A DNA stretch of 64,000 nucleotides, taken from assembly GCA_045862895.1 (NCBI GenBank), contig BTUO01000006.1:1-64000 (forward strand). The letters run 5' to 3'. This document shows, one piece after another, positions 1 to 64,000 of the stretch. The notes beneath the pieces are model-generated. The model saw only the letters and a program-made list of their open reading frames with translations, ran no database searches and was not told the origin of the DNA. The translations under genes and the position numbers were made by a program. Each line of letters starts with the position of its first letter. The stretch's first letter is position 1. Origin of the DNA: Acidobacteriota bacterium. GTDB taxonomy: Bacteria > Acidobacteriota > Thermoanaerobaculia > Multivoradales > JAGPDF01.

Positions 1-55
1 GCTTCGCGGTTCGCCGCCGGTGGCGCGCCGCTCAACTCATGAGCCGTTAGGCGGC
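1..55 (+). repeat. attC-like recombination-site repeat, copy 1 (5' half cut by window edge)
   Basis: 55 bp, 51/55 identical to 441-495. It ends in GTTAGGC (46-52), which fits the integron attC R' core GTTRRRY. It contains an internal stem GCTCA-N5-TGAGC and sits directly upstream of a small low-GC ORF. Confidence 0.35.
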
Positions 56-59
56 ACGA

Positions 60-386
60 TTGGAAATGGAGACTTATTTCGAGTTTCTGGCGACGAGCCT
101 GGGACTTGTCCTTGTACTGTTGCTGTACTTGCGGGGCCGCAGGCGCGCCTCAAGAGTCTCGCGGGAACGCGATTTCGTCGAGAAGTCGGTCGATCTAGTT
201 GTTTCGACGAGTCGTTTCCTGGACAACTTCGTCGCGGTCTTCGCTGTTGGCGTTGTTGTCTACCTGGCCTTCAGAGAGGCGCTGGTCGCGAAGATTCTTC
301 TCGTAACTTTGATTGCTATGGCGGTGATTGCGCTCGTTGCGCGCCTAAGAAGTCGAGTAGATTCCCACGTCGGAGGCGGCGCTTGA
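60..386 (+). CDS. small hydrophobic membrane protein (cassette-like ORF)
   Basis: 108-aa ORF with TTG start and two or three predicted TM helices. Its local GC is clearly lower than the window average, and it is bracketed by the two 55-bp direct repeats. Confidence 0.45.
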   Translation: MEMETYFEFLATSLGLVLVLLLYLRGRRRASRVSRERDFVEKSVDLVVSTSRFLDNFVAVFAVGVVVYLAFREALVAKILLVTLIAMAVIALVARLRSRVDSHVGGGA

Positions 387-393
387 TTGCCGT

Positions 394-495
394 GCCCTCT
401 AACAACTCGTTCGAGGGGACGCGCCCCGCAGCCGTGGCCCGCTTCGCGGTTCGTCGCTGGTGGCGCGCCGCTCAACTCATGAGCCGTTGGGCGAC
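394..495 (+). repeat. attC-like site, copy 2 (possible R'' GCCCTCTAAC at 394-406, R' GTTGGGC at 486-492)
   Basis: Bases 441-495 repeat bases 1-55. GTTGGGC is the GTTRRRY core. The exact reverse complement GTCGCCCAAC appears at 825-834, immediately after the next ORF stop. Confidence 0.4.
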
Positions 496-509
496 ATGAG
501 CAGCGATCG

Positions 510-818
510 ATGAGCGACCGGCGTCCTGAGTCTTTGGGTGAATGGGTTGACTACGACCCGACATGGCTCGTTGTGGAAGCTGCTCAGCGCGCCCCGGAGC
601 GCCCCGACCTGCAAGAGGCGCTTGCGCGATGTAGGCGGGCAAAGTGGGTGAGCGAGGCGTATCTCTATTTCGAAGAGGCCAGCCGACCCAACGAACCGGG
701 TTCCTCGTGGCAGTTTGAAGAGAACGTGATCCTCGAATCGACCCCAGAAGGGGACCTTGTCCTCGACCTGCTCAAGGGCAATAGAGTCGGCGGCATTGAG
801 TTCCTTAGTCGACTTTAG
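510..818 (+). CDS. hypothetical small soluble protein (cassette-like ORF)
   Basis: 102-aa ORF with ATG start, lower GC and a protein-like composition. It starts 15 bp after the attC-like repeat. Confidence 0.5.
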   Translation: MSDRRPESLGEWVDYDPTWLVVEAAQRAPERPDLQEALARCRRAKWVSEAYLYFEEASRPNEPGSSWQFEENVILESTPEGDLVLDLLKGNRVGGIEFLSRL

Positions 819-917
819 TGGCGTGTCGCCCAACACGACGCTCCGGCGGACAAGCGGGCCGCGCCCGCTCGCCGCCGGGCTCATGATCCGTGAGCCGACC
901 GAGGCCGATGGAACGAG

Positions 918-1241
918 ATGGGAGTCAGCATGATCGGTTTCTGGTTGGCTTGCGCCGGCGCTGCGACCGCTGCATTTCTGCTTTGTCGGAGGTGGTCGCA
1001 CCTCGCCCTGTTCGTCTTGCCGCTGTCGGTCGCTTTGCCCTGGGCACTCGCGGCGTCGGAGGGACCGGGCGGACCCCGGTTCCCGGGCGTGCAGATGCTT
1101 CACATTCTTGGCGCCTGTGCGCTGGTCTTGCTGGCCAACCTCGCAGGCATGCTGCTCGGCGGATTCAAGGTCGTGTTCTTTACGCTCCATCGCGGTCGTG
1201 ACGTCGCCTCAACAGGGAGTCGTGAACATGACCCGTCGTGA
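918..1241 (+). CDS. hypothetical membrane protein
   Basis: 107-aa ORF with three hydrophobic helices (an alternative ATG lies at 927). Same strand, ~100 bp spacer upstream. Confidence 0.4.
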   Translation: MGVSMIGFWLACAGAATAAFLLCRRWSHLALFVLPLSVALPWALAASEGPGGPRFPGVQMLHILGACALVLLANLAGMLLGGFKVVFFTLHRGRDVASTGSREHDPS

Positions 1242-1366
1242 CCGGTCGGCAGACCTTTCGTCCGAGCGGAGGCTCGACGCAGTCGTGGGCCGAATCGCGG
1301 CCCGGCACTGGTGGCTCGAGGCTCGGCTCAGGAGACATTGAACGGCATCTCTGACATCGTTGCCTC

Positions 1367-1750
1367 ATGACCGGCAAGCTCCTGCCAGCAGCGCAGCTCA
1401 TTGCCGACCGTCTGGCTCGTGAGATTCCCGAGCTTGCCTGGAGCATCGGTGCCAGCGAGTCCGGAGAGCTGGAGATGTGCGTTGCGGCACCGGACGGTTC
1501 GGCGGCGGGTGCGCTCGTTGTCATCACCCAGGAAGGCGATATCTGGGTGCGCTTTGCACCGCCCCGGCTGTTCTACGCGGTAGAGGACGTTCCCGAGCTG
1601 CTGTCGGTCGTTCGTGGCCTCATCTCGAGAGAGCTCGCCTTCAGGCGAACGTTCGATTCCGACGGATCCTGGCTTGGAACTACCCTGGTCGGCAATGCCG
1701 GCTTGGATCGCTCGGAGCTCGGTGAGCACGAGGTTGTCGTCGAATGGTGA
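1367..1750 (+). CDS. hypothetical protein
   Basis: 127-aa ORF with an acidic, protein-like composition, on the same strand as the array. Confidence 0.45.
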   Translation: MTGKLLPAAQLIADRLAREIPELAWSIGASESGELEMCVAAPDGSAAGALVVITQEGDIWVRFAPPRLFYAVEDVPELLSVVRGLISRELAFRRTFDSDGSWLGTTLVGNAGLDRSELGEHEVVVEW

Positions 1751-1830
1751 TGGCGACATGGCCGCAATGCCGCCTGAAGTTCCCCTCCGACGGACACACT
1801 CCGCGGCCGTGCCCCGCTTAGCGGCTGGAC

Positions 1831-2157
1831 ATGTCGGAGTCGACCATCAGGGACCCGCTGCTCGACGAGGCACTTCAGATCGTCACGCGATTCGGCCCGC
1901 AGCGACTGCGGCCCAAGGAGGAGAGACTGCTCGAGCTGCATCCCGGCACCCCGGAGCACCGGATGCGGGCGCTGTTCGACGAATGTTCGAAAATCGAAGC
2001 GTGGGCCTACGAGCTCGCCGGCCAGATCGACGCGAAGACCCTCGCGCGAGAAGAGGCACTCGAGCTGATTCTCGCCCGCTATCCCGACCTCACTTCCGAC
2101 ACCGCGAAACTGACTCTGTGGCACGGAACCTACTACTGGTGGCGAGACTACGGGTGA
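1831..2157 (+). CDS. hypothetical protein
   Basis: 108-aa ORF with helical, protein-like composition (WHGTYYWWRDYG C-terminus). Confidence 0.45.
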   Translation: MSESTIRDPLLDEALQIVTRFGPQRLRPKEERLLELHPGTPEHRMRALFDECSKIEAWAYELAGQIDAKTLAREEALELILARYPDLTSDTAKLTLWHGTYYWWRDYG

Positions 2158-2366
2158 GAGGCCCTGGCTTCGGCCGGGTCTTGCCATCGAACCTGCGGTT
2201 CCTGCGGCTGCCACGCCGCGCACGTGCGCCGCGGAGCTCGTGGTTCCTGGCGTGACGACTCGCGTCGCGGGGCGCGTTACGCGGGATTGTGACTCGGCAG
2301 CGCGCGGCGCTATCCTGCGGGCGCGCCCCTGAGCTCGAACGCCGTGGGGCGGCACTGGGAGCCCTC

Positions 2367-2921
2367 ATGGCTCGAGCAGCGACAGTCGACGGAGTGACCC
2401 TCGAGATCGCCACGATCGTGGCCCTCCTGACGCTCTCCGTCCCGCTCCCGGCGGTCGGCGACTCTCCTCTGAGGCCTCCTCATCGACACACGCAGTGCTC
2501 GCCGTCCGGGCAGTTCTGCGTCACCAGCGACCCGCAGGGCGGCACGTTCGTCCATCGCGCCGGAGAGGTCGGCGAGCCGCTCTGGTCGATACCGAAGTGG
2601 TTTCGCGTGCTGTACCTCGCGGACGATCCGGATCTCCTGGTGACCGGCTACGATGGCCAGAACCTCGTTCCGCTCGACGCGCCGGGGGACGTCGAGGTCC
2701 TGACCTTCTGGAGCCGCGGCAAGGTGGTCCGCAGCTACGAGCTGTCGGAGCTCGTCGCCGATCTCGGCAGGCTCCAGAGGACGGCGTCCCACTACCACTG
2801 GGGCAACTACCTGGGGTTCGACGACGAGGGGAACTTCAGGGTGACCATCGTCCAGGGCCAGACGCTCGTCTTCGATCCCGCCGAGGGCGCCCTCGTCGAC
2901 CGCTCGCGGAGGATCGACTGA
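2367..2921 (+). CDS. hypothetical protein (start uncertain, alternative 2289)
   Basis: In-frame ATG at 2367 (MARAATVDG...). Predicted beta-rich soluble protein. Confidence 0.4.
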   Translation: MARAATVDGVTLEIATIVALLTLSVPLPAVGDSPLRPPHRHTQCSPSGQFCVTSDPQGGTFVHRAGEVGEPLWSIPKWFRVLYLADDPDLLVTGYDGQNLVPLDAPGDVEVLTFWSRGKVVRSYELSELVADLGRLQRTASHYHWGNYLGFDDEGNFRVTIVQGQTLVFDPAEGALVDRSRRID

Positions 2922-3131
2922 CCGGTCGCGTCGGGACTTCTCCCGCGAGTCGCGCGACGCAGGGTTCCGACGAGGGGCAGGACGGCGGTCGCCTCCGCGA
3001 CCTCTCGTTTCGAGTCGAAGCAGGAGTCCGTCTCGTCGTTCCAGCGGACCGGCACGTTGCGCGTGCGCGCCGCGGATCTCTTGGTTTCGTAGACGACAGG
3101 GCCTCCGGCGGTTCGGAGGCGAGGAGAGGCG

Positions 3132-4010
3132 ATGAACGACGTGAGCGCCAACGCGAAGCAGGACGAGGCAGCCGCTGTCGAGGAGGCGCTGAGGAAGGAG
3201 CGCTACGAGCTCCTTCGACGCGTGGAGGACTTTCTGGAGGCGCCGATGCTGGTCCTCGCCTTCGTATGGTTGGCGCTGCTGGTGGTGGAGCTGACCTGGG
3301 GCGAGAGCCTGTTGTTCGAGAGCGTCGGCACGATCATCTGGATCATCTTCATCCTCGACTTCGCGATGGAGCTCGTGCTGGCTCCGGACAAGGTCGCCTA
3401 CCTGAAATCCAACTGGCTGACCGCCTTGGCGCTCCTGGTACCGGCGCTGCGCCTGTTCCGTGTCTTCCGGGTGTTCCGTCTGCTCCGACTGGCCCGCGTG
3501 GGACGGAGCTTTCGCCTGCTCCGCGTCGTCAGCTCGTTGAATCGCGGAATGCGTGCGCTCGGCGCGAGCCTGAGTCGGCGGGGTTTCGGCTACGTCATCG
3601 CGCTCACGATGCTGGTCACGTTCACCGGCGCGGCCGGAATGTACGCCTTCGAGAACGGATCTCCGGGCGGTATGGAGAGCTACGGTGAAGCGTTGTGGTG
3701 GACCGCGATGGTCCTCACCACGATGGGCTCGCAGTACTGGCCGGAGACGGTCGAGGGGCGCGTGCTGTGCGTCTTCCTGGCGCTGTATGGCTTCGCGGTC
3801 TTCGGTTTCGTGACGGCGACGCTGGCCACCTTCTTCATCGGTCGCGACGCGGACAACGACGAAGCCGAGCTCGCGGGTGGCAGGCAACTGGCCGCACTCC
3901 GGGAGGAGGTCATCGCCTTGCGCGAGGAGCTTCGGCGAGCGGCCGCGGCGGGTTCCGGGGTCGCGAAGCGGGATCCGATGGAGGGGATGACCGGTCGGCA
4001 GGATGGGTGA
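3132..4010 (+). CDS. voltage-gated-type ion channel (ion transport protein family) with non-canonical pore signature
   Basis: RBS GAGGAG upstream. Six TM segments, an S4 helix with Arg every third residue (RLFRVFRVFRLLRLARVGR), and pore helix EALWWTAMVLTTMGSQYW. Confidence 0.8.
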   Translation: MNDVSANAKQDEAAAVEEALRKERYELLRRVEDFLEAPMLVLAFVWLALLVVELTWGESLLFESVGTIIWIIFILDFAMELVLAPDKVAYLKSNWLTALALLVPALRLFRVFRVFRLLRLARVGRSFRLLRVVSSLNRGMRALGASLSRRGFGYVIALTMLVTFTGAAGMYAFENGSPGGMESYGEALWWTAMVLTTMGSQYWPETVEGRVLCVFLALYGFAVFGFVTATLATFFIGRDADNDEAELAGGRQLAALREEVIALREELRRAAAAGSGVAKRDPMEGMTGRQDG

Positions 4011-4387
4011 CGGTCCGGACCGGCATGGCGCGAAGCACCTTCCCGGTCCGGGCGCGCGGTGGACGCCGCTCCGCACCGCAACGGATGCCGGACAACTCGG
4101 CTGCGGAGGACCTGCGGGTGAACAGTGAACGAGGCGCCGACGTCGTGACGGGTCGCCTCTTCGAGGGTCGGCGGCAGTCTCTTCTCTCACCGCCGAAGGC
4201 GCGAACGAACGGCCGTCACGTCGGATGGGTGCCGGCCTCATCGAGCGATGCTCGCGGACGAAGTCTCGCATCGTCCCACGCTCGAGCAAGTCGGTCAGGC
4301 CGGTGTCCTTCGCGCCGGCCGAGCTCGGGATCTCCTCGATCCGGTCGGTCGTCGCCTCCGTGATACGTTCGGCGGCGGCGATTCAGC

Positions 4388-5179
4388 ATGAACAGGAAGA
4401 TCGGTGAGGTGGAGGCGCTCTTCCGCTACCCGGTGAAGTCGATGAGCGGCGAGCCGCTCGAGGCCGCCGCTCTGAGCTGGCACGGTCTCGACGGCGACCG
4501 GCGTCTCGCCTTCCGTCGGGTCGGCGACCGCAGCGGCTTCCCCTGGCTGACCGCCGGAAAGCTCCCGGAGCTGATTCTCCACGCCCCGCGGCGAGCAGAG
4601 GGATCCGACGGCGCAGGCCCGCCGTCGCACGTCCGGACTCCCGATGGGCAGGACCTGGACGTGTTCGGCCCCGAACTGGCAAAGCGGATCGGCGACCGCC
4701 ATGGCTCACCGGTCGAGATGACCTACCTCGATCGCGGGATCTTCGACGAAGCCAGCGTGTCGTTGATCACCTCCGCCTCCGTGGCCGAAGCCGGCCGGCT
4801 CGCCGCGCGTCGCATCGACGTTCGCAGATTCCGACCGAACATCCTGATCGCCTCCGATCGGTCGATTCCTTTCGAGGAAGACCAATGGATCCACGGCGTC
4901 CTCACGTTCGGAGAGGACGCCGACGGTGCGGCCATCGCCGTTACGAACCACGACGAGCGGTGCGCCATGGTCAACTTCGACCCGGACTCCGGCGAGACCG
5001 ACAAGGAAGTGCTGAAGGCGATCGTTCGAGCCAGGAAGAACCGACTCGGGGTCTACGGCACCGTCACCCGGCCAGGCCGACTTGGCGTCGGGCAATCCGT
5101 CTACTTCGAACCCCGACGTGAAGAGGGGCGACTCCGACTCGACGACGGGGATCCGCGGAGGGTGGAGACCGCACCGTGA
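4388..5179 (+). CDS. MOSC domain-containing protein (YcbX-like)
   Basis: N-terminal beta-barrel motif ALFRYPVKSMSGE and a C-terminal MOSC region with a conserved Cys (NHDERCAMVNFDP). Confidence 0.8.
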   Translation: MNRKIGEVEALFRYPVKSMSGEPLEAAALSWHGLDGDRRLAFRRVGDRSGFPWLTAGKLPELILHAPRRAEGSDGAGPPSHVRTPDGQDLDVFGPELAKRIGDRHGSPVEMTYLDRGIFDEASVSLITSASVAEAGRLAARRIDVRRFRPNILIASDRSIPFEEDQWIHGVLTFGEDADGAAIAVTNHDERCAMVNFDPDSGETDKEVLKAIVRARKNRLGVYGTVTRPGRLGVGQSVYFEPRREEGRLRLDDGDPRRVETAP

Positions 5180-5634
5180 GCGAGATCCAGCAGATACGAG
5201 ATCGCGAAGCCGTGATCGAGGTCGTCAACAAGCTGTTCGTCGCGGTCGACACGAGAGACTGGTCCCTCGCGCACCGGTGCCTCGCCGAGCAGGTCCACTT
5301 CGACATGACCTCCCTGGGCGATCCGGGTCCCGCTCTGCGCGCTGCGCACGAGATCACCGCGGCCTGGCAGAGCGGATTGGCCAGTCTGCAGGCCGTTCAC
5401 CATCAATCGGGCAACTTCGTCGTGCGGGTCGCGGGCGACGAGGCGGAGTGCTCCTGCTACGGACTGGCGTACCACTTCCGTCGGGTCCGATCGGGTCGCA
5501 ACACCCGGTTGTTCGTAGGGAGCTACGACTACCGCCTCTCCCGCGCGGGCGAGTCCTGGCGAATCACGCATTTCAGGTTCGACCTGAAGTTCATCGACGG
5601 CAACCTGGAGCTGGACCGCGAGGATCCGGCGTGA
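5176..5634 (+). CDS. SnoaL-like / nuclear transport factor 2 family protein
   Basis: GTGA start-stop overlap with the upstream gene. 152 aa with an NTF2-like fold signature (DxxDW...H...). Confidence 0.6.
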   Translation: MSEIQQIRDREAVIEVVNKLFVAVDTRDWSLAHRCLAEQVHFDMTSLGDPGPALRAAHEITAAWQSGLASLQAVHHQSGNFVVRVAGDEAECSCYGLAYHFRRVRSGRNTRLFVGSYDYRLSRAGESWRITHFRFDLKFIDGNLELDREDPA

Positions 5635-5785
5635 TCGAGACCTCGGCGGGATCGTCGTAACTTCGCACGGGACGACCGCGGCGGGCGCTCGGCCCGGCCG
5701 TCAGGGGCATCGCGATGCCGGGCGGCACCGTCGCGCGCTTCGGCCGGATCTCGACGCCGCGCGTAGGGTCGAACGGAGGGGTGCC

Positions 5786-6283
5786 ATGGCGGTTCGATCG
5801 AAGCTCGCGGATTTCGCCGGACTCGCCGGCTGGATCGGGCTCTGTTTCACCGCGGCGGCGATCGGCGCGGTCGGGTCCGCGTCCGCCGGCGCCTTCTACG
5901 GCGAGCTGGTCCGACCGGCGTGGGCGCCACCAGGCTGGCTGTTCGGGCCGGTGTGGACGGTGCTCTACCTGCTCATGGCGGTCGCGGCCTGGGCGGTCTG
6001 GCGCGCGGCGCCGCTCGCCGCGACCGGCTCCGCGCTCGCGCTGTTCGTCGCGCAGCTCTTCGTCAACGCGCTCTGGAGCTGGCTCTTCTTCGCCTGGCGG
6101 CTCGGCGGCTGGGCGTTGGCCGAGGTGCTCGTGCTCTGGCTGCTGATCGCCGCCACCGCCCTGGCCTTCCGCCGGATCCGCCCGCTCGCGGCCGCGCTGC
6201 TGCTGCCGTATCTCGCCTGGGTGACGTTCGCCGCCCTGCTCAACTGGGCGCTGCTGCGAGCCAACCCCGAGCGTCTGAGCTGA
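5786..6283 (+). CDS. tspO: TspO/MBR tryptophan-rich sensory protein
   Basis: RBS GGAGG upstream. Five TM helices and signature PxWAPPGWLFGPVWTVLY plus W-rich helices. Confidence 0.85.
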   Translation: MAVRSKLADFAGLAGWIGLCFTAAAIGAVGSASAGAFYGELVRPAWAPPGWLFGPVWTVLYLLMAVAAWAVWRAAPLAATGSALALFVAQLFVNALWSWLFFAWRLGGWALAEVLVLWLLIAATALAFRRIRPLAAALLLPYLAWVTFAALLNWALLRANPERLS

Positions 6284-6288
6284 GGGAT

Positions 6289-6322
6289 CCGGTGACAGGA
6301 TGGTCAACCATCCTGTCACCGG
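6289..6322. repeat. perfect 15-bp-arm palindrome CCGGTGACAGGATGG-tcaa-CCATCCTGTCACCGG
   Basis: Read directly, 5 bp after the tspO stop. No U-tract follows. It contains the GGTGACAG core of the recurrent intergenic motif. Confidence 0.8.
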
Positions 6323-6364
6323 ATCTCGCGGGTCGCTGGCGGTCGTGGCAGGATCGGCGGGATC

Positions 6365-6688
6365 GTGCTCGACGACCTGCTGGTCCAGATCCTCGGCGAA
6401 GCGACCCTGGGGCGGCTCGGGGAGTCCGAACGGACGAAGGCGCGCCGGCGCGTCGGGTTCGGTCTGCTCGGCACCGCGCTCGGCGTCGCCGGCGCGGTGC
6501 ACTTCGCGCTGCGCCCCGAGCCGGTGACGAACGGCGCGATGTTCGCCAGCATGATCGCGGTCTTCGTCTTCCTCGCCGCCTTCTTCCTGTTCAACGTCGC
6601 GCTCCACCGGCCGTGGCGCTGGCCGGGGCTCGGCTTCGTCCTGAGCTTCGTCGCGCTGTTCGTTGCCCGGATCCTGTTCGGACCGTGA
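6365..6688 (+). CDS. hypothetical small membrane protein
   Basis: 107-aa ORF with two or three TM helices; start uncertain. Confidence 0.35.
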   Translation: MLDDLLVQILGEATLGRLGESERTKARRRVGFGLLGTALGVAGAVHFALRPEPVTNGAMFASMIAVFVFLAAFFLFNVALHRPWRWPGLGFVLSFVALFVARILFGP

Positions 6689-6695
6689 GGCGCAG

Positions 6696-7061
6696 GTGAT
6701 CTGCCGCTCCTGCGGCGAGGACTACGAGGCCGACCAGGTGGCGGCGTGCCCGTACTGCGGCGCGGCGAACCCGCTCTCGTCGTTGCGCGGCGTCGCGGCG
6801 GACGAGATCGAGGAGCTCGGGCCGCTGGTGATGGTCGCGGAAGCGTGGGGCGACGACGAGCTCGACAGGATGCGCACCGCGCTCGAAGCGGAGGGGATGC
6901 CTCTGCTCGTCCAGCGGCGCAATCTCGCCGAGTCGATCGGCCTGGTCGCGCTGATGCGCCCGGAAGCGGAGCGCACCGAATGTCACGAGATCCTCGTGCC
7001 GGAGGAGCTCGTCGAGCGGGCGGCCGAGATCCTCGACGCGATCGAGCCGGGGGACGAGTGA
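6696..7061 (+). CDS. DUF2007-like putative signal-transducing protein
   Basis: Probable GTG start at 6696. N-terminal CxxC...CxxC zinc-ribbon-like motif, then an EAEGMPLLV-type DUF2007 region. Confidence 0.5.
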   Translation: MICRSCGEDYEADQVAACPYCGAANPLSSLRGVAADEIEELGPLVMVAEAWGDDELDRMRTALEAEGMPLLVQRRNLAESIGLVALMRPEAERTECHEILVPEELVERAAEILDAIEPGDE

Positions 7062-7062
7062 G

Positions 7063-7828
7063 CAGGTCTCCCGGCGAAGCGCCCGCGGGCCGGTTCCTCA
7101 CGGCGCGCTGGATCCACCTGGCGATGCTCAACTACGAGGTCGATCCGGCCGTGCTGGTGCCGCTCGTGCCGGCCGGGACCGAGCTCGACCTGTGGCACGG
7201 CAAGTGCTTCGCGAGCGTCGTCGGTTTCCAGTTCCTCGACACGCGCGTCCTGGGCGTCGCGGTGCCGTTCCATCGCGACTTCGAAGAAGTCAACCTGCGC
7301 TTCTACGTGCGCCGGACGGTCGGCGACGAAACGCGGCGCGGCGTCGTCTTCGTCAAGGAGATCGTGCCGCGGCGCGCGCTGGCCTGGGTCGCCAACGCGG
7401 TCTATCAGGAGAAGTACGTCGCGCTGCCAATGGCGCACGAGGACCGCATGGCCGCTTCGCCGCGGACCCTCGCCTACCGCTGGCGCTACGCCGGCCGCTG
7501 GTCGCAGCTGCGAGTCACCGCGGAAGGGGAGCCCTTCCTGCCCGCCGAGACCGCGGAAGAGACTTTCATCGCCGAGCACTACTGGGGCTACACCGCGCGG
7601 CGCGACGGCTCGACCCTCGAGTACCGGGTCGAGCACCCGCGCTGGCGAGTCTGGCGCGCCACCGGCGCCGAGCTCGACGCCGACGTCGCCGAGCTCTACG
7701 GCCCGGCGTTCGCCCCCTTCCTCCGCGGCCGCCCGGCTTCCGCCTTCGTCGCCGACGGCTCCGAGGTGATCGTCCGGCGCGGCCGGCGGCTCGCGGGCGC
7801 GACGAAGGTCAAGGGAGAGACGCGATGA
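7063..7828 (+). CDS. DUF2071 family protein
   Basis: GTG start directly after the upstream stop. Motif RWIHLAMLNYEVDP is typical of DUF2071. Confidence 0.7.
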
Positions 7829-8349
7829 AGTTCGACCTTGAGGAGACCCTCGACCTGCTCGGGCGCACGCCGGCGGTGCTCGACGCGCTGCTGCGCGGGA
7901 CGAGTCCGGCGTGGCACGCGATCGACGAGGGGCCGGAGACCTGGAGCGCGATCGACGTCGTCGGTCACCTGATCCACGGCGAGGAGACCGACTGGATTCC
8001 GCGCGCGCGGATCGTCCTCGAGCATCGCGACGCCGTGCCGTTCGAGCCGTTCGACCGCTTCGCGCAGCAGTCGCGGTTCGCCGGTTGGTCGCTCGACGCG
8101 CTGCTCGACCGCTTCGCCGGGCTGCGGCGCGCGAACCTCGCGATCGTGCGCGGTTGGCGGCTCACGGCGGAGCAGCTCGACCTGCCGGGGCTCCACCCGG
8201 CTCTGGGCGCGGTGACGTTGCGCCAGCTGCTGGCGACCTGGGCGGCCCACGATCTCAACCACCTCGGGCAGATCTCGCGGGTGATGGCGAAGCGCCACGT
8301 CGAGGAGGTCGGCCCGTGGCGGGCCTATCTCTCGATCCTGCAGCGCTGA
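7825..8349 (+). CDS. DinB/DinB_2 family metal-dependent hydrolase-like protein
   Basis: ATGA overlap with the upstream gene. 174 aa with helical-bundle His motifs (HLIHGEE...HDLNHLGQ). Confidence 0.7.
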   Translation: MKFDLEETLDLLGRTPAVLDALLRGTSPAWHAIDEGPETWSAIDVVGHLIHGEETDWIPRARIVLEHRDAVPFEPFDRFAQQSRFAGWSLDALLDRFAGLRRANLAIVRGWRLTAEQLDLPGLHPALGAVTLRQLLATWAAHDLNHLGQISRVMAKRHVEEVGPWRAYLSILQR

Positions 8350-8362
8350 GCGCCGGTCTTTT

Positions 8363-8823
8363 CTAATCGATCCAGTCGGGTCGTGCGTCCCGCAGGTCGA
8401 GCGTGACCGGCTCGCCCGGGCCGCGCAGGCGGAGGCGGAGTCGATCGCCCTTCGCCTCGAGGACCTCCGCCGGATGGCGGGCGCCGGCCTCGACGAGCGT
8501 CAGCTCGCCGCGCTCGAACTCCCAGCGGCCGAAGGCCGGGGTCGAGCCGGGCGCCGTGAGCACCAGCGTGCGGTCGCCGAGGAAGACGTAGACCGATCCG
8601 ACGGCGACCGCGTTCGAGGCCTCGACCACCCAGACCCGGTTGGTGAAGACCAGGCCGCCGGCGCGAGCTTCGCGCTCGCGCGCCGGAGCCTGGCGGTCGG
8701 TCCCCGGTTCGCGCGCCGGCGGGGCGCAGCCGAGCGCGAGGCCGGTCGCGAGGGCGAGCAGGGCGCCGAGCGCCGTGCCCCACGGGTGAGCGGACCGGAG
8801 CCGGGAGGTCGCGACCTGGCGCA
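8363..8823 (-). CDS. lipoprotein, hypothetical
   Basis: Internal start MRQVATSRL...LALGC gives a signal peptide with a lipobox. The longer ORF reaching 9031 is probably an over-extension. Confidence 0.5.
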
Positions 8824-8856
8824 TGGCCACGAATCTAGCCGAGATCGCGCCGGGCG

Positions 8857-8991
8857 CTACGAACCGAGCCAGAGGGCGGCCGGGACGATCAGCCAGAGCA
8901 GGCCCTTGACCAGGAAGAAGAGGAATCCGGCCAAGCCGAGCCGCGCCCAGGGCGAGCGGCGGCGCGGAATGGAAGTGGCGGTCGTCGTCAT
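8857..8991 (-). CDS. small single-pass membrane protein (44 aa)
   Basis: Not in the >=60-aa track. ATG preceded by GGGAG. Sequence MTTTATSIPRRRSPWARLGLAGFLFFLVKGLLWLIVPAALWLGS. Lies 75 bp downstream of the 9066-9836 gene on the same strand. Confidence 0.3.
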   Translation of the reverse strand: MTTTATSIPRRRSPWARLGLAGFLFFLVKGLLWLIVPAALWLGS

Positions 8992-9065
8992 CGCTGCGGG
9001 CTCCCGGAGGCTCGGGGACCGGTGAGCTCACCCACCGGCCTCCGAGCCCCGATCGATCGCGGTCG

Positions 9066-9836
9066 TCAGGCGGCGGTGGGGTCTTCGACCGGCGTGGTGG
9101 CGGCGCGGCGGGCGGTGCCGGGGACCAGCATCGGCACGCGGCGGCGGTAGCTCGCGTAGCGCTCGCCGTGCTCGGCGAGCAGATCCCGCTCCTCGAGCCG
9201 GATCGCGACCAGGATGTAGGCGGTGGTCATGAGCGCGAACACCAGGTGGGCGGCGGTCATCGTCGGGGTCGCCCAGAAGGCGAGCAGCCAGCCCACGTAG
9301 AGCGGGTGCCTCACCAGCTTGTAGGGGCCCGGCTCGACGAACGAGAGCGGACGGTAGGGCTGGCCGCGCAGGGCGAACCAGACCTGGCGCAGGCCGAACA
9401 GGTCGAAGTGGTTGATCAGGAAGGTGGTCACCAGCACCAGTCCCCAGCCGAAGGCGAAGAGCGCCCAGGCGACGCCGCGCGCGACGGCGGAGTCGGCTTG
9501 CCAGACCACGCCGCCGAGCGGCTGCCAGAGCGCGAACATCGCGATCAGGCAGAGGCTCGAGGCGAGCACGTAGATCGGCCGCTCGAGCTCGGGGGCGACG
9601 ATGCGGGTCCACGCTCGCTTGAACGCGGGCCGGGCCATCACGCTGTGCTGGATCGCGAACAGCGCGAGCAGGCCGAGGTCGATGGCGAGCGCCGGCGCGA
9701 TCGGCATCCGAGGCGCGCCGTCGAGGGTCGTCGGTACCAGCAGGCCGCCGACGAACCCCAGGGCGTAGAGGAAGGTGGCGAGGAAGACGAGATAGGCGAG
9801 AGCGCCGAAGGCGAAGATTGCGATGCGGCGGATCAT
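9066..9836 (-). CDS. ICMT/PEMT-family membrane methyltransferase
   Basis: Multi-TM protein. The C-terminal motif HPLYVGWLLAFWA...EERDLLAEHGERYASYRRRVPMLVP matches the isoprenylcysteine carboxyl / phospholipid methyltransferase family. Confidence 0.6.
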   Translation of the reverse strand: MIRRIAIFAFGALAYLVFLATFLYALGFVGGLLVPTTLDGAPRMPIAPALAIDLGLLALFAIQHSVMARPAFKRAWTRIVAPELERPIYVLASSLCLIAMFALWQPLGGVVWQADSAVARGVAWALFAFGWGLVLVTTFLINHFDLFGLRQVWFALRGQPYRPLSFVEPGPYKLVRHPLYVGWLLAFWATPTMTAAHLVFALMTTAYILVAIRLEERDLLAEHGERYASYRRRVPMLVPGTARRAATTPVEDPTAA

Positions 9837-10035
9837 GGCGAGGGCTCCTTTCGAGAAATCCGGCTCCGGTAGTGGCTACGAAACGGCTCGGCAAGCCCGC
9901 CACCCGGTGCGAAGGCCGCAGTCTGGCGGCGCGGACCGGCCCGCCGCATCCGACCGCTGTCCCGATCCGACTAGAATCCGGTCGCCTGCCCCCGACAGAT
10001 GTCCCGGACCCGGTCGGTGGAGGAGTCAGCAACCG

Positions 10036-11193
10036 GTGAGCGAGCCGCCCCTGCGCCGAACCGTCCCCCCGGCCGTCCGGCAGGTCGTCCGGCAGGCCGT
10101 CCGATACCTGCGCACCCCAGACGGCGTGCGCCTGGCCTGGGCCGAATCGGGGCGCGGTCCGACCCTAGTCAAGGCGTCCAACTGGCTGACCCACCTCGAG
10201 CTCGAGTGGCAGAGCCCGGTCTGGCGCCACTGGATCCGCTTCTTCTCGGACCACTTCCGCTTCGTGCGCTACGACGAGCGCGGCTGCGGCATGAGCGACT
10301 GGGAGGTCGCCGACCTCGGACCGCAGCGCTGGGCCGGCGACCTCGCGGAGGTGGTCACGGCCGCGGCCGGGGCGGAGCCGGTCGCCCTGCTCGGCGTTTC
10401 GCAGGGGGCGGCGCCGGCGATCGAGTTCGCCGTCGCCCATCCGGAGCGGGTCAGCCACCTGGTGCTCTACGGCGGCTACAGCCAGGGCTGGCGGATCCGG
10501 GGCGACGAAGCCAGCCGCCGTCGGTTCGCCGCGATGATCGAGCTGATCCAGCACGGCTGGGGGCGGGAGAATCCGGTTTTCCGGCAGCTGTTCACCTCGC
10601 GGTTCATCCCCGGCGGCACCGACGAGCAGCTCGACTGGTTCAACGACCTGTGCCGCAAGACGACCTCGCCGCACAACGCGGCGCGGCTGCTCGAGGCGCG
10701 CGCCGACGTCGACGTTCGCGGCCGGCTCGGCCAGGTGCGCGTGCCGACCCTCGTGCTGCACGCGCGCAACGACGACGTGGTGCCGCTCGCGTCCGGGCGG
10801 ATCCTGGCGAGCGAGATTCCGGGCGCCGAGTTCGTCGAGCTCGACTCGGCCAATCACATCCTGCTCGAGGACGAGCCGGCGTGGCAGCGCTTCCGCGACG
10901 CCGTGACCGAGTTCGCAGGCGTCGCCGCGCCGCCGGCGGGCACGGGGGACGACGGCGCCTTCGCCGCGCTCTCTCCGCGCGAAAGCGAGGTGCTGGCGCT
11001 GATCTGCGAGGGGCTCGCCAACGCCGAGATCGCCGCGCGGCTCGGCATCCGCGACAAGACCGTGCGTAACCACGTCTCGAACCTCTTCGACAAACTCGGC
11101 GTCTGGACGCGCGCCCAGGCGATGGTCTTCGCGCGCGACCACGGGTTCCCGGGTGCGGGCAGCCGGGCGAAGCCGGGCGCTCCGCGGAGGTGA
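10036..11193 (+). CDS. alpha/beta-hydrolase domain fused to C-terminal LuxR-type HTH regulator
   Basis: GTG start. Hydrolase core (GVSQGA nucleophile elbow, HxxxxE region), then ALSPRESEVLALICEGLANAEIAARLGIRDKTVRNHVSNLFDKLGV, a LuxR HTH. Confidence 0.75.
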   Translation: MSEPPLRRTVPPAVRQVVRQAVRYLRTPDGVRLAWAESGRGPTLVKASNWLTHLELEWQSPVWRHWIRFFSDHFRFVRYDERGCGMSDWEVADLGPQRWAGDLAEVVTAAAGAEPVALLGVSQGAAPAIEFAVAHPERVSHLVLYGGYSQGWRIRGDEASRRRFAAMIELIQHGWGRENPVFRQLFTSRFIPGGTDEQLDWFNDLCRKTTSPHNAARLLEARADVDVRGRLGQVRVPTLVLHARNDDVVPLASGRILASEIPGAEFVELDSANHILLEDEPAWQRFRDAVTEFAGVAAPPAGTGDDGAFAALSPRESEVLALICEGLANAEIAARLGIRDKTVRNHVSNLFDKLGVWTRAQAMVFARDHGFPGAGSRAKPGAPRR

Positions 11194-11364
11194 GCTGCGG
11201 GGGTCGGGAAGCTTCACACGAGGGCCGGAAACGATGCGCATCGCGTCGCCGCCGGCTACCCCCCACCAAAGTGGGGCAACTCCTGGCGTGCCGGCGCGTA
11301 CGAATCCGGTGAGCCGAGGTCGCGGTCGACGCGGCCGTCGGCGAACGGAGGAAGGGAGTCGCAC

Positions 11365-12441
11365 TTGCGGGGATCGGGAGCGATGTTGCTCGGGTTGGCC
11401 CTCGTTGCCGCCGCGGCGGCGGCCGAGGGGGCTCCGGCGATTCCGGAGACCGACCGAATCCGACTGGCGGAGGGGTTCCGGCTCGCCAGCGCTCTCGGCG
11501 ATCGGCTCTGGCCCGGGTGGAGCGAGGCGCCATTCGCGGTCCTGCTGGTCACGCCGGAGCACGAGTTCCTGATGCGGCATCCGCGCCCGACCGGCGACTT
11601 CACCCCCGCGGGCGAGGACGAACGGTTGGGCGGTCGAGTCTGGGTGCGGCCGCGCCGGTTTCCGACCGAATTTCTGGCGACCTTTCCCGCGGTCGCCGGG
11701 GTGCCCACCGTCGTCATCGGCCAGGCGCAGAACACCGAGGCCGCGACCTCGACGCGCTGGGTGATCACGCTGCTCCACGAGCACTTCCACCAGCTGCAGG
11801 ATTCGCGCCCTGGTCACTACGAAGCGGTTGCCGCGCTCGACCTGGCACGCGGCGACACCACCGGCATGTGGATGCTCGATTTCCCGTTTCCCTACGACCG
11901 GCCGGAGGTGGTGGCCGGATTCTCGGCGCTGGCGCGCGGGTTGGGCGCGGCGCTCTTGGCGTCCGAAGGTACCGATCTCGAGCGGGCGTTCGCGAGCTAT
12001 CTCGACGCGCGGGTCCGCTTCCGCGCTCTGCTCGACCCTGCCGAGGCCCGCTATTTCGACTTCCAGCTCTGGAAGGAGGGCATCTCGCGCTACACCGAGG
12101 CCCGGCTCGCGGAGCTCGCCGCCGCGGAGTACCAGCCATCGCCGGCGTTCGCCGCCCTCGACGACTTTCGCCCCTTCGCCGAGGTCGCCGCCGCGATCCG
12201 CCACGGCATCGACCGAGAGCTCTCGAGCGTCGACCTGGCCGCCGCGCGCCGCACCGTCGTCTACAACTTCGGCGCCGCCGAAGGTCTGCTCCTCGATCGC
12301 GTCCGGCCGGACTGGCGGGAGCGCTACTTCGGAGCCGGTCTCACGCTGGAGCGTCACTTCGCGGGGCTCGGCACGGCGCCGACCGCAGCGACGCGACGCG
12401 ACCGTCCCACACCGTCCGACCCGCCCCGCGGCGTGAACTAG
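11365..12441 (+). CDS. secreted hypothetical protein with HExxH motif (possible metallopeptidase-like)
   Basis: Signal peptide MLLGLALVAAAAAAEGA. HEHFHQ zinc-binding-like motif. Confidence 0.5.
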   Translation: MRGSGAMLLGLALVAAAAAAEGAPAIPETDRIRLAEGFRLASALGDRLWPGWSEAPFAVLLVTPEHEFLMRHPRPTGDFTPAGEDERLGGRVWVRPRRFPTEFLATFPAVAGVPTVVIGQAQNTEAATSTRWVITLLHEHFHQLQDSRPGHYEAVAALDLARGDTTGMWMLDFPFPYDRPEVVAGFSALARGLGAALLASEGTDLERAFASYLDARVRFRALLDPAEARYFDFQLWKEGISRYTEARLAELAAAEYQPSPAFAALDDFRPFAEVAAAIRHGIDRELSSVDLAAARRTVVYNFGAAEGLLLDRVRPDWRERYFGAGLTLERHFAGLGTAPTAATRRDRPTPSDPPRGVN

Positions 12442-12527
12442 CGGACGTCGCGCCGGACCGGCGCCCGGTGCCCGAGCCTGGCGGAGCGCTCCGGGGCGTG
12501 GCGAGGTCCGAGCCGCGCGGGCCTCCG

Positions 12528-13103
12528 TCAGGTCAGAGGCAGCGACCGGAATCGGACCACGAGGTCGTGCCAGGGGCGGGTCGGGGCGAAGGTGAACCAG
12601 AGCGTGTGCGCGACGACGAACAGGGCGAACATCGCCAGCAGCGCGCGGCGGGCCGGCACCGGACCGCGGAAGGTGAAGACGAGCGCCGCGAGGAGCAGGT
12701 CGGTGAGCGCGAACGTCAGCACCGCGATCCAGCGCGGGTCGGGCAGCGGAGGAAAGTAGAAGTGGAGGATCCTGCCGACGACGGGGTCGATCATCAGCAA
12801 AGCCGTCGCGACCATGAAGCGGCCGTGGGCGGCCGGCGTCGCGCGGAAGGCGAGCCCGAGCGCGTAGCAGACGACGAACAGCGCCGTGGTGTGGAACGGC
12901 AGGTAGAAGAAGGCAGCCTCGGCGTCGAGCGTCGCCAGGTCCATCTGTGCCGTCCGGCGGTGCGCGAGCAGCGTGCTCGCGAGTGCGAACAGCAGCGCCA
13001 CGATCCAGGTGACTCTGCCGAGCCGGCGGTGCAGCTCGAGCCGGCGTTGCTGGACCAGCAGGGGCTGGACGACGAGCAGCAGCAACCAGGTCACCGCGAC
13101 CAC
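12528..13103 (-). CDS. hypothetical integral membrane protein
   Basis: GTG start; five or six TM helices. Confidence 0.45.
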   Translation of the reverse strand: MVAVTWLLLLVVQPLLVQQRRLELHRRLGRVTWIVALLFALASTLLAHRRTAQMDLATLDAEAAFFYLPFHTTALFVVCYALGLAFRATPAAHGRFMVATALLMIDPVVGRILHFYFPPLPDPRWIAVLTFALTDLLLAALVFTFRGPVPARRALLAMFALFVVAHTLWFTFAPTRPWHDLVVRFRSLPLT

Positions 13104-13396
13104 GGCGTGGAAGTGCGTGTAGCCGTCGATCGCGGCGAACGGTCGCGAGACGTACTTCGGCCAGAACGCCGCGACCGCGAGCGCGAGCAGGAGGGCGACG
13201 AGCGGGACCGTCTTGCGGGCCAGGATTCCTCCGAGCGGCCGCGGGATCGATGGACGGGCATCCTACGGCGGGTGCTCGCCGGGCCGGGTGCGGCGAGGCC
13301 CGCCGGCCCCGGGGCACACGGAATTTGCTATCGTGGTACCAAGGTAGTAAAGTACCCGCCTGCCGGGGAACACTTCCCCCCGGCGCAGGAGGCCCG

Positions 13397-13891
13397 ATGG
13401 GTCCTTACGATTCGGTACCGGTCACCCGCACCTACACCCAGCACATCGAGGCGCCGCCCGCGCGCGTCTTCCCGCTGATCTGCCCCGTCCGCGAGGTGGA
13501 GTGGCTGGAGGGGTGGGGCGACGCCGTCGAGATCGTCCACTCGCGCAGCGGTCTCGCGGAGGAGGGCTGCGTCTTTCGCACCCGTGCCGAGGGGCAGCCG
13601 GAGACGGTATGGATGATCACCCGCCACGAGGCCGACCGCGGCCTGGTCGAGTTCGTCCGCGTCACGCCGGGGCTGGTCGCGACCCGTCTCGTCGTCCGGA
13701 TCGAGGCGGGAGCCGACGGCGGCTCGACGGTCCGGGTGACCTACACGTTCACCCCGCTCGGCGCGGCCGGTGCCGAGCTCGTCCGCGAGAAGCACTCCGA
13801 GGCGGCCTTCCGGCGCAGTCTCGAGTGGTGGGAGCGCTCGATGAACCACTGGCTGCGCACCGGGGAGACCCTGCGCGCCGAGGCGGCCTGA
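13397..13891 (+). CDS. SRPBCC (polyketide cyclase/AHSA1-like) family protein
   Basis: Internal ATG with a perfect AGGAGG RBS. 164 aa with START/Bet v1-like composition. Confidence 0.6.
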   Translation: MGPYDSVPVTRTYTQHIEAPPARVFPLICPVREVEWLEGWGDAVEIVHSRSGLAEEGCVFRTRAEGQPETVWMITRHEADRGLVEFVRVTPGLVATRLVVRIEAGADGGSTVRVTYTFTPLGAAGAELVREKHSEAAFRRSLEWWERSMNHWLRTGETLRAEAA

Positions 13892-13989
13892 GCTTCGGTG
13901 GCCGCGCTCCGCGGCACCGCGCGTCGGCGACCGGCGCGCGCGTCGCGGGGCGCGGCGGGATCGGCCAGGTGCCGCTGTAGGCTCGCGAC

Positions 13990-14268
13990 ATGGTGAAGAA
14001 AGTGAATCCGGGCCCCGCGATCGTGGTCGAACGGGTGCAGACGGGAGTGCGCATCGAGAAGCGCCTGCTCAAGGTGCTCAAGGCGCTCGCCGAGCTCAAG
14101 GACCTCTCGCTCGGCGACCTGCTCGAAGGGATCGTGCTCCATGCCTTCGAAGGCAAGGCGCCGTTCTCGGCCGAGACGCTGCGCGAGATCGAGCGGCTGC
14201 GCGAGGTCTACCGATTGACGCTGCGCGCCGCCGACAGCCACCAGCTCGAGGAGCGCCGGCGCGCCTGA
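13990..14268 (+). CDS. hypothetical small protein
   Basis: 92 aa; charged and helical. Confidence 0.4.
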   Translation: MVKKVNPGPAIVVERVQTGVRIEKRLLKVLKALAELKDLSLGDLLEGIVLHAFEGKAPFSAETLREIERLREVYRLTLRAADSHQLEERRRA

Positions 14269-14326
14269 GATCGCCCGCGACAGAGGCCCGCCGCGCCCTT
14301 CGACGCGAGGTCGAGCGCCGCCGAAG

Positions 14327-15172
14327 TCAGGGCGCGACCGCGCTCCAGATCGCGGTGCTGGCGGACTCGAAGCCGTCGCAGTAGACCCCGATCGGGGAGT
14401 CGCAGTAGAAGCTGTCGTTGACCAGGAGCAGGACGGTGACGGTCTCGCTGCCGCTCGGAGGCAGCAGCAACGAGAACTGCCAGCCACCGGTGAAGTCGGC
14501 CGGACCGAACGGCAGGCCGGTGTTGTCGAACTCGGTGATCGCCGCGTCCGAGAGCAGTGCCGGGACGTCGCCGGCGCCGAGGGGCGCGACGAGGTAGCCG
14601 CTCCACCCGGGCGATCCGGAATAGGCGGCGCGCTGCGAGCCGGAGTCGGAGAGCTCGATCAGCCCGTTGGGCGACCACTGCGCGAGCCGCGCCGAGTCGT
14701 TGCCGAAGTCGGGACGGACGTCGAAGTCGGCGAAGTGGAAGATGTCGAGCGCGAGCGGCTCGACCGCGCTGAGGTTCTCGACGGTCAGACTCATCTGGAC
14801 GAAGCCGCCGGGGGCGCCGATCTGGGGCCCGAGATCGAGCAGGATGGTGATCTCGGTCGCGGCGAACAGGCCGCGACCCGCGACGTCGTCCCACGCGATC
14901 AGCGACTCGTTGCCGACGTAGCTCTGCGAATCGGGTTGCGGCAGCGGGAACTCCCGCGTGTCGCCGGCGACGCGGAACCACCAGCCGGTTTCGAACAGGA
15001 AGTCGTCCGCCGGCGCCGAGCCGACGCCGATCAGGTCGGCGGTCGGCGTCGCGTCGAAGGGCGTCAGCGTCCTCCGGAAGGTCACGTCCCCGGCGGTCGT
15101 CTCCCCCTGCGCGAGCCCGGGGGCGGCCACGAGGGCGCCGAGGACGAGCAGGGTCCCGAATCGAATCCGCAT
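14327..15172 (-). CDS. secreted hypothetical protein carrying the C-terminal DGFE...WS..P tag
   Basis: Signal peptide MRIRFGTLLVLGALVAAPGLAQG. Ends ...YCDGFESASTAIWSAVAP. Confidence 0.7.
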   Translation of the reverse strand: MRIRFGTLLVLGALVAAPGLAQGETTAGDVTFRRTLTPFDATPTADLIGVGSAPADDFLFETGWWFRVAGDTREFPLPQPDSQSYVGNESLIAWDDVAGRGLFAATEITILLDLGPQIGAPGGFVQMSLTVENLSAVEPLALDIFHFADFDVRPDFGNDSARLAQWSPNGLIELSDSGSQRAAYSGSPGWSGYLVAPLGAGDVPALLSDAAITEFDNTGLPFGPADFTGGWQFSLLLPPSGSETVTVLLLVNDSFYCDSPIGVYCDGFESASTAIWSAVAP

Positions 15173-15323
15173 GACGAAGGCTCCCGAAAGCCGACGAACG
15201 ATAGCGCAGCTCGCGCCCGCCGGGCCGGAGCATCCGCGGGCGCGCGGGTCGCGTACGATCCCCGGCGGAGGATCGATCTTGTCGAACGGCTCGGGCGGCG
15301 AATGCGGCGGACGGTGGGGAATC

Positions 15324-16241
15324 GTGGCGAGGCTGGCGCCGGGGGCGCTGGCGGCCCTCGTTCTCGGTGGCTGCGTGACGATGCGGCCCTATGCCGAGGT
15401 GGCGGCGACGCTGCCGGCGGACAGTCTGGTCGAGGTCGAGAGCCGGCGCGTGCACGTGGTCGACGTCGGCGCCGGCGAGCCGCTGGTGTTGCTGCACGGC
15501 TTCGGTGCTTCGACGCTGATCTGGGACGCGGTGATGCCCGAGCTCGCGCGCTCGCGGCGGGTGATCGCGATCGACCTCAACGGCTTCGGCTGGACCGAGC
15601 GACCGCGCGACCCGGCGGCGTACACGCTCGCCGGGCAGGAGCGCCTGGTGCTCGGCGTCGCCGACGCGCTGGGGATCGATCGGTTCGATCTCGCCGGCCA
15701 CTCCTACGGGGGAGCGATCTCGATCTTCCTCGCCTCGCGCCATCCGGAGCGGGTGCGCTCGCTGGTGCTGGTCGACTCGGCGATGCCGGCCTACGGCACG
15801 CTGCGGCGGCGCGACCGATTCGCGAATCGAGGCCTCACCGGGGTCTACGTGCGGACGATCGGGCTGACCCGGCGGCGGGTCCGCGCCGGCCTCGAGGCCT
15901 CGTACGCCGACGACTCGAAGGTCACCCCGGCGCTGGTCGAGGCCTACCTCGAGCGCCTGCGCGTCGAGGGGGTCGAGGACGCCTTCTACGGCCTGACCGC
16001 TCCCTCCGGCGCCCCCCCGGATCGCGTGGAGCTCGCGACGCTCGCGCTGCCGGCGCTCCTGATCTGGGGTTCCGAGGACGAGCTGGTCTCCGTCGCCGAC
16101 GGTCGCGCCGCGGCCGCGGCGATGCCGGACGCGACCTTCGTCGAGCTCGCGGACTGCGGGCACTCGCCGATGGAGGAGTGCCCGGCCGGCTTCGTCGAGG
16201 CGGTCGAGCCGTTCCTCGAGCGGGTCGCGTTCCTCCCCTGA
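15324..16241 (+). CDS. alpha/beta hydrolase lipoprotein
   Basis: GTG start gives MARLAPGALAALVLGGC, a lipobox. HGFG, GHSYGG nucleophile and a C-terminal His. Confidence 0.8.
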   Translation: MARLAPGALAALVLGGCVTMRPYAEVAATLPADSLVEVESRRVHVVDVGAGEPLVLLHGFGASTLIWDAVMPELARSRRVIAIDLNGFGWTERPRDPAAYTLAGQERLVLGVADALGIDRFDLAGHSYGGAISIFLASRHPERVRSLVLVDSAMPAYGTLRRRDRFANRGLTGVYVRTIGLTRRRVRAGLEASYADDSKVTPALVEAYLERLRVEGVEDAFYGLTAPSGAPPDRVELATLALPALLIWGSEDELVSVADGRAAAAAMPDATFVELADCGHSPMEECPAGFVEAVEPFLERVAFLP

Positions 16242-16317
16242 GGGGTGCGTCCTCGCGTCGGGGATTCCGGATCGCCGGGATCCGGCCCGCGGGCGCCGTC
16301 GCGACACGGAGGTCGTC

Positions 16318-17358
16318 ATGTCGAGGAGAGTCGTCGGGTACGGGGCCCTGCTGGCGGCGATGGCGCTCGCCGCGGTTCCGGTGGTGGCGATCCGCGTCGA
16401 GATCCACACCCACTGGATTCCGGAAGCGGAGAACTCGTTCACCTTCCTGCTCGGCGACCGGGAGCTCTGTTCGTTCTCCGGGCGCGCGCCGGCCGGGCGC
16501 AACCTGAGCGACGGCGTCTGCCGTTTCGAGCTGCCCGCGAAGGCTCGCAGCCTGACCGTGCGTGGCAGCATCACCGACCGCGTCTGGGACTCCCGCACGG
16601 ACAGGATCTCGCTGAATGCCGCCGCGGGCTCGCGGACCCTCGAGCTGCGTGACGCCAGCGCGATCACGGCGCCCCTGCGCGACGCCGCGCTGCCGGTGGC
16701 GGAGCGCTGGCGGCGGTCGATCGCGGCCGAGGCGCAGCTGGTCGCCGGCTTCGGGGGCTACTCGTCGCTCTCGCTCGAGGCGGCGGCCTCGGCCGCCGAG
16801 ATCGCCGAGGCCGAGAAGCGCCTCGGCTTCGCGCTGCCGGCGGACTATCGCGAGCTGGTGAGCGCCGCGGGCGTGCCGCAGCTCGGCGACAGCTACGTCG
16901 CCCCGGTCGGGGAGCTGGTGACGGCCGACCGCACGATCCTCCACCAGTGGGGTTACGGCGACGCGGAGGTCCGCAAGTGGATGCCGGAGGCGGCGATCGA
17001 GCGACTGAAGCGGAGCGTCGTCCTCTTCTTCGAGGTCGGCGACGGCATGGGCGGCCAGCTCTTCCTGGCGCCGCCGAACGCGCCGTGCGGCGAGCGCTTC
17101 GCGACGATGTACTTCCACGAGGAGGACGGCATGGCCCCGGCGATGGCGGAGCTCGCCGCGGACCGCCTGACCTGCGCGAGCTTCGACGACACGCTGCTCG
17201 GGCACCTGGAGAGCCTGGTGCTGCTGCAGATCGAGTCGGATCTCGCCACCGAGACCGGCGAGCTCCTGTTCGACTTCTCGGCTCCGGTCCAGAAGCTCAA
17301 CCTGCGCTACTCGGTCGGCGACAAAGGAGAGCTCGAAGTCGATCTCAGTCGGGAGTAG
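16318..17358 (+). CDS. secreted protein with C-terminal SMI1/KNR4 (SUKH-1) domain
   Basis: Signal peptide. The C-terminal half contains EAEKRLGFALPADYRELV, typical of the SUKH family. Confidence 0.6.
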   Translation: MSRRVVGYGALLAAMALAAVPVVAIRVEIHTHWIPEAENSFTFLLGDRELCSFSGRAPAGRNLSDGVCRFELPAKARSLTVRGSITDRVWDSRTDRISLNAAAGSRTLELRDASAITAPLRDAALPVAERWRRSIAAEAQLVAGFGGYSSLSLEAAASAAEIAEAEKRLGFALPADYRELVSAAGVPQLGDSYVAPVGELVTADRTILHQWGYGDAEVRKWMPEAAIERLKRSVVLFFEVGDGMGGQLFLAPPNAPCGERFATMYFHEEDGMAPAMAELAADRLTCASFDDTLLGHLESLVLLQIESDLATETGELLFDFSAPVQKLNLRYSVGDKGELEVDLSRE

Positions 17359-17367
17359 CGCACAAAT

Positions 17368-17390
17368 GGTGACAGCCCCCAATTCTTCAG
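17368..17390 (+). repeat. intergenic motif GGTGACAGCCCCC-AATTCTTCAG (family copy a)
   Basis: Read directly; 34 bp upstream of a sigma70-like -35. Confidence 0.8.
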
Positions 17391-17423
17391 AACTTTGGAC
17401 TGGGAGTTCCTGCGCGGACCCCC

Positions 17424-17452
17424 TTGACAAGCCGCTCCGAGAGGCCCATACT
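17424..17452 (+). promoter_or_regulatory. sigma70-like promoter TTGACA-N17-CATACT
   Basis: Canonical -35 with 17-bp spacing; unusual in this GC-rich context. Sits upstream of a small RBS-led ORF. Confidence 0.45.
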
Positions 17453-17478
17453 CCGCGCCCTTGTTTCGAGGAGCAGCG

Positions 17479-17613
17479 ATGCGACGGTCGATGCAACATT
17501 CTGACAACTTCCTGAACGCGCGGCGCGCGGCGGCCGGAGACCGGGCATGGCCCGGAGTCGTCGGCCGGCAGTGCGCGCTCGGAGTCGAGGTGCGTCCGGA
17601 GGCATCGACCTAG
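17479..17613 (+). CDS. small ORF (44 aa) in a compact standalone transcription unit
   Basis: GAGGAG RBS 5 nt upstream of the ATG. Sequence MRRSMQHSDNFLNARRAAAGDRAWPGVVGRQCALGVEVRPEAST. Followed by a strong hairpin terminator. Confidence 0.25.
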   Translation: MRRSMQHSDNFLNARRAAAGDRAWPGVVGRQCALGVEVRPEAST

Positions 17614-17642
17614 GAAGATCGCGTGAAGCCGCGGGCTGCGCG

Positions 17643-17687
17643 AGAGCCTTCCGGGGTCGCCCCCCGGAAGGCTCTTTCGCTTTTCTG
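17643..17687 (+). terminator. Rho-independent terminator (14-bp perfect stem AGAGCCTTCCGGGG/CCCCGGAAGGCTCT + TTCGCTTTTCTG)
   Basis: Read directly. Confidence 0.6.
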
Positions 17688-18247
17688 CGGCGTTCGCGAG
17701 AAGGATCGCGGGTCCTGTGAGGCCCGCACGGCCCATCGCGATCGGATGGGAGGAAGGGAGCGGTCCGCACGGACCGCGCGGCGCCCGCCGGGCTGGCATG
17801 TCCTGGCGGTCGTTCCGGCGCGGGCTCGGAACCGTGCGGGGGCTCGAGATCACCAGAGGTCAGCTCGCGAGAGCCGGGGTTCGAATCCCCAACCGCGAAG
17901 GACGCGGTCCCTTTGGTACGGGTAATTCGGTCGGGGGGCGCCCGCGAGGCGTCGCCTGCCCGGTGCCGGGCGAGGTCCGGACGACTCTTCGGTATCGGGC
18001 GACACGCGGAGCCGCCCTGCGGGCCGGATGCGGTTCGCGTCCGAGGTCCGCGAAGCGTGGGGCGGAGGGGCGCGCGGTGGAACGTGCGCGCTCCTCCGCC
18101 CCGGGGCAGAGCGGACCGAGGCGCGGCGAGCGCCGGCCTCCGCGGCCACGGGTGCGGCGCGCCGAGCCGGCGCTCTTCGACCGATGTCGTGCGATCTCGG
18201 AGGTTCGTCTTCCCCGCGCCGGGGAAGTTTCGTGAAGGAGGTGTCGT

Positions 18248-19396
18248 ATGTCGCTTCTGAAGTGGATTCGCGTGCTGCACGGCCAGCGGGTAGTCGTCTA
18301 TCGCGACGGTTGCCCGGTCGAGCTGCTGCGTCCGGGGCGCCACCTGCGTCTGGCGCTCGGGGGCGGGCTCGGCATCGAGCGGTTCTCGACGCGCGAGCCG
18401 TGGGTCGAGTCGATCTTCCTCGAGGAGATCGCGCGGTCCGGCGTGCTCGCCGGCGAAGCGGTCGTGCTCGACCTCGCCGCCGGCGAGCGGGCGATCGTGA
18501 AGATCGACGGCCGTTACGCCGGCGTGCGCGGAGAGGGCGTCTGGGCGGTCTGGACCGCCGACCGCAAGGTCGAGGTCGAGCGCTTCGCGATCGGCTTCGG
18601 GGCGCCGGGTGCCGGGCCGGAGCGGGATCCGCTCCGGCTCGAGCACCCGGCCCTGGCGGCGATCGTCCAGCTGCCGGGCGCGCGCGAGCAGCTCGAGGTC
18701 GCGGTCGTGCCGGCCGGCTCGACGGGGCTCGTCCTCGTCGACGGCCGGCCGCTCGCCTCCGGCGCCGAGATCGGCCCGGGCCTGGTCGCGTTCTGGAAGG
18801 GCGCCGGCAAGGTCCAGGTGGTGATCGTCGACCGGCGCGAGCAGACGCTCGACGTCGCCGGTCAGGAGATCCTGACCGCCGACCAGGTGACGCTGCGTCT
18901 CAACGCCCTCGTCGTCCACCGCGTGGTGGACGCCGTGCGCGCGGTGACCGGCGTCGACAATTTCGGGCAGGCGCTCTACCGCCAGGCGCAGCTGGTGCTG
19001 CGCGCGGTGGTGGGGGCGCGCGAGCTGGCGACGTTTCTCGCGGGCAAGGAAGAGGTCGTCTCCGAGCTCCGGGAGTCGCTCGCCGCGCGCGCCGCGGAGT
19101 TGGGGGTCGAGGTACTGGCCTTCGGCATCCGCGACGTGATCCTGCCGGGGGAGATGAAGGAGATCCTGAACCGCGTCGTCGAGGCGCGCAAGCTGGCGGA
19201 GGCGGCGCTGGTCACCCGGCGCGAGGAGACGGCCGCGATCCGCATGCAGGCGAACACCGCCCGGATCTTCGAGTCGAACCCGACGCTGCTCCGGCTGCGC
19301 GAGCTCGAAGTGCTCGAGCGGGTCGCCGACAAGGCGAACCTGACCGTGGTCCTCGGCGAGGGCGGCCTCTCCGAGCGCGTCGTCAAGATGCTGTGA
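18248..19396 (+). CDS. SPFH/band-7 (stomatin/prohibitin-like) domain protein
   Basis: RBS GAAGGAGG upstream. SPFH core (...LEVLAFGIRDVILPGEMKEILNRVVEARKLAEA...). Confidence 0.8.
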   Translation: MSLLKWIRVLHGQRVVVYRDGCPVELLRPGRHLRLALGGGLGIERFSTREPWVESIFLEEIARSGVLAGEAVVLDLAAGERAIVKIDGRYAGVRGEGVWAVWTADRKVEVERFAIGFGAPGAGPERDPLRLEHPALAAIVQLPGAREQLEVAVVPAGSTGLVLVDGRPLASGAEIGPGLVAFWKGAGKVQVVIVDRREQTLDVAGQEILTADQVTLRLNALVVHRVVDAVRAVTGVDNFGQALYRQAQLVLRAVVGARELATFLAGKEEVVSELRESLAARAAELGVEVLAFGIRDVILPGEMKEILNRVVEARKLAEAALVTRREETAAIRMQANTARIFESNPTLLRLRELEVLERVADKANLTVVLGEGGLSERVVKML

Positions 19397-19490
19397 GAAT
19401 CAGGGGCCCGCCCCGGCGCCGGAAGCCCGGAGTCGGGACGGTCCCCGCTCTTTCTGAGTCACCCGATCCTCGAGATCGTGGGGAGGTCGC

Positions 19491-20720
19491 ATGATCGTTT
19501 TCGGTTCGCACGAGAAGAACACCCTCGACCAGCTCGCCGACGTCGCCTCGCGCGCCGAGCGCGTGGCGCTGATGGCGGACGGTCACCTCGGCTACATCAT
19601 GCCGGTGGGCGGGGTCGCGGCGTACCGCGACCGCGTGTCGGTCGCCGGCGTAGGATTCGACATCGCCTGCGGCAACTGCGCGATGCGCACCGACCTCGCG
19701 GTCACCGACTTCCCGCGGCCGCGGCTCGAGGCGCTCGCGGACCGGATCCGGTCGACGATCTCGTTCGGGGTCGGTCGGACCAACCGCGCCGACGACGCGC
19801 CGGTCGACCACCCGTTGTTCGACGACGAGGCCTGGTCGGCGGTTCCGGCGCCGCCGCGGGAGCGCGAGAAGCTGCGCCGCCTGGCGCGCGAGCAGCTCGG
19901 CACGGTCGGGTCGGGCAACCACTACGTCGACGTCTTCGCGGACGAGGAGGGGATCCTCTGGGTCGGCGTCCACTTCGGCTCGCGCGGACTGGGTCACACC
20001 ATCGCTTCCGGCTTCATGTCGATCGGCGCGGGCAGGTCCTGGGGCGAGCGGGTTCCCGAGGCCGAGTCGCTGTTCGAGCTCGGCTCGGACGCGGGCGAGC
20101 GCTACTGGCGGCTGATGGAGCTCGCCGGGCTGTACGCCTACGCCGGGCGCGAGTGGGTCTGCCGCAAGGTGGCGGTCGAGCTCGCCGGCGGCGAGGTCAC
20201 CGAGGTCGTCCACAACCACCACAACTTCGCCTGGCGCGAGAAGCACTTCGGCGAGGAGCTGGTGGTCGTGCGCAAGGGGGCGACGCCGGCCTTCCCGGGG
20301 CAGCCGGGATTCGTCGGCGGGTCGATGACCGACCTGTCGGTGATCCTGCGCGGTGCCGAGGCGACCACGGACGCCCAGCGCTCGGCGCTGTTCTCGACCG
20401 TGCACGGAGCGGGTCGCGTGATGTCGAGGAGCGAGGCGGCCGGCAAGCGCCATCGCTTCGGTCCGAAGGCGGGGCAGCTCGTGCTCGACGAGAGCGGGGC
20501 GCCGAAGCGTCCGGGCAAGGTGAGCGACGAGATGCTGCGCTCGGCGGTCGACGAGGCCGGCATCGTCCTGCGCGGCGCCGGGCCGGACGAGAGCCCGTTC
20601 GTCTATCGCCGGCTCGAGTCGGTTCTCGCCGCCCAGCCGGGCATCGAGATCCTCCACCGCCTGCGCCCCCTGGTCGTCGTCATGGCCGGCGCCGACGAGC
20701 TCGATCCCTACAAGGACTGA
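19491..20720 (+). CDS. rtcB: RtcB family RNA ligase
   Basis: Motifs GHLGYIMPVGGV, DIACGNC, NHYVDV and STVHGAGR. Confidence 0.85.
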   Translation: MIVFGSHEKNTLDQLADVASRAERVALMADGHLGYIMPVGGVAAYRDRVSVAGVGFDIACGNCAMRTDLAVTDFPRPRLEALADRIRSTISFGVGRTNRADDAPVDHPLFDDEAWSAVPAPPREREKLRRLAREQLGTVGSGNHYVDVFADEEGILWVGVHFGSRGLGHTIASGFMSIGAGRSWGERVPEAESLFELGSDAGERYWRLMELAGLYAYAGREWVCRKVAVELAGGEVTEVVHNHHNFAWREKHFGEELVVVRKGATPAFPGQPGFVGGSMTDLSVILRGAEATTDAQRSALFSTVHGAGRVMSRSEAAGKRHRFGPKAGQLVLDESGAPKRPGKVSDEMLRSAVDEAGIVLRGAGPDESPFVYRRLESVLAAQPGIEILHRLRPLVVVMAGADELDPYKD

Positions 20721-20731
20721 GCTCGATCACC

Positions 20732-20754
20732 GGTGACAGCCCCCGATTCTCCAG
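20732..20754 (+). repeat. intergenic motif GGTGACAGCCCCC-GATTCTCCAG (copy b) with inverted partner GGGGGCTGTCAC at 20822-20833
   Basis: Read directly, between rtcB and the phosphoesterase gene. Confidence 0.8.
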
Positions 20755-20848
20755 CGCCTTGGATCGACCCGTCCTCTCGAGAGGTCGGTCCGATCGGGAG
20801 CCTGGCGAACGAAGCGACAGCGGGGGCTGTCACGCATTCTTCAATAGA

Positions 20849-22225
20849 GTGGTGGGCGTGAGCGGCTTCGGGGTCCGTCAGGTCGGGGCGGTCGGCGCAA
20901 TGCTCCTCGCGGTTGCCGCGACTCCGCTCGGCGCCGCGGCCATCACGCGCGGCCCCTACCTGCAGCGGGTGTCGCGCTCCGAGGCGATCGTCCGCTGGCG
21001 GACCGATGTCCCGACCTTCGGGCGGGTCTGGTGGGGGAACGCACCGGGGGCGCTGGAGCTCGACGCGACGTCGCCCTTCGCGACCACCGAACACCGGATG
21101 GTGATCGGTGCCCTCTCGCCCCGGCAGACGGTCTACTACGCGGTCGGCGACGCCACGGGCGTGCTCGCCGGTGACGACGCCGACCACCGGTTCGTCACCG
21201 CGCGCTCGGCCGGAGACTGGCGGCCGCTGCGGCTCTGGGTGCTCGGCGATTCGGGGACCGCCGACGCCGGCGCGATCGCGGTGCGCGACGGCTTCGCCAC
21301 CTTCGCTGGAGGCGCCCCGCCGGATCTCTGGATGATGCTCGGTGACAACGCCTACTCGACCGGCACCGACGCCGAGTACGAGGCGGCGGTCTTCGACCTG
21401 TATCCGGAGACGCTGCGCGCTGCCTCGCTCTGGCCGGCGCTCGGCAACCACGACGCGTTCTCGTCGGATTCTCCGACGCAGTCCGGTCCTTACTTCTCGA
21501 GCTTCTCGCTGCCGCGCGGCGGACAGGCCGGCGGCCGCCCGTCCGGCACCGAGGCCTGGTACTCGTTCGAAGCGGGACAGGCGCACCTGGTGGTGCTCGA
21601 CACCGCCGATTCGAGCCTCGCGCCCGGCTCGCCGATGCTGGCGTGGCTCGACCTGGACCTGGCCGCCAACCGGCGTCCGTGGACGATCGTCGCGTTCCAC
21701 CATCCGCCGTACACCAAGGGCTCCCACGACAGCGACGACCCGGCCGACTCGGACGGCCGGATGATCGCGGTGCGCGAGCGGGTGCTGCCGATCCTCGAGG
21801 CGCGCGGGGTCGACCTGGTGCTCTCGGGGCACAGCCACGGCTACGAGCGCTCGTTCCTGCTCGACGGTCACTACGGACCGTCGGTCAGCTTCGAGCCCTG
21901 GATGCGGCTCGACGCCGGCGACGGCGACCCCGACGGCGACGGCCCCTATCGCAAGTCGCTCGGCGCGCACGGCGGCACCGTCTACGTGGTCGCGGGTTCG
22001 AGCGGCAGCGTCCAGGGGACGATCGAGGCGCACCCGGCGATCGCGGTCGGTCTCGAGGCGCTCGGCTCGGTGGTGATCGACGTCGCCTCGAACCGGCTCG
22101 ACGTCCGCTTCGTGACGGTGACGGGCGCGGTCGCCGACCACTTCGCGCTCCTCGACGGCGACCTCGTCTTCGCGGACGGCTTCGAAGCGGGCGACGGGTC
22201 GGCCTGGGACCCGCCTTCGCCCTGA
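20849..22225 (+). CDS. secreted metallophosphoesterase (purple-acid-phosphatase-like), tagged
   Basis: GTG start. Motifs GDSGTAD, GDNAY, GNHD, HHPPY and GHSHGYER. Ends ...LVFADGFEAGDGSAWDPPSP. Confidence 0.75.
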   Translation: MVGVSGFGVRQVGAVGAMLLAVAATPLGAAAITRGPYLQRVSRSEAIVRWRTDVPTFGRVWWGNAPGALELDATSPFATTEHRMVIGALSPRQTVYYAVGDATGVLAGDDADHRFVTARSAGDWRPLRLWVLGDSGTADAGAIAVRDGFATFAGGAPPDLWMMLGDNAYSTGTDAEYEAAVFDLYPETLRAASLWPALGNHDAFSSDSPTQSGPYFSSFSLPRGGQAGGRPSGTEAWYSFEAGQAHLVVLDTADSSLAPGSPMLAWLDLDLAANRRPWTIVAFHHPPYTKGSHDSDDPADSDGRMIAVRERVLPILEARGVDLVLSGHSHGYERSFLLDGHYGPSVSFEPWMRLDAGDGDPDGDGPYRKSLGAHGGTVYVVAGSSGSVQGTIEAHPAIAVGLEALGSVVIDVASNRLDVRFVTVTGAVADHFALLDGDLVFADGFEAGDGSAWDPPSP

Positions 22226-22300
22226 CCCTCGGGGTCCGCTCCCGGTGTCCCGGCGCTGGTCGAAGCGCGGTGGCTGCACCGAGGACCGGAACTCAGGAAT

Positions 22301-22333
22301 CTGGAGAATGACCGTTCGACGGGGGCTGACACC
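22301..22333 (-). repeat. degenerate inverse copy of the motif (CTGGAGAAT-N11-GGGGGCTGACACC)
   Basis: Read directly; ~130 bp upstream of the 22460 start. Confidence 0.5.
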
Positions 22334-22459
22334 ACTTCTTCTCGCATGACAGGCGACCGGCAGTCCGGGGACGGTCTCCGGGTCGGCGGCGGGGTGGCCG
22401 CAGGGGTCCCCGGATCGCGTACTCCAGGGGTGAGTCACCTCGGGTGGCGGGGAGGGGCA

Positions 22460-23071
22460 ATGCGGAACCCACGCTGGTGGTCGCTGGTTTGGCTCGTCGG
22501 CATCTCGGTATCTCCTTCGGCGGCGCAGAATGCGCTGCTCAACCCTGACTTCGGCGTGGACGTCGCCGGCTGGCAGACCTTTCTCGGCAGCCTCGATCTC
22601 GACCCGATGCACGAAGACGCCGACGGCTGTCCCGAATCGTCGAGCGGCCGGCTGGTCGCCGCATCGCAGTCCGGCCCCGAGTTTCTCGGTCTGCTGCAGG
22701 CGACCGACTCGTGCCTCGACGTCGCTCCCCTCCAGGAGGTATGGATCGACGCGACGCTCTGGCTGCGCAGCGCCGGATTCGTCGCGGTCGGCTTGATCCT
22801 CCTCGAGTACACGGACGATGCCTGTACGACGTTCCTCGATCCGCCGGTCCAGACGGCGATCGAGCTCTCCGTCGGCTCGACTCCGGAGGCAGAGCATCTG
22901 TCGGTCACGACTTCGGCGGGAGTCGAGTCGGTCGGCCTGCAGATCGATACGGGGGCGATCGTCCCGAACGCTCTCCTGCTCGACCGGCTCTATCTCGGCA
23001 CCGCCGAGCGGGTTTTCGCGGACGACTTCGAAGGCGGCTCGACCTGTCGCTGGAGCGCCGGAGCGATCTGA
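22460..23071 (+). CDS. secreted CBM4_9-like jelly-roll domain protein, tagged
   Basis: Signal peptide MRNPRWWSLVWLVGISVSPSAAQ. The mature protein starts NALLNPDFGVDVAGWQ and ends ...VFADDFEGGSTCRWSAGAI. Confidence 0.6.
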   Translation: MRNPRWWSLVWLVGISVSPSAAQNALLNPDFGVDVAGWQTFLGSLDLDPMHEDADGCPESSSGRLVAASQSGPEFLGLLQATDSCLDVAPLQEVWIDATLWLRSAGFVAVGLILLEYTDDACTTFLDPPVQTAIELSVGSTPEAEHLSVTTSAGVESVGLQIDTGAIVPNALLLDRLYLGTAERVFADDFEGGSTCRWSAGAI

Positions 23072-23503
23072 CGGAAGCCGGGGCGACGAGAAACTGCGTG
23101 CACGGCCATCGCAGGGCGGGGGGTCGCAGCTGCGAAGTCTCCGGTCAAGACGCCGCCGGACTCTGAATCGCGAAGGAGCGGTGGAACGGTTGGCCGTTGC
23201 CAGTTCGTCAGCGGCTGCCCATGGCGCCAGCCCCTAATCCGACGAAGCGCCCGAATCGGTTTCCTCGCGGGTCCCCGTCGAGTAGGTAGTCCTGGAGAAC
23301 GGGCAGTCGGTAGGGCAGTCACGATCTCCTGCTCGCGCCAACGGAAGGGTCTCGTGGACGCCAGCCGGAGGTCGGACTTTCAGCCGGAATGGTTCAACAG
23401 TCGCCGATCGTGAACAGAGCCGGTATGCGAGCGAGTAGCGTGGGTCTTTCGTTTCGAGTAGCGTCCATGACGTCGAGAGATCCTCGCACGGAGGAGGTGG
23501 ATC

Positions 23504-24778
23504 TTGCTCCGATTGCATCCATGTGCAAGTCGCATCGCAGCCTTCTCTTGCCTCGCGGGTGCTGTAGGCAGTATTTCGAAGGGCCAGCTACTCGGGCCCG
23601 AGTTTCAAGTGAATACGTACACCACTAGCTCGCAAGAACGGCCGGCAGTTGCCGCGATCGGGGATGAGAGCTTCGTGGTCGTGTGGGAAAGCTACGGCCA
23701 GGACGGTTGGCACCTGGGGGTTTTCGGACAGCGCTTCGGCGACGGAGCGCAGCCAATCGGAAGCGAATTTCAAGTCAACTCGATGACGGTCGGCAGGCAG
23801 TTCCGAGTCGCGGTGGCCGCCGAACCGAGCGGCGAGTTCGTGGTGGCCTGGGAGAGCTACTACGCGAACGACACGGATGTCTTCGCTCGTCGTTTCGATT
23901 CCGAGGGCAACCCAGAAGGGGAGGAGTTCCAGGTCAACAGCCGAACATCGGGTGGGCACTGCTGCGTCGACGTTCATCGGGATGGCCAGGGCGGCTTTGT
24001 TGCTCTCTGGGAGAACACTCTCTATCCCTCTCCATCCGAGATTCTCTTCCGTCGATTCGATTCCAGCGGCGTACCAATGGGCGAAGAGGTCTCCGTTGCA
24101 GGCGGCCATCCGTTGATTGGATCGCCGCGTGCCTCGATGCTCGGAATAGAAGGCTTGGCGGTGGTTTGGGAAGACCGCCCAGGGACCGATTGGGACGTGC
24201 TGGCCCGTCGCTTGGATCCGACGGGACAGCCATTGGGTGAAGCGTTCGTCGTCAGCAGTCAAGCGACGTACAATCAAAGTTCTCCGAGTGTCGGAGCGGA
24301 CTCTGAGGGAAACTTCGTCGTGGTCTGGAACTCGACGATCGGTGGTACGGAGCAAGGCTTCGGGAGGCGATTCAGTTCGACAGGCAGCGCTCTGGGAGAC
24401 GAGTTCGCGATCAACTCCTTCTACCCCTGGAGCGAATGGGAGATAGACCCTGTCGTGGCAGTTGATGGTTCGGGATCCTTCCTGGTCACGTGGCTACCTT
24501 GGGGCGTGGACGAAATCCTTGGTCAGCGGTTTCGTCCGACCGGCGCTCCGGCGGGAAACCGATTTCAAATCAACGAGTACACGCCCGGGCATCAGATGCA
24601 TTCCGCCGTTGCGGCGAACGGCGCCGGGGACTTCGTGATCGTATGGGACAGCTACGGCCAAGACGGTTCACGACACGGAGTGTGGGGGAGACGACTCCGG
24701 ATGCCGTACTTCGCTGACGGCTTCGAATCCGCGGATGTCTGCGAATGGAGTGCGACATTGGGCGGTGACTGCGTGTGA
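23504..24778 (+). CDS. secreted protein of seven ~53-aa repeats (EFQVN-Y-T-G-Q...FVVVW-S-GQDG...GVFGRRF), probable beta-propeller, tagged
   Basis: TTG start plus signal peptide. Seven tandem repeats are readable in the translation. Ends ...MPYFADGFESADVCEWSATLGGDCV. Confidence 0.7.
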   Translation: MLRLHPCASRIAAFSCLAGAVGSISKGQLLGPEFQVNTYTTSSQERPAVAAIGDESFVVVWESYGQDGWHLGVFGQRFGDGAQPIGSEFQVNSMTVGRQFRVAVAAEPSGEFVVAWESYYANDTDVFARRFDSEGNPEGEEFQVNSRTSGGHCCVDVHRDGQGGFVALWENTLYPSPSEILFRRFDSSGVPMGEEVSVAGGHPLIGSPRASMLGIEGLAVVWEDRPGTDWDVLARRLDPTGQPLGEAFVVSSQATYNQSSPSVGADSEGNFVVVWNSTIGGTEQGFGRRFSSTGSALGDEFAINSFYPWSEWEIDPVVAVDGSGSFLVTWLPWGVDEILGQRFRPTGAPAGNRFQINEYTPGHQMHSAVAANGAGDFVIVWDSYGQDGSRHGVWGRRLRMPYFADGFESADVCEWSATLGGDCV

Positions 24779-24936
24779 CCACGGGCTCCTTCGACATCGC
24801 CGTAGTCGCTGACGGACGTCCTACGTCGCATCCTGCAACCGTCGAGGCGTGGCAGAGTCAGGTTCGCGTCAAGGGCCTTCGGTCAGCGTCCTCCTGAGTA
24901 TTCTCGGGGGCCCCAGCGGACGCCCCGGGGATCGAT

Positions 24937-25063
24937 GGTGGCAGCTCCCGATTCTCCGGAGCTCTGGAGTCCCTCTCCTCCAGGGATGTCCTGGATGCCA
25001 GGATTCTGGGAGGTGGGAGCTGTCACCCTTTCAAGGAAATCGGTGGCTGCCCCCGATTCTTCG
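24937..25063 (+). repeat. composite of three motif copies (GGTGGCAGCTCCC-GATTCTCCGG; inverse GGGAGCTGTCACC; GGTGGCTGCCCCC-GATTCTTCG)
   Basis: Read directly, immediately upstream of the 25076 GTG start. Confidence 0.7.
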
Positions 25064-25075
25064 TAGGATCGGAGG

Positions 25076-26224
25076 GTGAGTCTCGAGGAGCGGTTGCGGC
25101 GATGGTTCGGCGACGACGAGCCGACGCGGCTCGGGTCCGGGTGGACGAGCGGCGTGCTGGCGGTCTTCCTCGGCGCGGTCGGGCTCGCGGCGGTGGTCTG
25201 CTTCCATTTCCCGTCGCTGTTGACGATGCCGGAGCTGCGCGCGGTCTATCCGATGCGGCTGGTGCGCACGGCGGTCGAGATCGTGATCGGCGCCGCGTTC
25301 CTGCTCGGGCTGCTGAGCCTCGCGCTGCGCCGGCGCAAGGTGCTCGGGACGACCGGCGTCGCGCTCGCGCTCGCCGCCGGGCTCGCCGGCGGCGGGGCGG
25401 TCGAGGTCGACGGGCCGGTCGCGAGGTCGCCCTACCTCGGGCTCGACTGGTTCCTGCTCAACATCCTGATGCTCTGCGTCGTCTTCGTGCCGCTCGAGAA
25501 GCTGGTCCCGCTGCGCCCGCGCGGCTTCTTCCGCGCCGGCTGGGCGACCGACGGCGTCTACTTCCTCGCCAGCCACCTGCTGGTGCAGGTCTCGACGCTG
25601 CTGACGCTGGCGCCCGCCACCGTGCTGTTCGCCTGGGCGCGCAGCGAGCGGGTGACCGCGGCGGTGGCGGCGTGGCCCGTGCTCGTTCAGTTCGTCGCGA
25701 TCGTGCTGGTCGCCGATCTCGCCGAGTACGGCATCCACCGGCTCTTCCACCGCGTCCCCTGGCTCTGGCCGTTCCACGAGGTCCACCACTCGAGCCGCGA
25801 GATGGACTGGCTGGCCGGCTCGCGGCTCCACCTGGTCGACGTCGTCGCGACGCGCGGCTTCACCTTCCTGCCCATCCACCTGCTCGGCTTCGAGCGCGGG
25901 CCGGTCGTCGCCTACCTCGCGTTCGTGTCGGTGCACGCCGTGTTCATCCACGCCAACGTGCGTCTGCGCTTCGGCGGACTCGAGCGGCTGGTGGTGACGC
26001 CGCACTTCCACCACTGGCACCACGCCGAGGAGCGCGCGGCGGTCGACAGGAACTTCGCCGTCCACTTCCCGTGGATCGATCGCCTGTTCGGCACCTTTCA
26101 CGCGCCGCTCGAGCGCTGGCCCGAGCGCTACGGCGTCGCGCCCGATCGCGTCCCCGACGGCTACCTGGCGCAGCTCGCCTTCCCGTTCGCGCCGACCCCC
26201 GACGAGACCGAACCATCGCGTTGA
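25076..26224 (+). CDS. sterol desaturase / fatty-acid hydroxylase superfamily membrane protein
   Basis: His boxes HRLFHRV, HEVHHSSREMDW and HHWHH; multiple TM helices. Confidence 0.75.
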   Translation: MSLEERLRRWFGDDEPTRLGSGWTSGVLAVFLGAVGLAAVVCFHFPSLLTMPELRAVYPMRLVRTAVEIVIGAAFLLGLLSLALRRRKVLGTTGVALALAAGLAGGGAVEVDGPVARSPYLGLDWFLLNILMLCVVFVPLEKLVPLRPRGFFRAGWATDGVYFLASHLLVQVSTLLTLAPATVLFAWARSERVTAAVAAWPVLVQFVAIVLVADLAEYGIHRLFHRVPWLWPFHEVHHSSREMDWLAGSRLHLVDVVATRGFTFLPIHLLGFERGPVVAYLAFVSVHAVFIHANVRLRFGGLERLVVTPHFHHWHHAEERAAVDRNFAVHFPWIDRLFGTFHAPLERWPERYGVAPDRVPDGYLAQLAFPFAPTPDETEPSR

Positions 26225-26488
26225 AGGCGTCGTGGCCGATCCGCGGAAGCGGACCGGATCTCGAGCTCGCCGGCCTCTCGCACGACTTCCGGGAATCCGC
26301 GACCGGCGGCGTTCCATCCCGCGGCGGGGACTGTCCGAACGACCGAGGGGTGCGCGGTGCCGAAGCCCTCCCCGGCGAGGCGGGCCCCTGCCGCCCCCGC
26401 GGGGCGTGGCGGTGCTCGGCAGAGTCTTCATTCTGTCGAAAGCGACTGGGATCCAGGGGGGGGCGAGGGCACGAAGGAGACCGGCTCA

Positions 26489-27921
26489 TGCGCACGGGCA
26501 TCGCAGCGTCCACGTCCTCGATCCTCACCGCCTTCGTCCTCGTCGGCGCGGCGGGCGCCGAGCTGACTCCCGAGTGGATGACGCGGGTCGCCGTCGGCAA
26601 CTCGCTCGCCGCCGGACCGCAAGGACTGGTCGTCCGCGCCGACGGGGTCTCCTTCCAGACCGGCACCACGGGCTCGTCCTCGAACACCGACGTGACGACC
26701 CAGGCGTTCGACACCGACGGTGCGTCGCTCTGGTCGCACACCTTCGACGGTCCCGCCTCCTGGCACGACCAGGCGCGCGGGATCGCGCTCGGCGTCGACG
26801 GCCACGTCTACGTCACCGGCAACACGCCGGGTCCCGGCAGCTACGCCAACCTGCTGGTGCTCGAGTACGACGCGGCGACCGGCGCCCTGGTCGACAGCAT
26901 CCAGCTCGCCGCCGGACAGTGGACGTCGGAACACGGCGCTTCGATCGCGGTCGATGCCGAGGGCAACATCTACGTCGGCGGCGGCACGGTCGGCGACGGC
27001 GGCGACGCGTTGATCGTGTCGTTCGACGCCGAAGGCGACCTGCGCTGGCGCGAGACCTGGGACGGACCGGCGGAGTCGCCCTATTCCGGAGACACCGTCC
27101 TGGAGGTGCTGCTCGCGCCCGACGGCGACCTCGTGACCCTGATCCACGGGGTGATGGGCTCGCTGCATCCCGACTACGTCGTGCGCAAGTACGCCCGGGC
27201 CGACGGCGCGCTGCGCTGGCACTCGACCTGGGGCGTCAATGGTGGCGACTATCCGCGCGATCTCGAGCTCGACGCGCAAGGCGACGTCTACGTCACCGGC
27301 ACCGGCATCGACTTCGTCGACAAGTACTCGACGGTCAAGCTGCGCGGCAGCGACGGCGCGCTGCTCTGGCAGGGCTACGACACGTACGACCATCACAACT
27401 CGGCGACCGCCCTCGCGCTCGACGGCAGCGGCGGCGTCTACGTGACCGGCTCGGTCGACCCGGACGGCGATCGCTCCAACTCGAACGACAACTTCTTCAC
27501 CATCAAGCGCGACGCCGCGACCGGCGAGCACCTGTGGAGCCACCTCTACGGCGCCAACTGCCTGTACTGCTTCGACGCGCCGGCCGACGTCGCCGCCGAT
27601 CCGGCGGGGCACGTCTTCGTCGCGGGCCGGACCTCGTCGCCGCCTTACGCTGCGGACGCCATCCTGCTCGTACTGGATGCCGAGACCGGGCTGGAGCTGG
27701 ATCGCGGCATCGTGGCCGGCGCCAGCCCGAGCGAGGGCGTCGCTCCCGGCATCCTCCTGTTCGACGCCGACTTCGACCTCTACGACGGCGGCAGCTCGAC
27801 CGACTACGACACCGGCCAGATCCAGATGGGCGTCACGAAATGGACCTCGCTCGTCGATCCGATCCTCCGGGACGGGTTCGACGACGGCAGCACCGCGGCG
27901 TGGAGCGCGGTCGTTCCCTGA
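26489..27921 (+). CDS. secreted SBBP-repeat beta-propeller protein, tagged
   Basis: Signal peptide. Repeated D-x-x-G-N/H-V/I-Y-V-T/G-G blades. Ends ...ILRDGFDDGSTAAWSAVVP. Confidence 0.75.
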
Positions 27922-27984
27922 CCCCGGAAGCGCTCCCGCGACTGCGGTAGTCTGCGCCGCCATGACGGCCGGGCGCGACGCCAG

Positions 27985-29889
27985 GTGTTGAAGCGGCTCC
28001 TCGCCGACCGGCCGGCGGCGCTCGCGGCCGGAATCGGGCTGATCGTGCTCGCGGCCGCGACGGCCTGGTTCTTCACCTCCGCATCCGATCGCGGACCGAC
28101 CGCGGCGCTCAGCGCCGACGGTTTCTACTACCACGCCTGGCTTCCGACGCTGGTCTACGACCGCGACCTCGATCTCGCCGACGAGTACGCCGTCTTCGAC
28201 AATTTCTACTGCTTCGGCGCGGCTCCCTCGGGGCGGCCGGGCAATCCGTTCGGGATCGGGCCGGCGCTCTACGAGCTGCCGTTCTTCCTCGCCGGCGCGA
28301 CCGTGGGGAAGCTCACCGGCGCCGCGCTCGACGGCTTCAGCCGTCCCGAGGTGGTCGCGACGATGCTCGCCTCGCTGGTCGCGTCGTGGGCGGCGATGTT
28401 CTTCGCCTGGCGGCTGATCCGCCGACGGCTGGGCTCGCCGTGGCTGGCGATCGCCGCGCCGCTGCTGATCATGGCGGGCGGTCCGTTCGTCTACTACGCG
28501 ATCCGGCAGCCCGGCTACGCCCACCCGTTCGCGACGCTTTTCGCTGCCTGGCTGGTCGACCTCTGGGACTCGACGTTCGATCGCGAAGCGCCGCGATCGG
28601 TGCGCACCTGGGCGGCGCTCGGCGCGGTCTTCGGTCTGGCGGTGCTGGCGCGCACCCAGCTCGCGACCTGGGGCATCCTGCTCGCGATCGCGATCTTCGA
28701 CGACCTGCGCCGCACCGCGCGCGCGGCGACCGGAAGCGCGGCCGGCGCCGGCGCGCGGGAGCTCGCCCGCGCGCTCGCGCCGGCCTGGCTCGCCGGCGCC
28801 GGCGCGACGCTGCTCGTGATCGCGCCGCAACTTCTTGTCTGGCGCTCGCTCTACGGCCGGTTCTGGCTGGTGCCGCAGGGGGAAGGATTCCTGCGCTGGG
28901 ACGCGCCGGCGTGGAGCGAGACGCTGTTCTCGTCGCGCAACGGGCTGTTTGCCTACGCGCCGCTGCTCGCGTTCGCGCTGGTCGGCCTGGTCGTCGGGCT
29001 CCGCCGGGCGCCTCGCCTTTCGGGTGCGCTGTTCGCGGGCGTCGCGCTCCAGGCGGTCGCCAACGGTGCGGCGTGGGACTGGTGGGCGGGCGGCTCGCTG
29101 GGCGGCCGGCGCTTCGACTCCACCTACGTCGCGTTCGCTTTCGGGCTCGCGGCGCTGGCGGCGCCGATCGGGGGCGCGGTGAAGTCACCGGCGTTCCGCC
29201 TCACCGCGCGCGCCTGGGCTGCCGCGGTTCTGGTCGTCGCGCTCGGGCTGGCGCTCGCCAATCTCCGGCTCGTCGCCGTCACCGCGTCGCACACGGCGCG
29301 CATCGGCGGCGGCAAGCCGGCACCGGTCGTCTTCCGCGAAAGGTTGCCACGACCGCTCGCCCGCCTGGCCGGCGCCGCGTCGTCCGTGGCGACCTGGCCG
29401 GCGCGCGCGCGATTCGCCCGAATTCACGGCGTCTCGGCCGAGGCCTACGACTACGTCGCCGGCGTCCACCTGCTCGAGGAGCGATTTCCCGGCCTCAACT
29501 GCGACCCGAAGCCGCCGCGCCAGCGGCTGCGCCTGTCGAGCCAGCCGCGCCGGCTGGTCGGTCTCGCACGGGCCGCGGAGAGCGACGTCGTCCTGACGGG
29601 CGATCGGGCGCGCGTCCTGCTCGGCTTCAACCGCCATGGCCCGGTCGAGATCGAGCTCGGCGGCATCGTCGCGCCCGCCGGCACCCCGTCGGTGGAGGTG
29701 GTTCTCGACTTCAACGGTGAGCCGATCGCCAGCGCCTGGATCGGTGGCGAGCGCGCGTCGATCCGCGGCACCGCGCGCGAGCTTCGGCGTGGCGTCAACA
29801 TCCTGGAGATCGGGGCGCTTGCCGGCACCCGATTCCGCTGGCTCGAGCTCTCCGGCCCGCCGACCGCGCTCGGTGACCGCGCTCCGTAG
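27985..29889 (+). CDS. large polytopic membrane protein, possibly GT-C-fold (ArnT/PMT-like) glycosyltransferase
   Basis: About 12 TM helices, then a ~200-aa periplasmic C-terminal domain. The family call rests only on architecture and a YYHAW-type loop. Confidence 0.4.
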   Translation: MLKRLLADRPAALAAGIGLIVLAAATAWFFTSASDRGPTAALSADGFYYHAWLPTLVYDRDLDLADEYAVFDNFYCFGAAPSGRPGNPFGIGPALYELPFFLAGATVGKLTGAALDGFSRPEVVATMLASLVASWAAMFFAWRLIRRRLGSPWLAIAAPLLIMAGGPFVYYAIRQPGYAHPFATLFAAWLVDLWDSTFDREAPRSVRTWAALGAVFGLAVLARTQLATWGILLAIAIFDDLRRTARAATGSAAGAGARELARALAPAWLAGAGATLLVIAPQLLVWRSLYGRFWLVPQGEGFLRWDAPAWSETLFSSRNGLFAYAPLLAFALVGLVVGLRRAPRLSGALFAGVALQAVANGAAWDWWAGGSLGGRRFDSTYVAFAFGLAALAAPIGGAVKSPAFRLTARAWAAAVLVVALGLALANLRLVAVTASHTARIGGGKPAPVVFRERLPRPLARLAGAASSVATWPARARFARIHGVSAEAYDYVAGVHLLEERFPGLNCDPKPPRQRLRLSSQPRRLVGLARAAESDVVLTGDRARVLLGFNRHGPVEIELGGIVAPAGTPSVEVVLDFNGEPIASAWIGGERASIRGTARELRRGVNILEIGALAGTRFRWLELSGPPTALGDRAP

Positions 29890-30025
29890 CCGGGGGCGGC
29901 GGCTGCCGGGTGCCCGGAGCGGTCCGAGAGCCTCCCGTCGTTTCTGGCACGTCGTTCGCAGTCTCCTCCTCGCAGCGGGCGCTCCTCACGGAGGGAGTGC
30001 GTGCCAACAGCGATCGGAGGTCCAG

Positions 30026-30397
30026 ATGGCGAACTTGTTGACCCGAACCGAGCGAAAGTTGAAGAACAGTGCAAAAGAGACCGGCGAAGCCCTCGCGCAC
30101 CGGCGAGCCGAGCTGTCGAGCGAGCTCGACGAGCTCCTGGGAACCCTCACCAACAAGGTCACCGACGTGCGCAGGGCGATCGCCGACGCCGCCGACGAAG
30201 GGGCGGAGGCGGCGAGCCACGGGCTCGAGGTGGCCATGCGCAAGGGGCGCAAGGGGGTTCGTCAGCTCGAGTCGAAGTGGAGCTCGATGGACACGCGGCA
30301 GAAGGCCGGTGTCGTCGCCGGCCTGGTGGCGGTGCTCGCCGCGGCCGCCGCGACGCCCACGATCGTGCGCAAGGTGCGCGAGGCGCGCAACCACTAG
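30026..30397 (+). CDS. small membrane-anchored coiled-coil protein (ElaB/YqjD/DUF883-like)
   Basis: RBS GGAGG. Helical, charged N-terminal region and a C-terminal TM (AGVVAGLVAVLAAAAA). Confidence 0.5.
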   Translation: MANLLTRTERKLKNSAKETGEALAHRRAELSSELDELLGTLTNKVTDVRRAIADAADEGAEAASHGLEVAMRKGRKGVRQLESKWSSMDTRQKAGVVAGLVAVLAAAAATPTIVRKVREARNH

Positions 30398-30439
30398 GGG
30401 CGGCCCCCGGTCCGTCGTGAGCTGCGCCTGACCCGGTTG

Positions 30440-31105
30440 TCAGGTCGGATCGAGGACGGGGTCCGTTCTGGCAGTCGGCGCGGAGCCCGGCGGCAGGACC
30501 GGTTGCGCGGCGGGCTCGTCTTTCGGCGGATTGATCATGATGTGCGCGCCGGCCGTGCCGGGGAACATGATCCAGGGCGCGCCCGGAGCCATCGGTGTTT
30601 CGGCGAGCCCGGTCGTCGCCGACGTCGCCCACGGCGTGTAGACGACGTAACGCCGGTACGGTTCGAGGACGGCGCCGTCCGCCGGGTCGATGCCGGTGCC
30701 GGAGAGAACGTAGAGCACCGCGGGCTCTTTCGGCATCGCGAGGGTGCCGGCTTCGGCCTCCTTCCAGCGAAGCTGCTGCCGCTGGACGTCGGGGACGCCC
30801 TCGGCCTTGAGCTCGCGCCCGCGCTTCATGTACGGCTCGAGCGACCGGGCATAGCAGGCGACCCGCACGCCGGGGTCGCCGGGAGGGTGGGCCAGGCAGA
30901 TCAGGTCGTTGCTCCCCTCGCGCAACGTCACCAGAGCGCCCGACGGATCGTAGCCGAGCACCGTCGCTCCCTCGCGCAACGCCTCCGGCGCCGCCTGGAC
31001 CGCGAGCGCGATCTGCCGCGACGCGGCCGGAACTTCGCCGGCGACCGCCGCCGGAGCGACCGCGAACGCTGCCGCGGCGAGCCACCTGGTTGTCATCTTT
31101 CGCAT
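30440..31105 (-). CDS. secreted hypothetical protein
   Basis: Internal start MRKMTTRWLAAAAFAVAPAAVAG gives a signal peptide. The long upstream extension is spurious. Confidence 0.55.
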   Translation of the reverse strand: MRKMTTRWLAAAAFAVAPAAVAGEVPAASRQIALAVQAAPEALREGATVLGYDPSGALVTLREGSNDLICLAHPPGDPGVRVACYARSLEPYMKRGRELKAEGVPDVQRQQLRWKEAEAGTLAMPKEPAVLYVLSGTGIDPADGAVLEPYRRYVVYTPWATSATTGLAETPMAPGAPWIMFPGTAGAHIMINPPKDEPAAQPVLPPGSAPTARTDPVLDPT

Positions 31106-31257
31106 CGAATCCCCTCCTTCGAGGCCGGAACCCCGGCGACGGACCTCCGGCCGGCTGGAGCGCCCATTCTGGCGTGAGTCGAGCGGCGGTGGGGAGGGTC
31201 CGGCACAGGCCGGCGGCGGCGACGCCCGCGTCGCCGCCGCCGCTCGAACCGCCGTCG

Positions 31258-32049
31258 TTACTTGAACCAGGCGGCGATGATCCGCGCGAAGTAGTCGCGG
31301 TGCTCGCCGTTGTCGGTCATGCCGTTCGACGCGGCGGCGGCGGCTTCGCGCTCGCCCTCGGAGCGCTCGCCGCTGGACGCGCGTAGCGCCGCTTCGATCT
31401 GGTCCTCGCCGGCGGCGCTGGTCGAGATCGTCGCGATGTAGCGAACCGTGGGCGGACCGGTGTGGACGTCCTCGTACTGCACCGAGTAGCCCGCGAGCGC
31501 GCCGTCGGCCATCAACTGCTCGTAGACCGGCTTGGTGTAGGCGTTCCACATCTTCAGCCATGCCCCGCCTTCGCCCGGACGCATGACCTGGCGATTGACG
31601 TAGAGGAATCCGCCGTTGATCGCCCCGGAGCGGCGACCGCCGGACGCCGTGCGCAGCAGGAAGTCGTGGTGCCCGGCACCGACCAGCGCCGGGTGCGAGG
31701 GCGCCTTGGCCAGCGCGGCGAGCACCTTGTCCATGTCGGCGAAGCTCGCGGTCGTCCACCAGGTGCCGTGGGTGTTGCCGCCGTCGGTGTGAACGAAGGT
31801 CTCGTAGATGCCCCAGTCGAGGAGCACCCCCTCGCTGGCCAGCCGCTCGAGGATCGGCTTGTCCTGCTTCATCGTCCATTCGTGGTAGCCCTGCCACTGC
31901 GAGCGCGGCAGCGTCCATTCGGCGACGTAGGTGAAGGCCGGCGGCGCCTCGTCCTGGGCGAAGCTCGGGACGGGAACGGCGGCGAGCGTGGCGACGGCGA
32001 GCGCGGCGACGGCGAGACGGCGGAATCTCGGGATGGAATTCGACGACAT
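31258..32049 (-). CDS. secreted hypothetical protein
   Basis: Start MSSNSIPRFRRLAVAALAVATLAAVPVPSFAQ, a signal peptide. Confidence 0.55.
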   Translation of the reverse strand: MSSNSIPRFRRLAVAALAVATLAAVPVPSFAQDEAPPAFTYVAEWTLPRSQWQGYHEWTMKQDKPILERLASEGVLLDWGIYETFVHTDGGNTHGTWWTTASFADMDKVLAALAKAPSHPALVGAGHHDFLLRTASGGRRSGAINGGFLYVNRQVMRPGEGGAWLKMWNAYTKPVYEQLMADGALAGYSVQYEDVHTGPPTVRYIATISTSAAGEDQIEAALRASSGERSEGEREAAAAASNGMTDNGEHRDYFARIIAAWFK

Positions 32050-32339
32050 GGAAACCCCTCCTGCGAAGGACGGGCTCCGAGATGGAGCCCGACCGCCGGC
32101 GTGCGCGTCGAGCGGTCCTCGATGCGTCGCCGCCAGAGCTCCGGCCACGGGCGAGCTACGACCCGTCCGCCGTGCAGGGGGCGGCGTCGAGAGGTGCCGG
32201 ACGCGAATCCACCGGGAAGACCGATCCAGCGTAGTCGTTCGGCCCGCGGAAGTCACGGGAAATCGGAGCGCAGGGCCGGTCGGGGGCGGGATCTGGCCCG
32301 CGCCGGGCCGATCCGTCGCTTTCGGAGGCGGAGGCAGCC

Positions 32340-33590
32340 ATGTCCACGACTTTGCGCACCCTCGCCGCCGCCCTGACGACGACCGTCCTGCTCGCCGCGC
32401 CAGCGGTCGCGGTCAAACGCCGCGCCTTCGTGACCTCGGTCTCGGGCAACGGCAACCTCAACTCCTGGCCGGACGCCGGAGGGCTGTTCGCTCTCGCCGC
32501 CGGTGACGCCATCTGTCGGGCGCGGGCGAACGCCGCCGGCCTGCCGTTCGCGAACTCCTATCGCGTCTGGCTGTCGACGGCGACGACCGACGCCTACTGC
32601 CACGTCCAGGGGCAGACCGGAGAGAAGGCCACCGGCTGCTCCGGCTCCCCGCTGCCGCGGGGTCCCTGGTACCGGGTCGACGGGACCACGGCGTTCGCGG
32701 CGGACCTGGACGAGCTGACCGGCAACCTCCACGAGGTGTACACCGGAGTCCTCCAGGAGGAGGACGGTACGGTGCTGACGGCGACCGACCCCTCCGGTTA
32801 CTGGACCGGCACGTCGGCGAGCGGGGAGGGAGTGTCCGAGACCTGCTCGAGCTGGGTCGTGGCGGCGGCCGACGTCCAGGGCCGCACCGGCACGGCGCTG
32901 TCGAGCGCGGTGCGCTGGACGGAGGCCTTCTCGACGGCCTGCGACCAGGATCGCCGCCTGCTCTGTCTCGAGCCCGGGCTCAGCGACCCGGTGCCTGTTG
33001 TTCCATGGCAGCCAGCGGCGCTCGCGTTCGTGACCAGCATGACGGGCAACGGCAATCTCGGGCAGTGGCCGGTCGCGGGCGACGCCACCGGAATCGAGGC
33101 CGGTGACGAGATCTGCTGCGCCCTGGCCGCTATCGAGCACCTGCCGGCGCCGGAGTCGTTCGTCGCCTGGCTCTCGGACTCGCAGACCGACGCGCGCGAC
33201 CGCCTGACTCTCGCCGGAGTACCCTATCGGCGGCTGGATCATCGGGTCGTCGCGACCTCGAAGGCCGACCTCGTCGACGGCACCAATCTGGACAGCCTGC
33301 ACGTCGACGAGACCGGGAGCTACGTCGACGACTTCCTGGTCGTCGCCACGGGGACGCTCGCCGACGGTACCTGGGAGGGGTCGAGCTGCGACGACTGGAC
33401 CGCGTCGCCTTCGACCAACGTCCGGAGCGGCTACGCCTCTTCGCTGAACGGCGGGACCTGGACCGCCGGCGTCGGCTCCGCCTGCATCACCAGCAAGCGC
33501 CTCTACTGCTTCTCGAACGTGGTCACGATCTTCTGGGACGGTTTCGAGCTCACGGGAGACGCCAGCCGCTGGTCGAGCGCCAGCCCGTGA
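32340..33590 (+). CDS. secreted protein with two DUF1554-like repeats (FVTS-x-GNGNL...W), tagged
   Basis: Signal peptide. Internal duplication readable (AFVTSVSGNGNLNSWPDAGG... and AFVTSMTGNGNLGQWPVAGD...). Ends ...FWDGFELTGDASRWSSASP. Confidence 0.7.
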   Translation: MSTTLRTLAAALTTTVLLAAPAVAVKRRAFVTSVSGNGNLNSWPDAGGLFALAAGDAICRARANAAGLPFANSYRVWLSTATTDAYCHVQGQTGEKATGCSGSPLPRGPWYRVDGTTAFAADLDELTGNLHEVYTGVLQEEDGTVLTATDPSGYWTGTSASGEGVSETCSSWVVAAADVQGRTGTALSSAVRWTEAFSTACDQDRRLLCLEPGLSDPVPVVPWQPAALAFVTSMTGNGNLGQWPVAGDATGIEAGDEICCALAAIEHLPAPESFVAWLSDSQTDARDRLTLAGVPYRRLDHRVVATSKADLVDGTNLDSLHVDETGSYVDDFLVVATGTLADGTWEGSSCDDWTASPSTNVRSGYASSLNGGTWTAGVGSACITSKRLYCFSNVVTIFWDGFELTGDASRWSSASP

Positions 33591-33618
33591 CCTTTCCGAG
33601 GGGATATCCGGAGGTTTC

Positions 33619-33720
33619 GGGGACAGCCACCGATCTTGCTCGATACCCGTTTCGCTGAATCGGATCGTCCTCGAACGGGGACGCTCGATTCAGGAATCTG
33701 GAGAATTGGGGGCTGTCACC
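33619..33720. repeat. motif pair: GGGGACAGCCACC (33619-33631) and CTGGAGAATT-GGGGGCTGTCACC (33698-33720, inverse of the unit)
   Basis: Read directly, between the tagged gene and the NYN gene. Confidence 0.75.
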
Positions 33721-33765
33721 ATCCTGCGTCGGAGCGGGTGACGGGCGCTCGGATAGCCTCGGGCG

Positions 33766-34236
33766 GTGGGTTTCCTGATCGACGGCTCGAATCTCGGCGG
33801 CGTGCTGGGCGGCGGCGCCGGCGCGCGCGACGCGGCCGGCGTGGTGCGCCGGCTGATGCCGTGGGCGCGCGAGCGGCGCGACGAAGTGGTCGTCGTCTTC
33901 GACGGACCGCCGCGCGCCGAGGTCGCGGAGCGCTACGGGGCGCTTTCGGTCGCCTGGAGCGGCGCCACGTCCGCCGACGACCGGATCGTCGAGATGGTCG
34001 CGCGCCAGCCGGCGCGCTGGACCGTGGTCACCGCCGATCGCGAGCTCTCCGCGCGCTGCCGGACTGCCGGCGGGCGGGTGATGACCGTGCGCGAGCTCGC
34101 CGACCGCGCCGCGAGGCCGCCGCGACGGCGCCCGACGGCGCGCGCGGCCGAAGCCGCGACGGAGAAGCCGGCGCCGCACGCCCAGGAGCGCGAGCACTGG
34201 CGACGCATCTTCGGCGTCGGCGACGAGGGCGAATGA
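33766..34236 (+). CDS. NYN/YacP-like PIN-domain protein
   Basis: GTG start. IDGSNL..., VVFDGP and DDRIVEM are typical of YacP. Confidence 0.6.
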   Translation: MGFLIDGSNLGGVLGGGAGARDAAGVVRRLMPWARERRDEVVVVFDGPPRAEVAERYGALSVAWSGATSADDRIVEMVARQPARWTVVTADRELSARCRTAGGRVMTVRELADRAARPPRRRPTARAAEAATEKPAPHAQEREHWRRIFGVGDEGE

Positions 34237-34267
34237 CGGCGGCCCGGGCGCGGCGTCGGAGCCGCGC

Positions 34268-35050
34268 TCAGCGCTTCCAGACCAGCGAGACGCCGGTCGA
34301 GGTGTCGGTCTCCTCGAACCCGGCGGGCGGCTGGTTGTCGCGCTGCACCAGGTAGCTCACGCGCAGCGCCCAGGAGTCGGCGAGGGCGGCTTCGAGGGCG
34401 GTCTCCGAAGTGAGGCGCCAGTCGTCGGAGTCGTCGAAGCTCGGGTAGAGCAGCAGGCGCTCGGAGAGCGCGGCGGCCGGGGTGATCTGCCACGCCCAGG
34501 CGACTCCGGCCACGGCGCCCAGCCAGTCGTCGTCGGTGCTGTCGAGCCGGTCCTCGGTCGTCCAGGTCAGGCCGGCGTCGAACGCGAGCTCGTGGACCGG
34601 TCCGGTGAGCGCGCGCCAGATGGCGCCGCTCTCGACGATCGAGCGCTGATCGAAGCCGGCGAACTCGTCGCGCTCGTGGACCAGGCCGGCGAACAGCTCG
34701 AGCCGGTCCGACAGCGCACGCTTGCCGCGCACCGACGCCAGGTAGCGCTCGGCCGTCGCCTCGCCGTCGGTCTCGGCGCGGTGGGCGAGGGCGCGGATCT
34801 CGACGCCCCACGGCGCCGGCCGGCGATCCCACGCGGTGGAGAATCCGATCGTCTCGGTCTCGCTGTTGCCGGTGGTGGCGAGGTACGACAGCGCGAGCGA
34901 CCCGGTCCAGTCCGGCGGCGGTGGCGCGGGCGGCGGGCAGGGGTAGAGCGCCTCCTGCGGCGTTCCGGCGGAGTCCTGTGCGACCAGGGGCGCGACGCCG
35001 AGCGCGAGGGTCGCGAGGGCGCCGAGCGCGAGCGGGCGGACGTTCTTCAT
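34268..35050 (-). CDS. DUF481 family outer-membrane beta-barrel protein
   Basis: Signal peptide. Alternating amphipathic beta-strand composition, ending in a W-K-R/F-type terminus. Confidence 0.65.
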   Translation of the reverse strand: MKNVRPLALGALATLALGVAPLVAQDSAGTPQEALYPCPPPAPPPPDWTGSLALSYLATTGNSETETIGFSTAWDRRPAPWGVEIRALAHRAETDGEATAERYLASVRGKRALSDRLELFAGLVHERDEFAGFDQRSIVESGAIWRALTGPVHELAFDAGLTWTTEDRLDSTDDDWLGAVAGVAWAWQITPAAALSERLLLYPSFDDSDDWRLTSETALEAALADSWALRVSYLVQRDNQPPAGFEETDTSTGVSLVWKR

Positions 35051-35219
35051 GCGAGCGGTCTCCTCCGTGGGACGAACGGACTTCGAGGGCGCGATGGGTC
35101 ACCCCCGGTCGAGCCCGAGGCTATCCGAAGGTCGCCGCGGGCCGGTGAGCGACTAGGATGAAATCTCACGCGCTCCCGGGCGCCTCGAGGCGCGCGGGGG
35201 GACACGGAGGATCACAGCC

Positions 35220-35699
35220 ATGCCCACGAAGCCGTTGCGTTCGCTCGTCGCTCTCGCCCTGCTGTCGTTTCCCGCTTCGTTCGCGGAGCCCGCCGCGGCC
35301 GCCGACGACGCGCTCGCCGCCGAGCGCGCCGCGGTGGTCGAAGTGGTCACCGCCGCCTATGTCGACGGCATCCACAACTTCCGCGATCCGGTGGCGATCC
35401 GCAAGGGGTTCCACCCCGACTTCGAGATGCTGATCCTGAAGGACGGCAAGCTCGACAAGCTGCCGATCGCGAAGTGGATCGAGAACATCGAGGCGCGCAA
35501 CGCCAAGGAGCCGCCGCCGACCGACGGCGTGCGCACGACCACCGCCGCCTTTCCGCTGGTCGAGGTCACCGGCACCGCGGCGATCTGCAAGGTCGAGCTG
35601 ACCCGCGACGGCAAGCTGGTCTTCACCGACTACCTGGCGCTCTACAAGTTCGAGGACGGCTGGAAGATCGTCGGCAAGAGCTTCTACCGACACCCCTGA
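35220..35699 (+). CDS. secreted NTF2-like (lumazine-binding-like) protein
   Basis: RBS GGAGG. Signal peptide; ~135-aa NTF2-like domain. Confidence 0.6.
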   Translation: MPTKPLRSLVALALLSFPASFAEPAAAADDALAAERAAVVEVVTAAYVDGIHNFRDPVAIRKGFHPDFEMLILKDGKLDKLPIAKWIENIEARNAKEPPPTDGVRTTTAAFPLVEVTGTAAICKVELTRDGKLVFTDYLALYKFEDGWKIVGKSFYRHP

Positions 35700-35801
35700 A
35701 GCTCCGGCCCCGTTGCGCGCCGCGCGACGGCGCGCGGGCGGACGAAGAGCTCGCCGAAGCCGGGGCCTGGCTGGCCGCGCGGGTCCGCCGTGGCCTCGTC
35801 G

Positions 35802-36191
35802 TCAGTTGAGCGCGCCGGGCACGGCGAGGGTGAAAGGGTCGATGCGGGCGCGGAAGCGCTCGCCGCTGCCGGCCAGCTCGAACAGGTAGTGGCCTTCCAT
35901 GGTGCCGACCGGTGTCGGGAGCGGACAGAAGCTGGTGTACTCGAACGCCTCGCCGGGCGCCAGCACCGGCGTCTCGCCGACCACCCCGGGCCCCTCGACT
36001 TCCGAGACCTTCCCGGTGTCGTCGGTGATCACCCAGCGGCGCGACACGAGCTGGGCGGTGTCGGCGCCGGTGTTCTCGATCCGGATGCGATAGGAGAAGA
36101 AGAACTGGCGCTCGGTCGGGGAGCTGCGGTGCGGCTCGTAGCGGCTCTCGGCGACGACGCGGATGCCGCGGGTGGTTGTCTCGCTCATCAT
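35802..36191 (-). CDS. apaG: ApaG (DUF525) protein
   Basis: FFFSYRIRIENTGADTAQLVSRRWVITDDTGKVSEVEGPGVVGETPVLAPGEAFEYTS matches the ApaG consensus. Confidence 0.8.
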   Translation of the reverse strand: MMSETTTRGIRVVAESRYEPHRSSPTERQFFFSYRIRIENTGADTAQLVSRRWVITDDTGKVSEVEGPGVVGETPVLAPGEAFEYTSFCPLPTPVGTMEGHYLFELAGSGERFRARIDPFTLAVPGALN

Positions 36192-36269
36192 GGGGATGCT
36201 AGCCGATCGAGCGCCCGACCCGGCCCTCCGGAATCGAAGGCCGGGTCGGCGCCGCGGCGCGGCGCGGCG

Positions 36270-36815
36270 TCAGTTCGGCAGGACCACCGAGTCGATGACG
36301 TGGATCACGCCGTTCGACTGGTCGAGGTCCGCCGTCGTGACCGTCGCCGAGCCGCCCTTCTCGTCGAACAGGAGGACCTTGCCGCCGTCGAGCTTCGCCG
36401 TCAGCTTGCCCCCCGCCACGGTGGAGATCGCGACGCTGCCGCCCGCGTCCCGGATCATCTTCACCAGCTCGGTGCTCGAAATGTCGCCGGCGACGACGTG
36501 GTAGGTCAGGACCTTGGTCAGCGTCGCCTTGTTCTCGGGCAGGAGCAGCGAGTCGACGGTGCCGGCCGGGAGCTCGGCGAACGCGGCGTCGGTCGGCGCG
36601 AAGACGGTGAAGGGGCCGGCACCCCGAAGCGTGTCGACCAGCCCGGCCGCCGTCACCGCGGCGACCAGCGTGGTGTGATCGGCCGAGGCGGCGGCGCCGT
36701 CGACGATGGTGCCGGCAGCCTTCGGGGCGGTGGAGTAGGAGCCGGCGAACGCCGCGGTGGCGGCGAGCCCGGCGGCGGCGAGCACGGCGAGGAACGGCTT
36801 CGAGGAGTGGCGCAT
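36270..36815 (-). CDS. fasciclin (FAS1) domain protein, secreted
   Basis: Signal peptide. TVFAPTDAAF...VLTYHVV...NGVIHVIDSVL(L)P FAS1 motifs. Confidence 0.8.
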   Translation of the reverse strand: MRHSSKPFLAVLAAAGLAATAAFAGSYSTAPKAAGTIVDGAAASADHTTLVAAVTAAGLVDTLRGAGPFTVFAPTDAAFAELPAGTVDSLLLPENKATLTKVLTYHVVAGDISSTELVKMIRDAGGSVAISTVAGGKLTAKLDGGKVLLFDEKGGSATVTTADLDQSNGVIHVIDSVVLPN

Positions 36816-36952
36816 CGGGTTTCTCCCTTTCGAGGTGTCGGATCGGCCGCGATGGCGGCCGCTCGAAGGGGACTACGCCCCGGCGCGGAGGGCGGATGAG
36901 CGGCGCCTCGATGTGATCCGGAGCGGCGCTGCGTGCGTAGAGCGAGCGGGGC

Positions 36953-37960
36953 TCAGTCGCCTTCGAGCCAGTCCGAAGCCGCTCTGCTGCGCACGAACTC
37001 GATGCGCATCATCGGCTGCCACTCGCCGTCGGCGAGCCTCTCGGTGATCGCGACGTAGCGATCGTCGCCGTCGCGGGTCCAGCGGCTGCGCAGCGTCGTG
37101 GTGCGGCCGCCCATCTCGACGATCTCGTCGGGAAAGGAGAGTCCGTCGGCGGTCGGGTGGATGGCGCCGCGCACGACGCCGCCGGGGGAGTTGAAGTAAG
37201 TGAACTCGATCTGGCCGGCCGCCGAGTTCCAGCCGATCCAGGTCTCCCCCTCGTAGGGACCGGCGCCGTCGAGAACGCGGTGACGGCTGCGCAGCCAGGT
37301 GCCGCCGTAGCGCCAGTCGTAGCAGACGTGGTCGCGGGTCTTGCCGTCGGCAAACGTTCCCATCCAGCACGAACCGGCGAGCCAGTCGAGGGCGGCGAGC
37401 GGCGATTCGGCGGCCGGCCCGGCGGCGGTCACGCCGTCGTCGCGGACTTCGCGCCGGTAGACGACGGTCAGCGCTTCGCGCCACTCGTCGCCGTCGCGGC
37501 GCTCGCGCGTCACGCGAAAGGAGTCGGCGTCGAGGAGGTCCCAGAGACTGCGCGTCGCGGATGCGGTGCCCTCTCCTTCGTCCGTCGGGGGGAAGACCAG
37601 CCGCGCCCCCTCGAAGTGAGCCTCGGCGCGGCCGATGTGTCCGCTGCTCGCCCAGTAAGAGTAGACGAGGCGCTCGCGCGCGGCATCCCAGGCGAAGACG
37701 CTGTCGCCCTCGATCGCGCTGTTGCCGGTCGCGCTGCCGGCGTGAATCTCGATGGTGCCGCGCAGGAAACGGTCGTACTGCAGCGCGTAGCACTGGCGAT
37801 CGGTGGCGCGGCCCTCGGCGTCGGTACCGGTCCAGCACGAGCCGGCGAGCCCGGCGAGCCAGCCGAACGGGGCGAGCGGCGGGGCGGCCGGCGGAGTGGA
37901 GGCCGGGGCGGTGGCCGGGGCGAGCGACAGGGCGAGGACGAAGATCGCGTGGGCGCGCAT
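36953..37960 (-). CDS. secreted protein with internally duplicated ~150-aa domain (L-x-WLAGSCW-x-GT...CY...Y)
   Basis: Signal peptide. Two copies of the same Cys-containing domain are readable. Confidence 0.55.
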   Translation of the reverse strand: MRAHAIFVLALSLAPATAPASTPPAAPPLAPFGWLAGLAGSCWTGTDAEGRATDRQCYALQYDRFLRGTIEIHAGSATGNSAIEGDSVFAWDAARERLVYSYWASSGHIGRAEAHFEGARLVFPPTDEGEGTASATRSLWDLLDADSFRVTRERRDGDEWREALTVVYRREVRDDGVTAAGPAAESPLAALDWLAGSCWMGTFADGKTRDHVCYDWRYGGTWLRSRHRVLDGAGPYEGETWIGWNSAAGQIEFTYFNSPGGVVRGAIHPTADGLSFPDEIVEMGGRTTTLRSRWTRDGDDRYVAITERLADGEWQPMMRIEFVRSRAASDWLEGD

Positions 37961-37990
37961 CGTCGGAGTCTACCCAGACGACCGCCGCGG

Positions 37991-38809
37991 TCAGGCGGCG
38001 CCGAGGACGGCGCGGGCGTAGAGCAGCGCGAAGCCGTGTCGCTGGACGTTCGCCTGCGACTGTGAGCCGGGCGCGGTGGTGACCACCGCGAGATCGCAGC
38101 CGTGACGCGCTGCGTCGGCGAGGCGGGCCGCGAGCAGCGCGCGCTGGACGCCGCGGCGGCGGAAGGCCGCGAGCGTCGTGGCGCCGCAGAGCTGGGCGAT
38201 GCCGCGGTCGAACCGACAGCTCGCGGCGCCCGCCGGCACGCCGTCGACCCGGGCGAGGTAGTGCTCGAGCCCGGGGGCGCCGCCGAAGTCGTCCATCACC
38301 TGGCCGAGCGCGTCGCGCGGCAGCTCGTCCTCGGCGGCGCCGGTGCCGTCCGGCGCGGCGAAGCCCTCGACGGCGACCTCCCGCCAAGCGGCCTCGTCCT
38401 GCGGTCCGCCGGTGCGCGCGACGACGATCCCGGCAGCGGGTTCGCGCGCGGCGAGGTCGCTCGCGATCCGAAGTCCGAGGACGTGCTCGAAGGCTTGCAG
38501 GGCGAAGCCGCGCGCGGAGAACGCGGCGAGGATCGACGGATCGACCAGGGTCGAGATCTCGGCGCGGGCCGGCTCGCCGCCGGCGCGGGCGAGCTCGAGG
38601 ATCGCGTCGACGTCCGCGGCACCGACCGGGCCGGCGAAGCCGAAGCCGATCGCCTTGTTCATGGGCGAATGAGCGCGGGCGAAGGCGGCGACGCCGCCCG
38701 CGAGCTCGAGGACCCGGGCGCCGGGATCGGGAATGGAGCGGACGATGCCGGCGGTGAGCGCGGCCTCGGCGCTCTCGATGCGCGCGGCCACGGCGAGGTC
38801 GGCGAACAT
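37991..38809 (-). CDS. GNAT family N-acetyltransferase
   Basis: C-terminal acetyl-CoA-binding motif (RRRGVQRALLAARL...GCDLAVV). Confidence 0.65.
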   Translation of the reverse strand: MFADLAVAARIESAEAALTAGIVRSIPDPGARVLELAGGVAAFARAHSPMNKAIGFGFAGPVGAADVDAILELARAGGEPARAEISTLVDPSILAAFSARGFALQAFEHVLGLRIASDLAAREPAAGIVVARTGGPQDEAAWREVAVEGFAAPDGTGAAEDELPRDALGQVMDDFGGAPGLEHYLARVDGVPAGAASCRFDRGIAQLCGATTLAAFRRRGVQRALLAARLADAARHGCDLAVVTTAPGSQSQANVQRHGFALLYARAVLGAA

Positions 38810-38904
38810 CCGCCGATCCTAACCGGCGCGGCAGGCGAAGCGATCGCCGGGGACCGTCCTGGATGCGGGCGCTGGCCGCGCGGACCGTCCCCGGCGCGGC
38901 GGGA

Positions 38905-41213
38905 TCAGAAGCGCAGCACGGCCTCGAGCCCGAGCTGACGCGGCTCGTTGGTCATGCCGGTCAGGTTGTTGAAGTCGATGCCGTTCTGGACGATCTCCTC
39001 GTCGAGCAGGTTGCGCGCGAAGGCGGCGAGCTCCCAGGTGCCGGCGGGGAACAGGTAGCCGAAGCGCAGACCGAGCTCGAGCGAATCGCCGTTGAACTCC
39101 TCGGACTCATAGAGGAAGAAGCTCTTCTCGCTCTGGTACGCCCAGTCGACGCTGCCCGAAAAGACGCCGTCGCCGACCGGCCGGCGGTAGTCGACGATGC
39201 CGTTGAAGATCCACTCGGGCGCGTGCGGCAGCGGGTTACCGTCGACGCGCGCCAGCCCCCCCACGATCGGGTCGAGCACCGTGCAGCCGCCGCCGCACGG
39301 CGCCACCGCGAGGTTCGGGTCGTCGATCTCGGTGTGGTTCCAGCTGGTGCCGAGCGTGATCAGCCAGCCCGAGCCCGGCATCCAGTCGAGATCGGCCTCG
39401 AATCCGTAGCCGTTGGTGGTGTCGGCGTTGAGCAGGGTGGCGGTGTTGAACTGGCCACCGACGGCGACCAGCTGCTGGCCGTCGACCTCGAAGGTGTAGC
39501 CGGCGAAGTTGAGTCGGAGTCGCCGATCGAGCAGCTCGGTCTTCACGCCCGCCTCGATCGAGAAGATCTCTTCCTCGTCGGCGATCGATACGCAGTTGGT
39601 CGCCGGGTTGGTGCCGCCTTCGAAGTCGGCGCAGAACAGGATGCGACCCTGGATCGAAGGGGCACGGAACCCGGTGCCGACGCGGCCGTAGAGGTTGACG
39701 TTGTCGTCGAGCGCGTAGGTCGCCGAGAGATCCCAGGTGACGAGGTCGGCATCGGTCGAGGCGCGGATCGGCGCGACGGTCGGCGTCTGGAAGGTCGGAT
39801 CGGGGCGCTCGGCGGCGAAGTCCTTCTCGTCGGTGGTGTAGCGCAGGCCGGCCTTGAGCGTCCAATCTTCGGTCGGCCGCCAGTCGACCGAGCCGAACAG
39901 TGCCCACGACTGTGCGTCCTGGGTCTGGAACGCGAAGCCGTCCTGCGGATTGCCGGGAGCGAGGCTGTTGAAGCTGTAGGTTTCGGCGGTGAGGCTCTCG
40001 TCGAACCAGAAGAAGCCCGCGAGCCAGTCCCAGTCGCCGCCGTCGTCGCTCGCCAGGCGCAGCTCCTGCGTGAACTGGTCGAGGTCCGGAATGCCGTCGG
40101 CGCTCTCGGACGGGAACGGGATGAATCCGGGACCGAACGGCGGCGCGAACGATGCGCCGAAGCCGCCGTCGATGTCGCCTCGGCTGAACATGTTCGTGAT
40201 CGTCTCGTAGCCGGTCACCGAGGTGAGCGTCGCGTCGCCGAAGTCGTGCTCGAGGCGCAGGACCGCGCCCTGCGACTCGATCTTCTGTTCGTTGCGGCCG
40301 TCCTGGAAGACCTCGTCCTGCTCGAAGCCGGTGACCAGGTCGTCCTCGCCCGACTTGAGGATGTTGGCGCGGAAGATGCGCGCGGTGCCGTCGACGTCCC
40401 AGCCGTGGAGGTTGAGCAGGGCGGCGAAGTCGTCGTTGGGCTGCCACGCGAACTGCAGCCGCCAGGCCCAGGTGTCGTGGCCGCCGAGCGCGTCGTCCTC
40501 GCCGGTGAATCGGTTGTCGACCCAGTCGGCCTGCGACTGGTAGAGGACCGACAGGCGCGCCGAGAGGGATTCGGTCAGGCCGCCGCCGACCGCGGCCTCG
40601 AGGTCGATGCTGTCGAAGCTGCCGTAGGAGGCGCGCACGCTGCCGTCGAACTCCGAGGTCGGCTTGCGGGTGTCGAACTTGACGATGCCGGCCGGGGTGT
40701 TGCGCCCGAACAGCGACCCCTGCGGCCCGCGCAGGACCTCGACGCCGTCGAGGTCGAAGAGCGGCATGCCCTTGACGACGGGATTCTCGAGCACGACCTC
40801 GTCGACGATCATCGAGACCGGCTGCGAGGCGTTGAGGTCGAAATCGGTGTTGCCGAGGCCGCGGATGTAGAAGCGCGGGAAGGCGCGGCCGAACGACGAT
40901 TCGAGGGTCAGGCTCGGTACCCGGCCCGCGAGGAACTTGACGTCGGCGCCGCCGGCGGTCAGCAGGTCGAGCTTCTCGGCGTCGAGCGCGGTGATCGAGA
41001 CCGGCACCTCCTGGAGGTTCTCCTCGCGCTTCTGGGCGGTGACGACGATCTCGTCGAGGACGACCGCCGGCTCGCCCTCCGGCGCGGCCTGGGTGGCGGG
41101 CGTCTCCGGCGGACTCTCCTGGGCGCCCGCCGGCACCTGGGCGACGCCGAGCAGGCCGATGGCGACGGCGATCATCGAGCGGACGAACGCGGCGGGGGTC
41201 GAGTGGACGACCA
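38905..41213 (-). CDS. TonB-dependent outer-membrane receptor
   Basis: Signal peptide. Plug region with DEIVVTAQKREENLQEVPVSITAL. The terminal beta-strand ends in RF. Confidence 0.85.
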
Positions 41214-41306
41214 TGGAATCCTCCTCGGAAAAGTGGCGGCAGTGTAGCACCGGGGTCGCGCGGCGACGACGTGGCGGCCTCGACCTCGCGAGGCTACACT
41301 CGCGTG

Positions 41307-41975
41307 ATGCGTGAATCCTCCGTCGCCCGGCGCCGGGCTGCTCGATCGCACGGGCGCCACTCGTGGACCGGCCTGGTCGCGGTCGTGGCGCTGGCGGTTC
41401 CGGTCGCTGCGGCCGCTGCCGATCGCGCGGCCGAAGCGGAACGCCTGCTCGAGTTGCTGCGGCTCGAGCCGGGCCTCGCGGTCGCCGACGTCGGCGCCGG
41501 CAAGGGGGACTGGACGGTCGGGCTCGCGCGCGCGGTCCGGCCGGGGGGACGGGTGTGGGCGACGGAAGTCGACCCCGAGCTGGTCGACGCGATCCGGGAG
41601 CGTGTCGGTCTGGAGGAGCTCGGGCCGGTCGAGGTGGTGCTCGGCGCCGAGCGCTCGACCGGACTGCCGGCTGCGTGCTGCGACGCGATCCTGCTGCGCC
41701 TCGTCTACCACCACCTGAAGGAACCGGCACCGATCCTGGCCGACCTCGCCCGTGCGCTGAAGCCCGGGGGGCGAATGCTCGTGATCGAGACGGTTCCGCA
41801 GAAGGACTGGCGGCGACTCGAAGGAGTCCCGGAGCGGGGCGGGCACGGTATCGCCCGCGAGCGACTGATCCAGGAGCTCGCTAGCGGAGGTTTCGAGGCG
41901 GTCCAGGTCGTCGAGGCGTGGAACGAAGACCCCGAGCGCTACGCCGTGCTGTTCCGCGAGTCGACGGTCCCCTGA
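41307..41975 (+). CDS. class I SAM-dependent methyltransferase, secreted/periplasmic
   Basis: Signal-like N-terminus, then the motif I segment VADVGAGKGDW. Confidence 0.7.
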   Translation: MRESSVARRRAARSHGRHSWTGLVAVVALAVPVAAAAADRAAEAERLLELLRLEPGLAVADVGAGKGDWTVGLARAVRPGGRVWATEVDPELVDAIRERVGLEELGPVEVVLGAERSTGLPAACCDAILLRLVYHHLKEPAPILADLARALKPGGRMLVIETVPQKDWRRLEGVPERGGHGIARERLIQELASGGFEAVQVVEAWNEDPERYAVLFRESTVP

Positions 41976-42110
41976 GCTCGGCAAGCGGCGCGGCGGCGCT
42001 GCGGGACGCGCTGGCGAGCGATTCCGGAGGAAGGTCGGCCGGACGCCGCCGCGCCCTGCCCGTCTCCTACGCAGGCGAGGACGCGGCGGATCTCCCGGTG
42101 CCCCGACGGC

Positions 42111-43145
42111 TCAGGCCGCGTGCAGGTCGGAGAAACGGATCAGGCGCCGGCGCTCTTCGTCCCAGAGCTTGAGACGGGCGCACTTCAGGCTCTCGCGGAA
42201 AGTCAGCCGCGGCGCGCGCTGCAGCAGCGGGCTCGACTCGTAGCACTCGCGCAGCCGGTAGTTCGGCACCTTGGCCGCCAGGTGGTGGATGTGGTGGTAG
42301 CCGATGTTGCCGGTGAACCAGTGGAGCAGGCGCGGCAGGTCGTAGAACGAGCTGCCCTCGAGCGCCGCGCGGTCGGCGTCCCAGCCGTCCTGACGCTCCC
42401 AGTAGGCCTCCTCGAACTGGTGCTGGACGTAGAACAGCCAGACTCCGGCGGCGCCGGCGATCACCAGGATCGGCAACTCGACCGCGAGCAGGGTGCGCCA
42501 ACCGAGCCACTCGAGCAGCCCCCAGCCGATCAGGCCGATCGCCAGGTTGTTCCACAGCACGCTCGCCCACTCCTTCTTCCAGGCGAACGGGATGTCGAAC
42601 GGGAAGCGGTGCTTGAGGATGAACTGGTAGCTGGGGCCGATCAGCAGCAGCACCGGAGCGCTGCGGTAGACGCGATACCCGAGCCGCTTGTACCACGGCC
42701 GCGCCAGGTACTCGCGGACGGTCAGCGTGCGCACGTCGCCGAACTCGCGGCGATCGAGGTTGCCGGAGGTGGCGTGGTGGATGGCGTGGGTCTTCTTCCA
42801 GTAGCCGTAGGGGAACAGGGTGATGACGCCCAGGAAGGCGCCCACCATGTGATCGAGCTTGCGGTTGGCGAAGAACGAGCCGTGCCCGCAGTCGTGCTGG
42901 ATGATGAACAGCCGGACGTAGAGCCCGGCGGTGACGACGGCGGCCGCGAGCGTCCAGGCGTAGGCGCCGCCCGAGGCGACGTTCCACGCCATCAGCGCCC
43001 AGCCGGCGGCGAAGGCGAGGAGGGTGCTCACGAGCTGCCACCAGGCCCGGCCGTGCTGCGGACGGGCGAAGCGCGTGACGAGCTGGCGGAGTTGGGCTTC
43101 GGTGGCGGTCGCTGGTGCTGGCTGCGGATTCGGGTTCTCGGTCAA
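42111..43145 (-). CDS. membrane fatty-acid desaturase
   Basis: His boxes HDCGH, HAIHH and HHIHH. The antisense 1372-aa ORF was rejected. Confidence 0.85.
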   Translation of the reverse strand: MTENPNPQPAPATATEAQLRQLVTRFARPQHGRAWWQLVSTLLAFAAGWALMAWNVASGGAYAWTLAAAVVTAGLYVRLFIIQHDCGHGSFFANRKLDHMVGAFLGVITLFPYGYWKKTHAIHHATSGNLDRREFGDVRTLTVREYLARPWYKRLGYRVYRSAPVLLLIGPSYQFILKHRFPFDIPFAWKKEWASVLWNNLAIGLIGWGLLEWLGWRTLLAVELPILVIAGAAGVWLFYVQHQFEEAYWERQDGWDADRAALEGSSFYDLPRLLHWFTGNIGYHHIHHLAAKVPNYRLRECYESSPLLQRAPRLTFRESLKCARLKLWDEERRRLIRFSDLHAA

Positions 43146-43637
43146 TCGTCCTCCCGTCGAACCCGTTCATTCTATCCGACTTCGCCGCCCCGGCGCACGC
43201 CGCGGCGCGGCCGGAGCCGCGGCGACTCGGTGTCGCCGCGAGCCCCGGCACGGCGAGGCCCCGCCTCAGGCGAACAAGCGCGCGGGGTTCGCGATCGTGC
43301 GGCGCGCCTCGATCGCGAACGCCGCTCCGCGGCGGGAGACACGGCGTGCTTCGCGACGAAGGCGGACGCGACGTCGGGCTCCGAGGTCGGGATCCAGCAG
43401 GTACATGAGGCCGGCGCCGAGGGCGGCGCTGCCGAGGGCGGCGGCGAGGGTCGAGGCGTGCTTCATCTGGGCTCCTTTCGGGTCGCGCCGGCGAGGCGCT
43501 GCTCGAGAAACTCGCCAGCGAGACTCGAAGGGAGCAAGCGCCGTGCCTCCCGCGCCGGGCCGTCCGCGCCGCGTCGAACGCCGGGGGGCGCGACGCGGAC
43601 GGTCCTCGGCGCGGAAGTTCGCAGAAAGTTCCGCGGT

Positions 43638-44711
43638 TCAGTTCTCGACGCCGAGCTTCGCGAGCTCGCCGCGGATGCGTGCGTGCTGCGGCTCGGGCGC
43701 CATGGCGAGCGCCTTGCGGTAGTTGGCGATCGCCTCCTGCTTGCGGCCGGCTGCGGCCTGTCCTTCGGCCAGGCTGTCGTGGACGTTCCACGATTCCGGA
43801 TGCCGGCGGACGTTCTCCTCGAAGGTCGCCACCGCTTCCGCGGTCTTGCCCTGGCCGAGCAGGGTGTAGCCGTACTGGTTGAGCTCGGCCTCGGTCGCGC
43901 GCACTCGGGCGGCGTCGAGGATCGCCTTGGCCTCGTCCGGCTTGCCCTCGAGCTCGAGCAGCTCGGCCTGGGTGCTGCGATTGGTGAAGTTGTCGTTCAT
44001 CGAGATCGAGCGCTCGACCCACTCGGTGGCCCGGTCGAGGTGGACCTTCTGGCCGAGAGCGTAGCGGGCGGCGTCGTTCCAGCGCTGCCAGAAGAACTGC
44101 GGCGCGCCGTGCAGCTGGAGCCGCAAGCTCTCGACGACGAGGTCCGGCGTGTCGACCTCGAGCCGGAACGGGACGCGCAGCTCCGCCCAGCGCAGCGCCG
44201 CGGTCACCGCGCGATCGCCCGGGTCGTCGAAGGAGTACTGGAGGAACTCGACGAAGGGCGCGGCCTCCGGGCGCACCGGCACCCGCAGCGCGTCGTCGGC
44301 CGCGTCGTAGCTGAAGCTGCCCCAGTTGGTCGAGATCTTCGAGACGATCAGCGTCCAGCCCTCCTGCGCCGGGATCATGTGCAGACCGTAGCTGCCGGCG
44401 GGGAGCTCGTGCCCCTCGAGCCGGAAGCGGGTCGAGGCCGTGAGCACGGTGTTCTCGTTGGCGCCGGCGCGCCAGACCTGCCCCCACGGCACCAGGCCGC
44501 CCCAGACCTCGCGGTCACGGACCGCCGGGCGCGAGTAGTTGATGTCGAAATCGGTCAAGCCGACGCGTTGCGTGACCGAGGCGGCCGGACTCGGCCGGGG
44601 CAGGCTGAGCGGGGGTCCCTGGGCGGCGGCGGGGCCGGCGCTCGCGGCGGCGAGGGCGACGGCGGCGGCGAGCGCGGCGACGGCGGACGATCGGCGGATG
44701 CGTGCGATCAC
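43638..44711 (-). CDS. secreted DUF2911-domain protein with C-terminal TPR repeats
   Basis: Signal peptide. DUF2911-like beta region (WGGLVPWGQVWRAGANE), then TPR helices. Confidence 0.65.
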   Translation of the reverse strand: MIARIRRSSAVAALAAAVALAAASAGPAAAQGPPLSLPRPSPAASVTQRVGLTDFDINYSRPAVRDREVWGGLVPWGQVWRAGANENTVLTASTRFRLEGHELPAGSYGLHMIPAQEGWTLIVSKISTNWGSFSYDAADDALRVPVRPEAAPFVEFLQYSFDDPGDRAVTAALRWAELRVPFRLEVDTPDLVVESLRLQLHGAPQFFWQRWNDAARYALGQKVHLDRATEWVERSISMNDNFTNRSTQAELLELEGKPDEAKAILDAARVRATEAELNQYGYTLLGQGKTAEAVATFEENVRRHPESWNVHDSLAEGQAAAGRKQEAIANYRKALAMAPEPQHARIRGELAKLGVEN

Positions 44712-44875
44712 GGTGCCTCCTGTTGTCCCGGGTCGGGAAAGGGTCTGGTGGAAGTACGTGCGCGCCCGCAGCCGGGGTTGCGCGGAGGGACGACGCGGGC
44801 CTGCGGCGTTTCGAATCCGGTCCGAGCCTCGGAGTCAGTCCGGGATCCGGACGGGCTCGCAGTGACCTCATTCCT

Positions 44876-44894
44876 TGTTTTCAAGCGTTTACGG
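44876..44894 (+). promoter_or_regulatory. conserved 5' element TTGTTTTCAAGCGTTTACG, ~110 bp upstream of DUF11 paralog 1
   Basis: A near-identical element, TTGTTTTCAGTGGTTTACG (47832-47850), lies 107 bp upstream of paralog 2. Confidence 0.45.
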
Positions 44895-44985
44895 TGCTTC
44901 CACGATCGGCACCGTGATTGCCCTTCCCGATACTCGATGGCGGGCCGGAGCCCGCCGCGGTTCACAAACGATGGAGGAAGGGACG

Positions 44986-47565
44986 ATGAGAAACAACGTG
45001 AACGCGCGTCGAGTGGCGCTCCTCGGGCTCGCCGGACTGCTGGCTTTCGGGCTCGGGCCGGCCGCAGCAGGTACCGCGCCGCAGATGCCTCCAAACGACA
45101 CCGCACCGGCGCCGCTGTGGCTCGAGGCGTCGGCGACGCAGGTGGTCGAGGGCGAGAGCTTCGAAATCGACGGGCACCTCGGTTTCGCGGTGCCCTACGA
45201 ACTGACCGTCGAGCTGAAGTTCGGCGGCGACGTCGGCGGCAAGGACGTCGCCCCGGCGCCCGCGACCCTGGTCTTCGCCAAGGGGGAGCTCTTCGCCTCG
45301 GCGACCCTGACGGCCACCGAGGATGGCGAGATCGAGGCGGTCGAGACTCTGGTCCTCGCCGTCGACGACCCGCGCGTCGTGCTCCGACAGAAGCAGGCCG
45401 TCGAGATCGCAGACTCGGGCACGGTCCTCACGACCACGGGCTCGACGGTGCCCTCCCGGTTCCCGTGCGGCGAGAACCCGAAGCTCTCGATCGCTACCGA
45501 CACCAAGTTCGTCGCCGAGGGCGGCGGCGCGGCGACGGTGACGCTGACGCTCGCCGAAGCGGGCTGCACCGATCTCTCCTATCCGATCGTCGTCGCGGGC
45601 GACGCGGATGCTTCGGAGATCCTGGTCTCGGCCGGCAGCTTCGAGCTCCCGATGGGAGTCACCTCCGCTTCGATCGTCGTTTCGGCGGTCGACGACGCCA
45701 GCGACGAGCCACTCGAGGCGATCGAGCTGCGGCTGGCGCCGACGCCGGAATCCGACCTCGAGGTGGGCGTCACCCTCAACCTTCTCGACAACGACGCGGA
45801 CATCGCGCTCGCGAACCTCTCGGGTCCGCCACGGCTGGTCGCCGGCGAGCGCGTGCAGTTCCAGATCGCGGTGATCAACCCCGGACACAAGGAGCTGACT
45901 TCGGTGCGTCTGGTCGAGACTCCGATGGCGGGCCTGGTCGACGTCGAGTGGTTCTGCTTCGGCAAGAGCGGCGCCGAGTGCCCGGAGAAGGGCGTCGGAT
46001 TCGTCGACCTCTCGGCGTCGATGCCGGCCTTCTCGGCGATCGTCGTGCTGGTCGACGGCCTGGTGTCGCCGGCGCAGCGCGACGCGCTGAACCACCAAGC
46101 CTCGGTGACGATCGACGACGGCACGTTGTCCGATCCCAACCCGGGCGACAACTCCGCCTTCGCCACCCACGCCGTCGAGGTCGTCGCCGACCTGGCGCTC
46201 GAGCTCGCCGTCGGTCCGTGGGATCCCTCGGCCGCTGAGCCCACGCTCACCTACACCGCCACCGTGCGCAACCTCGGCCCCTCGGACGCCTCGGGCGCCG
46301 AGCTGACCAGCCCGCTCGCGGCGCATCTCGCCTGGTCGGACGGCGATCCGGATTGCCTCGCGACGCCGGAATCCGTGAGTTGCACGGTCGGCGCGCTGGC
46401 CGCCGGTCAGTCGATCGGCCTCGACCTGGTGCTCTCGGTCCTCGAGCCCTATCCGTCCTACACCCTTCAGGAGGTCTGGCTGTCGCCGAGCGATCCCGAT
46501 CCCTCGCCCAAGAACGACGAGGCGTTCCTCGACACCAAGCTCGACATCGTCGCTCCGACGATCGAGGAGATCGTCGCTCTCGGCGATCGCTCGAACACGC
46601 CCCTGGGTGCCTGCAGTCAGCTCGTCGAGACTCCGGTCCGCCTGAACGTCCGCTTCGACGAACCGATGGTGGCCGCCGAGGGCGACGTCCGCGACGGATT
46701 CCGCCTCTACCGCCCGGGTGCCGACGGTGATTTCGAGCTCGAGTCCTGTGGAGACGGCGGCTTCGCCTTGCCCGTGACCGACGACATCGAGGTCCAGATC
46801 CTCGGCGTGCAGTGGAACGAGGAGGCGACGGCGGTCGAGCTGTCGCTCCGCCAGGACCGCGCGATCGACGTCCCGGGCCCGTACCGACTTCTGGTCTGCG
46901 GCTCGCTCTCCGATCGCGGCGACAATCCGCTCGACGGCGACGGCGACGGCACGGGTGGCGACGACGCGATCGTCGGCTACCGGGTCGACGCGGGCAACCT
47001 GGTTCGCAACGGCCATTTCGACTGCGGCCTCGACGGCTGGACCGCCGTCGCGCCGTCGCCGGAAGACTGGACGCTCGGCGAAGACGCGAGCGGCAGCTCG
47101 ATCTCGCGCTCGGCCCGGATCGACAACTCGGCGGCCTGGCCGTCGGTCGGCGCCGGACAGTGCGTGGAGACCGGAGGGGCCAGCCAGATGTCCCTCGAGC
47201 TTCGCCATCGGCTCTCGCCGGTCGTTCCCGACAAGGGCGAAGAGATCGTCTCCGGCGGACTGGTCGAGGCGTCGGTCGACGTCGCTTGCAGCTTCTACGC
47301 CGCGACGAGCTGCACCGAAGCCCTCGCGGGGGCGACCGGGATGGCGTCGCAGTCCGGTAGGACCGCGCCGACGGGCTCGTCGTGGTCGACCTACGGCGTG
47401 AAGCTCCAGGTTCCCTGGGGCGCGCAGTCGGTGCTCTGCACGGTCGCCGCCACGGGCGAGCTCCTCCCCTTCGTGCTCGAGATCGACCAGGTCCGGATGC
47501 TGGCGGTGGAGTGGAGCCCCACGGCCGGCCCGGTGGACGAAATCGGAGGAGCGTCCCTCGACTGA
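44986..47565 (+). CDS. large secreted DUF11/Calx-beta-like repeat protein with C-terminal CBM4_9-like domain
   Basis: RBS GGAGGAAGG. Signal peptide. DUF11-type repeats (...LDLVLSVLEPYPSYTLQEV...). The C-terminal ~185 aa start NGHFDCGLDGWTAVAP. Confidence 0.75.
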   Translation: MRNNVNARRVALLGLAGLLAFGLGPAAAGTAPQMPPNDTAPAPLWLEASATQVVEGESFEIDGHLGFAVPYELTVELKFGGDVGGKDVAPAPATLVFAKGELFASATLTATEDGEIEAVETLVLAVDDPRVVLRQKQAVEIADSGTVLTTTGSTVPSRFPCGENPKLSIATDTKFVAEGGGAATVTLTLAEAGCTDLSYPIVVAGDADASEILVSAGSFELPMGVTSASIVVSAVDDASDEPLEAIELRLAPTPESDLEVGVTLNLLDNDADIALANLSGPPRLVAGERVQFQIAVINPGHKELTSVRLVETPMAGLVDVEWFCFGKSGAECPEKGVGFVDLSASMPAFSAIVVLVDGLVSPAQRDALNHQASVTIDDGTLSDPNPGDNSAFATHAVEVVADLALELAVGPWDPSAAEPTLTYTATVRNLGPSDASGAELTSPLAAHLAWSDGDPDCLATPESVSCTVGALAAGQSIGLDLVLSVLEPYPSYTLQEVWLSPSDPDPSPKNDEAFLDTKLDIVAPTIEEIVALGDRSNTPLGACSQLVETPVRLNVRFDEPMVAAEGDVRDGFRLYRPGADGDFELESCGDGGFALPVTDDIEVQILGVQWNEEATAVELSLRQDRAIDVPGPYRLLVCGSLSDRGDNPLDGDGDGTGGDDAIVGYRVDAGNLVRNGHFDCGLDGWTAVAPSPEDWTLGEDASGSSISRSARIDNSAAWPSVGAGQCVETGGASQMSLELRHRLSPVVPDKGEEIVSGGLVEASVDVACSFYAATSCTEALAGATGMASQSGRTAPTGSSWSTYGVKLQVPWGAQSVLCTVAATGELLPFVLEIDQVRMLAVEWSPTAGPVDEIGGASLD

Positions 47566-47938
47566 CGCGACTCCGACTCCGGTCCGTCCCGCGGCGGCGG
47601 GGCGCCGGCGGCCGATCCGGTCGCCGGCGCTTCGCCGCCGCGGTGTGTCAGGCGCCGGGGGCGGGAGCCAGGAAGCTGCGACCGTGGGCTGCGGCGGACT
47701 CGGGGTTCTCGACGCCGGCCGGTCGAGAGGGACCCTCCGGACCCGGGAGCGGCGCGCGGCGACCCTCCATCGCGGGTCCGGGATTCGGACCGAGTCCCGG
47801 ACCTGGACCGACTCGATTCGACACTTCGGATTTGTTTTCAGTGGTTTACGTCCCTATGCGGGCCGGCATCCCACTTGCGCTTCCAGTGTGCCGACGGGGC
47901 GGATCCCGTCGCAACCCCGTCCACTGGAGGAGCCGAAA

Positions 47939-49462
47939 ATGAGAATCGCCAACCTCGCCGCCGTCGCCCTCGCCGGATCGATTGCCGTACTCGTGCCGTC
48001 GAGCCCGGTTCTCGCGGGCAAGACCATCGGGGCTTCGCCCTCGACCGCGCTCGCCCTGCGCTCGGGCACGAGCGACTGGCTCGGAGCCGACCTCGCGGTC
48101 TCGCTCGGTGCTTCCGCGTGGGATCCCGAGGTTTCGAGCACGCTCGTCTACACCGTCACCGTCACGAACGTCGGCAAGGCCGACGGCTCCTGGGCGACCG
48201 TGCGCAGCCCGCTCGGAGATCACGTGGAGTGGATCGCCGGGGACGACGACTGCCGCTCGATCGGAGACGCGGTGATCTGTGACATCGCGCCGCTCGCCGG
48301 CGGCGAGTCGAGGCAACTCCAGTTCGAGCTCGAGGTCTTCGAGCCCTATCCGCTGGAGACGATCCAGGAAGTGAAGCTGACGGCGACCGATCCCGACCCG
48401 ACGACGACGAACAACTTCGCCCAGATCAGGACGGTTCTCGACGTAGAGGCTCCGGTCGTCGAGATGGTGCGGGCTCGGTACGGCGAATCCGGTCGGAGGC
48501 TCCGCGCGTGTACGCAGCTCGCCGCCGTTCCGAGCCGGCTCGAGGTGACCTTCAGCGAAGCGATGAAGACGGGTCCGACCCCGCGCTTCGTCGACGCCGT
48601 TTCGAGCTACCGCCTGGTGCGGCCCGGAGCGGATGGCGTCTTCGACGAGCTCTCCTGCGCGCAGGCGCGCGCGACCGGTTTCCCGTCCGACGACGTCGAC
48701 GTCAAGATCCTGGCCGTCGCCTGGGACGAGGAGAACCTGACGGCCGAGCTCGCGCTCGACTCGATCTCCAGCGTGTTCGATGGCTCGGGGCACTGGCGGC
48801 TGATCGCCTGCGGCGGCCTGACGGACGTCGTCGGCAACGCGCTCGACGGCGACGGCGACGGCGAGGGCGGCGACGACGCGAAGATCGATTTCCGGGTCGA
48901 CGTGGGCAACCTGATCGACAACGGCCACTTCGACTGCAACGTCGATCACTGGATCTCGGTGGGTGCCGAGCCCGAAGCGTTCGTGCTCGGCGCGGACAGC
49001 GAGCGGAGCGCGCTGTCGCACGCGGGCCGGATCGAGGGCGCGGCCGGCACCTTCACGGTCGGTGCCGGACAGTGCGTGGTGGGACCGGCGCCCGGCGCCT
49101 ACCAGTTCTCGCTCCGGCATCGCCTGTCGCCGTCCTTCGGCGAGCCCGAGTTCGCACCGGTGGCGGGAGCCTGGGTCGGCGTGGCCTGCACCCTCTACGA
49201 GTCGTCGACCTGCGACGGCATGACCCAGCTCGTCGGCGGCGACGTGTCGTCCTCGGTGCCGGTTCCCGGCGACGGGACGTGGGGGAAGTTGGCCGAGAAT
49301 CTCGAGATCCCGGAGAACACGGGCTCGATGCTCTGCACGGTCGCGGCCAGCAGCGAGGGCGAGGCGCTGACCTTCGAGTTCGACGGTATGAGGCTGGCGC
49401 CCGTCGCGGTGGAAAGCAGTACGTTCGGAGGCGGATCGACGTCGATGAATTCGGTGCGCTGA
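47939..49462 (+). CDS. paralog of the 44986-47565 gene (DUF11 repeat + CBM4_9-like domain)
   Basis: RBS GGAGG. Signal peptide. Collinear with paralog 1 (same ...FELEVFEPYP...DGDGDGEGGDDA...NGHFDCNVDHW... blocks). Confidence 0.75.
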   Translation: MRIANLAAVALAGSIAVLVPSSPVLAGKTIGASPSTALALRSGTSDWLGADLAVSLGASAWDPEVSSTLVYTVTVTNVGKADGSWATVRSPLGDHVEWIAGDDDCRSIGDAVICDIAPLAGGESRQLQFELEVFEPYPLETIQEVKLTATDPDPTTTNNFAQIRTVLDVEAPVVEMVRARYGESGRRLRACTQLAAVPSRLEVTFSEAMKTGPTPRFVDAVSSYRLVRPGADGVFDELSCAQARATGFPSDDVDVKILAVAWDEENLTAELALDSISSVFDGSGHWRLIACGGLTDVVGNALDGDGDGEGGDDAKIDFRVDVGNLIDNGHFDCNVDHWISVGAEPEAFVLGADSERSALSHAGRIEGAAGTFTVGAGQCVVGPAPGAYQFSLRHRLSPSFGEPEFAPVAGAWVGVACTLYESSTCDGMTQLVGGDVSSSVPVPGDGTWGKLAENLEIPENTGSMLCTVAASSEGEALTFEFDGMRLAPVAVESSTFGGGSTSMNSVR

Positions 49463-49513
49463 GGCGCCGCGGCGCTCGACGGAGGACGGGGGCCGGCGGG
49501 CCGCTCGCCGAAA

Positions 49514-49541
49514 GGCGGGTGACCCGCCGGTCTTTTTTTTT
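49514..49541 (+). terminator. Rho-independent terminator GGCGGG-tga-CCCGCC + T9
   Basis: Read directly after the paralog 2 stop. Confidence 0.6.
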
Positions 49542-49554
49542 CCGGGGGGGCCGA

Positions 49555-51219
49555 TCAGACGGAAGCGGGCTCGGCCAGATACCCGCGGCAGCGCTCGTCG
49601 GGCACTCCCGGAGCTGCGCTCCCGAGCGCGGCGCAACTGCTCCGGACCCGTTCGCGCGCGGCGTCGACGACCGCTGCCCGCTCCGCCGGGGCGTCGGCGG
49701 CGCCCTGCCAGGCGAGCAGCGCGGCAGCCAGCGACTCGAGCCGGCCCCAGTTGCCGCCGGCGAAGGCGTCCGGCCCGGCGAGCGCGTCGTCGAGCACCTG
49801 CGCGAGGTCGGCCGCGATCACCTCGGTCGCGTCGGGGGTCTGTTTCATCGCCTGGCGCAAGTACGAAGAACCCCACCGCAGCGGCGTCATCCGGCCGGCG
49901 GGTCCGTGGGTTCCGTCGTTGGCGGCGCGGGCCTCCTGCCAGGCGCGCCGGTAGAGCGCCACCGACTCGGCGGTGCGGCCGGCGTCGGCCTCGAGGCCGG
50001 CGAGCCAGCCGGTGTAGTAGTAGGGCGCCACCGTCGACGCCGCCTTCTCGGAGAGCAGCGCGCGCGTCTCGTCGGCGAGGCCGGCGTCCTCGAGCAGTCC
50101 GGCCATCGTGCTCATCACCGCCTGCATCTCCTCGTCGTCCCGGACGCGTCCCTCGGCCCAGCGGACGCGCTCGCGCACGCGGTCGAGCAGCTCGGCGGGA
50201 AGCGGCGCACCGTCGCCCGCGACGAGGCGAGCCAGCTCGATGCGCGGCGCCAGCGCCTCGAGCCGGTCGTTGGTGGTCCAGCTCTCGTCGTCCTCGAGCG
50301 CGCGCGCCGCGGCCTGCCAGGCCGCGATCAGGCGGTCGCGCAGCGCGCCGGGCTCGGGGGCGAGGCGGGCGACGACCCTGCCCGCGCCATAGAGCACGAC
50401 CTCGATGTTGGCGGCGCGCTGCTCGCGATCGGAGAGCAACGTCTCGAGCGCGGCGACGAGCTCGTCGCGTTCGGTGGCGTCGAGCGGCGATGTCGACTCC
50501 TCGCGGGCGAGCTCGCCCAGGTGCGCGGCGAAGAAGCGCGAGCGCACCACCGGCCGATCGGTCGGAGTCTCGCGCCAGAAGCGCTCGAACAGCGCCTTGC
50601 GCCGGGTGTCGTCGAGTCCGGAGCGCTCGTCCTGGTACCAGGCGTGGAAGGCGAGCAGCTCGAGCTCGGCCGGCGCCATGCCGGTCGGTCCGACCCGCTC
50701 GGCCTCGGCGATGCGCTCGGCGAGCGGCTTGGCGGCGTCGAGCGCGGTCGTCAGCAGCTCGGCGAAGTCTTCGACGCCGAGCACGCCGGGCAGCCGCGTC
50801 ACCTCGCGGCCGTCGGGATCGAAGACGATGACGGTGGGGTAGCCCGCGGTGCCGAGCTTCTCGCCCCAGACCTGCGCGCGCTCGGTGTCGCCGTCGAGGT
50901 AGACCGGCACCGCCGCCGCCAGCCGCGCGCGGATCTCGGGCCGCGGGAAGATGCGCGTGCGCAGGGCGTGGCAGGGCGGGCACCAGACCGCGCCCCAGTA
51001 GAGAAAGAGCGGCTTCCTCTCGGCCGCGGCCGTCGCGAACGCCTGCTCGACGGAGCCTTCGAACCAGGCGATGTCGTCCTCGACCGCCACCTGCGCCGGT
51101 GCGGAGTCGGCCGCGGGAGTCGCCGCGGAATCGCCGCGACGGCAGCCCGCGGGCAGCAGCGCGAGCGAAGCGGCTACGACGACGGACGCGACGACTCGGG
51201 TGGCGGGACGAACGATCAT
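49555..51219 (-). CDS. thioredoxin-fold lipoprotein (WCPPCH active site) with long helical C-terminal domain
   Basis: Lipobox LALLPAGC. Thioredoxin CxxC motif. Confidence 0.7.
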   Translation of the reverse strand: MIVRPATRVVASVVVAASLALLPAGCRRGDSAATPAADSAPAQVAVEDDIAWFEGSVEQAFATAAAERKPLFLYWGAVWCPPCHALRTRIFPRPEIRARLAAAVPVYLDGDTERAQVWGEKLGTAGYPTVIVFDPDGREVTRLPGVLGVEDFAELLTTALDAAKPLAERIAEAERVGPTGMAPAELELLAFHAWYQDERSGLDDTRRKALFERFWRETPTDRPVVRSRFFAAHLGELAREESTSPLDATERDELVAALETLLSDREQRAANIEVVLYGAGRVVARLAPEPGALRDRLIAAWQAAARALEDDESWTTNDRLEALAPRIELARLVAGDGAPLPAELLDRVRERVRWAEGRVRDDEEMQAVMSTMAGLLEDAGLADETRALLSEKAASTVAPYYYTGWLAGLEADAGRTAESVALYRRAWQEARAANDGTHGPAGRMTPLRWGSSYLRQAMKQTPDATEVIAADLAQVLDDALAGPDAFAGGNWGRLESLAAALLAWQGAADAPAERAAVVDAARERVRSSCAALGSAAPGVPDERCRGYLAEPASV

Positions 51220-51319
51220 CGGCGACCTCCTCGGCGCGGGCGACTGTAACCGAAACGACGACGGCCCGCCCCCGTCGAGGGGCGGGCCGTCTCCACGGCG
51301 GTCCGGACGAAGCGGGAGC

Positions 51320-52852
51320 TCAGGGCTGCGCGGCGCTCCACTCCGTGAGGTCGTTCTCCTCGAAATCGGAGACGAACGGCATGCCGGTCAGGGCGAGCTG
51401 GACCGCGTCGAGCGCGTCGATGCGGCCAGCGCCGAAGGTGTTGTTCGGGAAGATCCCGGCGCTGACGCCGCACGCCCCGCCGAAGGCCGGTTCGAAAGCG
51501 GTGTCGCGGATGATCTGTTCGATCTCGTCGACCTCGCCGGCGAGCTCGGGCTTGGCCGAGATCAGGAGCGCGACCAGCCCGGCGACGTGCGGGCCGGCCA
51601 TCGAAGTGCCGGAGAACGAGGCGTAGCCGGTTCCCGGAATCGACGAGCGGACGCCGGAGCCCGGTGCCGAGATGTCCGGCTTCATCCGATTCGAGCCGTC
51701 GACGGTCACCGGGCCGCGGCTCGAGAACGAGGAGATCGAATCGGTGCTGGTCGTCGAGCCGACCGAGAAGGAGGCGTCGTAGATGGCGGCCGGAGTGTTC
51801 ACGGTGCTGCACGAGGAGCCGGAGTTGCCGGCCGAGACCACGACCACGATGCCGGCCGCGCGGGTGTTCTCGACGACCTGCTGGAGAATGTCGGGAGCGA
51901 CGCACCCTTCCGAGGGCGGGCAGCTCCACGAGTTGTTGATGACGTGGGGCGCCATCGCGGGGTTCGGATTCTGGCCGGCCAGGTCGGTCGGCGCGATGAA
52001 CCACTCGAAGCACTCCGAGTAGGTCGTGGGGGTGCCGTTGCCCTGGTCCATGTTGCGGCAGCCGATCCAGCGGGCGCCCGGTGCCATGCCGATCTGATTG
52101 ACACCACCGTCGTCGCCGACCATCGTCCCCATGGTGTGCGTCCCGTGCGAATCGTCGTCGCAGGGGACGGTCGAGTTCGCGCCGCAGACCCCGCCCCCCG
52201 AGTGGATCGAATCGTGCCAGTGGTAGTCGTGCGCGGCGGACGAGCCGGTCCAGCCGCGGTACATGTCGCGCAGGGCGGGATGCTCCCAGTCGTAGCCGGT
52301 GTCCTGCCCGCCGATCACGGCGCCCTGGCCGTCGAATCCCAAGGCCCAGACGTCGTCGGCGTTGACCTTGAGGATGTTCCATTCGATCGCCAGCGGCGCC
52401 AGCGGATCGCCGGCCTCGACGCCGTCCTCCACGGGCGCGACGAGGCTCATGCGGGGATTGGCCTCCAGGCGAGCGACCTCCTCGCGCAACGCCAGTCGTT
52501 CGGCGAGCGCGAGGTCGCCCTCGACTGCGAGGAAGTTGGCGACCCAGAAGGAGCGGTGCGGGACCTTGTCGCGCTCGAGCTCGACGATCAGGTCGGCCTG
52601 CATGCGGGCCGCGTGCGCGCTCAGCGTCTCGAAGACGTAGCGCCCCTTGGCCTCCTTGCCGCGGATCGAGGCGGCGGCGGAGAGGTCGGCCTGGTTGGCG
52701 AGGACGACGAGCATCTCGACCTTGCCGTCGGCGGCGTCGGCCATCGCGCGCACCAGCGCCGGGTCGATCTTCGGCGAGAGCTCGGCGGCGGCCGGAATCG
52801 GCGTCGCGAGCGCGGCCAGGGCGAGAGCGGTCACGGCGGAAACGCGTAGCAC
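51320..52852 (-). CDS. secreted S8 subtilisin-family serine protease, tagged
   Basis: Signal plus propeptide. Catalytic D (GQDTGYD), H (DDDSHGTHT) and S (SGTSMAGPH). Ends ...PFVSDFEENDLTEWSAAQP. Confidence 0.85.
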   Translation of the reverse strand: MLRVSAVTALALAALATPIPAAAELSPKIDPALVRAMADAADGKVEMLVVLANQADLSAAASIRGKEAKGRYVFETLSAHAARMQADLIVELERDKVPHRSFWVANFLAVEGDLALAERLALREEVARLEANPRMSLVAPVEDGVEAGDPLAPLAIEWNILKVNADDVWALGFDGQGAVIGGQDTGYDWEHPALRDMYRGWTGSSAAHDYHWHDSIHSGGGVCGANSTVPCDDDSHGTHTMGTMVGDDGGVNQIGMAPGARWIGCRNMDQGNGTPTTYSECFEWFIAPTDLAGQNPNPAMAPHVINNSWSCPPSEGCVAPDILQQVVENTRAAGIVVVVSAGNSGSSCSTVNTPAAIYDASFSVGSTTSTDSISSFSSRGPVTVDGSNRMKPDISAPGSGVRSSIPGTGYASFSGTSMAGPHVAGLVALLISAKPELAGEVDEIEQIIRDTAFEPAFGGACGVSAGIFPNNTFGAGRIDALDAVQLALTGMPFVSDFEENDLTEWSAAQP

Positions 52853-52930
52853 TTGAAAACCTCCGATCGTTCGGGGGGTGGGGACCGGGGCATTCTAGCG
52901 CGCCGGACCTCGTCGCGCTATCGTCCGGCA

Positions 52931-53599
52931 GTGGCCAACGGCCGGGCGCTACAGCGCTGGACCCTCGCCGAGGAGGTCGCGCACGCGGTCTCGCACGGTG
53001 TCGGGGTCGCGCTCGCGATCGGCGGCCTGGCGACACTGGTGACGCTCGCCGCCTTGCGCGGCGACGCCTGGCACGTCGCCTCCTCAGCGATCTTCGGCAC
53101 CACGCTGGTCCTGCTCTACGGCGCTTCGACCGTCTACCACTCGATCCCGGCGTGGGTCCGCTTCCGCCGCACCAAGCGGATCCTGCGCATCCTCGACCAC
53201 TCGGCGATCTACCTGGCCATCGCCGGCACCTACACGCCGTTCACCCTCGGCCCGCTGCGCGGCCCGTGGGGCTGGGCGCTGTTCGGCGTCGTGTGGGGCG
53301 GAGCGGTCGTCGGCATCGTCTTCAAGATCGTCGCCGTCGAGCGCTACCCGGTTTTCTCGACGGCGCTCTACGCGGTGCTCGGTTGGTGCGTGGTCGTCGC
53401 CTTCGAACCGCTGCTCGAGGCGCTGGCGCCCGGCGGCATCGCGCTGCTCTTCGCCGGCGGCCTCTGCTACACCATCGGCATCGGTTTCTACGCCTGGACC
53501 AGCCTGCGCTGGAGCCACTTCGTCTGGCACCTGTTCGTGCTCGCGGGCAGCGTGCTGCACTACCTCGCCGTCCTGCTCTACGTCCTGCCGCGCGGCTGA
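52931..53599 (+). CDS. hemolysin III / PAQR family membrane protein
   Basis: Probable GTG start. EEVAHAVSHGVG, seven TM helices and an H..H motif. Confidence 0.75.
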   Translation: MANGRALQRWTLAEEVAHAVSHGVGVALAIGGLATLVTLAALRGDAWHVASSAIFGTTLVLLYGASTVYHSIPAWVRFRRTKRILRILDHSAIYLAIAGTYTPFTLGPLRGPWGWALFGVVWGGAVVGIVFKIVAVERYPVFSTALYAVLGWCVVVAFEPLLEALAPGGIALLFAGGLCYTIGIGFYAWTSLRWSHFVWHLFVLAGSVLHYLAVLLYVLPRG

Positions 53600-53758
53600 G
53601 GCGAGTGGTTCCGGCCCGCGAAAGACGCCGGGGCAGCCGCTAGATCCGGGCCGGATTTCGCTGGAGCTTCCTGATCCGGCCGATCTTTCCAAGAGGAAGG
53701 TGGCTTTTCAGAGCTGAGAGGCGCTCCTGCCTTGACGTCGCGCAGTGGCCTGAGAGCT

Positions 53759-55081
53759 TCAATCGGTCCACTCGTGACGGAAGGGGCCGGGTGCTGTCGC
53801 CGACCAGCGCGTCGTGTCGCCCGACTCGAAACCGTCGAGCAGCAGGCCGAATCCGCGGAACCGGCGCGCGTAGAGATCCACACTGGCGTCTCCGCCCTCG
53901 TACCACTCTCCGACCAGAACGGGATTTGAGTCGACGTCGAAGTCGGCAACCGGAACACCGAGATTCCAGGAGGAAGCTAGATCGAAAGGTGAGCCGACGA
54001 GTTCTCCTTGGGGAGAGTAGAGCGATCCTCTGACGAGATCGTCCGCGAGACGGGAAAGGAGCAGCCAGCTTCCGTCACGAGCGCGCTCGACGGAAACGTC
54101 GTCTGGTGCGGTGCCCAGGTCGACATCCGCCAGGATCTCTCCCGACGGCGAACAAAGCCGTGCTCGGTACCAAGTAGCGTGGAATATTTCGTTTCCCCAC
54201 GAGACGACGGCCGAGCCGTCGGAGCCCGCGCCGAGCCGCAAGCCGATGATCCCGTAGTCGTCATAGCCTTCGGCGACGTGGATCTCCTCCCCGAGTTCCC
54301 CGTCGGCTTCGAAGGCTCGGACGTAGACGCCGAACCCGGGGCCCGGTTGGCGCGCATACCCCAGGATGAACTGGCCAGGTCCGAAGGCATCGACGTCGAG
54401 CCCACCGAGACGAGAATAGGGTCCGGTGGCGATCGGAAACGCGGGGCCCACGGGCTGGCCGCTTGCTCCCAGTTTCCGCCCGAAGATCGCCATGCCACCG
54501 TCATGGGGCGCTAGCCACACCGCGACGTATCCACCCGCCGGGTCGGCGGCCACGTCCGGTGCCGTGGGCGCGGGCTCGTCGGGCTGGTGAATCGCGAAAG
54601 GCGGGCCGATCGGAGATCCATCCTCGGTGAAGGCACGTCCAAGGACGTTGTGGACAATCTGATCCTTGCTGTGATTCCAGACGACGACGAAACCGTGATC
54701 GTCCGTCGCGACCTTCGGGTAGGTGTAGTGATTTCGTGGGCCGGCATCGACGCGAAACTCCGGCCCCACCGGATCGCCGCTGGTCGAAAAGTAGCGGGCG
54801 AAGACGCCATGATCGACCGGCGGTTGATCGAGAGTCTCCCAGACGACGAGAAACCGCCCGTCGGACATTCGCGCCACGTCGGGCGCGATCTGCAAGCCCT
54901 CGGTGGTCGTGTTGACCAACTGGGCGGGATCGATCGGGGTGATCTGCGCGCGTGCGGATTCGGCGACCGCTCCGACGATCACCGCGGAACCGGCAATCCA
55001 CAGGTTGAGGCGCCGAGGAAGAATCCTGACCGGAGCTGTCGTCTTCCAGAGGGAAAGCGAGGGGCCCGCTTTGTCGACCAC
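53759..55081 (-). CDS. secreted repeat (beta-propeller-like) protein related to 23504-24778, tagged
   Basis: GTG start. Degenerate FxVxW...GxFGRxF repeats. The tail ...LLLDGFESGDTTRWSATAPGPFRHEWTD carries a 10-aa extension. Confidence 0.6.
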   Translation of the reverse strand: MVDKAGPSLSLWKTTAPVRILPRRLNLWIAGSAVIVGAVAESARAQITPIDPAQLVNTTTEGLQIAPDVARMSDGRFLVVWETLDQPPVDHGVFARYFSTSGDPVGPEFRVDAGPRNHYTYPKVATDDHGFVVVWNHSKDQIVHNVLGRAFTEDGSPIGPPFAIHQPDEPAPTAPDVAADPAGGYVAVWLAPHDGGMAIFGRKLGASGQPVGPAFPIATGPYSRLGGLDVDAFGPGQFILGYARQPGPGFGVYVRAFEADGELGEEIHVAEGYDDYGIIGLRLGAGSDGSAVVSWGNEIFHATWYRARLCSPSGEILADVDLGTAPDDVSVERARDGSWLLLSRLADDLVRGSLYSPQGELVGSPFDLASSWNLGVPVADFDVDSNPVLVGEWYEGGDASVDLYARRFRGFGLLLDGFESGDTTRWSATAPGPFRHEWTD

Positions 55082-55259
55082 ATATCGACCTCTCCTTAGA
55101 CAATTGCTGGCGGAAGGAGCATACTCCTTACCGTTCGAACAATCCGTTTCCTGAGCGAAGAGAATGGCGTGGAATGATCTCCTGCTGATCGGCCGGACGT
55201 CATAGACGATTGGAAAGGACCGAATCGGGACACCTTCAGAGTCGCAAGGGAGGTACCAG

Positions 55260-56615
55260 ATGCTCGACCGCCGCAGCTTCCTGTCGTCCGTCGCCGCCGG
55301 GGCGGCCGCGCTGGTCGCGGCGCCGACGGCTTGCGCTGCCGAGCGCGACCAACCCGCCGCCGCCGCGGGACCGCTCGTCGGTCCCGAAGGTGTCGTCGAC
55401 TGGGAGCGCGTCCGCGCCGAGTTCGACCTCGACCCCGACTGGCTCCACTTCGGCAGTTTCTTCCTGGTGTCGCACCCGCGGCCGGTGCGCGTCGCGATCG
55501 AGCGCTGGCGGCGCGAGCTCGACCGCAATCCGCTGGCGCTCGAGCACCTGCTGTTCGACGGGGCGAATCCGGACAACCCGGTCGCGGCGGTCAAGCGCGC
55601 TCTCGCGCGATACCTCGGCGCGCGAGAGGAGGAGATCGCGCTCACCCCCAACACCACGACCGGCCTCGCCCTGGTCTACAACGGGCTGGCGATCGCTCCG
55701 GGCGAGGAGATCCTGACCACCGAGCACGATCACTACGTCCACCACGAGTCGATCCGCTTCGCGGCCGAGAAGTCGGGAGCGACCGTGCGCTTCGTCGCGC
55801 TCCACGACGGCGCCGCGCGGGCGAGCGCCGACCAGATCGTGGCGCGTCTGCGCGGCGCGATTCGCCCCGAGACACGCGCGCTCGGCGTCACCTGGGTGCA
55901 CTCGTCGAGCGGCCTCAAGCTGCCGATCCCGGCGATCGCCGCGATGGTCGCCGAGGTCAACGCCGGCCGCGCGCCGCGCGAGCGCTGCCTGCTGGTGGTC
56001 GACGGCGTCCACGGCTTCGGCGTCGAGGACGTCGACGCCGCCGCGATGGGTGCCGACTTCTTCGTCGCCGGAACCCACAAGTGGCTGTTCGGCCCGCGCG
56101 GCACCGGCGTGGTCTGGGGCAGGCCCGAGGCGTGGCCGCGGGTGCGGCCGACGATCCCTTCGTTCGACCTCTCGGGGGAGATGTGGTCCGCGTGGGTCGA
56201 GCGCAGGCCGTTGCCGTCGACGCGGGCGAACTTCGTGTCGCCCGGCGGCTTCGTTGCCTACGAGCACCAGTTCGCCGTGGCCGACGCGGTCGCCTTCCAC
56301 GAAGCGATCGGAAGAGCGCGGATCGCCGCGCGCCTGGCCGACCTCAACGGTCGCGTCCGGCACGGCCTGGCGGCGATCCCCGGGGTCACCGTCCACACGC
56401 CGCCCGATCCGGCGCTCGCCGCCGGCATCACCTGCTTCGAGGTGGCGGGGCTGGCGCCGGAGGCGGTCGTGGCGCGGCTCGCCGAGCGGCGCATCCACGC
56501 CACGACCTCGCCTTACGCGGTCTCCTACGCGCGCCTCGCGGCCGGCATCATGAACCGACCCGACGAGATCGACGCCGCGCTCGCCGCGGTCGCCGAGCTG
56601 GCGCGCGCGGCCTGA
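55260..56615 (+). CDS. class V aminotransferase (PLP-dependent, cysteine desulfurase / IPN-epimerase-like) with Tat signal
   Basis: Signal MLDRRSFLSSVAAGAAALVAAPTACA has the twin-Arg motif. TGVVWG...HKWLFGPRG is PLP-lysine region. Confidence 0.75.
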   Translation: MLDRRSFLSSVAAGAAALVAAPTACAAERDQPAAAAGPLVGPEGVVDWERVRAEFDLDPDWLHFGSFFLVSHPRPVRVAIERWRRELDRNPLALEHLLFDGANPDNPVAAVKRALARYLGAREEEIALTPNTTTGLALVYNGLAIAPGEEILTTEHDHYVHHESIRFAAEKSGATVRFVALHDGAARASADQIVARLRGAIRPETRALGVTWVHSSSGLKLPIPAIAAMVAEVNAGRAPRERCLLVVDGVHGFGVEDVDAAAMGADFFVAGTHKWLFGPRGTGVVWGRPEAWPRVRPTIPSFDLSGEMWSAWVERRPLPSTRANFVSPGGFVAYEHQFAVADAVAFHEAIGRARIAARLADLNGRVRHGLAAIPGVTVHTPPDPALAAGITCFEVAGLAPEAVVARLAERRIHATTSPYAVSYARLAAGIMNRPDEIDAALAAVAELARAA

Positions 56616-56619
56616 GCGC

Positions 56620-57309
56620 TCAGGGCGCCGTCGCCGACCAGCCCGACGTCGAGCCGTTCTCGAAGCCGTGGATCAACAGCGCGTCGCAGCGGGTGGCCTC
56701 GGGGCAGAAGTAGGCGCGATCGAAATGGAAGGCGATCGAGCCGCCCATCACCGACTTGCGCGCGCGTAGTCCGACGATCGCGCTGCGCGCTCCGGCCGGA
56801 GCCGGAACGGTGAGGAAGTCCGCGTGCTGCCACCCCGTGCCGTCGGTCGACGAGGTCGCCCCAAAGGCCCACTGGTGCAGCGAGGATCCGGTGCAGTTGT
56901 CGCCGTCGAGCCACATCACGCTGAGGCCCGAGGACCCGGCACTCTGGGCGCCCGCGGCGAGCCGGACGTCGGCTCCGACGAGAAAACGCTGGCCGACGTA
57001 GCCGGAGAGGCCGCTCACGCACTGCTTCGCGATGACGGTGATCCCTTCGGCCGAAGTGTCGTTGGTCAGCAGCAGCGAGCCCGACGCCGGGCTGCCGCCC
57101 TGGTCGATCGCGGAGTAGCCGATCGAGCCGACGCCGACGTTGTAGAGCGACCAGCCCGAAGTCGAGCCGTTGAACCAGCCGTTGCTGAGCAGCCCGTCGT
57201 AAGCGGCCCGGGCCGGAACGGCCGCCGCGGCGAGCGCGAACAGGGCGAGGGCGATCCGCCCGTTCGAGCGTCGAGCACGCCCCGAGGGGCGCTGAGGAAA
57301 GAGGGTCAT
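56620..57309 (-). CDS. secreted CBM4_9-like jelly-roll domain protein, tagged
   Basis: RBS AAGGAG. Signal peptide. The mature N-terminus ...LLSNGWFNGSTSGWS and the C-terminus ...LIHGFENGSTSGWSATAP are near-copies of each other. Confidence 0.65.
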   Translation of the reverse strand: MTLFPQRPSGRARRSNGRIALALFALAAAAVPARAAYDGLLSNGWFNGSTSGWSLYNVGVGSIGYSAIDQGGSPASGSLLLTNDTSAEGITVIAKQCVSGLSGYVGQRFLVGADVRLAAGAQSAGSSGLSVMWLDGDNCTGSSLHQWAFGATSSTDGTGWQHADFLTVPAPAGARSAIVGLRARKSVMGGSIAFHFDRAYFCPEATRCDALLIHGFENGSTSGWSATAP

Positions 57310-57320
57310 GTCCAGGGTCT

Positions 57321-57343
57321 CCTTGCGATGTCCCGTCGCAAGG
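57321..57343. promoter_or_regulatory. hairpin CCTTGCGA-tgtcccg-TCGCAAGG overlapping the RBS of the 56620-57309 gene
   Basis: Read directly; 8-bp stem. The RBS lies in its left arm on the minus strand. Confidence 0.4.
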
Positions 57344-57388
57344 GGAACGCGCGGCCCGCCGGAAACGGCTCAGGTGGGGCCGGACGGC

Positions 57389-58312
57389 TCAGGCTTCGGT
57401 CAGTGTCCTGCCGCGGCCCGGGACGACCAGGACCGGGCACGGCGCGAGCCTCGCCACGCGCGCGGCGACGCTGCCGAGCAGCAGCCGGTCGAGCCCGGTG
57501 TGTCCCGAAGTGCCGAGCACGACCAGGTCGGCGCCGGTCTCGGCCGCGCGGTTGAGGATGGTCGGCGCCGGGGCGCCGTGCCAGACCTCGATCGCGGCCC
57601 GGCCCTCGAAGCCCAGCGCGGTGGCGAGCGTGCCGAGCGCATCGCGCGCCGCCGGTACCAGCTCGGTGACGATCATCGAAGTGGCGCCGAGCCCGGCCGG
57701 GTTCATCGGCAACGGTACCTCGAGGTCGGGGACGACGTGGAACAGCTCGAGCGTGGCACCGGTCGCGTCGGCGAGCGCGGCGGCGTCGGCCGCGGCGCGC
57801 TTCGAGGTCGCGGAGAAGTCGACCGGGGCGAGGATCCTGGTGAGCTTGCCAACCTCCCTGCCGTCGCGTCCCGGCACCACCAGCACCGGCCGTTCCGCCC
57901 GCCGCAGGACTTCCGACACGACGCTGCCGAGCAGCAGGTGCGCGGGGCCGCGACGGCCGTGGGTGCCCATCACGATCAGGTCGGCGTCGTCCGCCTCGGC
58001 GGCGTCGAGGATGCCGCGCTCGACCTCGGGGGCGCGCTCGATCGACTCGCGGATGCGCAGCATCCGGTCGCGGTGCGGTTCGAGCAGGGCGGCCATCTCC
58101 GAGCGCGCCAGTTCGCTCAGCCGCTCGTAGAGCTCGTCGGCTTCCGGGAAGTGGTGCTCGGGGTTGAACGGATCGGCGGTCCTGAGCGACAGCACGTGCA
58201 GCAGGTGGAGGTCGGCCTCGCCGAGGTCGGACCAGAGCAGGGCGTGGTCGAGCGCCGGCCGGCTGACCTCCGAGAAGTCGGTGGGGAAGAGAATGTGACG
58301 GAGACGGAGCAT
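57389..58312 (-). CDS. tandem universal stress protein (UspA x2)
   Basis: Two Usp domains, each with a G-x2-G-x9-G-S ATP-binding motif (GTHGRRG...GSV; GTSGHTG...GSV). Confidence 0.8.
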   Translation of the reverse strand: MLRLRHILFPTDFSEVSRPALDHALLWSDLGEADLHLLHVLSLRTADPFNPEHHFPEADELYERLSELARSEMAALLEPHRDRMLRIRESIERAPEVERGILDAAEADDADLIVMGTHGRRGPAHLLLGSVVSEVLRRAERPVLVVPGRDGREVGKLTRILAPVDFSATSKRAAADAAALADATGATLELFHVVPDLEVPLPMNPAGLGATSMIVTELVPAARDALGTLATALGFEGRAAIEVWHGAPAPTILNRAAETGADLVVLGTSGHTGLDRLLLGSVAARVARLAPCPVLVVPGRGRTLTEA

Positions 58313-58490
58313 GGCAGCCTCCTGGCGCCGTCCGGCGCCGGTCCCAGTCTCTCGCGACCGCGGCCGCAGGTCACTACCCGCGAGGGCAGGAAGCGTCGTC
58401 GCGGGGGCCGAGGGCCGTGTGACCGGCTGCGCGGCGGCGGGCCGGCTCGTCGCGATAGCGTGCGCGGCGACCCCGACCCGAGGAGTTCGT

Positions 58491-59450
58491 ATGACGAGCG
58501 CACGCCCCCTCGCCCTCGCACTCGCCCTGCTCGCGCCGACCGCCGCCGCCGCGCGATTCCCGTTCGGCGGCGATCCGGCGGACTGTTCGCTGGCCGAGAC
58601 CGTGCCGGACCCGATCTACGCCCCGTCGAACGGCGTGCTGACGGTCCAGGTCGTGGTTCACGTCATCGCCAACGGCACCTGCGCGCTGGGGGATCTTCCC
58701 GACGACGTCGTCGCCGACCAGATCGAGGTGTTGCGCGAGGACTTCCTGGCGCTGCCCGGGACGCCGGGCGCGGCGGGAGCGGACACCGGCATCCGCTTCG
58801 TGCTGGCCTCGGTCGACCCGGACGGCGAGCCGACCGACGGCATCGAGCACTACTGCGACGAGCTCTGGTACCAGGACGACGCGCCGTACTGGGAGACGAT
58901 CGCCTGGGACCCCGCGCGCTACCTGAACCTCTACGTCAACACCGCGGACAACGCGCGCGGCTACGTGCCGGTGCTGCCGGCGACGCCGGGAGCGCCCAAC
59001 GGCCTGCCGGAAGATCGCGTGGTGATCAACACTCTCGCCTTCGGGCGGCAGAACCCGCCGCCGATCCCTCATCACGCCGGCGGTCGGACCTCGACCCACG
59101 AGATCGGTCACTACCTGGGCCTTTTCCACACCTACTTCGACGGCTGCGGCACGGCCGCCCCTCCGGGCTGCTACACGTCGGGCGACCGCATCTGCGACAC
59201 GGCGCCCGACGCCGCGGCACAGGACGTCTGCCCGGTCGGCGCCACCAGCTGCGGCGGTTTCCTGTCGCCGATCGACAACTACATGCAGCTCACCGACGAC
59301 CCGTGCCTGACCGGCTTCAGCGCGGAGCAGGGGATGCGGATGCGCTGCACGCTGATGCACTACCGCCCCGGGTTGCTCGGCCCGCAGGCGCTCTTCCTCG
59401 ACGATTTCGAGCTCGGCGATCTGTCGCGCTGGAGCTCGACCTCGCCGTAA
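58491..59450 (+). CDS. secreted M43/pappalysin-like zinc metalloprotease, tagged
   Basis: RBS GGAG. Signal peptide. Metzincin motif HEIGHYLGLFH. Ends ...FLDDFELGDLSRWSSTSP. Confidence 0.75.
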   Translation: MTSARPLALALALLAPTAAAARFPFGGDPADCSLAETVPDPIYAPSNGVLTVQVVVHVIANGTCALGDLPDDVVADQIEVLREDFLALPGTPGAAGADTGIRFVLASVDPDGEPTDGIEHYCDELWYQDDAPYWETIAWDPARYLNLYVNTADNARGYVPVLPATPGAPNGLPEDRVVINTLAFGRQNPPPIPHHAGGRTSTHEIGHYLGLFHTYFDGCGTAAPPGCYTSGDRICDTAPDAAAQDVCPVGATSCGGFLSPIDNYMQLTDDPCLTGFSAEQGMRMRCTLMHYRPGLLGPQALFLDDFELGDLSRWSSTSP

Positions 59451-59522
59451 GGACCGGGTCATCACCGCTTCGTGCGGGTCGCGCGCCGACCCCGGGGACG
59501 AGCGCGAAAAAGAGAGAGAACG

Positions 59523-59546
59523 CCAAGGCCAAGGCCAAGGCCAAGG
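59523..59546. repeat. hexanucleotide microsatellite (CCAAGG)x4
   Basis: Read directly; locally GC-poor. Confidence 0.8.
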
Positions 59547-59547
59547 C

Positions 59548-59665
59548 AGAGACGTTCTGTTGAAGGAAGAGACCGCCCTCCCCGAGAGCGCGGGATCTCC
59601 GTGCGCCTCGGACGGGCCGCACGGCGCGGGCTGGCTGGTGCCTTGTTCTTCAACAGAAAGTCTCT
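59548..59665. repeat. 18-bp inverted repeat AGAGACGTTCTGTTGAAG ... CTTCAACAGAAAGTCTCT flanking ~80 bp
   Basis: 17/18 complementary arms at 59548-59565 and 59648-59665. Confidence 0.6.
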
Positions 59666-59767
59666 GTCTTGCTGGGTCTCGGCTCCGAGGCCTCGGTTGG
59701 CGGATGCGGGTTGCGGAATCCGGGTTCTGAAGTACCCGCACGGACTGGAGGGAGCAGCGCCCGAGAA

Positions 59768-60829
59768 TCAGCCCCGCGGCTCGAGGCCGAGCGCGCCGTG
59801 TCCGGCGAGAAATGCCTCCTGGGCCTCGAGCAGACCGCTCGCGCCGTGGAGGCGCAGACCGGCGACGCGTGCCTCGAGTCGCGTGCCGTCCGCGAGCTCG
59901 GTGAAGAAGCGGGTGGCGGAGAGCGCCGCCCCGGAGAGATCGGCGCCCGTCAGATCGGCGCCGGAGAAGTCGGCGCCTTCGACGTCGGCGCCGGCCAGCG
60001 AGACGCCCGAGAGCCTGGCGCCGCGCAGGTTCGACAGCGAGAGGTTGGCGCCCGAGAGATCGCAGCCGGTCAGGTCGGCGTCCGACAGGTCGCACGCCTT
60101 GAGCCGCAGACCGGAGAGGTCGCGCCCGGCCGGCCGCCAGCCGGCGAGATCGACGCCGAGCAGCACGCTCCGGGGGAGCCGCCACGGCGCGAAACTCCCC
60201 GCCGAACGGAAACGGGCGAGCTCTTCGGGGTCGACCGAGCCGGTGGTGAAGCGCTGGTCGCCGGGCCAGGGGTCGCCGGCGTTGTGGTACGCCGAGTCGC
60301 GCTCCCAGAAGCCGAGGCGGTCCTCGGCGAGCAGCTCGATCCGGCGCAGCCACTTCAGGCTCTTGTAGAAATAGCGCGAGGGCGCCACCGTGCGCAGCGG
60401 CCCGCCGTGCTCGAGCTCGAGCGGGCGGCCGTCGATCGCGTCGACCAGCCAGACGTCGGCGCGGGCGAATGCGAGCGGCAGCGAGGTGTCGTGGGCGCGC
60501 TCGGAGTAGGCCTCGAAGCGGACGAAGCGGGCCGCGGCGCGCGGCCGGGCGCGCTCGAGCAGTAACGCGAGCGGAACGCCGGCCAGCCGGGTGTCGAGTC
60601 GCGTCCAGCCGGTGACGCAGTGGATGTCGACGACGCGCTCGGCGCGGGGGAGCGCGAGCCAGTCCGCCCAGGCGAGCTCGAACGGCGCCGCCACCTCGCC
60701 GTCGACGACCAGGCGCCAGCGCTCGCGGTCGAGCGCGGCGGGCGACGGGGCGCGCTCGCCGACCACCGGGAACTTGCGGGTGAGCGCCTGCCCGGGCGGC
60801 AGGCGGAGAGGATCGGGCGCGGAGGTCAT
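59768..60829 (-). CDS. sulfite-oxidase-like molybdopterin oxidoreductase domain fused to C-terminal pentapeptide repeats
   Basis: Internal start MTSAPDPLRL. Moco-domain motif VVDIHCVTGWTRLD. About 17 pentapeptide repeats follow (DLSGLRLKACDLSDADLTGCDLSGANLSLSNLRGARLSG...). Confidence 0.7.
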   Translation of the reverse strand: MTSAPDPLRLPPGQALTRKFPVVGERAPSPAALDRERWRLVVDGEVAAPFELAWADWLALPRAERVVDIHCVTGWTRLDTRLAGVPLALLLERARPRAAARFVRFEAYSERAHDTSLPLAFARADVWLVDAIDGRPLELEHGGPLRTVAPSRYFYKSLKWLRRIELLAEDRLGFWERDSAYHNAGDPWPGDQRFTTGSVDPEELARFRSAGSFAPWRLPRSVLLGVDLAGWRPAGRDLSGLRLKACDLSDADLTGCDLSGANLSLSNLRGARLSGVSLAGADVEGADFSGADLTGADLSGAALSATRFFTELADGTRLEARVAGLRLHGASGLLEAQEAFLAGHGALGLEPRG

Positions 60830-60884
60830 CGCGTCGAGCCTACGACGCCTCCGCGCCCGGCGGCCGTGCGAACCCCACTCGGGC

Positions 60885-61454
60885 TTACGACGCCTTGAGC
60901 TGCAGCACCTTGAGCGGCAGCGGCTCGAAGGCGACGTAGGTGATCTTGCCGTCCGGCGACACCTCGAGGCGCGCCGCCGGGTGGAGCTCGCCGACGCCGA
61001 CGCCGTCGGCGTCGAGGGTGGCGTCGACAACCAGGTACGGATAGCGCGACGAGCGGGCCGAGCCGAAGATCTCGCGGTTCGAGAGCTGCCGTTCGACCAC
61101 GATCAGCAGACGGCGCAGGCCTTCGTCGCGCGTCTCCTGGACGATGGCGATCGGTCGGCCCAGGTTGCCGTCGATCGACAGGCGACCGAGGTCCTCGTCG
61201 CCCAGGCGGTTGTAGAGAGCGCGTTCGCCCTTCTTGCGCGCGAGCGCCGAGTAAGAGGCGAGCTCGCTCTCCGCGGTGGCGCCGGTCAGGCGCAGGGTCA
61301 GGAACGAGCCGCCGACCGGATAGCTGACCGACGGGGCCAGCCACCCTTCGAGCCGGGTGAACTCCTGGGCGGCGGCGGGCGTCGCCAGGACGAGCGGCGC
61401 CGCGACGATCGCGGTGCCGAGAAGCAACGAAGCGAAGCGGTGGGAATATTTCAT
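60885..61454 (-). CDS. secreted hypothetical protein
   Basis: Signal peptide MKYSHRFASLLLGTAIVAAPLVLATPAAAQ. Confidence 0.55.
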   Translation of the reverse strand: MKYSHRFASLLLGTAIVAAPLVLATPAAAQEFTRLEGWLAPSVSYPVGGSFLTLRLTGATAESELASYSALARKKGERALYNRLGDEDLGRLSIDGNLGRPIAIVQETRDEGLRRLLIVVERQLSNREIFGSARSSRYPYLVVDATLDADGVGVGELHPAARLEVSPDGKITYVAFEPLPLKVLQLKAS

Positions 61455-61544
61455 CTCGATCTCCTTTCGCGGGGCTCGTGAGCCCCCGCGTACCAGAGAT
61501 CTAGCAAGGCGCGGACCATGCCCACCGGAGTCGGGGGGCGATCC

Positions 61545-63674
61545 TCACTTTCGGGGGGACTCCGCTTCGAGCTTCGGAACTTCTGTGCCGTAGACATAGC
61601 GTTCGAACCAGGGGCGCCATGGCGAGCCGGTCAACTTCTCGAGGAGGCCGACGACGTCGGCGGTGGCGAGCGGGCGCGTCGCGCCGTGGGCGACGATGGA
61701 GCGGAACCAGGTGAAGAAGAGTCGGTCCCCCAACCCCGCGTCCCCCGCTCGACGCCCGACCTCGGCGCGCAGTGCGTGCAGGACCCAGGGTCCCTTGCCG
61801 TAGAGCAGGTGGTAGCGGGCGTCGGCGTCCGCGTCGGTTCCGGCGAGGAACTCGGCGAGCAGGAGACTGGCGTCGTCGCCGAGAAAGTCCGTGAACTTCT
61901 TCCATTCGACCAGGTTCTGCTCGAAGGCTCGGCGCGCGAGTTGGGGATCGCCGGTCATGCGCTCGACGCACACGGCGGAGAGGTAGTCGGCGAAGCTCTC
62001 GGAGAGCCAGGCGTCCTCCGGCGAGCGAAGACGGACGACGTGCGGGAACCAGCCGTGGGCGACCTCGTGCGCGAGACGCGAGCCCGCTCCCTGGGCGGTG
62101 GCACCGGCCATCCGGCGCGTGCGGTGGCCGACCCGCGAGTTCGCCGCGTTGAGGAACTGCTCGCGGGTCAGGAAGATCAGGCCGGCCGGCGCCTGGCCCC
62201 AACCCCAGGAGTTGACCTCGACGACCTTGAGGTCGGGGAACGGATACGGACGCCCGAGCCACGTCTCGAGGCAGCCGCGGATGGACAGCACGTTGTTGCC
62301 GACCAGGCTCGCTTCGTCGCCCTTGCCGAATGCGTAGCTGGCGACCTCGACCCGCATCCCCTCGTACTCCTGGGCGATGGTGCTGTAGCGCCCGGCGAGC
62401 ACGACGACTCCCCCGGTCGGTCCGGCCAGATCCGTGCGTAAGACATTGCGGTCGCCGGCAGTCGAGCGCTCGATCTCGCGACCCGGCGCGATCGGAGCGA
62501 ACGGCGGCCGGGCGGCGACGCGGATTCGAAAGCTGGCGCGCTCCTCGCCGCCGACGCCGGGACGCGGGTACCACGAGCCGGGTCCGAGCATCCAGTAGCT
62601 GTGTCCCTCCGGACGGAAGAGAAGCTCGCCGCGGGTGCGGACGACGATCTCGACGAGCTCGCCGCGCGCGAGCGCCCGCGGCAGGCGAACGAGCAGCGCC
62701 GATCCGCGCCGGACGTGGTCGGCCGGCGCGCCGTCGACCTCGACGCCGTCGAGCTCGAGCTCGCGCCGGCGACCGCGTCCGTCGTAGCTGCAGTCGAGCA
62801 GGGAGAAGTGGAGCGTCGAGAGCCGTTCTCGCTCCGCGACGATCTTCGTCCGGCTCGAGATCACGGCGAGCTCTTCGCCCGCCTGTTCGACGTCAAGCTC
62901 GACTTCACGGGAGGTGAAGTCGTTTCCGGTCAGCTCGCCCCAGGCGCGGCCGATCGGCTGGGATGCGAGCTCGTCACTGACCAGACGGCCCGGCTCCCGG
63001 GTCCAGCGCGGATCGGTCCTGTGCAGTGCCGACAGCGTCTCGATCCGCGAGGTTCCTGCGCGCGGGTCGACGTCGAGGACGAGCGTCTCGCGACCGGCGT
63101 CGAGCAGCGCCCAGCGGAATCCGACGTCGCCCTGGTCGCGCGACAGGAGGAGGTCGCGCGCCGGATTGGTTCCGAACTGGAGCGACAACGCCCGGCCGAT
63201 CCACTCCGGCAGGGGCGTCGGCCCCGCCGTGGGCGCGGTCTCCGCCACGACGAGATCGTCGCCCCAGATCGCCGCGCCGGCGAGCTCGGCCGCGATCTCG
63301 AGGACTTCGCCGCGCCGCCCGACCTCGAGACCCGCGGCGCGGCGCAGGTTGCGGCTTGCCACCGGCGCCGAGAACCGGTCTTCGATCCGGTACGTCCAGC
63401 GCGCCGGACCGGCGATCAGGACGCCGCAGGCGCGGTCGCCGTCGGTGAGCTCGTAGATGCGGGTACCGGGAAGCGGCCGGAGCTCCGCGCGCCCGATCAC
63501 CAGGGGCGCGGAGAGAGTGATCTCTCCGCCGACCTTCGGTGTCTGGATCGCGTCGTAGCGCTCGGCGAGCGTGCGGCCCGCGGCCACCGCGGATTCGTCG
63601 GCCAGAGCAGGAGCGCCGGGCGCGACCAGCGCCGCGAGGAACGAGACTGCAGTCAGCGCAGAGCGGATTCCCAT
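61545..63674 (-). CDS. secreted M1-family aminopeptidase
   Basis: Signal peptide. HEVAHGWF is the HExxH zinc motif. A downstream Glu and the aminopeptidase N-like layout are present. Confidence 0.75.
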   Translation of the reverse strand: MGIRSALTAVSFLAALVAPGAPALADESAVAAGRTLAERYDAIQTPKVGGEITLSAPLVIGRAELRPLPGTRIYELTDGDRACGVLIAGPARWTYRIEDRFSAPVASRNLRRAAGLEVGRRGEVLEIAAELAGAAIWGDDLVVAETAPTAGPTPLPEWIGRALSLQFGTNPARDLLLSRDQGDVGFRWALLDAGRETLVLDVDPRAGTSRIETLSALHRTDPRWTREPGRLVSDELASQPIGRAWGELTGNDFTSREVELDVEQAGEELAVISSRTKIVAERERLSTLHFSLLDCSYDGRGRRRELELDGVEVDGAPADHVRRGSALLVRLPRALARGELVEIVVRTRGELLFRPEGHSYWMLGPGSWYPRPGVGGEERASFRIRVAARPPFAPIAPGREIERSTAGDRNVLRTDLAGPTGGVVVLAGRYSTIAQEYEGMRVEVASYAFGKGDEASLVGNNVLSIRGCLETWLGRPYPFPDLKVVEVNSWGWGQAPAGLIFLTREQFLNAANSRVGHRTRRMAGATAQGAGSRLAHEVAHGWFPHVVRLRSPEDAWLSESFADYLSAVCVERMTGDPQLARRAFEQNLVEWKKFTDFLGDDASLLLAEFLAGTDADADARYHLLYGKGPWVLHALRAEVGRRAGDAGLGDRLFFTWFRSIVAHGATRPLATADVVGLLEKLTGSPWRPWFERYVYGTEVPKLEAESPRK

Positions 63675-63702
63675 GGCGACTCCGGTCGGATCCGCGGGAA
63701 TG

Positions 63703-64000
63703 CTACTCGACCTGCCGGCCGGGCGAGCCGGATTCGCCGATGCTTCTGCCGGGTTCCGGCGGCTCGCCGGCGCCCTGTTCCTCGTCGTAGCGCCCCTCTT
63801 CGAAGGCACGGCGTTCCTCTGCGGCGCGGGGTCCGCCCGGGCCGAGCTCCTCGCCGAGGGCCTTCATCGACGCCGCCAGGACGCCGCTGCCCGGTGCCGC
63901 TCTCCGGCGCTCGTATTCCTCGTCGCTCCACTCGCGGGGCGCCATCACCAGGCGCGCGAGGCCGAAGATCGCGGCGGCGACGAGCAGGACGACGACGATG
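63703..64000 (-). CDS. partial gene (3' end) for a membrane-anchored acidic protein; start lies beyond the window
   Basis: The ORF runs off the right edge. TM segment IVVVLLVAAAIFGLA, then a charged tail. Confidence 0.35.
   Translation of the reverse strand, partial: IVVVLLVAAAIFGLARLVMAPREWSDEEYERRRAAPGSGVLAASMKALGEELGPGGPRAAEERRAFEEGRYDEEQGAGEPPEPGRSIGESGSPGRQVE

Follow-up and report, generated by a model that had tools for sequence, protein, structure and literature searches.

The question raised by the first 3 kb of the window, as the whole stretch of 64,000 nucleotides analyzed here is called, is whether the direct repeats that alternate there with small open reading frames (ORFs) are the recombination sites of an integron or repeats of another kind. 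Integrons are familiar mainly from Proteobacteria and in connection with antibiotic resistance, and arrays of Acidobacteriota are known chiefly from bulk surveys. A sequence-only reading of the window had proposed that the repeats are attC sites of a chromosomal integron array, and this proposal is supported: a model free of window sequence recovers the sites, which form the canonical hairpin. The best explanation, held at a probability of roughly 0.88, is that positions 1 to ∼3100 form the end farthest from attI in a chromosomal cassette array of the integron type whose host is most likely a high-GC member of the Thermoanaerobaculia (Acidobacteriota). The system belongs to a kind of gene capture that is already known.

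Bases 1–55 and 441–495 are identical at 51 of 55 positions, as claimed in the earlier reading, and a degenerate pattern with up to three mismatches occurs only in these two copies in 64 kb, where shuffled sequences are expected to give none; a third, weak copy (64%) lies at 1292–1350. The R′ cores named there are likewise in place, GTTAGGC at 46–52 and GTTGGGC at 486–492. GTCGCCCAAC (825–834) is the exact reverse complement of GTTGGGCGAC (486–495), in agreement with what had been reported, and GCCCTCTAAC does follow the stop codon of the first ORF, at 394–403 rather than at the 394–406 originally given. The run of small ORFs on one strand, put at six or seven, comprises six (66–386, 510–818, 930–1241, 1367–1750, 1831–2157, and 2367–2921), separated by spacers of 123, 111, 125, 80, and 209 bp in that order, such that the range of 80–130 bp proposed earlier holds for the first four spacers and fails for the last. 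Pfam assigns none of the six array ORFs to a family, no record matches the cassette 1 protein exactly with either of two possible start codons, and Rfam, which has no attC family, gives no match to the whole window at the gathering threshold.

Identification of the repeats as attC sites follows from their recovery by a covariance model, R1, that was built from seven sites, all from other contigs and including no window sequence, and that has a noise floor of ∼17 bits. An nhmmer profile was built from eight non-window sites, which are array-context copies from the same contigs as those of R1. Two complete sites, attC1 and attC2, pass the structural model, sites 3 and 4 are assigned by sequence homology, and sites 5 and 6 by the rank of weak matches; R1 scores on the later spacers (1243–1344, 1767–1873, and 2252–2355) are 12–16 bits, equivalent to noise. 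The bottom strands of the attC sites fold with DNA parameters at −30 to −43 kcal/mol into an R box, an unpaired spacer, an L box, and a terminal structure. In the consensus structure 98.9% of cells are paired and seven pairs are changed on both sides, giving a covariation score that is reached by none of 500 shuffles, and slid controls pair 25–43%. On the top strand, columns 21 (C) and 28 (A, once G) of the alignment stay unpaired on either side of pairs 22–27, which gives G16 and T23 (once C) on the bottom strand, separated by a 6-bp stem. Folding, which had been suggested earlier as a way to look for attC hairpins with extrahelical bases in the spacers, yields such hairpins at attC1 and attC2, with G16 and T23 as the bases in question. 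In attC sites generally, an extrahelical G16 in L″ and a T at position 23 or 24 are separated by a 6-bp stem, and lengths range from 57 to 141 nt (PMC5027507). Measured core to core, attC1 (96 nt, 397–492) and attC2 (69 nt, 828–896) are both within this range.

The sites lie on the + strand and become progressively less complete with distance from the start of the window. The window start falls inside an attC. This site, attC0, is present as its 3′ half (1–52), with R′ GTTAGGC at 46–52 and an nhmmer alignment of 1–56 to profile positions 50–105 (E = 2.7e-12). Site attC1 (392–497) is intact, with R″ CTCTAAC at 397–403, R′ GTTGGGC at 486–492, an R1 score of 95.3 bits (E = 1e-20), and an E-value of 2.5e-26 with the nhmmer profile of non-window sites. 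In the fold of its bottom strand (−30.7 kcal/mol) a spacer separates the R stem from a bulged L stem, and C412 and A419 on the top strand are the counterparts of the extrahelical bottom-strand bases G16 and T23; the first base of its R″ is C instead of the purine expected from RYYYAAC. Site attC2 (823–900) is a short form in which the terminal structure is reduced; it scores 27.9 bits with R1 (E = 2.6e-4) and folds at −35.1 kcal/mol with C843 and A850 at the extrahelical positions. Its R″ (GCCCAAC, 828–834) is intact, its R′ is degenerate (GTGAGCC, 890–896) with loss of the GTT, and its 3′ arm matches the consensus at 24 of 28 positions, third best in the window.

Farther along, attC3 (1243–1344) retains its full length but has lost both cores, the corresponding sequences being an R″-like GGCAGAC (1248–1254) and an R′-like ATTGAAC (1337–1343). 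It aligns with the attC family (nhmmer, 1252–1346, E = 1.2e-7), its score with structural model R1 is 16.4 bits, only at noise level, and the same dead cores are found in locus L004 from a 98.7%-identical strain. Half of attC4 is deleted: the alignment and a marginal nhmmer match (1768–1829 to profile positions 2–63, E = 0.017) identify a 5′ half at 1767–1830, the 3′ half is gone, and the next ORF begins at 1831. Beyond this point there are faint relics. Weak traces of one or two attC 3′ arms occupy 2224–2350 (+ strand; 2224–2251 and 2321–2348), with the end GTGGGGC at 2344–2350 just before the ORF at 2367. In a 28-mer scan the arm at 2321 matches at 21 of 28 positions, fourth best of ∼128,000 positions, and that at 2224 at 19 of 28; neither is significant by the profile or the covariance model. 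The weakest 3′-arm relic, GCGCGCCGCGGATCTCTTGGTTTCGTAG (3065–3092, + strand; 20 of 28, fifth best of ∼128,000 positions, alone not significant), is related to 2212–2245 (family D2) and may mark where the array finally fades out, before an ion-channel gene at 3132–4010. The five best 3′-arm consensus matches in the whole window all fall in + strand spacers, immediately preceding ORFs. The earlier remark that the later spacers show no clean core sites is correct as regards the cores, yet these spacers hold homologous relics of the same attC site, and the suspicion that the array is partly degenerate is borne out by the core loss and truncation from attC2 to attC4.

The units delimited by these sites can be described individually, all on the + strand. 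Cassette 1 (47–486) begins at T47, consists of ORF 66–386 (106 aa, hydrophobic, no family; GC3, 0.636) and attC1, and is the only cassette between two sites with intact GTT cores; its 5′ end, GTTAGGCGGCACG, is complementary to its own R″ region at 11 of 13 positions, with one additional G-T pair. Cassette 2 (487–890) comprises ORF 510–818 (102 aa, no Pfam family) and attC2. The cassette 3 ORF (930–1241; 103 aa, hydrophobic, no family) belongs to a unit in which 5′ GTGAGCCGACCG and 3′ CGGTCGGCAGAC are complementary at seven of eight positions beyond the mutated cores, and for cassette 4 (ORF 1367–1750; 127 aa, no family) CGGCAT at 1344–1349, directly 3′ of ATTGAAC, complements ATGCCG at 1767–1772. 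The ORFs at 1831–2157 (108 aa, no family; GC3, 0.807) and 2367–2921 (184 aa, no family; host-like GC3, 0.881) are probable former cassettes 5 and 6, the status of cassette 5 being judged from position alone; statistical attC support covers four cassettes only, and the fifth and sixth are assigned from weak relics. In most of 12 cassettes compared, the 5′ end is complementary to the cassette's own R″ at six to eight of eight positions beyond the core (Watson-Crick and G-T pairs), as against three to six of eight for the 5′ end of the neighbor, a comparison available for nine of the 12. This cassette-specific complementarity indicates that ORF plus attC is the mobile unit.

Each unit of the array pairs a single small ORF that lacks a promoter with the attC site behind it. 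In the mechanism proposed for the array, which is that established for integrons in general, the bottom strand of an attC would fold into an imperfect hairpin. The features of this hairpin read by an integron integrase would be the R box, the L box, and the extrahelical bases G16 and T23, and the enzyme would cleave within the AAC triplet of R′, equivalent to G|TT on the top strand; cassettes would be excised by attC × attC recombination and re-inserted at attI. Because attC0 and attC1 lack none of the structural and core features that mark a substrate, cassette 1 (47–486) could, to judge from its sequence, still move, and the predicted junction of its excised circle is ...CTCATGAGCCG|TTAGGCGGCACG.

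Composition changes in parallel along the array. GC content is 0.615 in 1–1000, 0.649 in 1001–2000, and 0.71 in the rest of the window, consistent with the earlier statement that the first cassettes are AT-richer. The comparison of array ORFs that had been recommended gives stepwise GC3 values of 0.636, 0.660, 0.721, 0.719, 0.807, and 0.881, and the R′-side core decays over the same stretch from GTT and GTT to GTG, ATT, and then a truncated site. Because GC3 climbs to the host level of 0.88 while the cores decay, the array reads as a time series, in which the upstream cassettes would be recent and foreign and the downstream ones old, immobilized, and compositionally adapted. One 3-kb stretch thus shows cassette aging, with cores lost stepwise and codon composition drifting toward that of the host, and such a series is direct evidence on how captured genes turn into ordinary chromosomal genes.

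The head of the array can be approached through relatives. Where this attC family occurs in related contigs, it begins at a conserved promoter-like leader (TTGAC-N18-TACTCT, ∼130 nt, then GAATTCAGAG|TTAG). At least six alternative first cassettes are found behind this leader, three of them with near-identical leaders (L006, L022–L027) and three with diverged ones, and such variety behind one G|TT junction implies repeated site-specific recombination there. The leader junction is a candidate attI-like site with a putative promoter. The leader is absent from the window, and neither attI nor a cassette promoter is found within it. A tblastn search with IntI1 and XerC sequences found no tyrosine recombinase in the 64-kb window or in loci L001–L010 (nothing below E = 1). 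At L006, a contig of a Thermoanaerobaculia metagenome-assembled genome (MAG) and the only related contig to reach more than ∼2 kb upstream, the 5.3 kb before the start of the array hold TlpA-like, Arr-ms-like, guaB, and secA genes and no intI. This single MAG contig, which has the attC family in common with the window, is the basis of the taxon assignment. In L009 and L019–L027, which have the same leader, no intI is called in 0.4–2 kb upstream, L009 being the one of these covered by tblastn; most related contigs are 1–2.8 kb long.

These observations bear on a narrower reading, nested within the cassette-array interpretation and compatible with it, in which the sites are an orphan attC cluster (CALIN) or belong to a platform whose attI and promoter are located away from intI, the integrase being elsewhere, acting in trans, or lost. 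By definition, a CALIN has two or more attC sites on the same strand, <4 kb from one another, and no intI close by (Cury et al., 2016, PMC4889954). Such clusters are common, and for half of them the replicon encodes an IntI elsewhere (PMC4889954). The window is similar in having two or more attC sites on a single strand within 4 kb, cassettes of unknown function with no resistance genes, and no intI in the available sequence, which is the downstream side; tblastn with the IntI1 and XerC probes found no tyrosine recombinase in those 61 kb, and the absence of intI from the 5.3 kb before the L006 array start, occupied instead by the genes named above, and from the 0.4–2 kb upstream in L009 and L019–L027 points the same way. 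On the other hand, the CALIN label applies to a whole neighborhood, of which the window gives the downstream side, the related arrays have a conserved attI-like leader, which is outside the CALIN definition, and this leader is absent from the window, with no contig joining the window array to the TlpA-linked locus. Moreover, a genome may contain several arrays, the related contigs are mostly short, and the integrase probes are individual sequences rather than curated profiles. This reading is given somewhat less than even odds. Its more specific form, a split platform with attI and promoter downstream of the TlpA-like gene, an integrase supplied in trans, and the window as the fossilizing tail, is rather unlikely. 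If true, it would mean that cassettes are still acquired without an adjoining integrase and that a time series of cassette domestication can be read. The related array heads are in any case a natural experiment in cassette turnover, which could reveal a platform that works without an adjacent integrase.

That the repeats are generic REP- or BIME-like palindromes or terminators between small genes is very improbable. They do resemble such elements as GC-rich hairpins in spacers after stop codons; however, the hairpins have no following T-run, their bulged bases are at the exact attC positions, and first cassettes in related contigs differ at one fixed junction. The attC copies are moreover confined to the + strand of 1–3100, with none found in the other 61 kb by the pattern, profile, or structural model, and the flanking boxes vary together with the first bases of their own cassette, a match that a REP element or terminator does not need. 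On these grounds the REP or terminator reading was rejected. Still less probable is that the repeats are ends or miniatures of transposable elements (MITE or insertion sequence remnants) with incidental ORFs, since the units are not surrounded by terminal inverted repeats with target-site duplications, the copies are direct and alternate regularly with ORFs, and, although an IS110-family-like transposase abutting an attC 3′ half in L007 indicates that insertion sequences do associate with these sites, that element interrupts the attC and does not define it.

As a cassette array, the locus resembles the sedentary chromosomal arrays of Vibrio cholerae (VCR) and Xanthomonas in its small one-strand ORFs, mostly of unknown function and each with a lineage-homogeneous attC, in its R″ and R′ cores and folded bottom strand with extrahelical bases, in a cassette composition unlike that of the host, and in the toxin-antitoxin-like cassettes of the related locus L013. 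It differs in that the view is limited to the distal part, where the GTT/AAC cores are progressively lost, with integrase, attI, and Pc out of sight, and in its host, which has a 71% GC, Acidobacteriota-type genome and is not a Gammaproteobacterium. The R″-L″ arm of attCaadA7 (TCTAAC..TTCGTTC.AG) is presumably similar in sequence to that of the window family. The two also share G16 and T23, a 6-bp stem, a short unpaired central spacer, and the G|TT crossover, whereas the window family has a longer terminal structure, making the whole site ∼100 nt rather than ∼60 nt, and is homogeneous in sequence, as in sedentary integrons (Nivina et al., 2016, PMC5027507). Chromosomal integrons whose attCs are specific to the taxon are known from Acidobacteria (Ghaly et al., 2021, PMC8352920), and a Thermoanaerobaculia MAG contains the attC family of the window.

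Homologues of cassette 2 occur in at least five other genomic contexts. In L013 the homologue lies between two attC sites of an array with 24 detected attC sites over 17 kb, which also carries the toxin-antitoxin-like cassettes. In L011/L012 a 76%-identical homologue has no detectable attC around it, which alone is not evidence of mobility. Contigs of 100% identity are present in runs SRR16472567, DRR491769, SRR19543601, and SRR19543875. The Logan contigs with cassette 2 supply no sequence of the upstream flank: all start at ∼459–464, inside the repeat and 47–52 nt before the gene begins, as would be expected if assembly with short k-mers broke at the 30-nt exact repeat.

Bases 1–55 and 441–495 of the window differ at four positions, and a pattern search of the window with a degenerate 55-mer (up to three mismatches allowed, shuffles as control) recovers only these two copies, versus none in the shuffles. 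As the sequence-only reading had described, these near-identical repeats end in GTTRRRY cores, GTTAGGC at 46–52 and GTTGGGC at 486–492. The segment 825–834 (GTCGCCCAAC) is the exact reverse complement of 486–495, and the GCCCTCTAAC site reported earlier is present, at 394–403 rather than at 394–406 where it had been placed. The proposed run of small same-strand ORFs (six) and the AT-richer array start are also borne out, with GC of 0.615–0.649 over the first 2 kb and 0.71 in the rest of the window.

Rfam holds no attC family. Species-representative genomes scanned for the exact L′-R′ arm yielded one contig, from a Thermoanaerobaculia MAG (L006), and a metagenome scan yielded four short contigs carrying the attC family (L007–L010); together they add eight sites to this family, all complete or nearly so. 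Seven of the eight, window sequence excluded, form alignment A2, from which covariance model R1 was built. Searched against both window strands with filters off, R1 matches 392–497 (95.3 bits, E = 1e-20) and 823–900 (27.9 bits, E = 2.6e-4), and nothing else on either strand exceeds the noise floor of ∼17 bits. A sequence profile from non-window sites detects a truncated copy at 1–56 (E = 2.7e-12), a full-length relic at 1252–1346 (E = 1.2e-7), and a 5′ half at 1768–1829 (E = 0.017). In a simple scan of ∼128,000 positions with a 28-nt 3′-arm consensus, the best five are 23, 463, 867, 2321, and 3065; because all five are on the + strand, each shortly 5′ of an ORF, the array probably once extended to ∼3092.

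In the consensus fold, an R stem and an L stem are separated by a 3-nt spacer that is unpaired, 98.9% of cells are paired, and seven pairs are altered on both sides; the covariation score of the fold is reached by none of 500 shuffles, and slid controls pair at only 25–43%. Two top-strand alignment columns are never paired, column 21 (C) and column 28 (A, or G in one site), equivalent on the bottom strand to G at position 16 and T at position 23, numbered from the R″ box, with exactly 6 base pairs between them. Nivina et al. (PMC5027507) describe bases of this type as those usually extrahelical in attC sites, and a 6-bp spacing between them as required by IntI1. Their top-strand positions in the window are C412 and A419 (attC1) and C843 and A850 (attC2). 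For 12 cassettes, the 8 bases past the conserved GTTAG were compared with the bases before R″, counting Watson-Crick plus G-T pairs. The 5′ end of a cassette pairs with its own R″ at 6–8 of 8 positions in most of the 12, whereas for the end of the neighbouring cassette, the one physically next to that attC in the array, the figure is only 3–6. Such own-end complementarity is the signature expected if an ORF plus its attC were excised and inserted as a circle, with crossover inside G|TT. Supported by the attC models, the fold with its extrahelical bases, and this cassette-specific complementarity, the reading of the 5′ end of the window as an integron cassette array has in our estimate a probability of nearly 0.9.

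The window starts within an attC (attC0, from before position 1 to 52), present as a 3′ half only with GTT intact. Cassette 1 (47–486, ORF 66–386) has an intact site on either side, attC1 (392–497) being intact. After cassette 2 (ORF 510–818), attC2 (823–900) has a short terminal structure and an intact R″, its R′ reading GTGAGCC; after cassette 3 (ORF 930–1241), attC3 (1243–1344) is full length with cores GGCAGAC and ATTGAAC; and after cassette 4 (ORF 1367–1750), attC4 (1767–1830) is a 5′ half only, directly adjoined by ORF 5 (1831–2157). Weak attC relics (2224–2350) precede ORF 6 (2367–2921), the weakest relic lies at 3065–3092, and an ordinary ion-channel gene (3132–4010) and others follow.

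The GC3 values of the six array ORFs are, in order, 0.636, 0.660, 0.721, 0.719, 0.807, and 0.881, and those of host genes after the array 0.81–0.93. Core decay and compositional adaptation thus go together from left to right, the cores decaying along the array while ORF GC3 rises toward host-gene values. We read this parallel trend as an age gradient, in which fresh cassettes would arrive at attI, upstream, and old cassettes at the far end would shed their sites, ending up as fixed genes. Contigs from other sequencing runs agree with the age gradient: four match the window at 100% identity from 459 or 460 onward, and a fifth, at 98.7% identity, has identical dead cores, so that the distal part of the array is stable and inherited. 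This clean gradient of decay and adaptation is one of two points that exceed the routine.

Homologues of the cassette 2 protein occur in five or more unrelated neighbourhoods. One of these homologues (47% identity, locus L013) is a cassette with an attC site on each side, and its array, with 24 attC sites detected on the + strand, extends over 17 kb of a 4.1-Mb genome. Array heads of the window's attC family occur in L006 (minus strand, ∼1200–985), L009, and L019–L027. They have a common leader with a conserved promoter-like TTGAC-N18-TACTCT and, ∼130 nt past it, the junction GCCGTCGAATTCAGAG|TTAG. Directly past GTTAG the sequences are unrelated, and there are at least six different first cassettes, three (L006; L022/24/26; L023/25/27) behind otherwise near-identical leaders and the other three behind diverged leaders. 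Such varied first cassettes are the expected outcome of repeated attI × attC recombination at a single site, and the comparison of heads, more than the cassette 2 homologues, provides evidence that the cassette system is or was active. The junction reads GAATTCAGAG|TTAG in L006, L009, L019, L020, and L022–L027, a partly palindromic GCGACAGAAACTGTCGC lies immediately 5′ of the leader's −35-like box, and one first cassette encodes a DUF1841 protein.

With IntI1 and XerC as probes, tblastn gave no match below E = 1, either in the window or in ten loci (L001–L010). No integrase is adjacent to the array heads of L006, L009, L019, L020, and L022–L027, with 0.4–2 kb of upstream sequence covered in all but L006; there, the 5.3 kb upstream of the leader carry TlpA-like, Arr-ms-like, guaB, and secA genes. 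The second point exceeding the routine is this insertion junction in relatives, apparently active yet with no neighbouring integrase. Possibly attI and its promoter are kept apart from intI in this lineage, or the array is an orphan of the kind that Cury et al. (PMC4889954) call CALIN. The leader motif is absent from the window and no contig joins the TlpA-linked head to it; the window array may instead be a separate locus with an adjacent intI. REP-like repeats, terminators, or MITEs are contradicted by copies confined to one strand of 3 kb, by the cassette-specific complementarity, by the attC-specific bulges, and by the variable first cassettes.

As judged from sequence, the array of the window is functionally and structurally an integron cassette array. 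It is nearest to sedentary chromosomal integrons, in which the attCs are homogeneous and ∼100 nt long and the cassettes have no known function. It represents a known kind of system, since chromosomal integrons with taxon-specific attCs have already been reported in Acidobacteria (PMC8352920).

Several smaller features accompany the related loci. A ∼30-nt unit (GGTGGATCGAGCGCTAACCGCGCTC...) is repeated three to four times in tandem just past guaB, upstream of the array head, in L006 (∼3010–2920, minus strand) and L020 (1–110); the Arr-ms-like ORF between this tandem repeat and the TlpA-like gene is found in L006, L019, and L022 and missing in L020. The L013 array (1–20297) has attC sites of ∼86 nt and cassettes all on the same strand, including toxin-antitoxin-like ones (Gp49/HTH_3, CopG) and an internal duplication of 246-aa and 138-aa 4HBT_2 cassettes, two copies each. 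In L007, an IS110-family-like transposase ORF (∼690–1880, minus strand) directly adjoins an attC (R1 match 1809–1874), with a separate R″-like GCCGCCTAAC near position 185, which looks like an insertion sequence in or beside an attC site; attC-targeting IS1111-type elements are insertion sequences known at such sites. L008 (1–1376) has an end repeat (1–126 = 1251–1376), so that its three cassettes close into a 1250-bp circle in the assembly. This circle stems either from misassembly at the repeated attCs, from a tandem duplication, or from several cassettes excised together as one circle. In L006 (∼160–1, minus strand) and L020 (2450–2482), a normal R″ (GTCGCCTAAC or CTGCCACCTAAC) ends some cassettes and is followed by CCCnTCGTATCTGGACTCCTCCCGCA..., a sequence common to the two contigs that does not match the attC family model and may represent either another type of attC or an element inserted there. 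Within the window, a second low-GC stretch (23000–25100, GC 0.61–0.63), which may be another acquired segment, contains a 424-aa ORF (23504–24778) whose product has recurring ‘FQVN’ motifs and an N-terminus that is signal-like, and a long hairpin (24938–25026) lies 3′ of this ORF.

What the first reader, a model, noticed from the sequence alone, without database searches (positions are those of the whole stretch)
6289..33720. Recurrent intergenic DNA motif GGTGACAGCCCCC-GATTCTCCAG (and inverse) at six or more loci, mostly just upstream of + strand genes
Copies are readable at:
- 17368-17390
- 20732-20754, with inverted head GGGGGCTGTCAC at 20822-20833
- 22301-22333 (inverse, with an 11-bp insertion)
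- 24937-24959, 25015-25027 (inverse head) and 25042-25063
- 33619-33631 and 33698-33720 (inverse)

The GGTGACAG core also forms the arms of the perfect palindrome at 6289-6322. The 13-mer head occurs exactly or nearly exactly at least four times, against ~0 expected by chance. The head can invert relative to the GATTCTYCAG tail, as DNA-binding half-sites can. Every copy lies in a 100-250-bp gap on the 5' side of a gene. Those genes are the small transcription unit at 17479, the tagged phosphoesterase, the tagged jelly-roll protein, the sterol-desaturase-family gene and the NYN gene. This fits a shared operator or sigma-factor site defining a regulon. A small MITE or REP-like element preferring intergenic space is the alternative.
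Basis: seen in the sequence. Interest (0 to 1): 0.6.

Follow-up and report, generated by a model that had tools for sequence, protein, structure and literature searches.

The report
Small palindromic repeat elements between genes
The recurring motif is the two ends of a roughly 100-base palindromic repeat that has been inserted between genes in an uncultured Acidobacteria-like bacterium; it looks like a new family of an ordinary kind of small "junk or mobile" repeat, not a shared gene switch.

Summary
The 23-mer occurs 4 times (≤3 mismatches) against 0 expected, and the 13-mer head 10 times (≤2 mismatches) against 2.8 expected. All listed coordinates are correct.

The "heads" are not isolated half-sites. 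They are the terminal inverted repeats of 91-111 bp near-perfect palindromes with a conserved centre (GTCCTC..GAGGAC):
- Full copies: 20732-20834, 24937-25027, 33619-33720.
- Decayed full copy: 22231-22333.
- Solo ends: 17368-17390 and 25042-25063.

Related metagenomic genomes carry the same family:
- L114 has 3 copies, one at a site where the window has none.
- L029 has 2 copies. All four arms carry the variant GGTGACAGCGACC, and one copy lies between convergent genes.
- Orthologous gaps in other relatives (L030, L116) are empty.
- A strain whose flanks are 98.7% identical carries a copy only 67% identical at the same site.

Both arms co-vary. I found no target-site duplications, no attC boxes, no Rfam match, and no transposase or integrase in the window.

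Best reading: a lineage-specific MITE/REPIN-like non-autonomous palindromic repeat. It is not an operator or sigma-site regulon. The genome-wide copy number and the mobilising enzyme could not be determined.

The parts
17368..17390 (+). Solo left terminus (head plus tail) of the repeat, 9 nt after the stop of the SUKH/SMI1_KNR4 gene. There is no partner arm. It is absent at the orthologous site in L114.
   Evidence: (nhmmer E=3.2e-8)
20732..20834 (.). Full 103-bp palindromic element. It fills the RtcB-to-phosphoesterase gap, lying 11 nt after the RtcB stop and 23 nt before the next start.
   Evidence: RNA hairpin -59.1 kcal/mol, z=-3.9; 82.4 bits
22231..22333 (.). Decayed full-length element. 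The right end at 22301-22333 is well preserved but has an 11-bp insertion; the left arm is degenerate.
   Evidence: E=7.4e-5; 26.8 bits, E=1.7e-4; no stable fold of 22260-22343 (z=+0.38)
24937..25027 (.). Full 91-bp palindromic element. Both arms carry the same private variant (GCTCCC / GGGAGC).
   Evidence: -57.9 kcal/mol, z=-2.6; 74.2 bits
25042..25063 (+). Extra solo terminus, 14 nt after the full element and 12 nt before the fatty-acid-hydroxylase/sterol-desaturase-family gene start. It is absent at the same place in L114.
   Evidence: (E=1.4e-6)
33619..33720 (.). Full 102-bp palindromic element between the tagged 416-aa gene and the NYN gene. The orthologous gap in L116 is 62 nt and empty.
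   Evidence: -54.1 kcal/mol, z=-3.1; 74.2 bits
6289..6322 (.). 34-bp palindrome just after the TspO stop codon. It shares only CCGGTGACAG with the family. It is probably an independent terminator-like hairpin, and membership is unproven.
   Evidence: (E=5-9, noise level)

Best explanation
The motif marks the two ends of a lineage-specific family of non-coding, non-autonomous palindromic repeats, 91-111 bp long. Each has 13-29 bp terminal inverted repeats beginning GGTGACAGC and a conserved central mini-hairpin. The family occurs in an uncultured, Thermoanaerobaculia-like Acidobacteriota lineage.

Shown:
- The anatomy of the element.
- Its occurrence as full units, decayed units and solo ends.
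- Presence/absence differences between related genomes at orthologous gaps.
- Replacement of one copy by a different subfamily copy in a near-identical strain.
- Within-genome homogeneity of the arms, and compensatory changes between the arms.
- Absence of target-site duplications.

Inferred:
- Copies are spread or homogenised by an enzyme encoded elsewhere in the genome. This would be a transposase that needs both ends, or a RAYT-like single-strand enzyme acting on the hairpin.
- They survive mainly in short gaps just after stop codons because insertions there are tolerated.
- When transcribed through, each folds into a hairpin of about 40-50 bp (-54 to -72 kcal/mol). That hairpin may incidentally end or stabilise the upstream message.
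- They also appear to coincide with gene gain/loss breakpoints in this variable region.
For: 1. Anatomy. Heads pair as inverted termini 78-98 bp apart. Full elements align end to end, with a shared centre GTCCTC..GAGGAC. The long hairpins have z-scores of -2.6 to -10.2.

2. Compensatory arm changes. Columns 10/104 read CG in 5 sequences, GC in 2 and UA in 1. Columns 11/103 read CG in 5 and AU in 2.

3. The same family occurs in relatives.
- L029 (RtcB 87% identical) has 2 full copies.
- L114 (83-91% nucleotide identity) has 3 full copies.

4. Concerted evolution. The four L029 arms are 84% identical to each other but 56-58% identical to window and L114 arms, and all four carry GCGACC.

5. Filled versus empty sites.
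- The L030 RtcB-to-phosphoesterase gap has no element.
- The L116 tagged-gene-to-NYN gap is 62 nt, against 175 nt in the window.
- L114 has no half-copy after the SUKH gene.
- L114 copy A lies where the window has no element.

6. Turnover. In strain L010 the flanks are 98.7% identical, yet the element after RtcB is only 67% identical to the window copy.

7. Location. One L029 copy lies between convergent genes.

8. Other tests found nothing. There are no further copies in the other ~48 kb of the window or in 7.4 kb beyond it. There is no Rfam match.

9. Resemblance to REPINs. The organisation of inverted doublets forming hairpins, compensatory changes and solo ends as remnants matches the published description of REPINs (PMC3116915).
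Against: - No transposase, RAYT or integrase was found in the window.
- No target-site duplications were seen at any of about 10 ends.
- Copy number could not be measured genome-wide.
- The copies are clustered. All 5 loci fall among 12 consecutive gaps of 45 (span test p~0.01), whereas a typical dispersed repeat would be spread more evenly.
- Exact-pattern scans of the genome, metagenome and viral collections returned only single chance hits. No high-copy genome was seen.
- The private compensatory change in both arms of 24937-25027 could instead mean selection on the hairpin itself.
Confidence: 0.68

Rival explanations
1. The elements are selected cis-acting RNA or DNA hairpins at the 3' ends of genes. 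They would act as terminators, processing sites or 3' stabilisers that punctuate a run of co-oriented genes. Their spread would be by duplication or gene conversion rather than transposition.
For: - Every copy lies 0-158 nt after a stop codon of a co-oriented gene, in three genomes.
- The hairpins are strong.
- T-rich stretches follow the right arm in about 5 of 9 copies in a 71% GC genome.
- A compensatory change private to one copy is seen at 24937-25027, and a strain SNP turns a G.U pair into G-C.
Against: - The terminator scan flags none of the copies, because there is no run of T.
- RtcB in L029 already has its own hairpin before the element.
- Orthologous gene ends in L030 and L116 do without the element.
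- The copy at one site was replaced outright in a 98.7%-identical strain.
- Solo and decayed copies exist.
Confidence: 0.13
2. The head is an operator or alternative-sigma promoter element shared by a local regulon of RNA-repair and secreted-protein genes.
For: - The copies cluster within 16.4 kb (p~0.01).
- They end 12-45 nt before several start codons.
- The reverse strand of two copies reads GGAAT/GGATT-N16-17-GTCA, which is ECF-sigma-like.
- A LuxR/GerE-type regulator gene lies at about 10036-11193.
Against: - Both orientations occur at each site, because the head is a terminal inverted repeat.
- The spacing is broken in 22301-22333 and in the L029 copies.
- One copy lies between convergent genes.
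- The element is absent upstream of orthologues in L030 and L116 and present at non-homologous sites in L114.
- All arms changed in concert in L029.
- No ECF sigma gene is in the window.
Confidence: 0.05
3. The elements are recombination sites (attC-like, a cluster of attC sites without integrase, or another site-specific system). Such sites would shuffle gene cassettes, notably genes for proteins with the C-terminal DGFExGDxxxWS tag.
For: - The size (91-111 bp) and the imperfect-palindrome form are attC-like.
- All flanking genes are co-oriented.
- The phosphoesterase gene is bracketed by two elements in the window, and L114 has a single element in its place. Three of six window/L114 rearrangement breakpoints abut elements.
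- All four genes present in the window but missing from L114 carry the tag.
Against: - No copy has the AAC...GTT (R''/R') boxes of attC.
- The L029 6250-6360 arms pair perfectly over 27+ bp, with no extrahelical bases or unpaired spacer.
- No integrase is present.
- 'Cassettes' would be 1.4-8.6 kb and multi-gene.
- Three of six breakpoints have no element.
- The window gene at 14327-15172, which sits where L114 has copy A, is not flanked by elements.
Confidence: 0.07

Closest known systems
REPINs (REP doublets forming hairpins, mobilised by RAYT transposases; Bertels & Rainey 2011, PMC3116915)
   Same: - Both are symmetrical extragenic units of about 70-110 bp, made of two highly conserved ends in inverted orientation separated by a less conserved spacer.
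- Both are predicted to form hairpins.
- Compensatory changes occur on the two sides.
- Solo ends occur as apparent remnants.
- There are no target-site duplications.
- Sequence families are lineage-specific (one search compared).
   Different: - The conserved end here is not itself a short palindrome.
- It lacks the GTAG or CGTC tetranucleotide described for REPs (title and abstract of PMC3733652).
- No RAYT gene was seen.
- Abundance is unknown, and the copies seen are clustered rather than dispersed.
Bacterial MITEs with long terminal inverted repeats, such as the Neisseria Correia elements and ERIC (comparison from general knowledge)
   Same: Both are about 100-150 bp, non-coding, intergenic and often co-transcribed. 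Both have terminal inverted repeats of more than 20 bp (23 bp perfect in L114 copy A, 27 bp perfect in the L029 copy at 6250-6360) and are polymorphic between strains.
   Different: No target-site duplication was found at any copy. No parent insertion sequence with the same ends is known. No promoter-like sequence lies inside the elements.
Integron attC sites and clusters of attC sites lacking an integrase (CALIN)
   Same: Both are 57-141 bp imperfect palindromes that follow ORFs in co-oriented arrays. Both form species-specific sequence families. Gene content differs between relatives at element-flanked units.
   Different: The defining R''/R' boxes (RYYYAAC...GTTRRRY) are absent. The arms can pair perfectly, without extrahelical bases. 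There is no integrase. The units between elements are large and multi-gene.

Membership tests
MITE (DDE-transposase-derived) | Terminal inverted repeats at both ends | tested here: met
   The arms are 13-29 bp. L114 2705-2797 has 23 bp perfect and L029 6250-6360 has 27 bp perfect.
MITE (DDE-transposase-derived) | Direct target-site duplication flanking each copy | tested here: not met
   The flanks of about 10 element ends were compared. No direct repeat of 2 nt or more was shared by the left and right flanks.
MITE (DDE-transposase-derived) | Small, non-coding and present in multiple copies in one genome | tested here: met
   The elements are 91-111 bp. The window has 4 full or decayed copies plus 2 solo ends. 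L114 has 3 copies in 9.4 kb and L029 has 2 in 7.3 kb. The genome-wide number is unknown.
MITE (DDE-transposase-derived) | An autonomous insertion sequence with the same ends in the genome or in relatives | not testable with these tools
   Only about 71 kb of this genome was reachable. No transposase lies in it.
REP / REPIN | Two conserved ends in inverted orientation that form a hairpin with the spacer, with compensatory changes between the sides | tested here: met
   The definition is taken from PMC3116915.
REP / REPIN | Each end is a 20-40 nt imperfect palindrome carrying a GTAG or CGTC head | tested here: not met
   GGTGACAGCCCCCRATTCTYCAG is not self-complementary and has no GTAG or CGTC at its tip. 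The definition is taken from PMC3733652.
REP / REPIN | A cognate RAYT (Y1 transposase) gene flanked by the repeats | not testable with these tools
   None occurs in the window. The rest of the genome could not be reached.
REP / REPIN | High copy number dispersed through extragenic space | tested here: inconclusive
   There are 5 loci in 71 kb, but all lie within 16.4 kb. About 100 kb from more distant relatives holds none.
Integron attC / CALIN | R'' (RYYYAAC) and R' (GTTRRRY) boxes at the two ends | tested here: not met
   No AAC...GTT pair occurs at or next to the ends of any window or L114 copy. The L029 flanks read TGAAC...GTTCA, which also departs from the consensus.
Integron attC / CALIN | Integron integrase nearby (for an integron), or an array of two or more attC sites with single-ORF cassettes (for a CALIN) | tested here: not met
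   No Phage_integrase-type hit was found. The units between elements are 1.4-8.6 kb, and some hold several genes.
Transcription-factor operator or sigma-factor promoter regulon | Conserved position and orientation upstream of orthologous genes in related genomes | tested here: not met
   The element is absent upstream of the phosphoesterase in L030 and of NYN and the fatty-acid hydroxylase in L116. It lies between convergent genes in L029 and at a new site in L114.
Intrinsic terminator | GC-rich hairpin followed by a U-tract | tested here: inconclusive
   The hairpins are strong. The scan flags none of them, and the tails are only moderately T-rich.
Any Rfam RNA family | Covariance-model match | tested here: not met
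   There were 0 matches at gathering score across the window. No match on any element was found at E<=5 in 17000-34500.

The most novel reading that the evidence does not exclude
The palindromes could be the recombination or 'docking' sites of an undescribed cassette-shuffling system in Thermoanaerobaculia-like Acidobacteriota. Such a system would move genes in and out of this variable region, especially genes for secreted proteins carrying the C-terminal DGFExGDxxxWS tag. It would be functionally integron-like but would have unrelated sites and an unknown recombinase.
Probability: 0.07. Interest if true: 0.7.

Novelty: new member of a known kind. Interest (0 to 1): 0.3.

Why it matters
Practical value:
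- The motif should not be used to infer a regulon linking RtcB, the NYN nuclease and the tagged secreted proteins.
- The family gives a sequence and structure model (an HMM and a covariance model) that can mask or flag these repeats when annotating metagenome-assembled genomes of this lineage. In those assemblies contigs visibly break at the elements.

Scientific value is modest. The result adds a REPIN/MITE-like family in a phylum where such repeats are barely described. It also shows concerted change of both arms between sister genomes, and turnover at one site between strains whose flanking DNA is 98.7% identical. If a complete genome showed an associated enzyme, or junctions of gene gain and loss inside the elements, the family would become more interesting.

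Tried and rejected
1. Sigma-54 reading of the reverse strand. The GG-N10-GC spacing fits, but the TGGCAC and TTGC boxes do not (by eye).

2. ECF-sigma reading (GGAAT-N17-GTCA). It fits only the copies at 33684-33718 and 25003-25025. It fails in 22301-22333, 20822 and the L029 copies.

3. An 'outer tail' box (ATTCTTCA) outside the head. The sequence after 20834 is the native upstream region of the phosphoesterase gene and is also present in element-free L030. The element therefore ends at the head.

4. attC or integron. There are no AAC/GTT boxes and no integrase.

5. Derivation of the head from the coding sequence of the C-terminal tag. The best matches are 7-8 of 13, apart from the chance hit at 53789.

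6. Exact-pattern scans of the GTDB genomes, JGI metagenomes and IMG/VR returned only single chance hits, several of them in coding sequence. The lineage appears to be missing from those collections.

7. Walking off the window. The left side is blocked, because contigs end near window position 459. The right side gave 7.4 kb with no copies.

8. A literature search for the 13-mer found only an unrelated human primer.

9. NCBIfam and Pfam searches of the unannotated neighbouring proteins found no recombinase.


Full report
**Source and context**

The window is 71% GC. It is carried by contigs assembled from public sequencing runs of environmental samples. The closest named homologues of its RtcB and sterol-desaturase-family proteins come from Acidobacteriota / Thermoanaerobaculia metagenome-assembled genomes, at 74-79% identity. 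The organism is therefore probably an uncultured member of that group.

Genes around the finding, all on the + strand:

| Coordinates | Gene |
|---|---|
| 16318-17358 | SUKH/SMI1_KNR4 |
| about 17400-18247 | 850-nt non-coding stretch |
| 18248-19396 | Band_7 |
| 19491-20720 | RtcB |
| 20858-22225 | metallophosphoesterase |
| 22460-23071 and 23504-24778 | two unknown proteins |
| 25076-26224 | fatty-acid hydroxylase / sterol-desaturase family |
| 26488-27921 | beta-propeller protein |
| 27985-29889 | 634-aa protein |
| 32340-33590 | 416-aa protein |
| 33766-34236 | NYN_YacP protein |

**Check of the observation**

- The 13-mer head has 10 hits at <=2 mismatches, against 2.8 expected.
- The 23-mer has 4 hits at <=3 mismatches, against 0 expected.
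- Nine of the ten head hits lie between 17.3 and 33.8 kb. The tenth, at 53789, is inside a coding region and is a chance match.

**What the motif is**

Orienting each head and adding its flanks shows that the copies pair up as inverted termini: 20732 with 20822, 24937 with 25015, and 33619 with 33708. These pairs give units of 103, 91 and 102 bp. The units align with each other end to end, in either orientation, and share a central mini-palindrome GTCCTC..GAGGAC.

As single strands they fold into long hairpins of -54 to -59 kcal/mol, with z-scores of -2.6 to -3.9.

A covariance model built from eight full copies recovers these units. It also shows that the 22301-22333 copy is the right end of a decayed full-length unit at 22231-22333 (26.8 bits). 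The copies at 17368-17390 and 25042-25063 are solo ends.

Neither the half-element HMM nor the covariance model finds any further copy in the rest of the window or in 7.4 kb beyond its right edge.

The 6289-6322 palindrome shares only CCGGTGACAG with the family and scores at noise level.

**Related genomes**

Three other sources carry the family.

- **L029** (RtcB 87% identical) has two 111-bp copies.
  - One lies after an unrelated upstream gene and before the conserved promoter of the Band_7-RtcB unit.
  - The other lies after RtcB, between two convergent genes.
  - All four arms read GGTGACAGCGACC instead of GGTGACAGCCCCC. The arms are 84% identical to each other but 56-58% identical to window arms.
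- **L114** (83-91% nucleotide identity to the window) has three 92-94 bp copies.
  - One lies after a truncated RtcB.
  - One lies just before the hydroxylase gene, and is more similar to the window's 33619-33720 copy than to the copy at the equivalent place.
  - One lies at a site where the window has a reverse-strand gene (14327-15172) and no element. In that copy, the TGA inside the head serves as the stop codon of the preceding gene.
- **L010** is a strain whose flanks are 98.7% identical to the window. Yet the element after RtcB is only 67% identical to the window's, with divergence beginning 8 nt after the stop codon.

Several orthologous gaps are empty:
- RtcB to phosphoesterase in L030.
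- Tagged gene to NYN in L116, which is 62 nt against 175 nt in the window.
- After the SUKH gene in L114.

About 100 kb from more distant relatives (L026, L027, L032-L034, L116) holds no copy.

**Arms, ends and neighbours**

The terminal stem shows changes on both sides that keep the pairing:
- Columns 10/104: CG in 5 sequences, GC in 2, UA in 1.
- Columns 11/103: CG in 5 sequences, AU in 2.

One of these changes is private to the 24937-25027 copy.

No direct duplication flanks any copy. The ends have no AAC...GTT boxes.

Pfam and NCBIfam scans of all window genes find no transposase, Y1/RAYT enzyme or integrase. Rfam has no match.

**Position**

In the window, all five loci lie in gaps between co-oriented + genes. 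They sit 9-158 nt after a stop codon and 12-126 nt before the next start. They fall among 12 consecutive gaps out of 45 (span test p~0.01). The position therefore fits 'after a gene' at least as well as 'before a gene'. The convergent-gene copy in L029 fits only 'after a gene'.

The promoter and terminator scan finds no promoter-like site and no canonical terminator in any copy.

**Interpretation**

The primary reading of the first stage, an operator or sigma-factor site defining a regulon, fails three tests. Orientation is not fixed, because the head is a terminal inverted repeat. The element is not conserved upstream of orthologues. And L029 has a copy with no downstream gene to regulate.

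The evidence fits a lineage-specific, non-autonomous palindromic repeat. The closest described organisation is the REPIN: two conserved ends in inverted orientation forming a hairpin, with compensatory changes and with solo ends as remnants (PMC3116915). MITEs with long terminal inverted repeats are the next closest.

It is not a demonstrated member of either class:
- The ends are not short palindromes with a GTAG or CGTC head.
- There are no target-site duplications.
- No cognate enzyme was seen.
- Copy number could not be measured.

**What remains open**

Two things are not explained by a simple dispersed-repeat model.

First, the copies are clustered.

Second, the elements are associated with a region of gene gain and loss. 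Of six rearrangement breakpoints between L114 and the window, three abut elements. The phosphoesterase gene is bracketed by two elements in the window and replaced by one element in L114. All four genes missing from L114 encode proteins with the C-terminal DGFExGDxxxWS tag.

These points keep alive a low-probability reading in which the elements are recombination sites for gene cassettes. They may equally reflect repeats accumulating in, and recombining within, a variable region.

**Verdict**

This is a new family of a known kind, of low to moderate interest.

Noticed in passing
window 17424-17686 (also L029 about 2733-3010 and L114 about 4889-5165): A sigma-70-like promoter (TTGACA-N17-CATACT, 17424-17452) is followed about 190 nt later by a strong terminator hairpin with a T-run (17642-17686). 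The unit lies upstream of Band_7-RtcB. Promoter, body and terminator are conserved at the DNA level in three genomes. It has no Rfam family; the only hit is ctRNA_pGA1 at E=0.039, below the gathering score.
   Followed up: partly
window 22175-22225, 23021-23071, 24716-24778, 27871-27921, 33537-33590, 59400-59450, 53759-53836 (-), 14327-14377 (-): Eight proteins in the window end with the same C-terminal motif, F/W-x-D-G/D-F-E/D-x-G/A-D/S-x3-W-S-x3-5-P, followed by the stop. Searches of seven of them (the one ending at 53759 was searched against Pfam only) gave no Pfam or NCBIfam match over this motif; the one ending at 59450 was searched only in another reading frame. All four genes present in the window but absent from relative L114 belong to this tagged set. 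It may be an uncharacterised sorting or secretion signal of this lineage.
   Followed up: partly
L114 5240-6412 compared with window 17777-20753: In relative L114, Band_7 is almost entirely deleted (window 17778-19297 is missing). RtcB has an internal 536-bp deletion (window 19988-20523) that leaves a 230-aa product. In L030, Band_7 is shortened to 218 aa. The Band_7-RtcB unit appears to be decaying in some relatives.
   Followed up: no
window 6289-6322: A 34-bp palindrome with 16 bp arms (19 bp with flanks) lies 5 nt after the TspO stop codon. It is probably a terminator hairpin and shares only 10 nt with the repeat family.
   Followed up: partly
L116 8181-8347: An unrelated inverted repeat (31-nt arms, 94% complementary, 105 nt apart) sits upstream of the hydroxylase orthologue in L116. 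This is the position where the window and L114 carry the GGTGACAG family. That gap may be a preferred landing place for palindromic elements.
   Followed up: no
window 18068-18102: A 35-bp stretch in the non-coding region upstream of Band_7 is absent from the 99.4-99.9% identical strain contig L008.
   Followed up: no
L112 1198-6270 (7.4 kb beyond the right edge of the window) and window 16318-17358: A 1690-aa RHS-repeat protein lies just outside the window, and a SUKH/SMI1_KNR4 gene (an immunity-type family) lies inside it. This hints at polymorphic-toxin and immunity content in the neighbourhood.
   Followed up: no
L030 2274-2308: In the element-free RtcB-to-phosphoesterase gap of L030 there is a short hairpin, GGGGACTGTCCCC-N8-GGGGGACAGTCCCC. 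Its arm matches the head at 11 of 13 positions. This could be chance, a remnant or a precursor.
   Followed up: no

Follow-up and report, generated by a model that had tools for sequence, protein, structure and literature searches.

A lineage-restricted C-terminal tail on diverse exported proteins of Acidobacteriota

Why do ten exported proteins with different domains, encoded close together in one acidobacterial genome, end in nearly the same short peptide? The window analyzed here, the whole stretch of 64,000 nucleotides at the start of contig BTUO01000006.1, belongs to a MAG deposited at NCBI as 'Acidobacteriota bacterium' AMXMBFR36. Ten of its ORFs encode a signal peptide and the terminal pattern [ILV]-F-x-D-G-F-E-x-G-D-x-S-x-W-S-x-x-x-P. 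A local HMM trained on these ten tails, searched against a six-frame translation of the window, scored them at 22.8 to 34.9 bits (independent E 3e-6 to 4e-10) and separated them from the next best match at 8.9 bits. The translations and coordinates given by an earlier sequence-only reading of this DNA were reproduced, as were its seven ORFs in which Pro is followed directly by the stop codon (c1, c2, c5, c6, c7, c9 and c10, numbering the carriers by position). A stop codon lies 0 to 9 residues past each tail, and all ten host ORFs have a coding GC3 signature. The nine tails of equal length have a mean pairwise nucleotide identity of 57%, both AGC and TCG codons are used for their conserved Ser, and comparison of the DNA 3' of the ten stop codons found nothing in common. 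Therefore, the likeness of the tails is kept at the protein level and does not reflect recent copying.

The ten carriers

Carrier c1 (14327..15172, minus strand) is an orphan exported protein of 281 residues (NCBI GMU66349.1, annotated as hypothetical) with the signal peptide MRIRFGTLLVLGALVAAPGLAQG, no match in Pfam or NCBIfam, and the tail YCDGFESASTAIWSAVAP (14327-14383 including the stop, 32.5 bits). Carrier c2 (20849..22225, plus strand) is a calcineurin-like, purple-acid-phosphatase-type metallophosphoesterase (Metallophos 2.6e-13) with the tail FADGFEAGDGSAWDPPSP (22169-22225, 23.5 bits). On the same strand follow c3 (22460..23071), a small all-beta exported protein of 203 residues with a related domain-start motif, LLNPDFGVDVAGW, behind its signal peptide and a tail, FADDFEGGSTCRWSAGAI (23015-23071, 32.1 bits), that ends ..AGAI rather than on Pro, and c4 (23504..24778), an FQVN-repeat protein of 424 residues and lower GC3 with the tail FADGFESADVCEWSATLG plus the extension GDCV (24710-24778, 30.0 bits). 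Carrier c5 (26488..27921, plus strand) is an SBBP/NHL beta-propeller protein of 477 residues (SBBP 3.4e-11) with the tail LRDGFDDGSTAAWSAVVP (27865-27921, 27.2 bits), and c6 (32340..33590, plus strand) is a DUF1554-like Cys-rich protein of 416 residues whose tail FWDGFELTGDASRWSSASP is one residue longer (33531-33590, 22.8 bits). The pairing of the c6 family with the tail was seen again in other metagenomes (P0001, P0038, P0056, P0070 and P0124).

The next three carriers lie on the minus strand. Carrier c7 (51320..52852; GMU66379.1) is an S8 subtilase of 510 residues (Peptidase_S8 4e-43) in which the catalytic domain extends to about residue 460-486 and the tail, FVSDFEENDLTEWSAAQP (51320-51376, 27.8 bits), occupies residues 493-510. 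Carrier c8 (53759..55081) is a second FQVN-repeat protein of lower GC3, with 440 residues and the tail LLDGFESGDTTRWSATAP plus the extension GPFRHEWTD (53759-53845, 34.9 bits). Carrier c9 (56620..57309) is a small all-beta exported protein of 229 residues with the tail LIHGFENGSTSGWSATAP (56620-56676, 32.9 bits); its N-terminal strand, LLSNGWFNGSTSGWSLYN, has the core NGSTSGWS in common with its own tail and scores 3.9 bits with the tail HMM, and its AF2 model is predicted as all-beta at low confidence (pLDDT 49). Carrier c10 (58491..59450, plus strand) is an M43 (pappalysin-type) zinc metalloprotease of 319 residues (Peptidase_M43 3.8e-11) with the tail FLDDFELGDLSRWSSTSP (59394-59450, 32.6 bits).

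The sequence-only reading held that these proteins are alike only in their signal peptide and tail. Sec-type signal peptides, judged by eye, are present on all ten, and blastp outside the tail found no homology between any pair other than c4 and c8, which are homologous there (E 2e-25). Both c2 and c5 proved much shorter than the long ORFs that end in their tails. For c2, the GC3 signal moves to another frame near residue 450 of the long ORF, the upstream part is the wrong frame of an RtcB gene (19491-20720), and translation starts at GTG 20849 or ATG 20900; for c5, the upstream part is the wrong frame of a fatty-acid hydroxylase gene (25076-26224) and the start lies at about 26488.

Distribution, fixed end, and relation to jelly-roll domains

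A profile search with the tail among 1.84 billion proteins returned 1683 cluster representatives at E<=1e-3, and a strict DNA pattern that takes in the stop codon found at least 118 loci in at least 67 species-level genomes. In this sample, defined by the strict pattern and the matches listed, at least 57 of the at least 67 genomes carry an acidobacterial label (Acidobacteriota, Thermoanaerobaculia or Holophagae, mostly one of the latter two), and a single MAG has as many as six matches. The ten copies in the window are therefore not the only ones. The tail is not a local or recent feature; it is a genuine lineage-restricted C-terminal tag, mainly of the class Thermoanaerobaculia of Acidobacteriota, a little-studied class of soil and water bacteria. 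Among the matches listed, 130 of 131 HMM matches in pattern loci are C-terminal, including 24 of the 25 in the same loci that were not selected by the pattern. Among the 96 C-proximal copies in the unbiased list of representatives, exactly five residues follow the Trp in 68, and 64 of these 68 have Pro as the last residue. The consensus module has 18-19 residues, [ILV]-F-x-D-G-F-E-S-G-D-T-S-x-W-S-x-x-V-P-COOH, and nearly all Thermoanaerobaculia carriers have one copy each. Carriers include proteases, phosphoesterases, propellers, beta-helix, FG-GAP and MAM proteins, and one multihaem cytochrome.

The M43 protease family provides a view of how the tail is attached. In Myxococcus and Corallococcus orthologues the C terminus is the end of the catalytic domain, in acidobacterial orthologues the catalytic domain is followed by a linker of 4-10 residues and then the tail, and in planctomycete orthologues other C-terminal domains are added instead. 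Across 49 tail-bearing orthologues, conservation is 0.70 in the tail, 0.74 in the catalytic domain, and 0.32 in the linker. AF2 modeled c10 with a mean pLDDT of 82.9; residues 301-319 have low confidence (pLDDT 53-65) and no assigned strand, and are not packed on the protease. The M43 orthologues show that the tail is a bolt-on module, and both they and the low-confidence model speak against its being the final strand of the domain that carries it. The tail is demonstrably under purifying selection, modular, strictly C-terminal with a fixed end, taxonomically restricted, and without a membrane-spanning part.

The tail does have relatives in sequence: many other proteins contain the motif at internal or N-terminal positions, where it makes up the opening strand or strands of jelly-roll domains of the CBM_4_9 (PF02018), PF14099 (polysaccharide-lyase-like) and MAM-like types. 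Internal copies match the CBM_4_9 and PF14099 profiles at positions 1-5 and are spaced 192-221 residues apart, and MAM-like domains directly upstream of tails open with the same motif. Tandem naked copies 3-8 residues apart occur at some metagenome C termini (P0025, P0035, P0039, P0041, P0048 and P0103), and a tandem-tail peptide weakly matches CBM_4_9 positions 5-23. Because the motif elsewhere starts CBM4_9, MAM and PF14099-type jelly-rolls, the tail corresponds in sequence to an isolated first beta-hairpin (beta1-turn-beta2) of such a domain, a correspondence that is new in this analysis. The tail shares F-x-[DN]-G-F-E-x-G-x-x-x-W with these domains and keeps approximately their first 16-20 positions, but lacks the other 110-190 residues and has features of its own, T-S before the Trp and x-x-V-P-COOH after it.

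Candidate functions of the tail

A signal peptide was detected by a crude rule in 74 of 96 5'-complete carriers from other genomes, and only 4 are lipoprotein-like. The window also encodes exported proteins without the tail, roughly half of its total; they include outer-membrane barrels (a TonB receptor, DUF481), one lipoprotein and others, so the tail marks a subset. Because the tail has no transmembrane helix and its carriers have ordinary signal peptides, it would act only once Sec export is complete, whether in the periplasm, on the outer membrane or extracellularly. The best explanation, to which we give even chances of being right, is a sorting or retention tag recognized in trans: joined by a short variable linker to unrelated, Sec-exported soluble proteins, it would be read either to take the carrier across the outer membrane or to keep it at the cell surface or in the matrix. 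If so, the tail may mark a novel route of protein secretion or anchoring. How it might be read is a more tentative matter. The invariant I/L, F, F, W and V sit at positions that would face the core of a jelly-roll, and we therefore propose, as a possibility that we think more probably wrong than right, that the tail serves as a donor hairpin and docks on an acceptor beta-sandwich, perhaps with assistance from Ca2+ bound by its D/E/D residues.

Neither the window nor 0.9 Mb of related loci yielded a reader protein, an acceptor or any secretion component. The other genes of the window are an ordinary mix, and of the families beside tails only Ser/Thr kinases and sulfatase-TPR proteins recur, both of them abundant paralogues. 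When 984 ORFs of tail-bearing genomes were searched with HMMs of the full domains behind the internal motif, no 'headless' domain body came up, the one exception being a weak partial match inside carrier L104. Two further observations count against a sorting tag: many surface-anchored proteins have long stalks, whereas the linkers here have 4-10 residues, and the tandem naked metagenome copies suit a binding repeat at least equally well.

Such a binding repeat is an unlikely alternative, in which the tail would be an autonomous mini-module, a Ca2+-stabilized aromatic beta-hairpin descended from a CBM and not read by any machine, that sticks secreted proteins to the cell's own exopolysaccharide, LPS or a substrate glycan. 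The origin of the motif at the start of CBM_4_9-type domains, the close spacing of the tandem copies, as is common among binding repeats, the aromatic (F, F, W) and acidic (D, E, D) nature of the conserved residues, and the lack of dedicated machinery in the window and related loci are all consistent with this proposal. However, the first strand of CBM and jelly-roll domains is structural and lies outside the ligand site, 18 residues are very few for a stable glycan site, and neither the strict end nor the single copy in nearly all Thermoanaerobaculia carriers is expected of a generic binding repeat.

The fixed distance of the free C terminus from the Trp, with Pro in about 70-94% of copies, could instead point to a stability or quality-control element, which we consider improbable. 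A Pro-ended hairpin might shield its carrier from carboxypeptidases, many of which C-terminal Pro withstands, and from tail-specific proteases, or it might be a degron or activation signal for a periplasmic PDZ protease of the Prc/CtpA/DegS type, to which a tail predicted to be flexible would be accessible. Protection requires only the last one or two residues, however, whereas at least 13 upstream positions are conserved like the catalytic domain, and about half of the window's exported proteins do without the tail. Pro is unusual as the last residue of a PDZ ligand, since PDZ domains and Prc normally favor hydrophobic or small non-Pro residues, and no PDZ protease is encoded nearby in the window. 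Finally, a tail that acts in cis as a last strand, intramolecular chaperone or propeptide, or that is the functionless stump of a lost jelly-roll, is very improbable and largely refuted: a MAM-like jelly-roll directly precedes the tail in many related-genome carriers, where an edge strand could pair in cis, and truncation is plausible as an origin, but the last domains of the carriers are structurally unrelated (S8, M43, metallophosphoesterase, propellers, DUF1554), M43 orthologues are intact without a tail and AF2 leaves that of c10 unpacked at low confidence, the downstream DNA holds other genes and not the remainder of a domain, and a stump should decay, whereas the tail is conserved as protein despite synonymous divergence, with a precise stop, in at least 67 genomes.

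Comparison with known sorting and donor-strand systems

The claim that the tail lies outside described sorting families was upheld. Searches of Pfam and NCBIfam with full proteins and bare tails matched no sorting-signal model, the PDB held no match, and no description of such a tail was found in the literature. The tail agrees with six of Haft's eight sorting-signal criteria (1, 2, 3, 6, 7 and 8). Like the tripartite signals described by Haft and colleagues (LPXTG/sortase, PEP-CTERM/exosortase, GlyGly-CTERM/rhombosortase, MYXO-CTERM/myxosortase, IPTL-CTERM and others), it is found at the very C terminus in many copies per genome, has a lineage-restricted signature with several near-invariant residues, and is carried by otherwise unrelated proteins with N-terminal signal peptides whose orthologues in other lineages have no tail or different C-terminal modules. 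In contrast to those signals, and as the sequence-only reading had noted for the hydrophobic helix, it has neither a transmembrane segment nor an Arg/Lys cluster, and so cannot be retained in the inner membrane, where a membrane-bound or intramembrane enzyme would sort it. It also lacks an invariant Cys or Gly-Gly, ends in Pro-COOH, and has no cognate enzyme in the window or related loci. IPTL-CTERM-like tripartite tails are encoded separately in some of the same genomes, so the tail is a distinct system.

The CTD of the T9SS (the Por secretion tail of Bacteroidota) is likewise a helix-free, beta-structured C-terminal tag on Sec-exported hydrolases and adhesins that is read after export. However, the CTD is a folded beta-sandwich of ~70-100 residues from a different phylum, with no sequence match to the tail in Pfam or NCBIfam, and at 18-19 residues the tail is too small to fold alone.

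For the proposed donor-hairpin mechanism, chaperone-usher pili and SpyTag/SpyCatcher provide donor or split-domain precedents. Ca2+-assisted donor-strand complementation has also been described for extracellular beta-sandwich proteins, the archaeal cannulae and the TasA superfamily (bioRxiv 10.1101/2024.12.30.630787). In pili, cannulae, TasA matrix proteins and SpyTag, a short terminal beta-strand peptide whose hydrophobic residues point to the core fills the beta-sandwich of another protein outside the cell, as the tail might do by analogy alone; it has no sequence similarity to these donors. The donors in those systems are borne by homologous subunits that polymerize, whereas the tail is borne by dozens of unrelated enzymes.

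A C-terminal tail on exported proteins

Ten ORFs in the window end in the same short tail, as a sequence-only reading had claimed, and our translations match its ten tail sequences exactly. When an HMM built from these tails was searched against all six-frame stop-to-stop peptides of the window, the ten scored 22.8–34.9 bits and the next best peptide 8.9 bits, which confirms the observation. The tail lies 0–9 residues from the stop codon in all ten ORFs, each of which third-position GC marks as coding, and N-terminal Sec-type signal peptides are present on every carrier. Pro directly precedes the stop codon in seven, the number counted earlier; the tail of the small all-beta protein c3 ends in AGAI, and only the two FQVN-repeat proteins extend beyond the tail, c4 by four residues (GDCV) and c8 by nine (GPFRHEWTD). 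These two proteins (c4, 23504–24778, + strand; c8, 53759–55081, − strand) have third-position GC of ~0.6–0.8 versus ~0.9 in their neighbors, and may be later acquisitions with a decaying or variant tag. They are also the sole carrier pair with homology outside the tail, so that the claim that the carriers share only tail and signal peptide fails for this pair and holds for all others. The long ORFs read earlier for the metallophosphoesterase c2 and the propeller c5 turned out to be chimeric, with 5′ halves in the wrong frame of the RtcB and fatty-acid hydroxylase genes; the true starts are near 20849/20900 for c2 and at 26488 for c5.

The window carriers comprise a metallophosphoesterase, an S8 subtilase, an M43 protease, an SBBP/NHL propeller, two FQVN-repeat proteins, a DUF1554-like protein, two small all-beta proteins, and an orphan. 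The tail is absent from about a dozen further exported proteins encoded in the window, among them a TonB receptor, a DUF481 barrel, a fasciclin, a DUF2911-TPR protein, a thioredoxin-like lipoprotein, an M1 peptidase, and two DUF11 proteins. Only part of the exported proteome is thus tagged, and this part is made up of soluble proteins of types that are usually extracellular. Two adjacent exported DUF11/CLIPPER-repeat proteins (44875–47565 and 47939–49462, both + strand) are without a tail and their homologs in other Thermoanaerobaculia MAGs (loci L118, L084, L100, and L109) have one, so that presence of the tag varies inside a single family. The window belongs to a contig of 318,911 bp in the NCBI MAG 'Acidobacteriota bacterium' AMXMBFR36, which came from an anammox reactor community. 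Of four window proteins looked up in this record (proteins GMU66349–GMU66382), three, among them the orphan c1 and the S8 subtilase c7, are annotated as hypothetical. GC content is 0.654 in window positions 1–4000 and 0.69–0.73 in the remainder. Past the right edge, a very large RHS-repeat protein of at least 1690 aa (locus L001, 1–2125, approximately window positions 65185–67309), with only a faint Pfam RHS_repeat match, adjoins the M1 peptidase.

Searched exhaustively with HMMER, 1.84 billion cluster representatives yielded 1683 proteins that match the tail profile at E ≤ 1e-3. Re-scoring with a local HMM covered the best 150 of these 1683 proteins and nine tail-bearing fragments from a word-indexed search, and gave 91 C-terminal, 89 internal, and 15 N-terminal copies of the motif. 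The C-terminal copies have a sharp consensus, F[AV]DGFESGDTSAWSATVP, and the consensus tail peptide is IFADGFESGDTSAWSATVP. In this unbiased representative set, exactly five residues follow the Trp in 68 of the 96 C-proximal copies, and Pro is the last residue in 64 of these 68. The word-indexed search, in which only 57 candidates were scored, placed the tail on fragments from other metagenomes and found one N-terminal copy.

One genome per GTDB species was scanned for DNA encoding the pattern D-G-F-E-x-G-D-x3-W-S-x3-P-stop, which occurs at no fewer than 118 loci in at least 67 assemblies. This search of related genomes, proposed in the sequence-only reading, extends the ten window copies to a class-wide feature. 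Among the matches listed, 57 of 67 assemblies are labeled Acidobacteriota, Thermoanaerobaculia, 'Holophagae', Ca. Multivoradales, or Ca. Sulfomarinibacteraceae, the last two being members of Thermoanaerobaculia; five are unclassified and five have other labels (two 'Deltaproteobacteria' MAGs and one each of Polyangiaceae, Gammaproteobacteria, and Gemmatimonadota). Several MAGs have four to six strict-pattern matches each among those listed. The MAG JAHZIX01 ('Deltaproteobacteria bacterium' P_S1_bin.14; loci L027, L030, and L107) has at least four tails, and single tails are found in L075, L092, and L117, from the MAGs labeled Polyangiaceae, Gammaproteobacteria, and Gemmatimonadota. These labels could reflect mislabeled or mis-binned contigs, or a real spread of the tag outside Acidobacteriota. 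In the fetched loci (0.9 Mb), 130 of 131 HMM matches are at ORF C termini, including 24 of the 25 that the pattern had not picked. An I, L, or V precedes the first Phe in 111 of 122 carriers, indicating that the module is really 19 residues long.

Carriers in the related genomes include InhA-like MAM proteins, S8 proteases, FG-GAP, beta-helix, and DUF11/CLIPPER proteins, and a multiheme cytochrome. A crude hydrophobicity rule finds a signal-peptide-like N terminus in 74 of 96 5′-complete carriers, only four of which have a lipobox-like motif. The cytochrome, a multiheme cytochrome c with a Cytochrome_C7-type match from a Ca. Multivoradales MAG (L006, 4918–6954, − strand), is a hint that extracellular electron-transfer proteins bear this tag as well. 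In 32% of the 122 carriers from loci and window, a Cys is found in the 12 residues before the tail, with 14% expected from composition (for example ..IQSCVSLIFADGFE and ..RLYCFSNVVTIFWDGFE); it probably marks a disulfide closing the preceding domain.

Modularity and origin of the tail

The tail is a bolt-on module, as is seen in the M43 protease c10. All compared homologs of this protein share the catalytic domain through ..RMRCTLxxYRPxL. In the acidobacterial homologs there follow a variable linker of 4–10 residues and then the tail; those from Myxococcus, Corallococcus, and other myxobacteria end at the catalytic domain, and those from planctomycetes have unrelated domains of ~120 residues or dockerin-like domains at the C terminus. 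Across 49 tail-bearing M43 orthologs, the most frequent residue per column reaches a mean frequency of 0.74 over the catalytic domain, 0.32 over the linker, and 0.70 over the tail. An AlphaFold2 model of c10 from a 64-sequence alignment gives a confident protease (mean pLDDT 82.9) and leaves residues 301–319 at low confidence (pLDDT 53–65) with no strand assigned. The tail is thus, at least in this carrier, not the last strand of the carrier's own domain, a possibility that had been named as one that would refute the idea.

The copies are held alike at the level of protein. Pairwise nucleotide identity among the nine window tails of equal length averages 57%, identical amino acids use the same codon in only 64% of cases, the conserved Ser after the Trp is encoded by both AGC and TCG, and comparison of the DNA 3′ of the tail stops across the window carriers showed nothing in common. 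The low identity, the two Ser codon families, and the unshared flanks rule out a mobile cassette and recent recombination, the latter having been suggested as the local alternative to a sorting class.

Judged by its sequence, the tail appears to be the isolated first β-hairpin of a concanavalin-like or jelly-roll domain, with an ending of its own, T-V-P-COOH. This relation is new, being absent from the earlier account. Where the motif occurs internally or N-terminally in other proteins, conserved domain bodies follow it and it recurs every 192–221 residues, and Pfam places these copies at profile positions 1–5 of CBM_4_9 (PF02018) and PF14099. The MAM-like jelly-rolls that directly precede tails in related genomes start with F-x-E/D-G-F-E-x-G-x-x-G-W, and a peptide with two tandem tails gives a weak CBM_4_9 match at positions 5–23. 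Membership of the CBM_4_9 or jelly-roll families entails a complete domain of ~130 residues above the gathering threshold. The tail has no complete CBM_4_9 domain (PF02018), as it matches profile positions ~1–23 only, scoring 11.9 bits where the cut-off is 25.9. From the match to jelly-roll starts, the evolutionary source of the tag is evident and its structural propensity can be predicted. Two naked tandem copies, 3–8 residues apart, are found at the C termini of the metagenome proteins P0025, P0035, P0039, P0041, P0048, and P0103 (for example FADGFESGDLSRWSPGTP-SKI-FADGFESGGLAAWSAVV), which argues that the unit is autonomous.

In the small all-beta protein c9 (56620–57309, − strand), the N-terminal strand that follows the signal peptide (LLSNGWFNGSTSGWSLYN, within residues 40–57) and the tail (LLIHGFENGSTSGWSATAP, within residues 211–229) have an identical core, NGSTSGWS, which suggests an internal duplication, or conversion between domain start and tail. 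The core is kept in three of four close homologs, and V replaces the second Ser in the tails of P0301 and P0302; the AlphaFold2 model of c9, from an alignment of only five sequences, has a pLDDT of 49, too low to inform on the tail. The propeller c5 shares its reading frame with the next ORF (27919–29889, + strand, 634 aa), with a single TGA between them and no further stop before the downstream gene. We take the shared frame as coincidence, because the downstream sequence is unlike the remainder of a jelly-roll domain; it encodes a protein with its own start, an N-terminal membrane helix, and no Pfam match. Stop-codon read-through into a domain was rejected, since the sequences after the stops are unrelated and the ORF in frame with c5 is this membrane protein.

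Candidate roles and the search for a partner

The tail is a selected, modular, strictly terminal, and lineage-restricted tag on exported soluble proteins, without a membrane anchor. Its earlier interpretation as a class of sorting signals stands as regards the comparative hallmarks and the lack of a known family, and needs qualifying in that the tail appears to derive from a known fold element and its function is one that we infer. The invariant residues are hydrophobic (I/L, F, F, W, V) and acidic (D, E, D). In jelly-roll domains, such hydrophobic residues would point into the core, and such acidic residues are commonly near structural Ca2+ sites. Most simply, a naked hairpin exposing residues of both kinds would dock onto a partner, and the tag would be read after Sec export, in the periplasm, at the outer membrane, or outside the cell. 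We consider the chances about even that the tail is a trans-recognized tag for sorting or retention. Within this reading, it is possible, if far from assured, that the tail acts by donor-hairpin complementation or strand augmentation on a β-sandwich acceptor, by analogy with the Ca2+-assisted donor-strand complementation of archaeal cannulae and TasA-type matrix proteins (bioRxiv 10.1101/2024.12.30.630787). More tentatively still, Thermoanaerobaculia may have a natural, hitherto undescribed 'tag/catcher' sorting system free of membrane helices, in which a jelly-roll-derived donor hairpin of 18 residues completes or augments a dedicated β-sandwich acceptor after Sec export. In such a system, each genome would encode dozens of exported enzymes and adhesins that end in the hairpin with its Pro-COOH, and the acceptor would gate outer-membrane secretion or hold the cargo at the cell surface or in the matrix by non-covalent binding.

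Alternatively, the tail could be a minimal Ca2+- or glycan-binding hairpin that sticks proteins to the matrix, an unlikely role that the tandem copies favor and the strict terminal Pro speaks against. Conservation of at least 13 residues upstream argues against an element for protection from proteases or for quality control by a PDZ reader, which we regard as improbable. A cis-acting or vestigial element is very improbable, being largely refuted by the AlphaFold2 model of c10 and the conservation at the protein level.

For the trans-recognized tag, a partner was sought beside the carriers. The non-carrier genes of the window are an unremarkable mix with no candidate machinery, and clustering of 984 ORFs from 118 related loci showed only abundant paralog families recurring beside tails, which we do not count as evidence for a linked sorting gene. 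A search of these 984 ORFs, a small sample, with HMMs of the two full domain types seen after internal motifs, for 'headless' acceptor domains, found none. The full-domain HMMs match carrier C termini over the motif alone (the first 15–17 positions of one model and positions ~30–55 of the other), and weak partial matches to the domain body lie only inside the carriers at L104 and L116, upstream of the motif.

The tail has the comparative-genomic hallmarks of a sorting signal, and there is a real chance that it is the half we can see of a new sorting mechanism. A large part of the predicted exoproteome bears it, including proteases, phosphatases, adhesin-like propellers, and a multiheme cytochrome, in a class (the acidobacterial Thermoanaerobaculia) that is widespread and essentially uncultured. 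Carriers are now annotated as 'hypothetical' or by catalytic domain only, and an HMM for the tail would at once improve annotation and prediction of localization in these genomes. It also supplies a phylogenetic profile, a handle for finding the cognate machinery. If the tail does act as a donor hairpin, a natural tag–acceptor pair with an 18-residue tag would be of biotechnological interest.

Comparison with known C-terminal signals

As a yardstick we used the eight attributes of small C-terminal sorting signals (Haft, bioRxiv 10.1101/2023.06.07.544157, section 5), of which the tail has attributes 1, 2, 3, 6, 7, and 8 and lacks 4 and 5. Its location is terminal (0–9 residues from the stop in the window; 130 of 131 related copies C-terminal), it is present in multiple copies (10 in 64 kb of one MAG; at least six strict-pattern matches in a MAG), and far more than the three nearly invariant residues of attribute 3 are conserved, with F, D, G, F, E, G, D, W, S, and P each in at least 117 of the 131 related-genome copies, the count for P being partly enforced by the search pattern (the unbiased set gives 64 of 68). 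Attributes 6–8 are seen in the signal peptides, in carriers that are unrelated save c4 and c8, and in M43 homologs that are tail-less (Myxococcus) or end otherwise (planctomycetes). The hydrophobic transmembrane segment of attribute 4 is missing, as the earlier reading had noted, because the protein ends five residues past the Trp. Nor is there a terminal basic cluster (attribute 5): tails end in ..S-A-T-V-P, and at none of the last five positions is Arg or Lys one of the five most frequent residues. The tail therefore behaves as a sorting tag on all comparative criteria other than those concerning the membrane; it falls outside the sortase/exosortase-type family and could not be processed as the members of that family are.

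The expectation that the tail belongs to no known sorting-signal family was borne out, as NCBIfam and Pfam searches with full carriers and bare tail peptides (E up to 10) gave nothing covering it. In the PDB, the tail profile matched nothing but designed propellers, spuriously and over 7 residues, and a protein bearing internal copies had no relevant match; a full-text literature search gave no description of the tail. Some tail-bearing genomes also encode ORFs with a classical tripartite C terminus resembling IPTL-CTERM (L074, L090, L100, and L016; for example ..ATPIPTLSSWGILVLIALVAVAGVSLARLRLG), so that a conventional sortase-type system coexists with the short tail.

Time and again, new machines have been discovered through C-terminal sorting tags, among them sortase, exosortase, rhombosortase, myxosortase, and the type IX secretion system (T9SS). 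To our knowledge, all sortase-type signals share a transmembrane helix and a basic cluster. The T9SS C-terminal domain is a folded β-sandwich of ~70–100 residues (the Por_Secre_tail or type A or B CTD models), for which the tail, at 18–19 residues and with no Pfam or NCBIfam match, is far too short, as had been argued. With neither helix nor basic cluster, and too short for a T9SS-type domain, the tail cannot have a reader that works like those systems. The outer-membrane β-signal recognized by BAM is a C-terminal strand with an aromatic end, usually Phe, on a β-barrel; in contrast, the tail ends in Pro and its carriers are soluble enzymes or propellers. The true barrel of the window, the TonB receptor, ends in ..LRF and has no tail. 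Finally, type I secretion substrates lack a Sec signal peptide and have a non-conserved signal of ~50–60 residues, often after RTX repeats, whereas the tail is short, highly conserved, and found on carriers with Sec signal peptides, in which Pfam and NCBIfam searches detected no RTX families.
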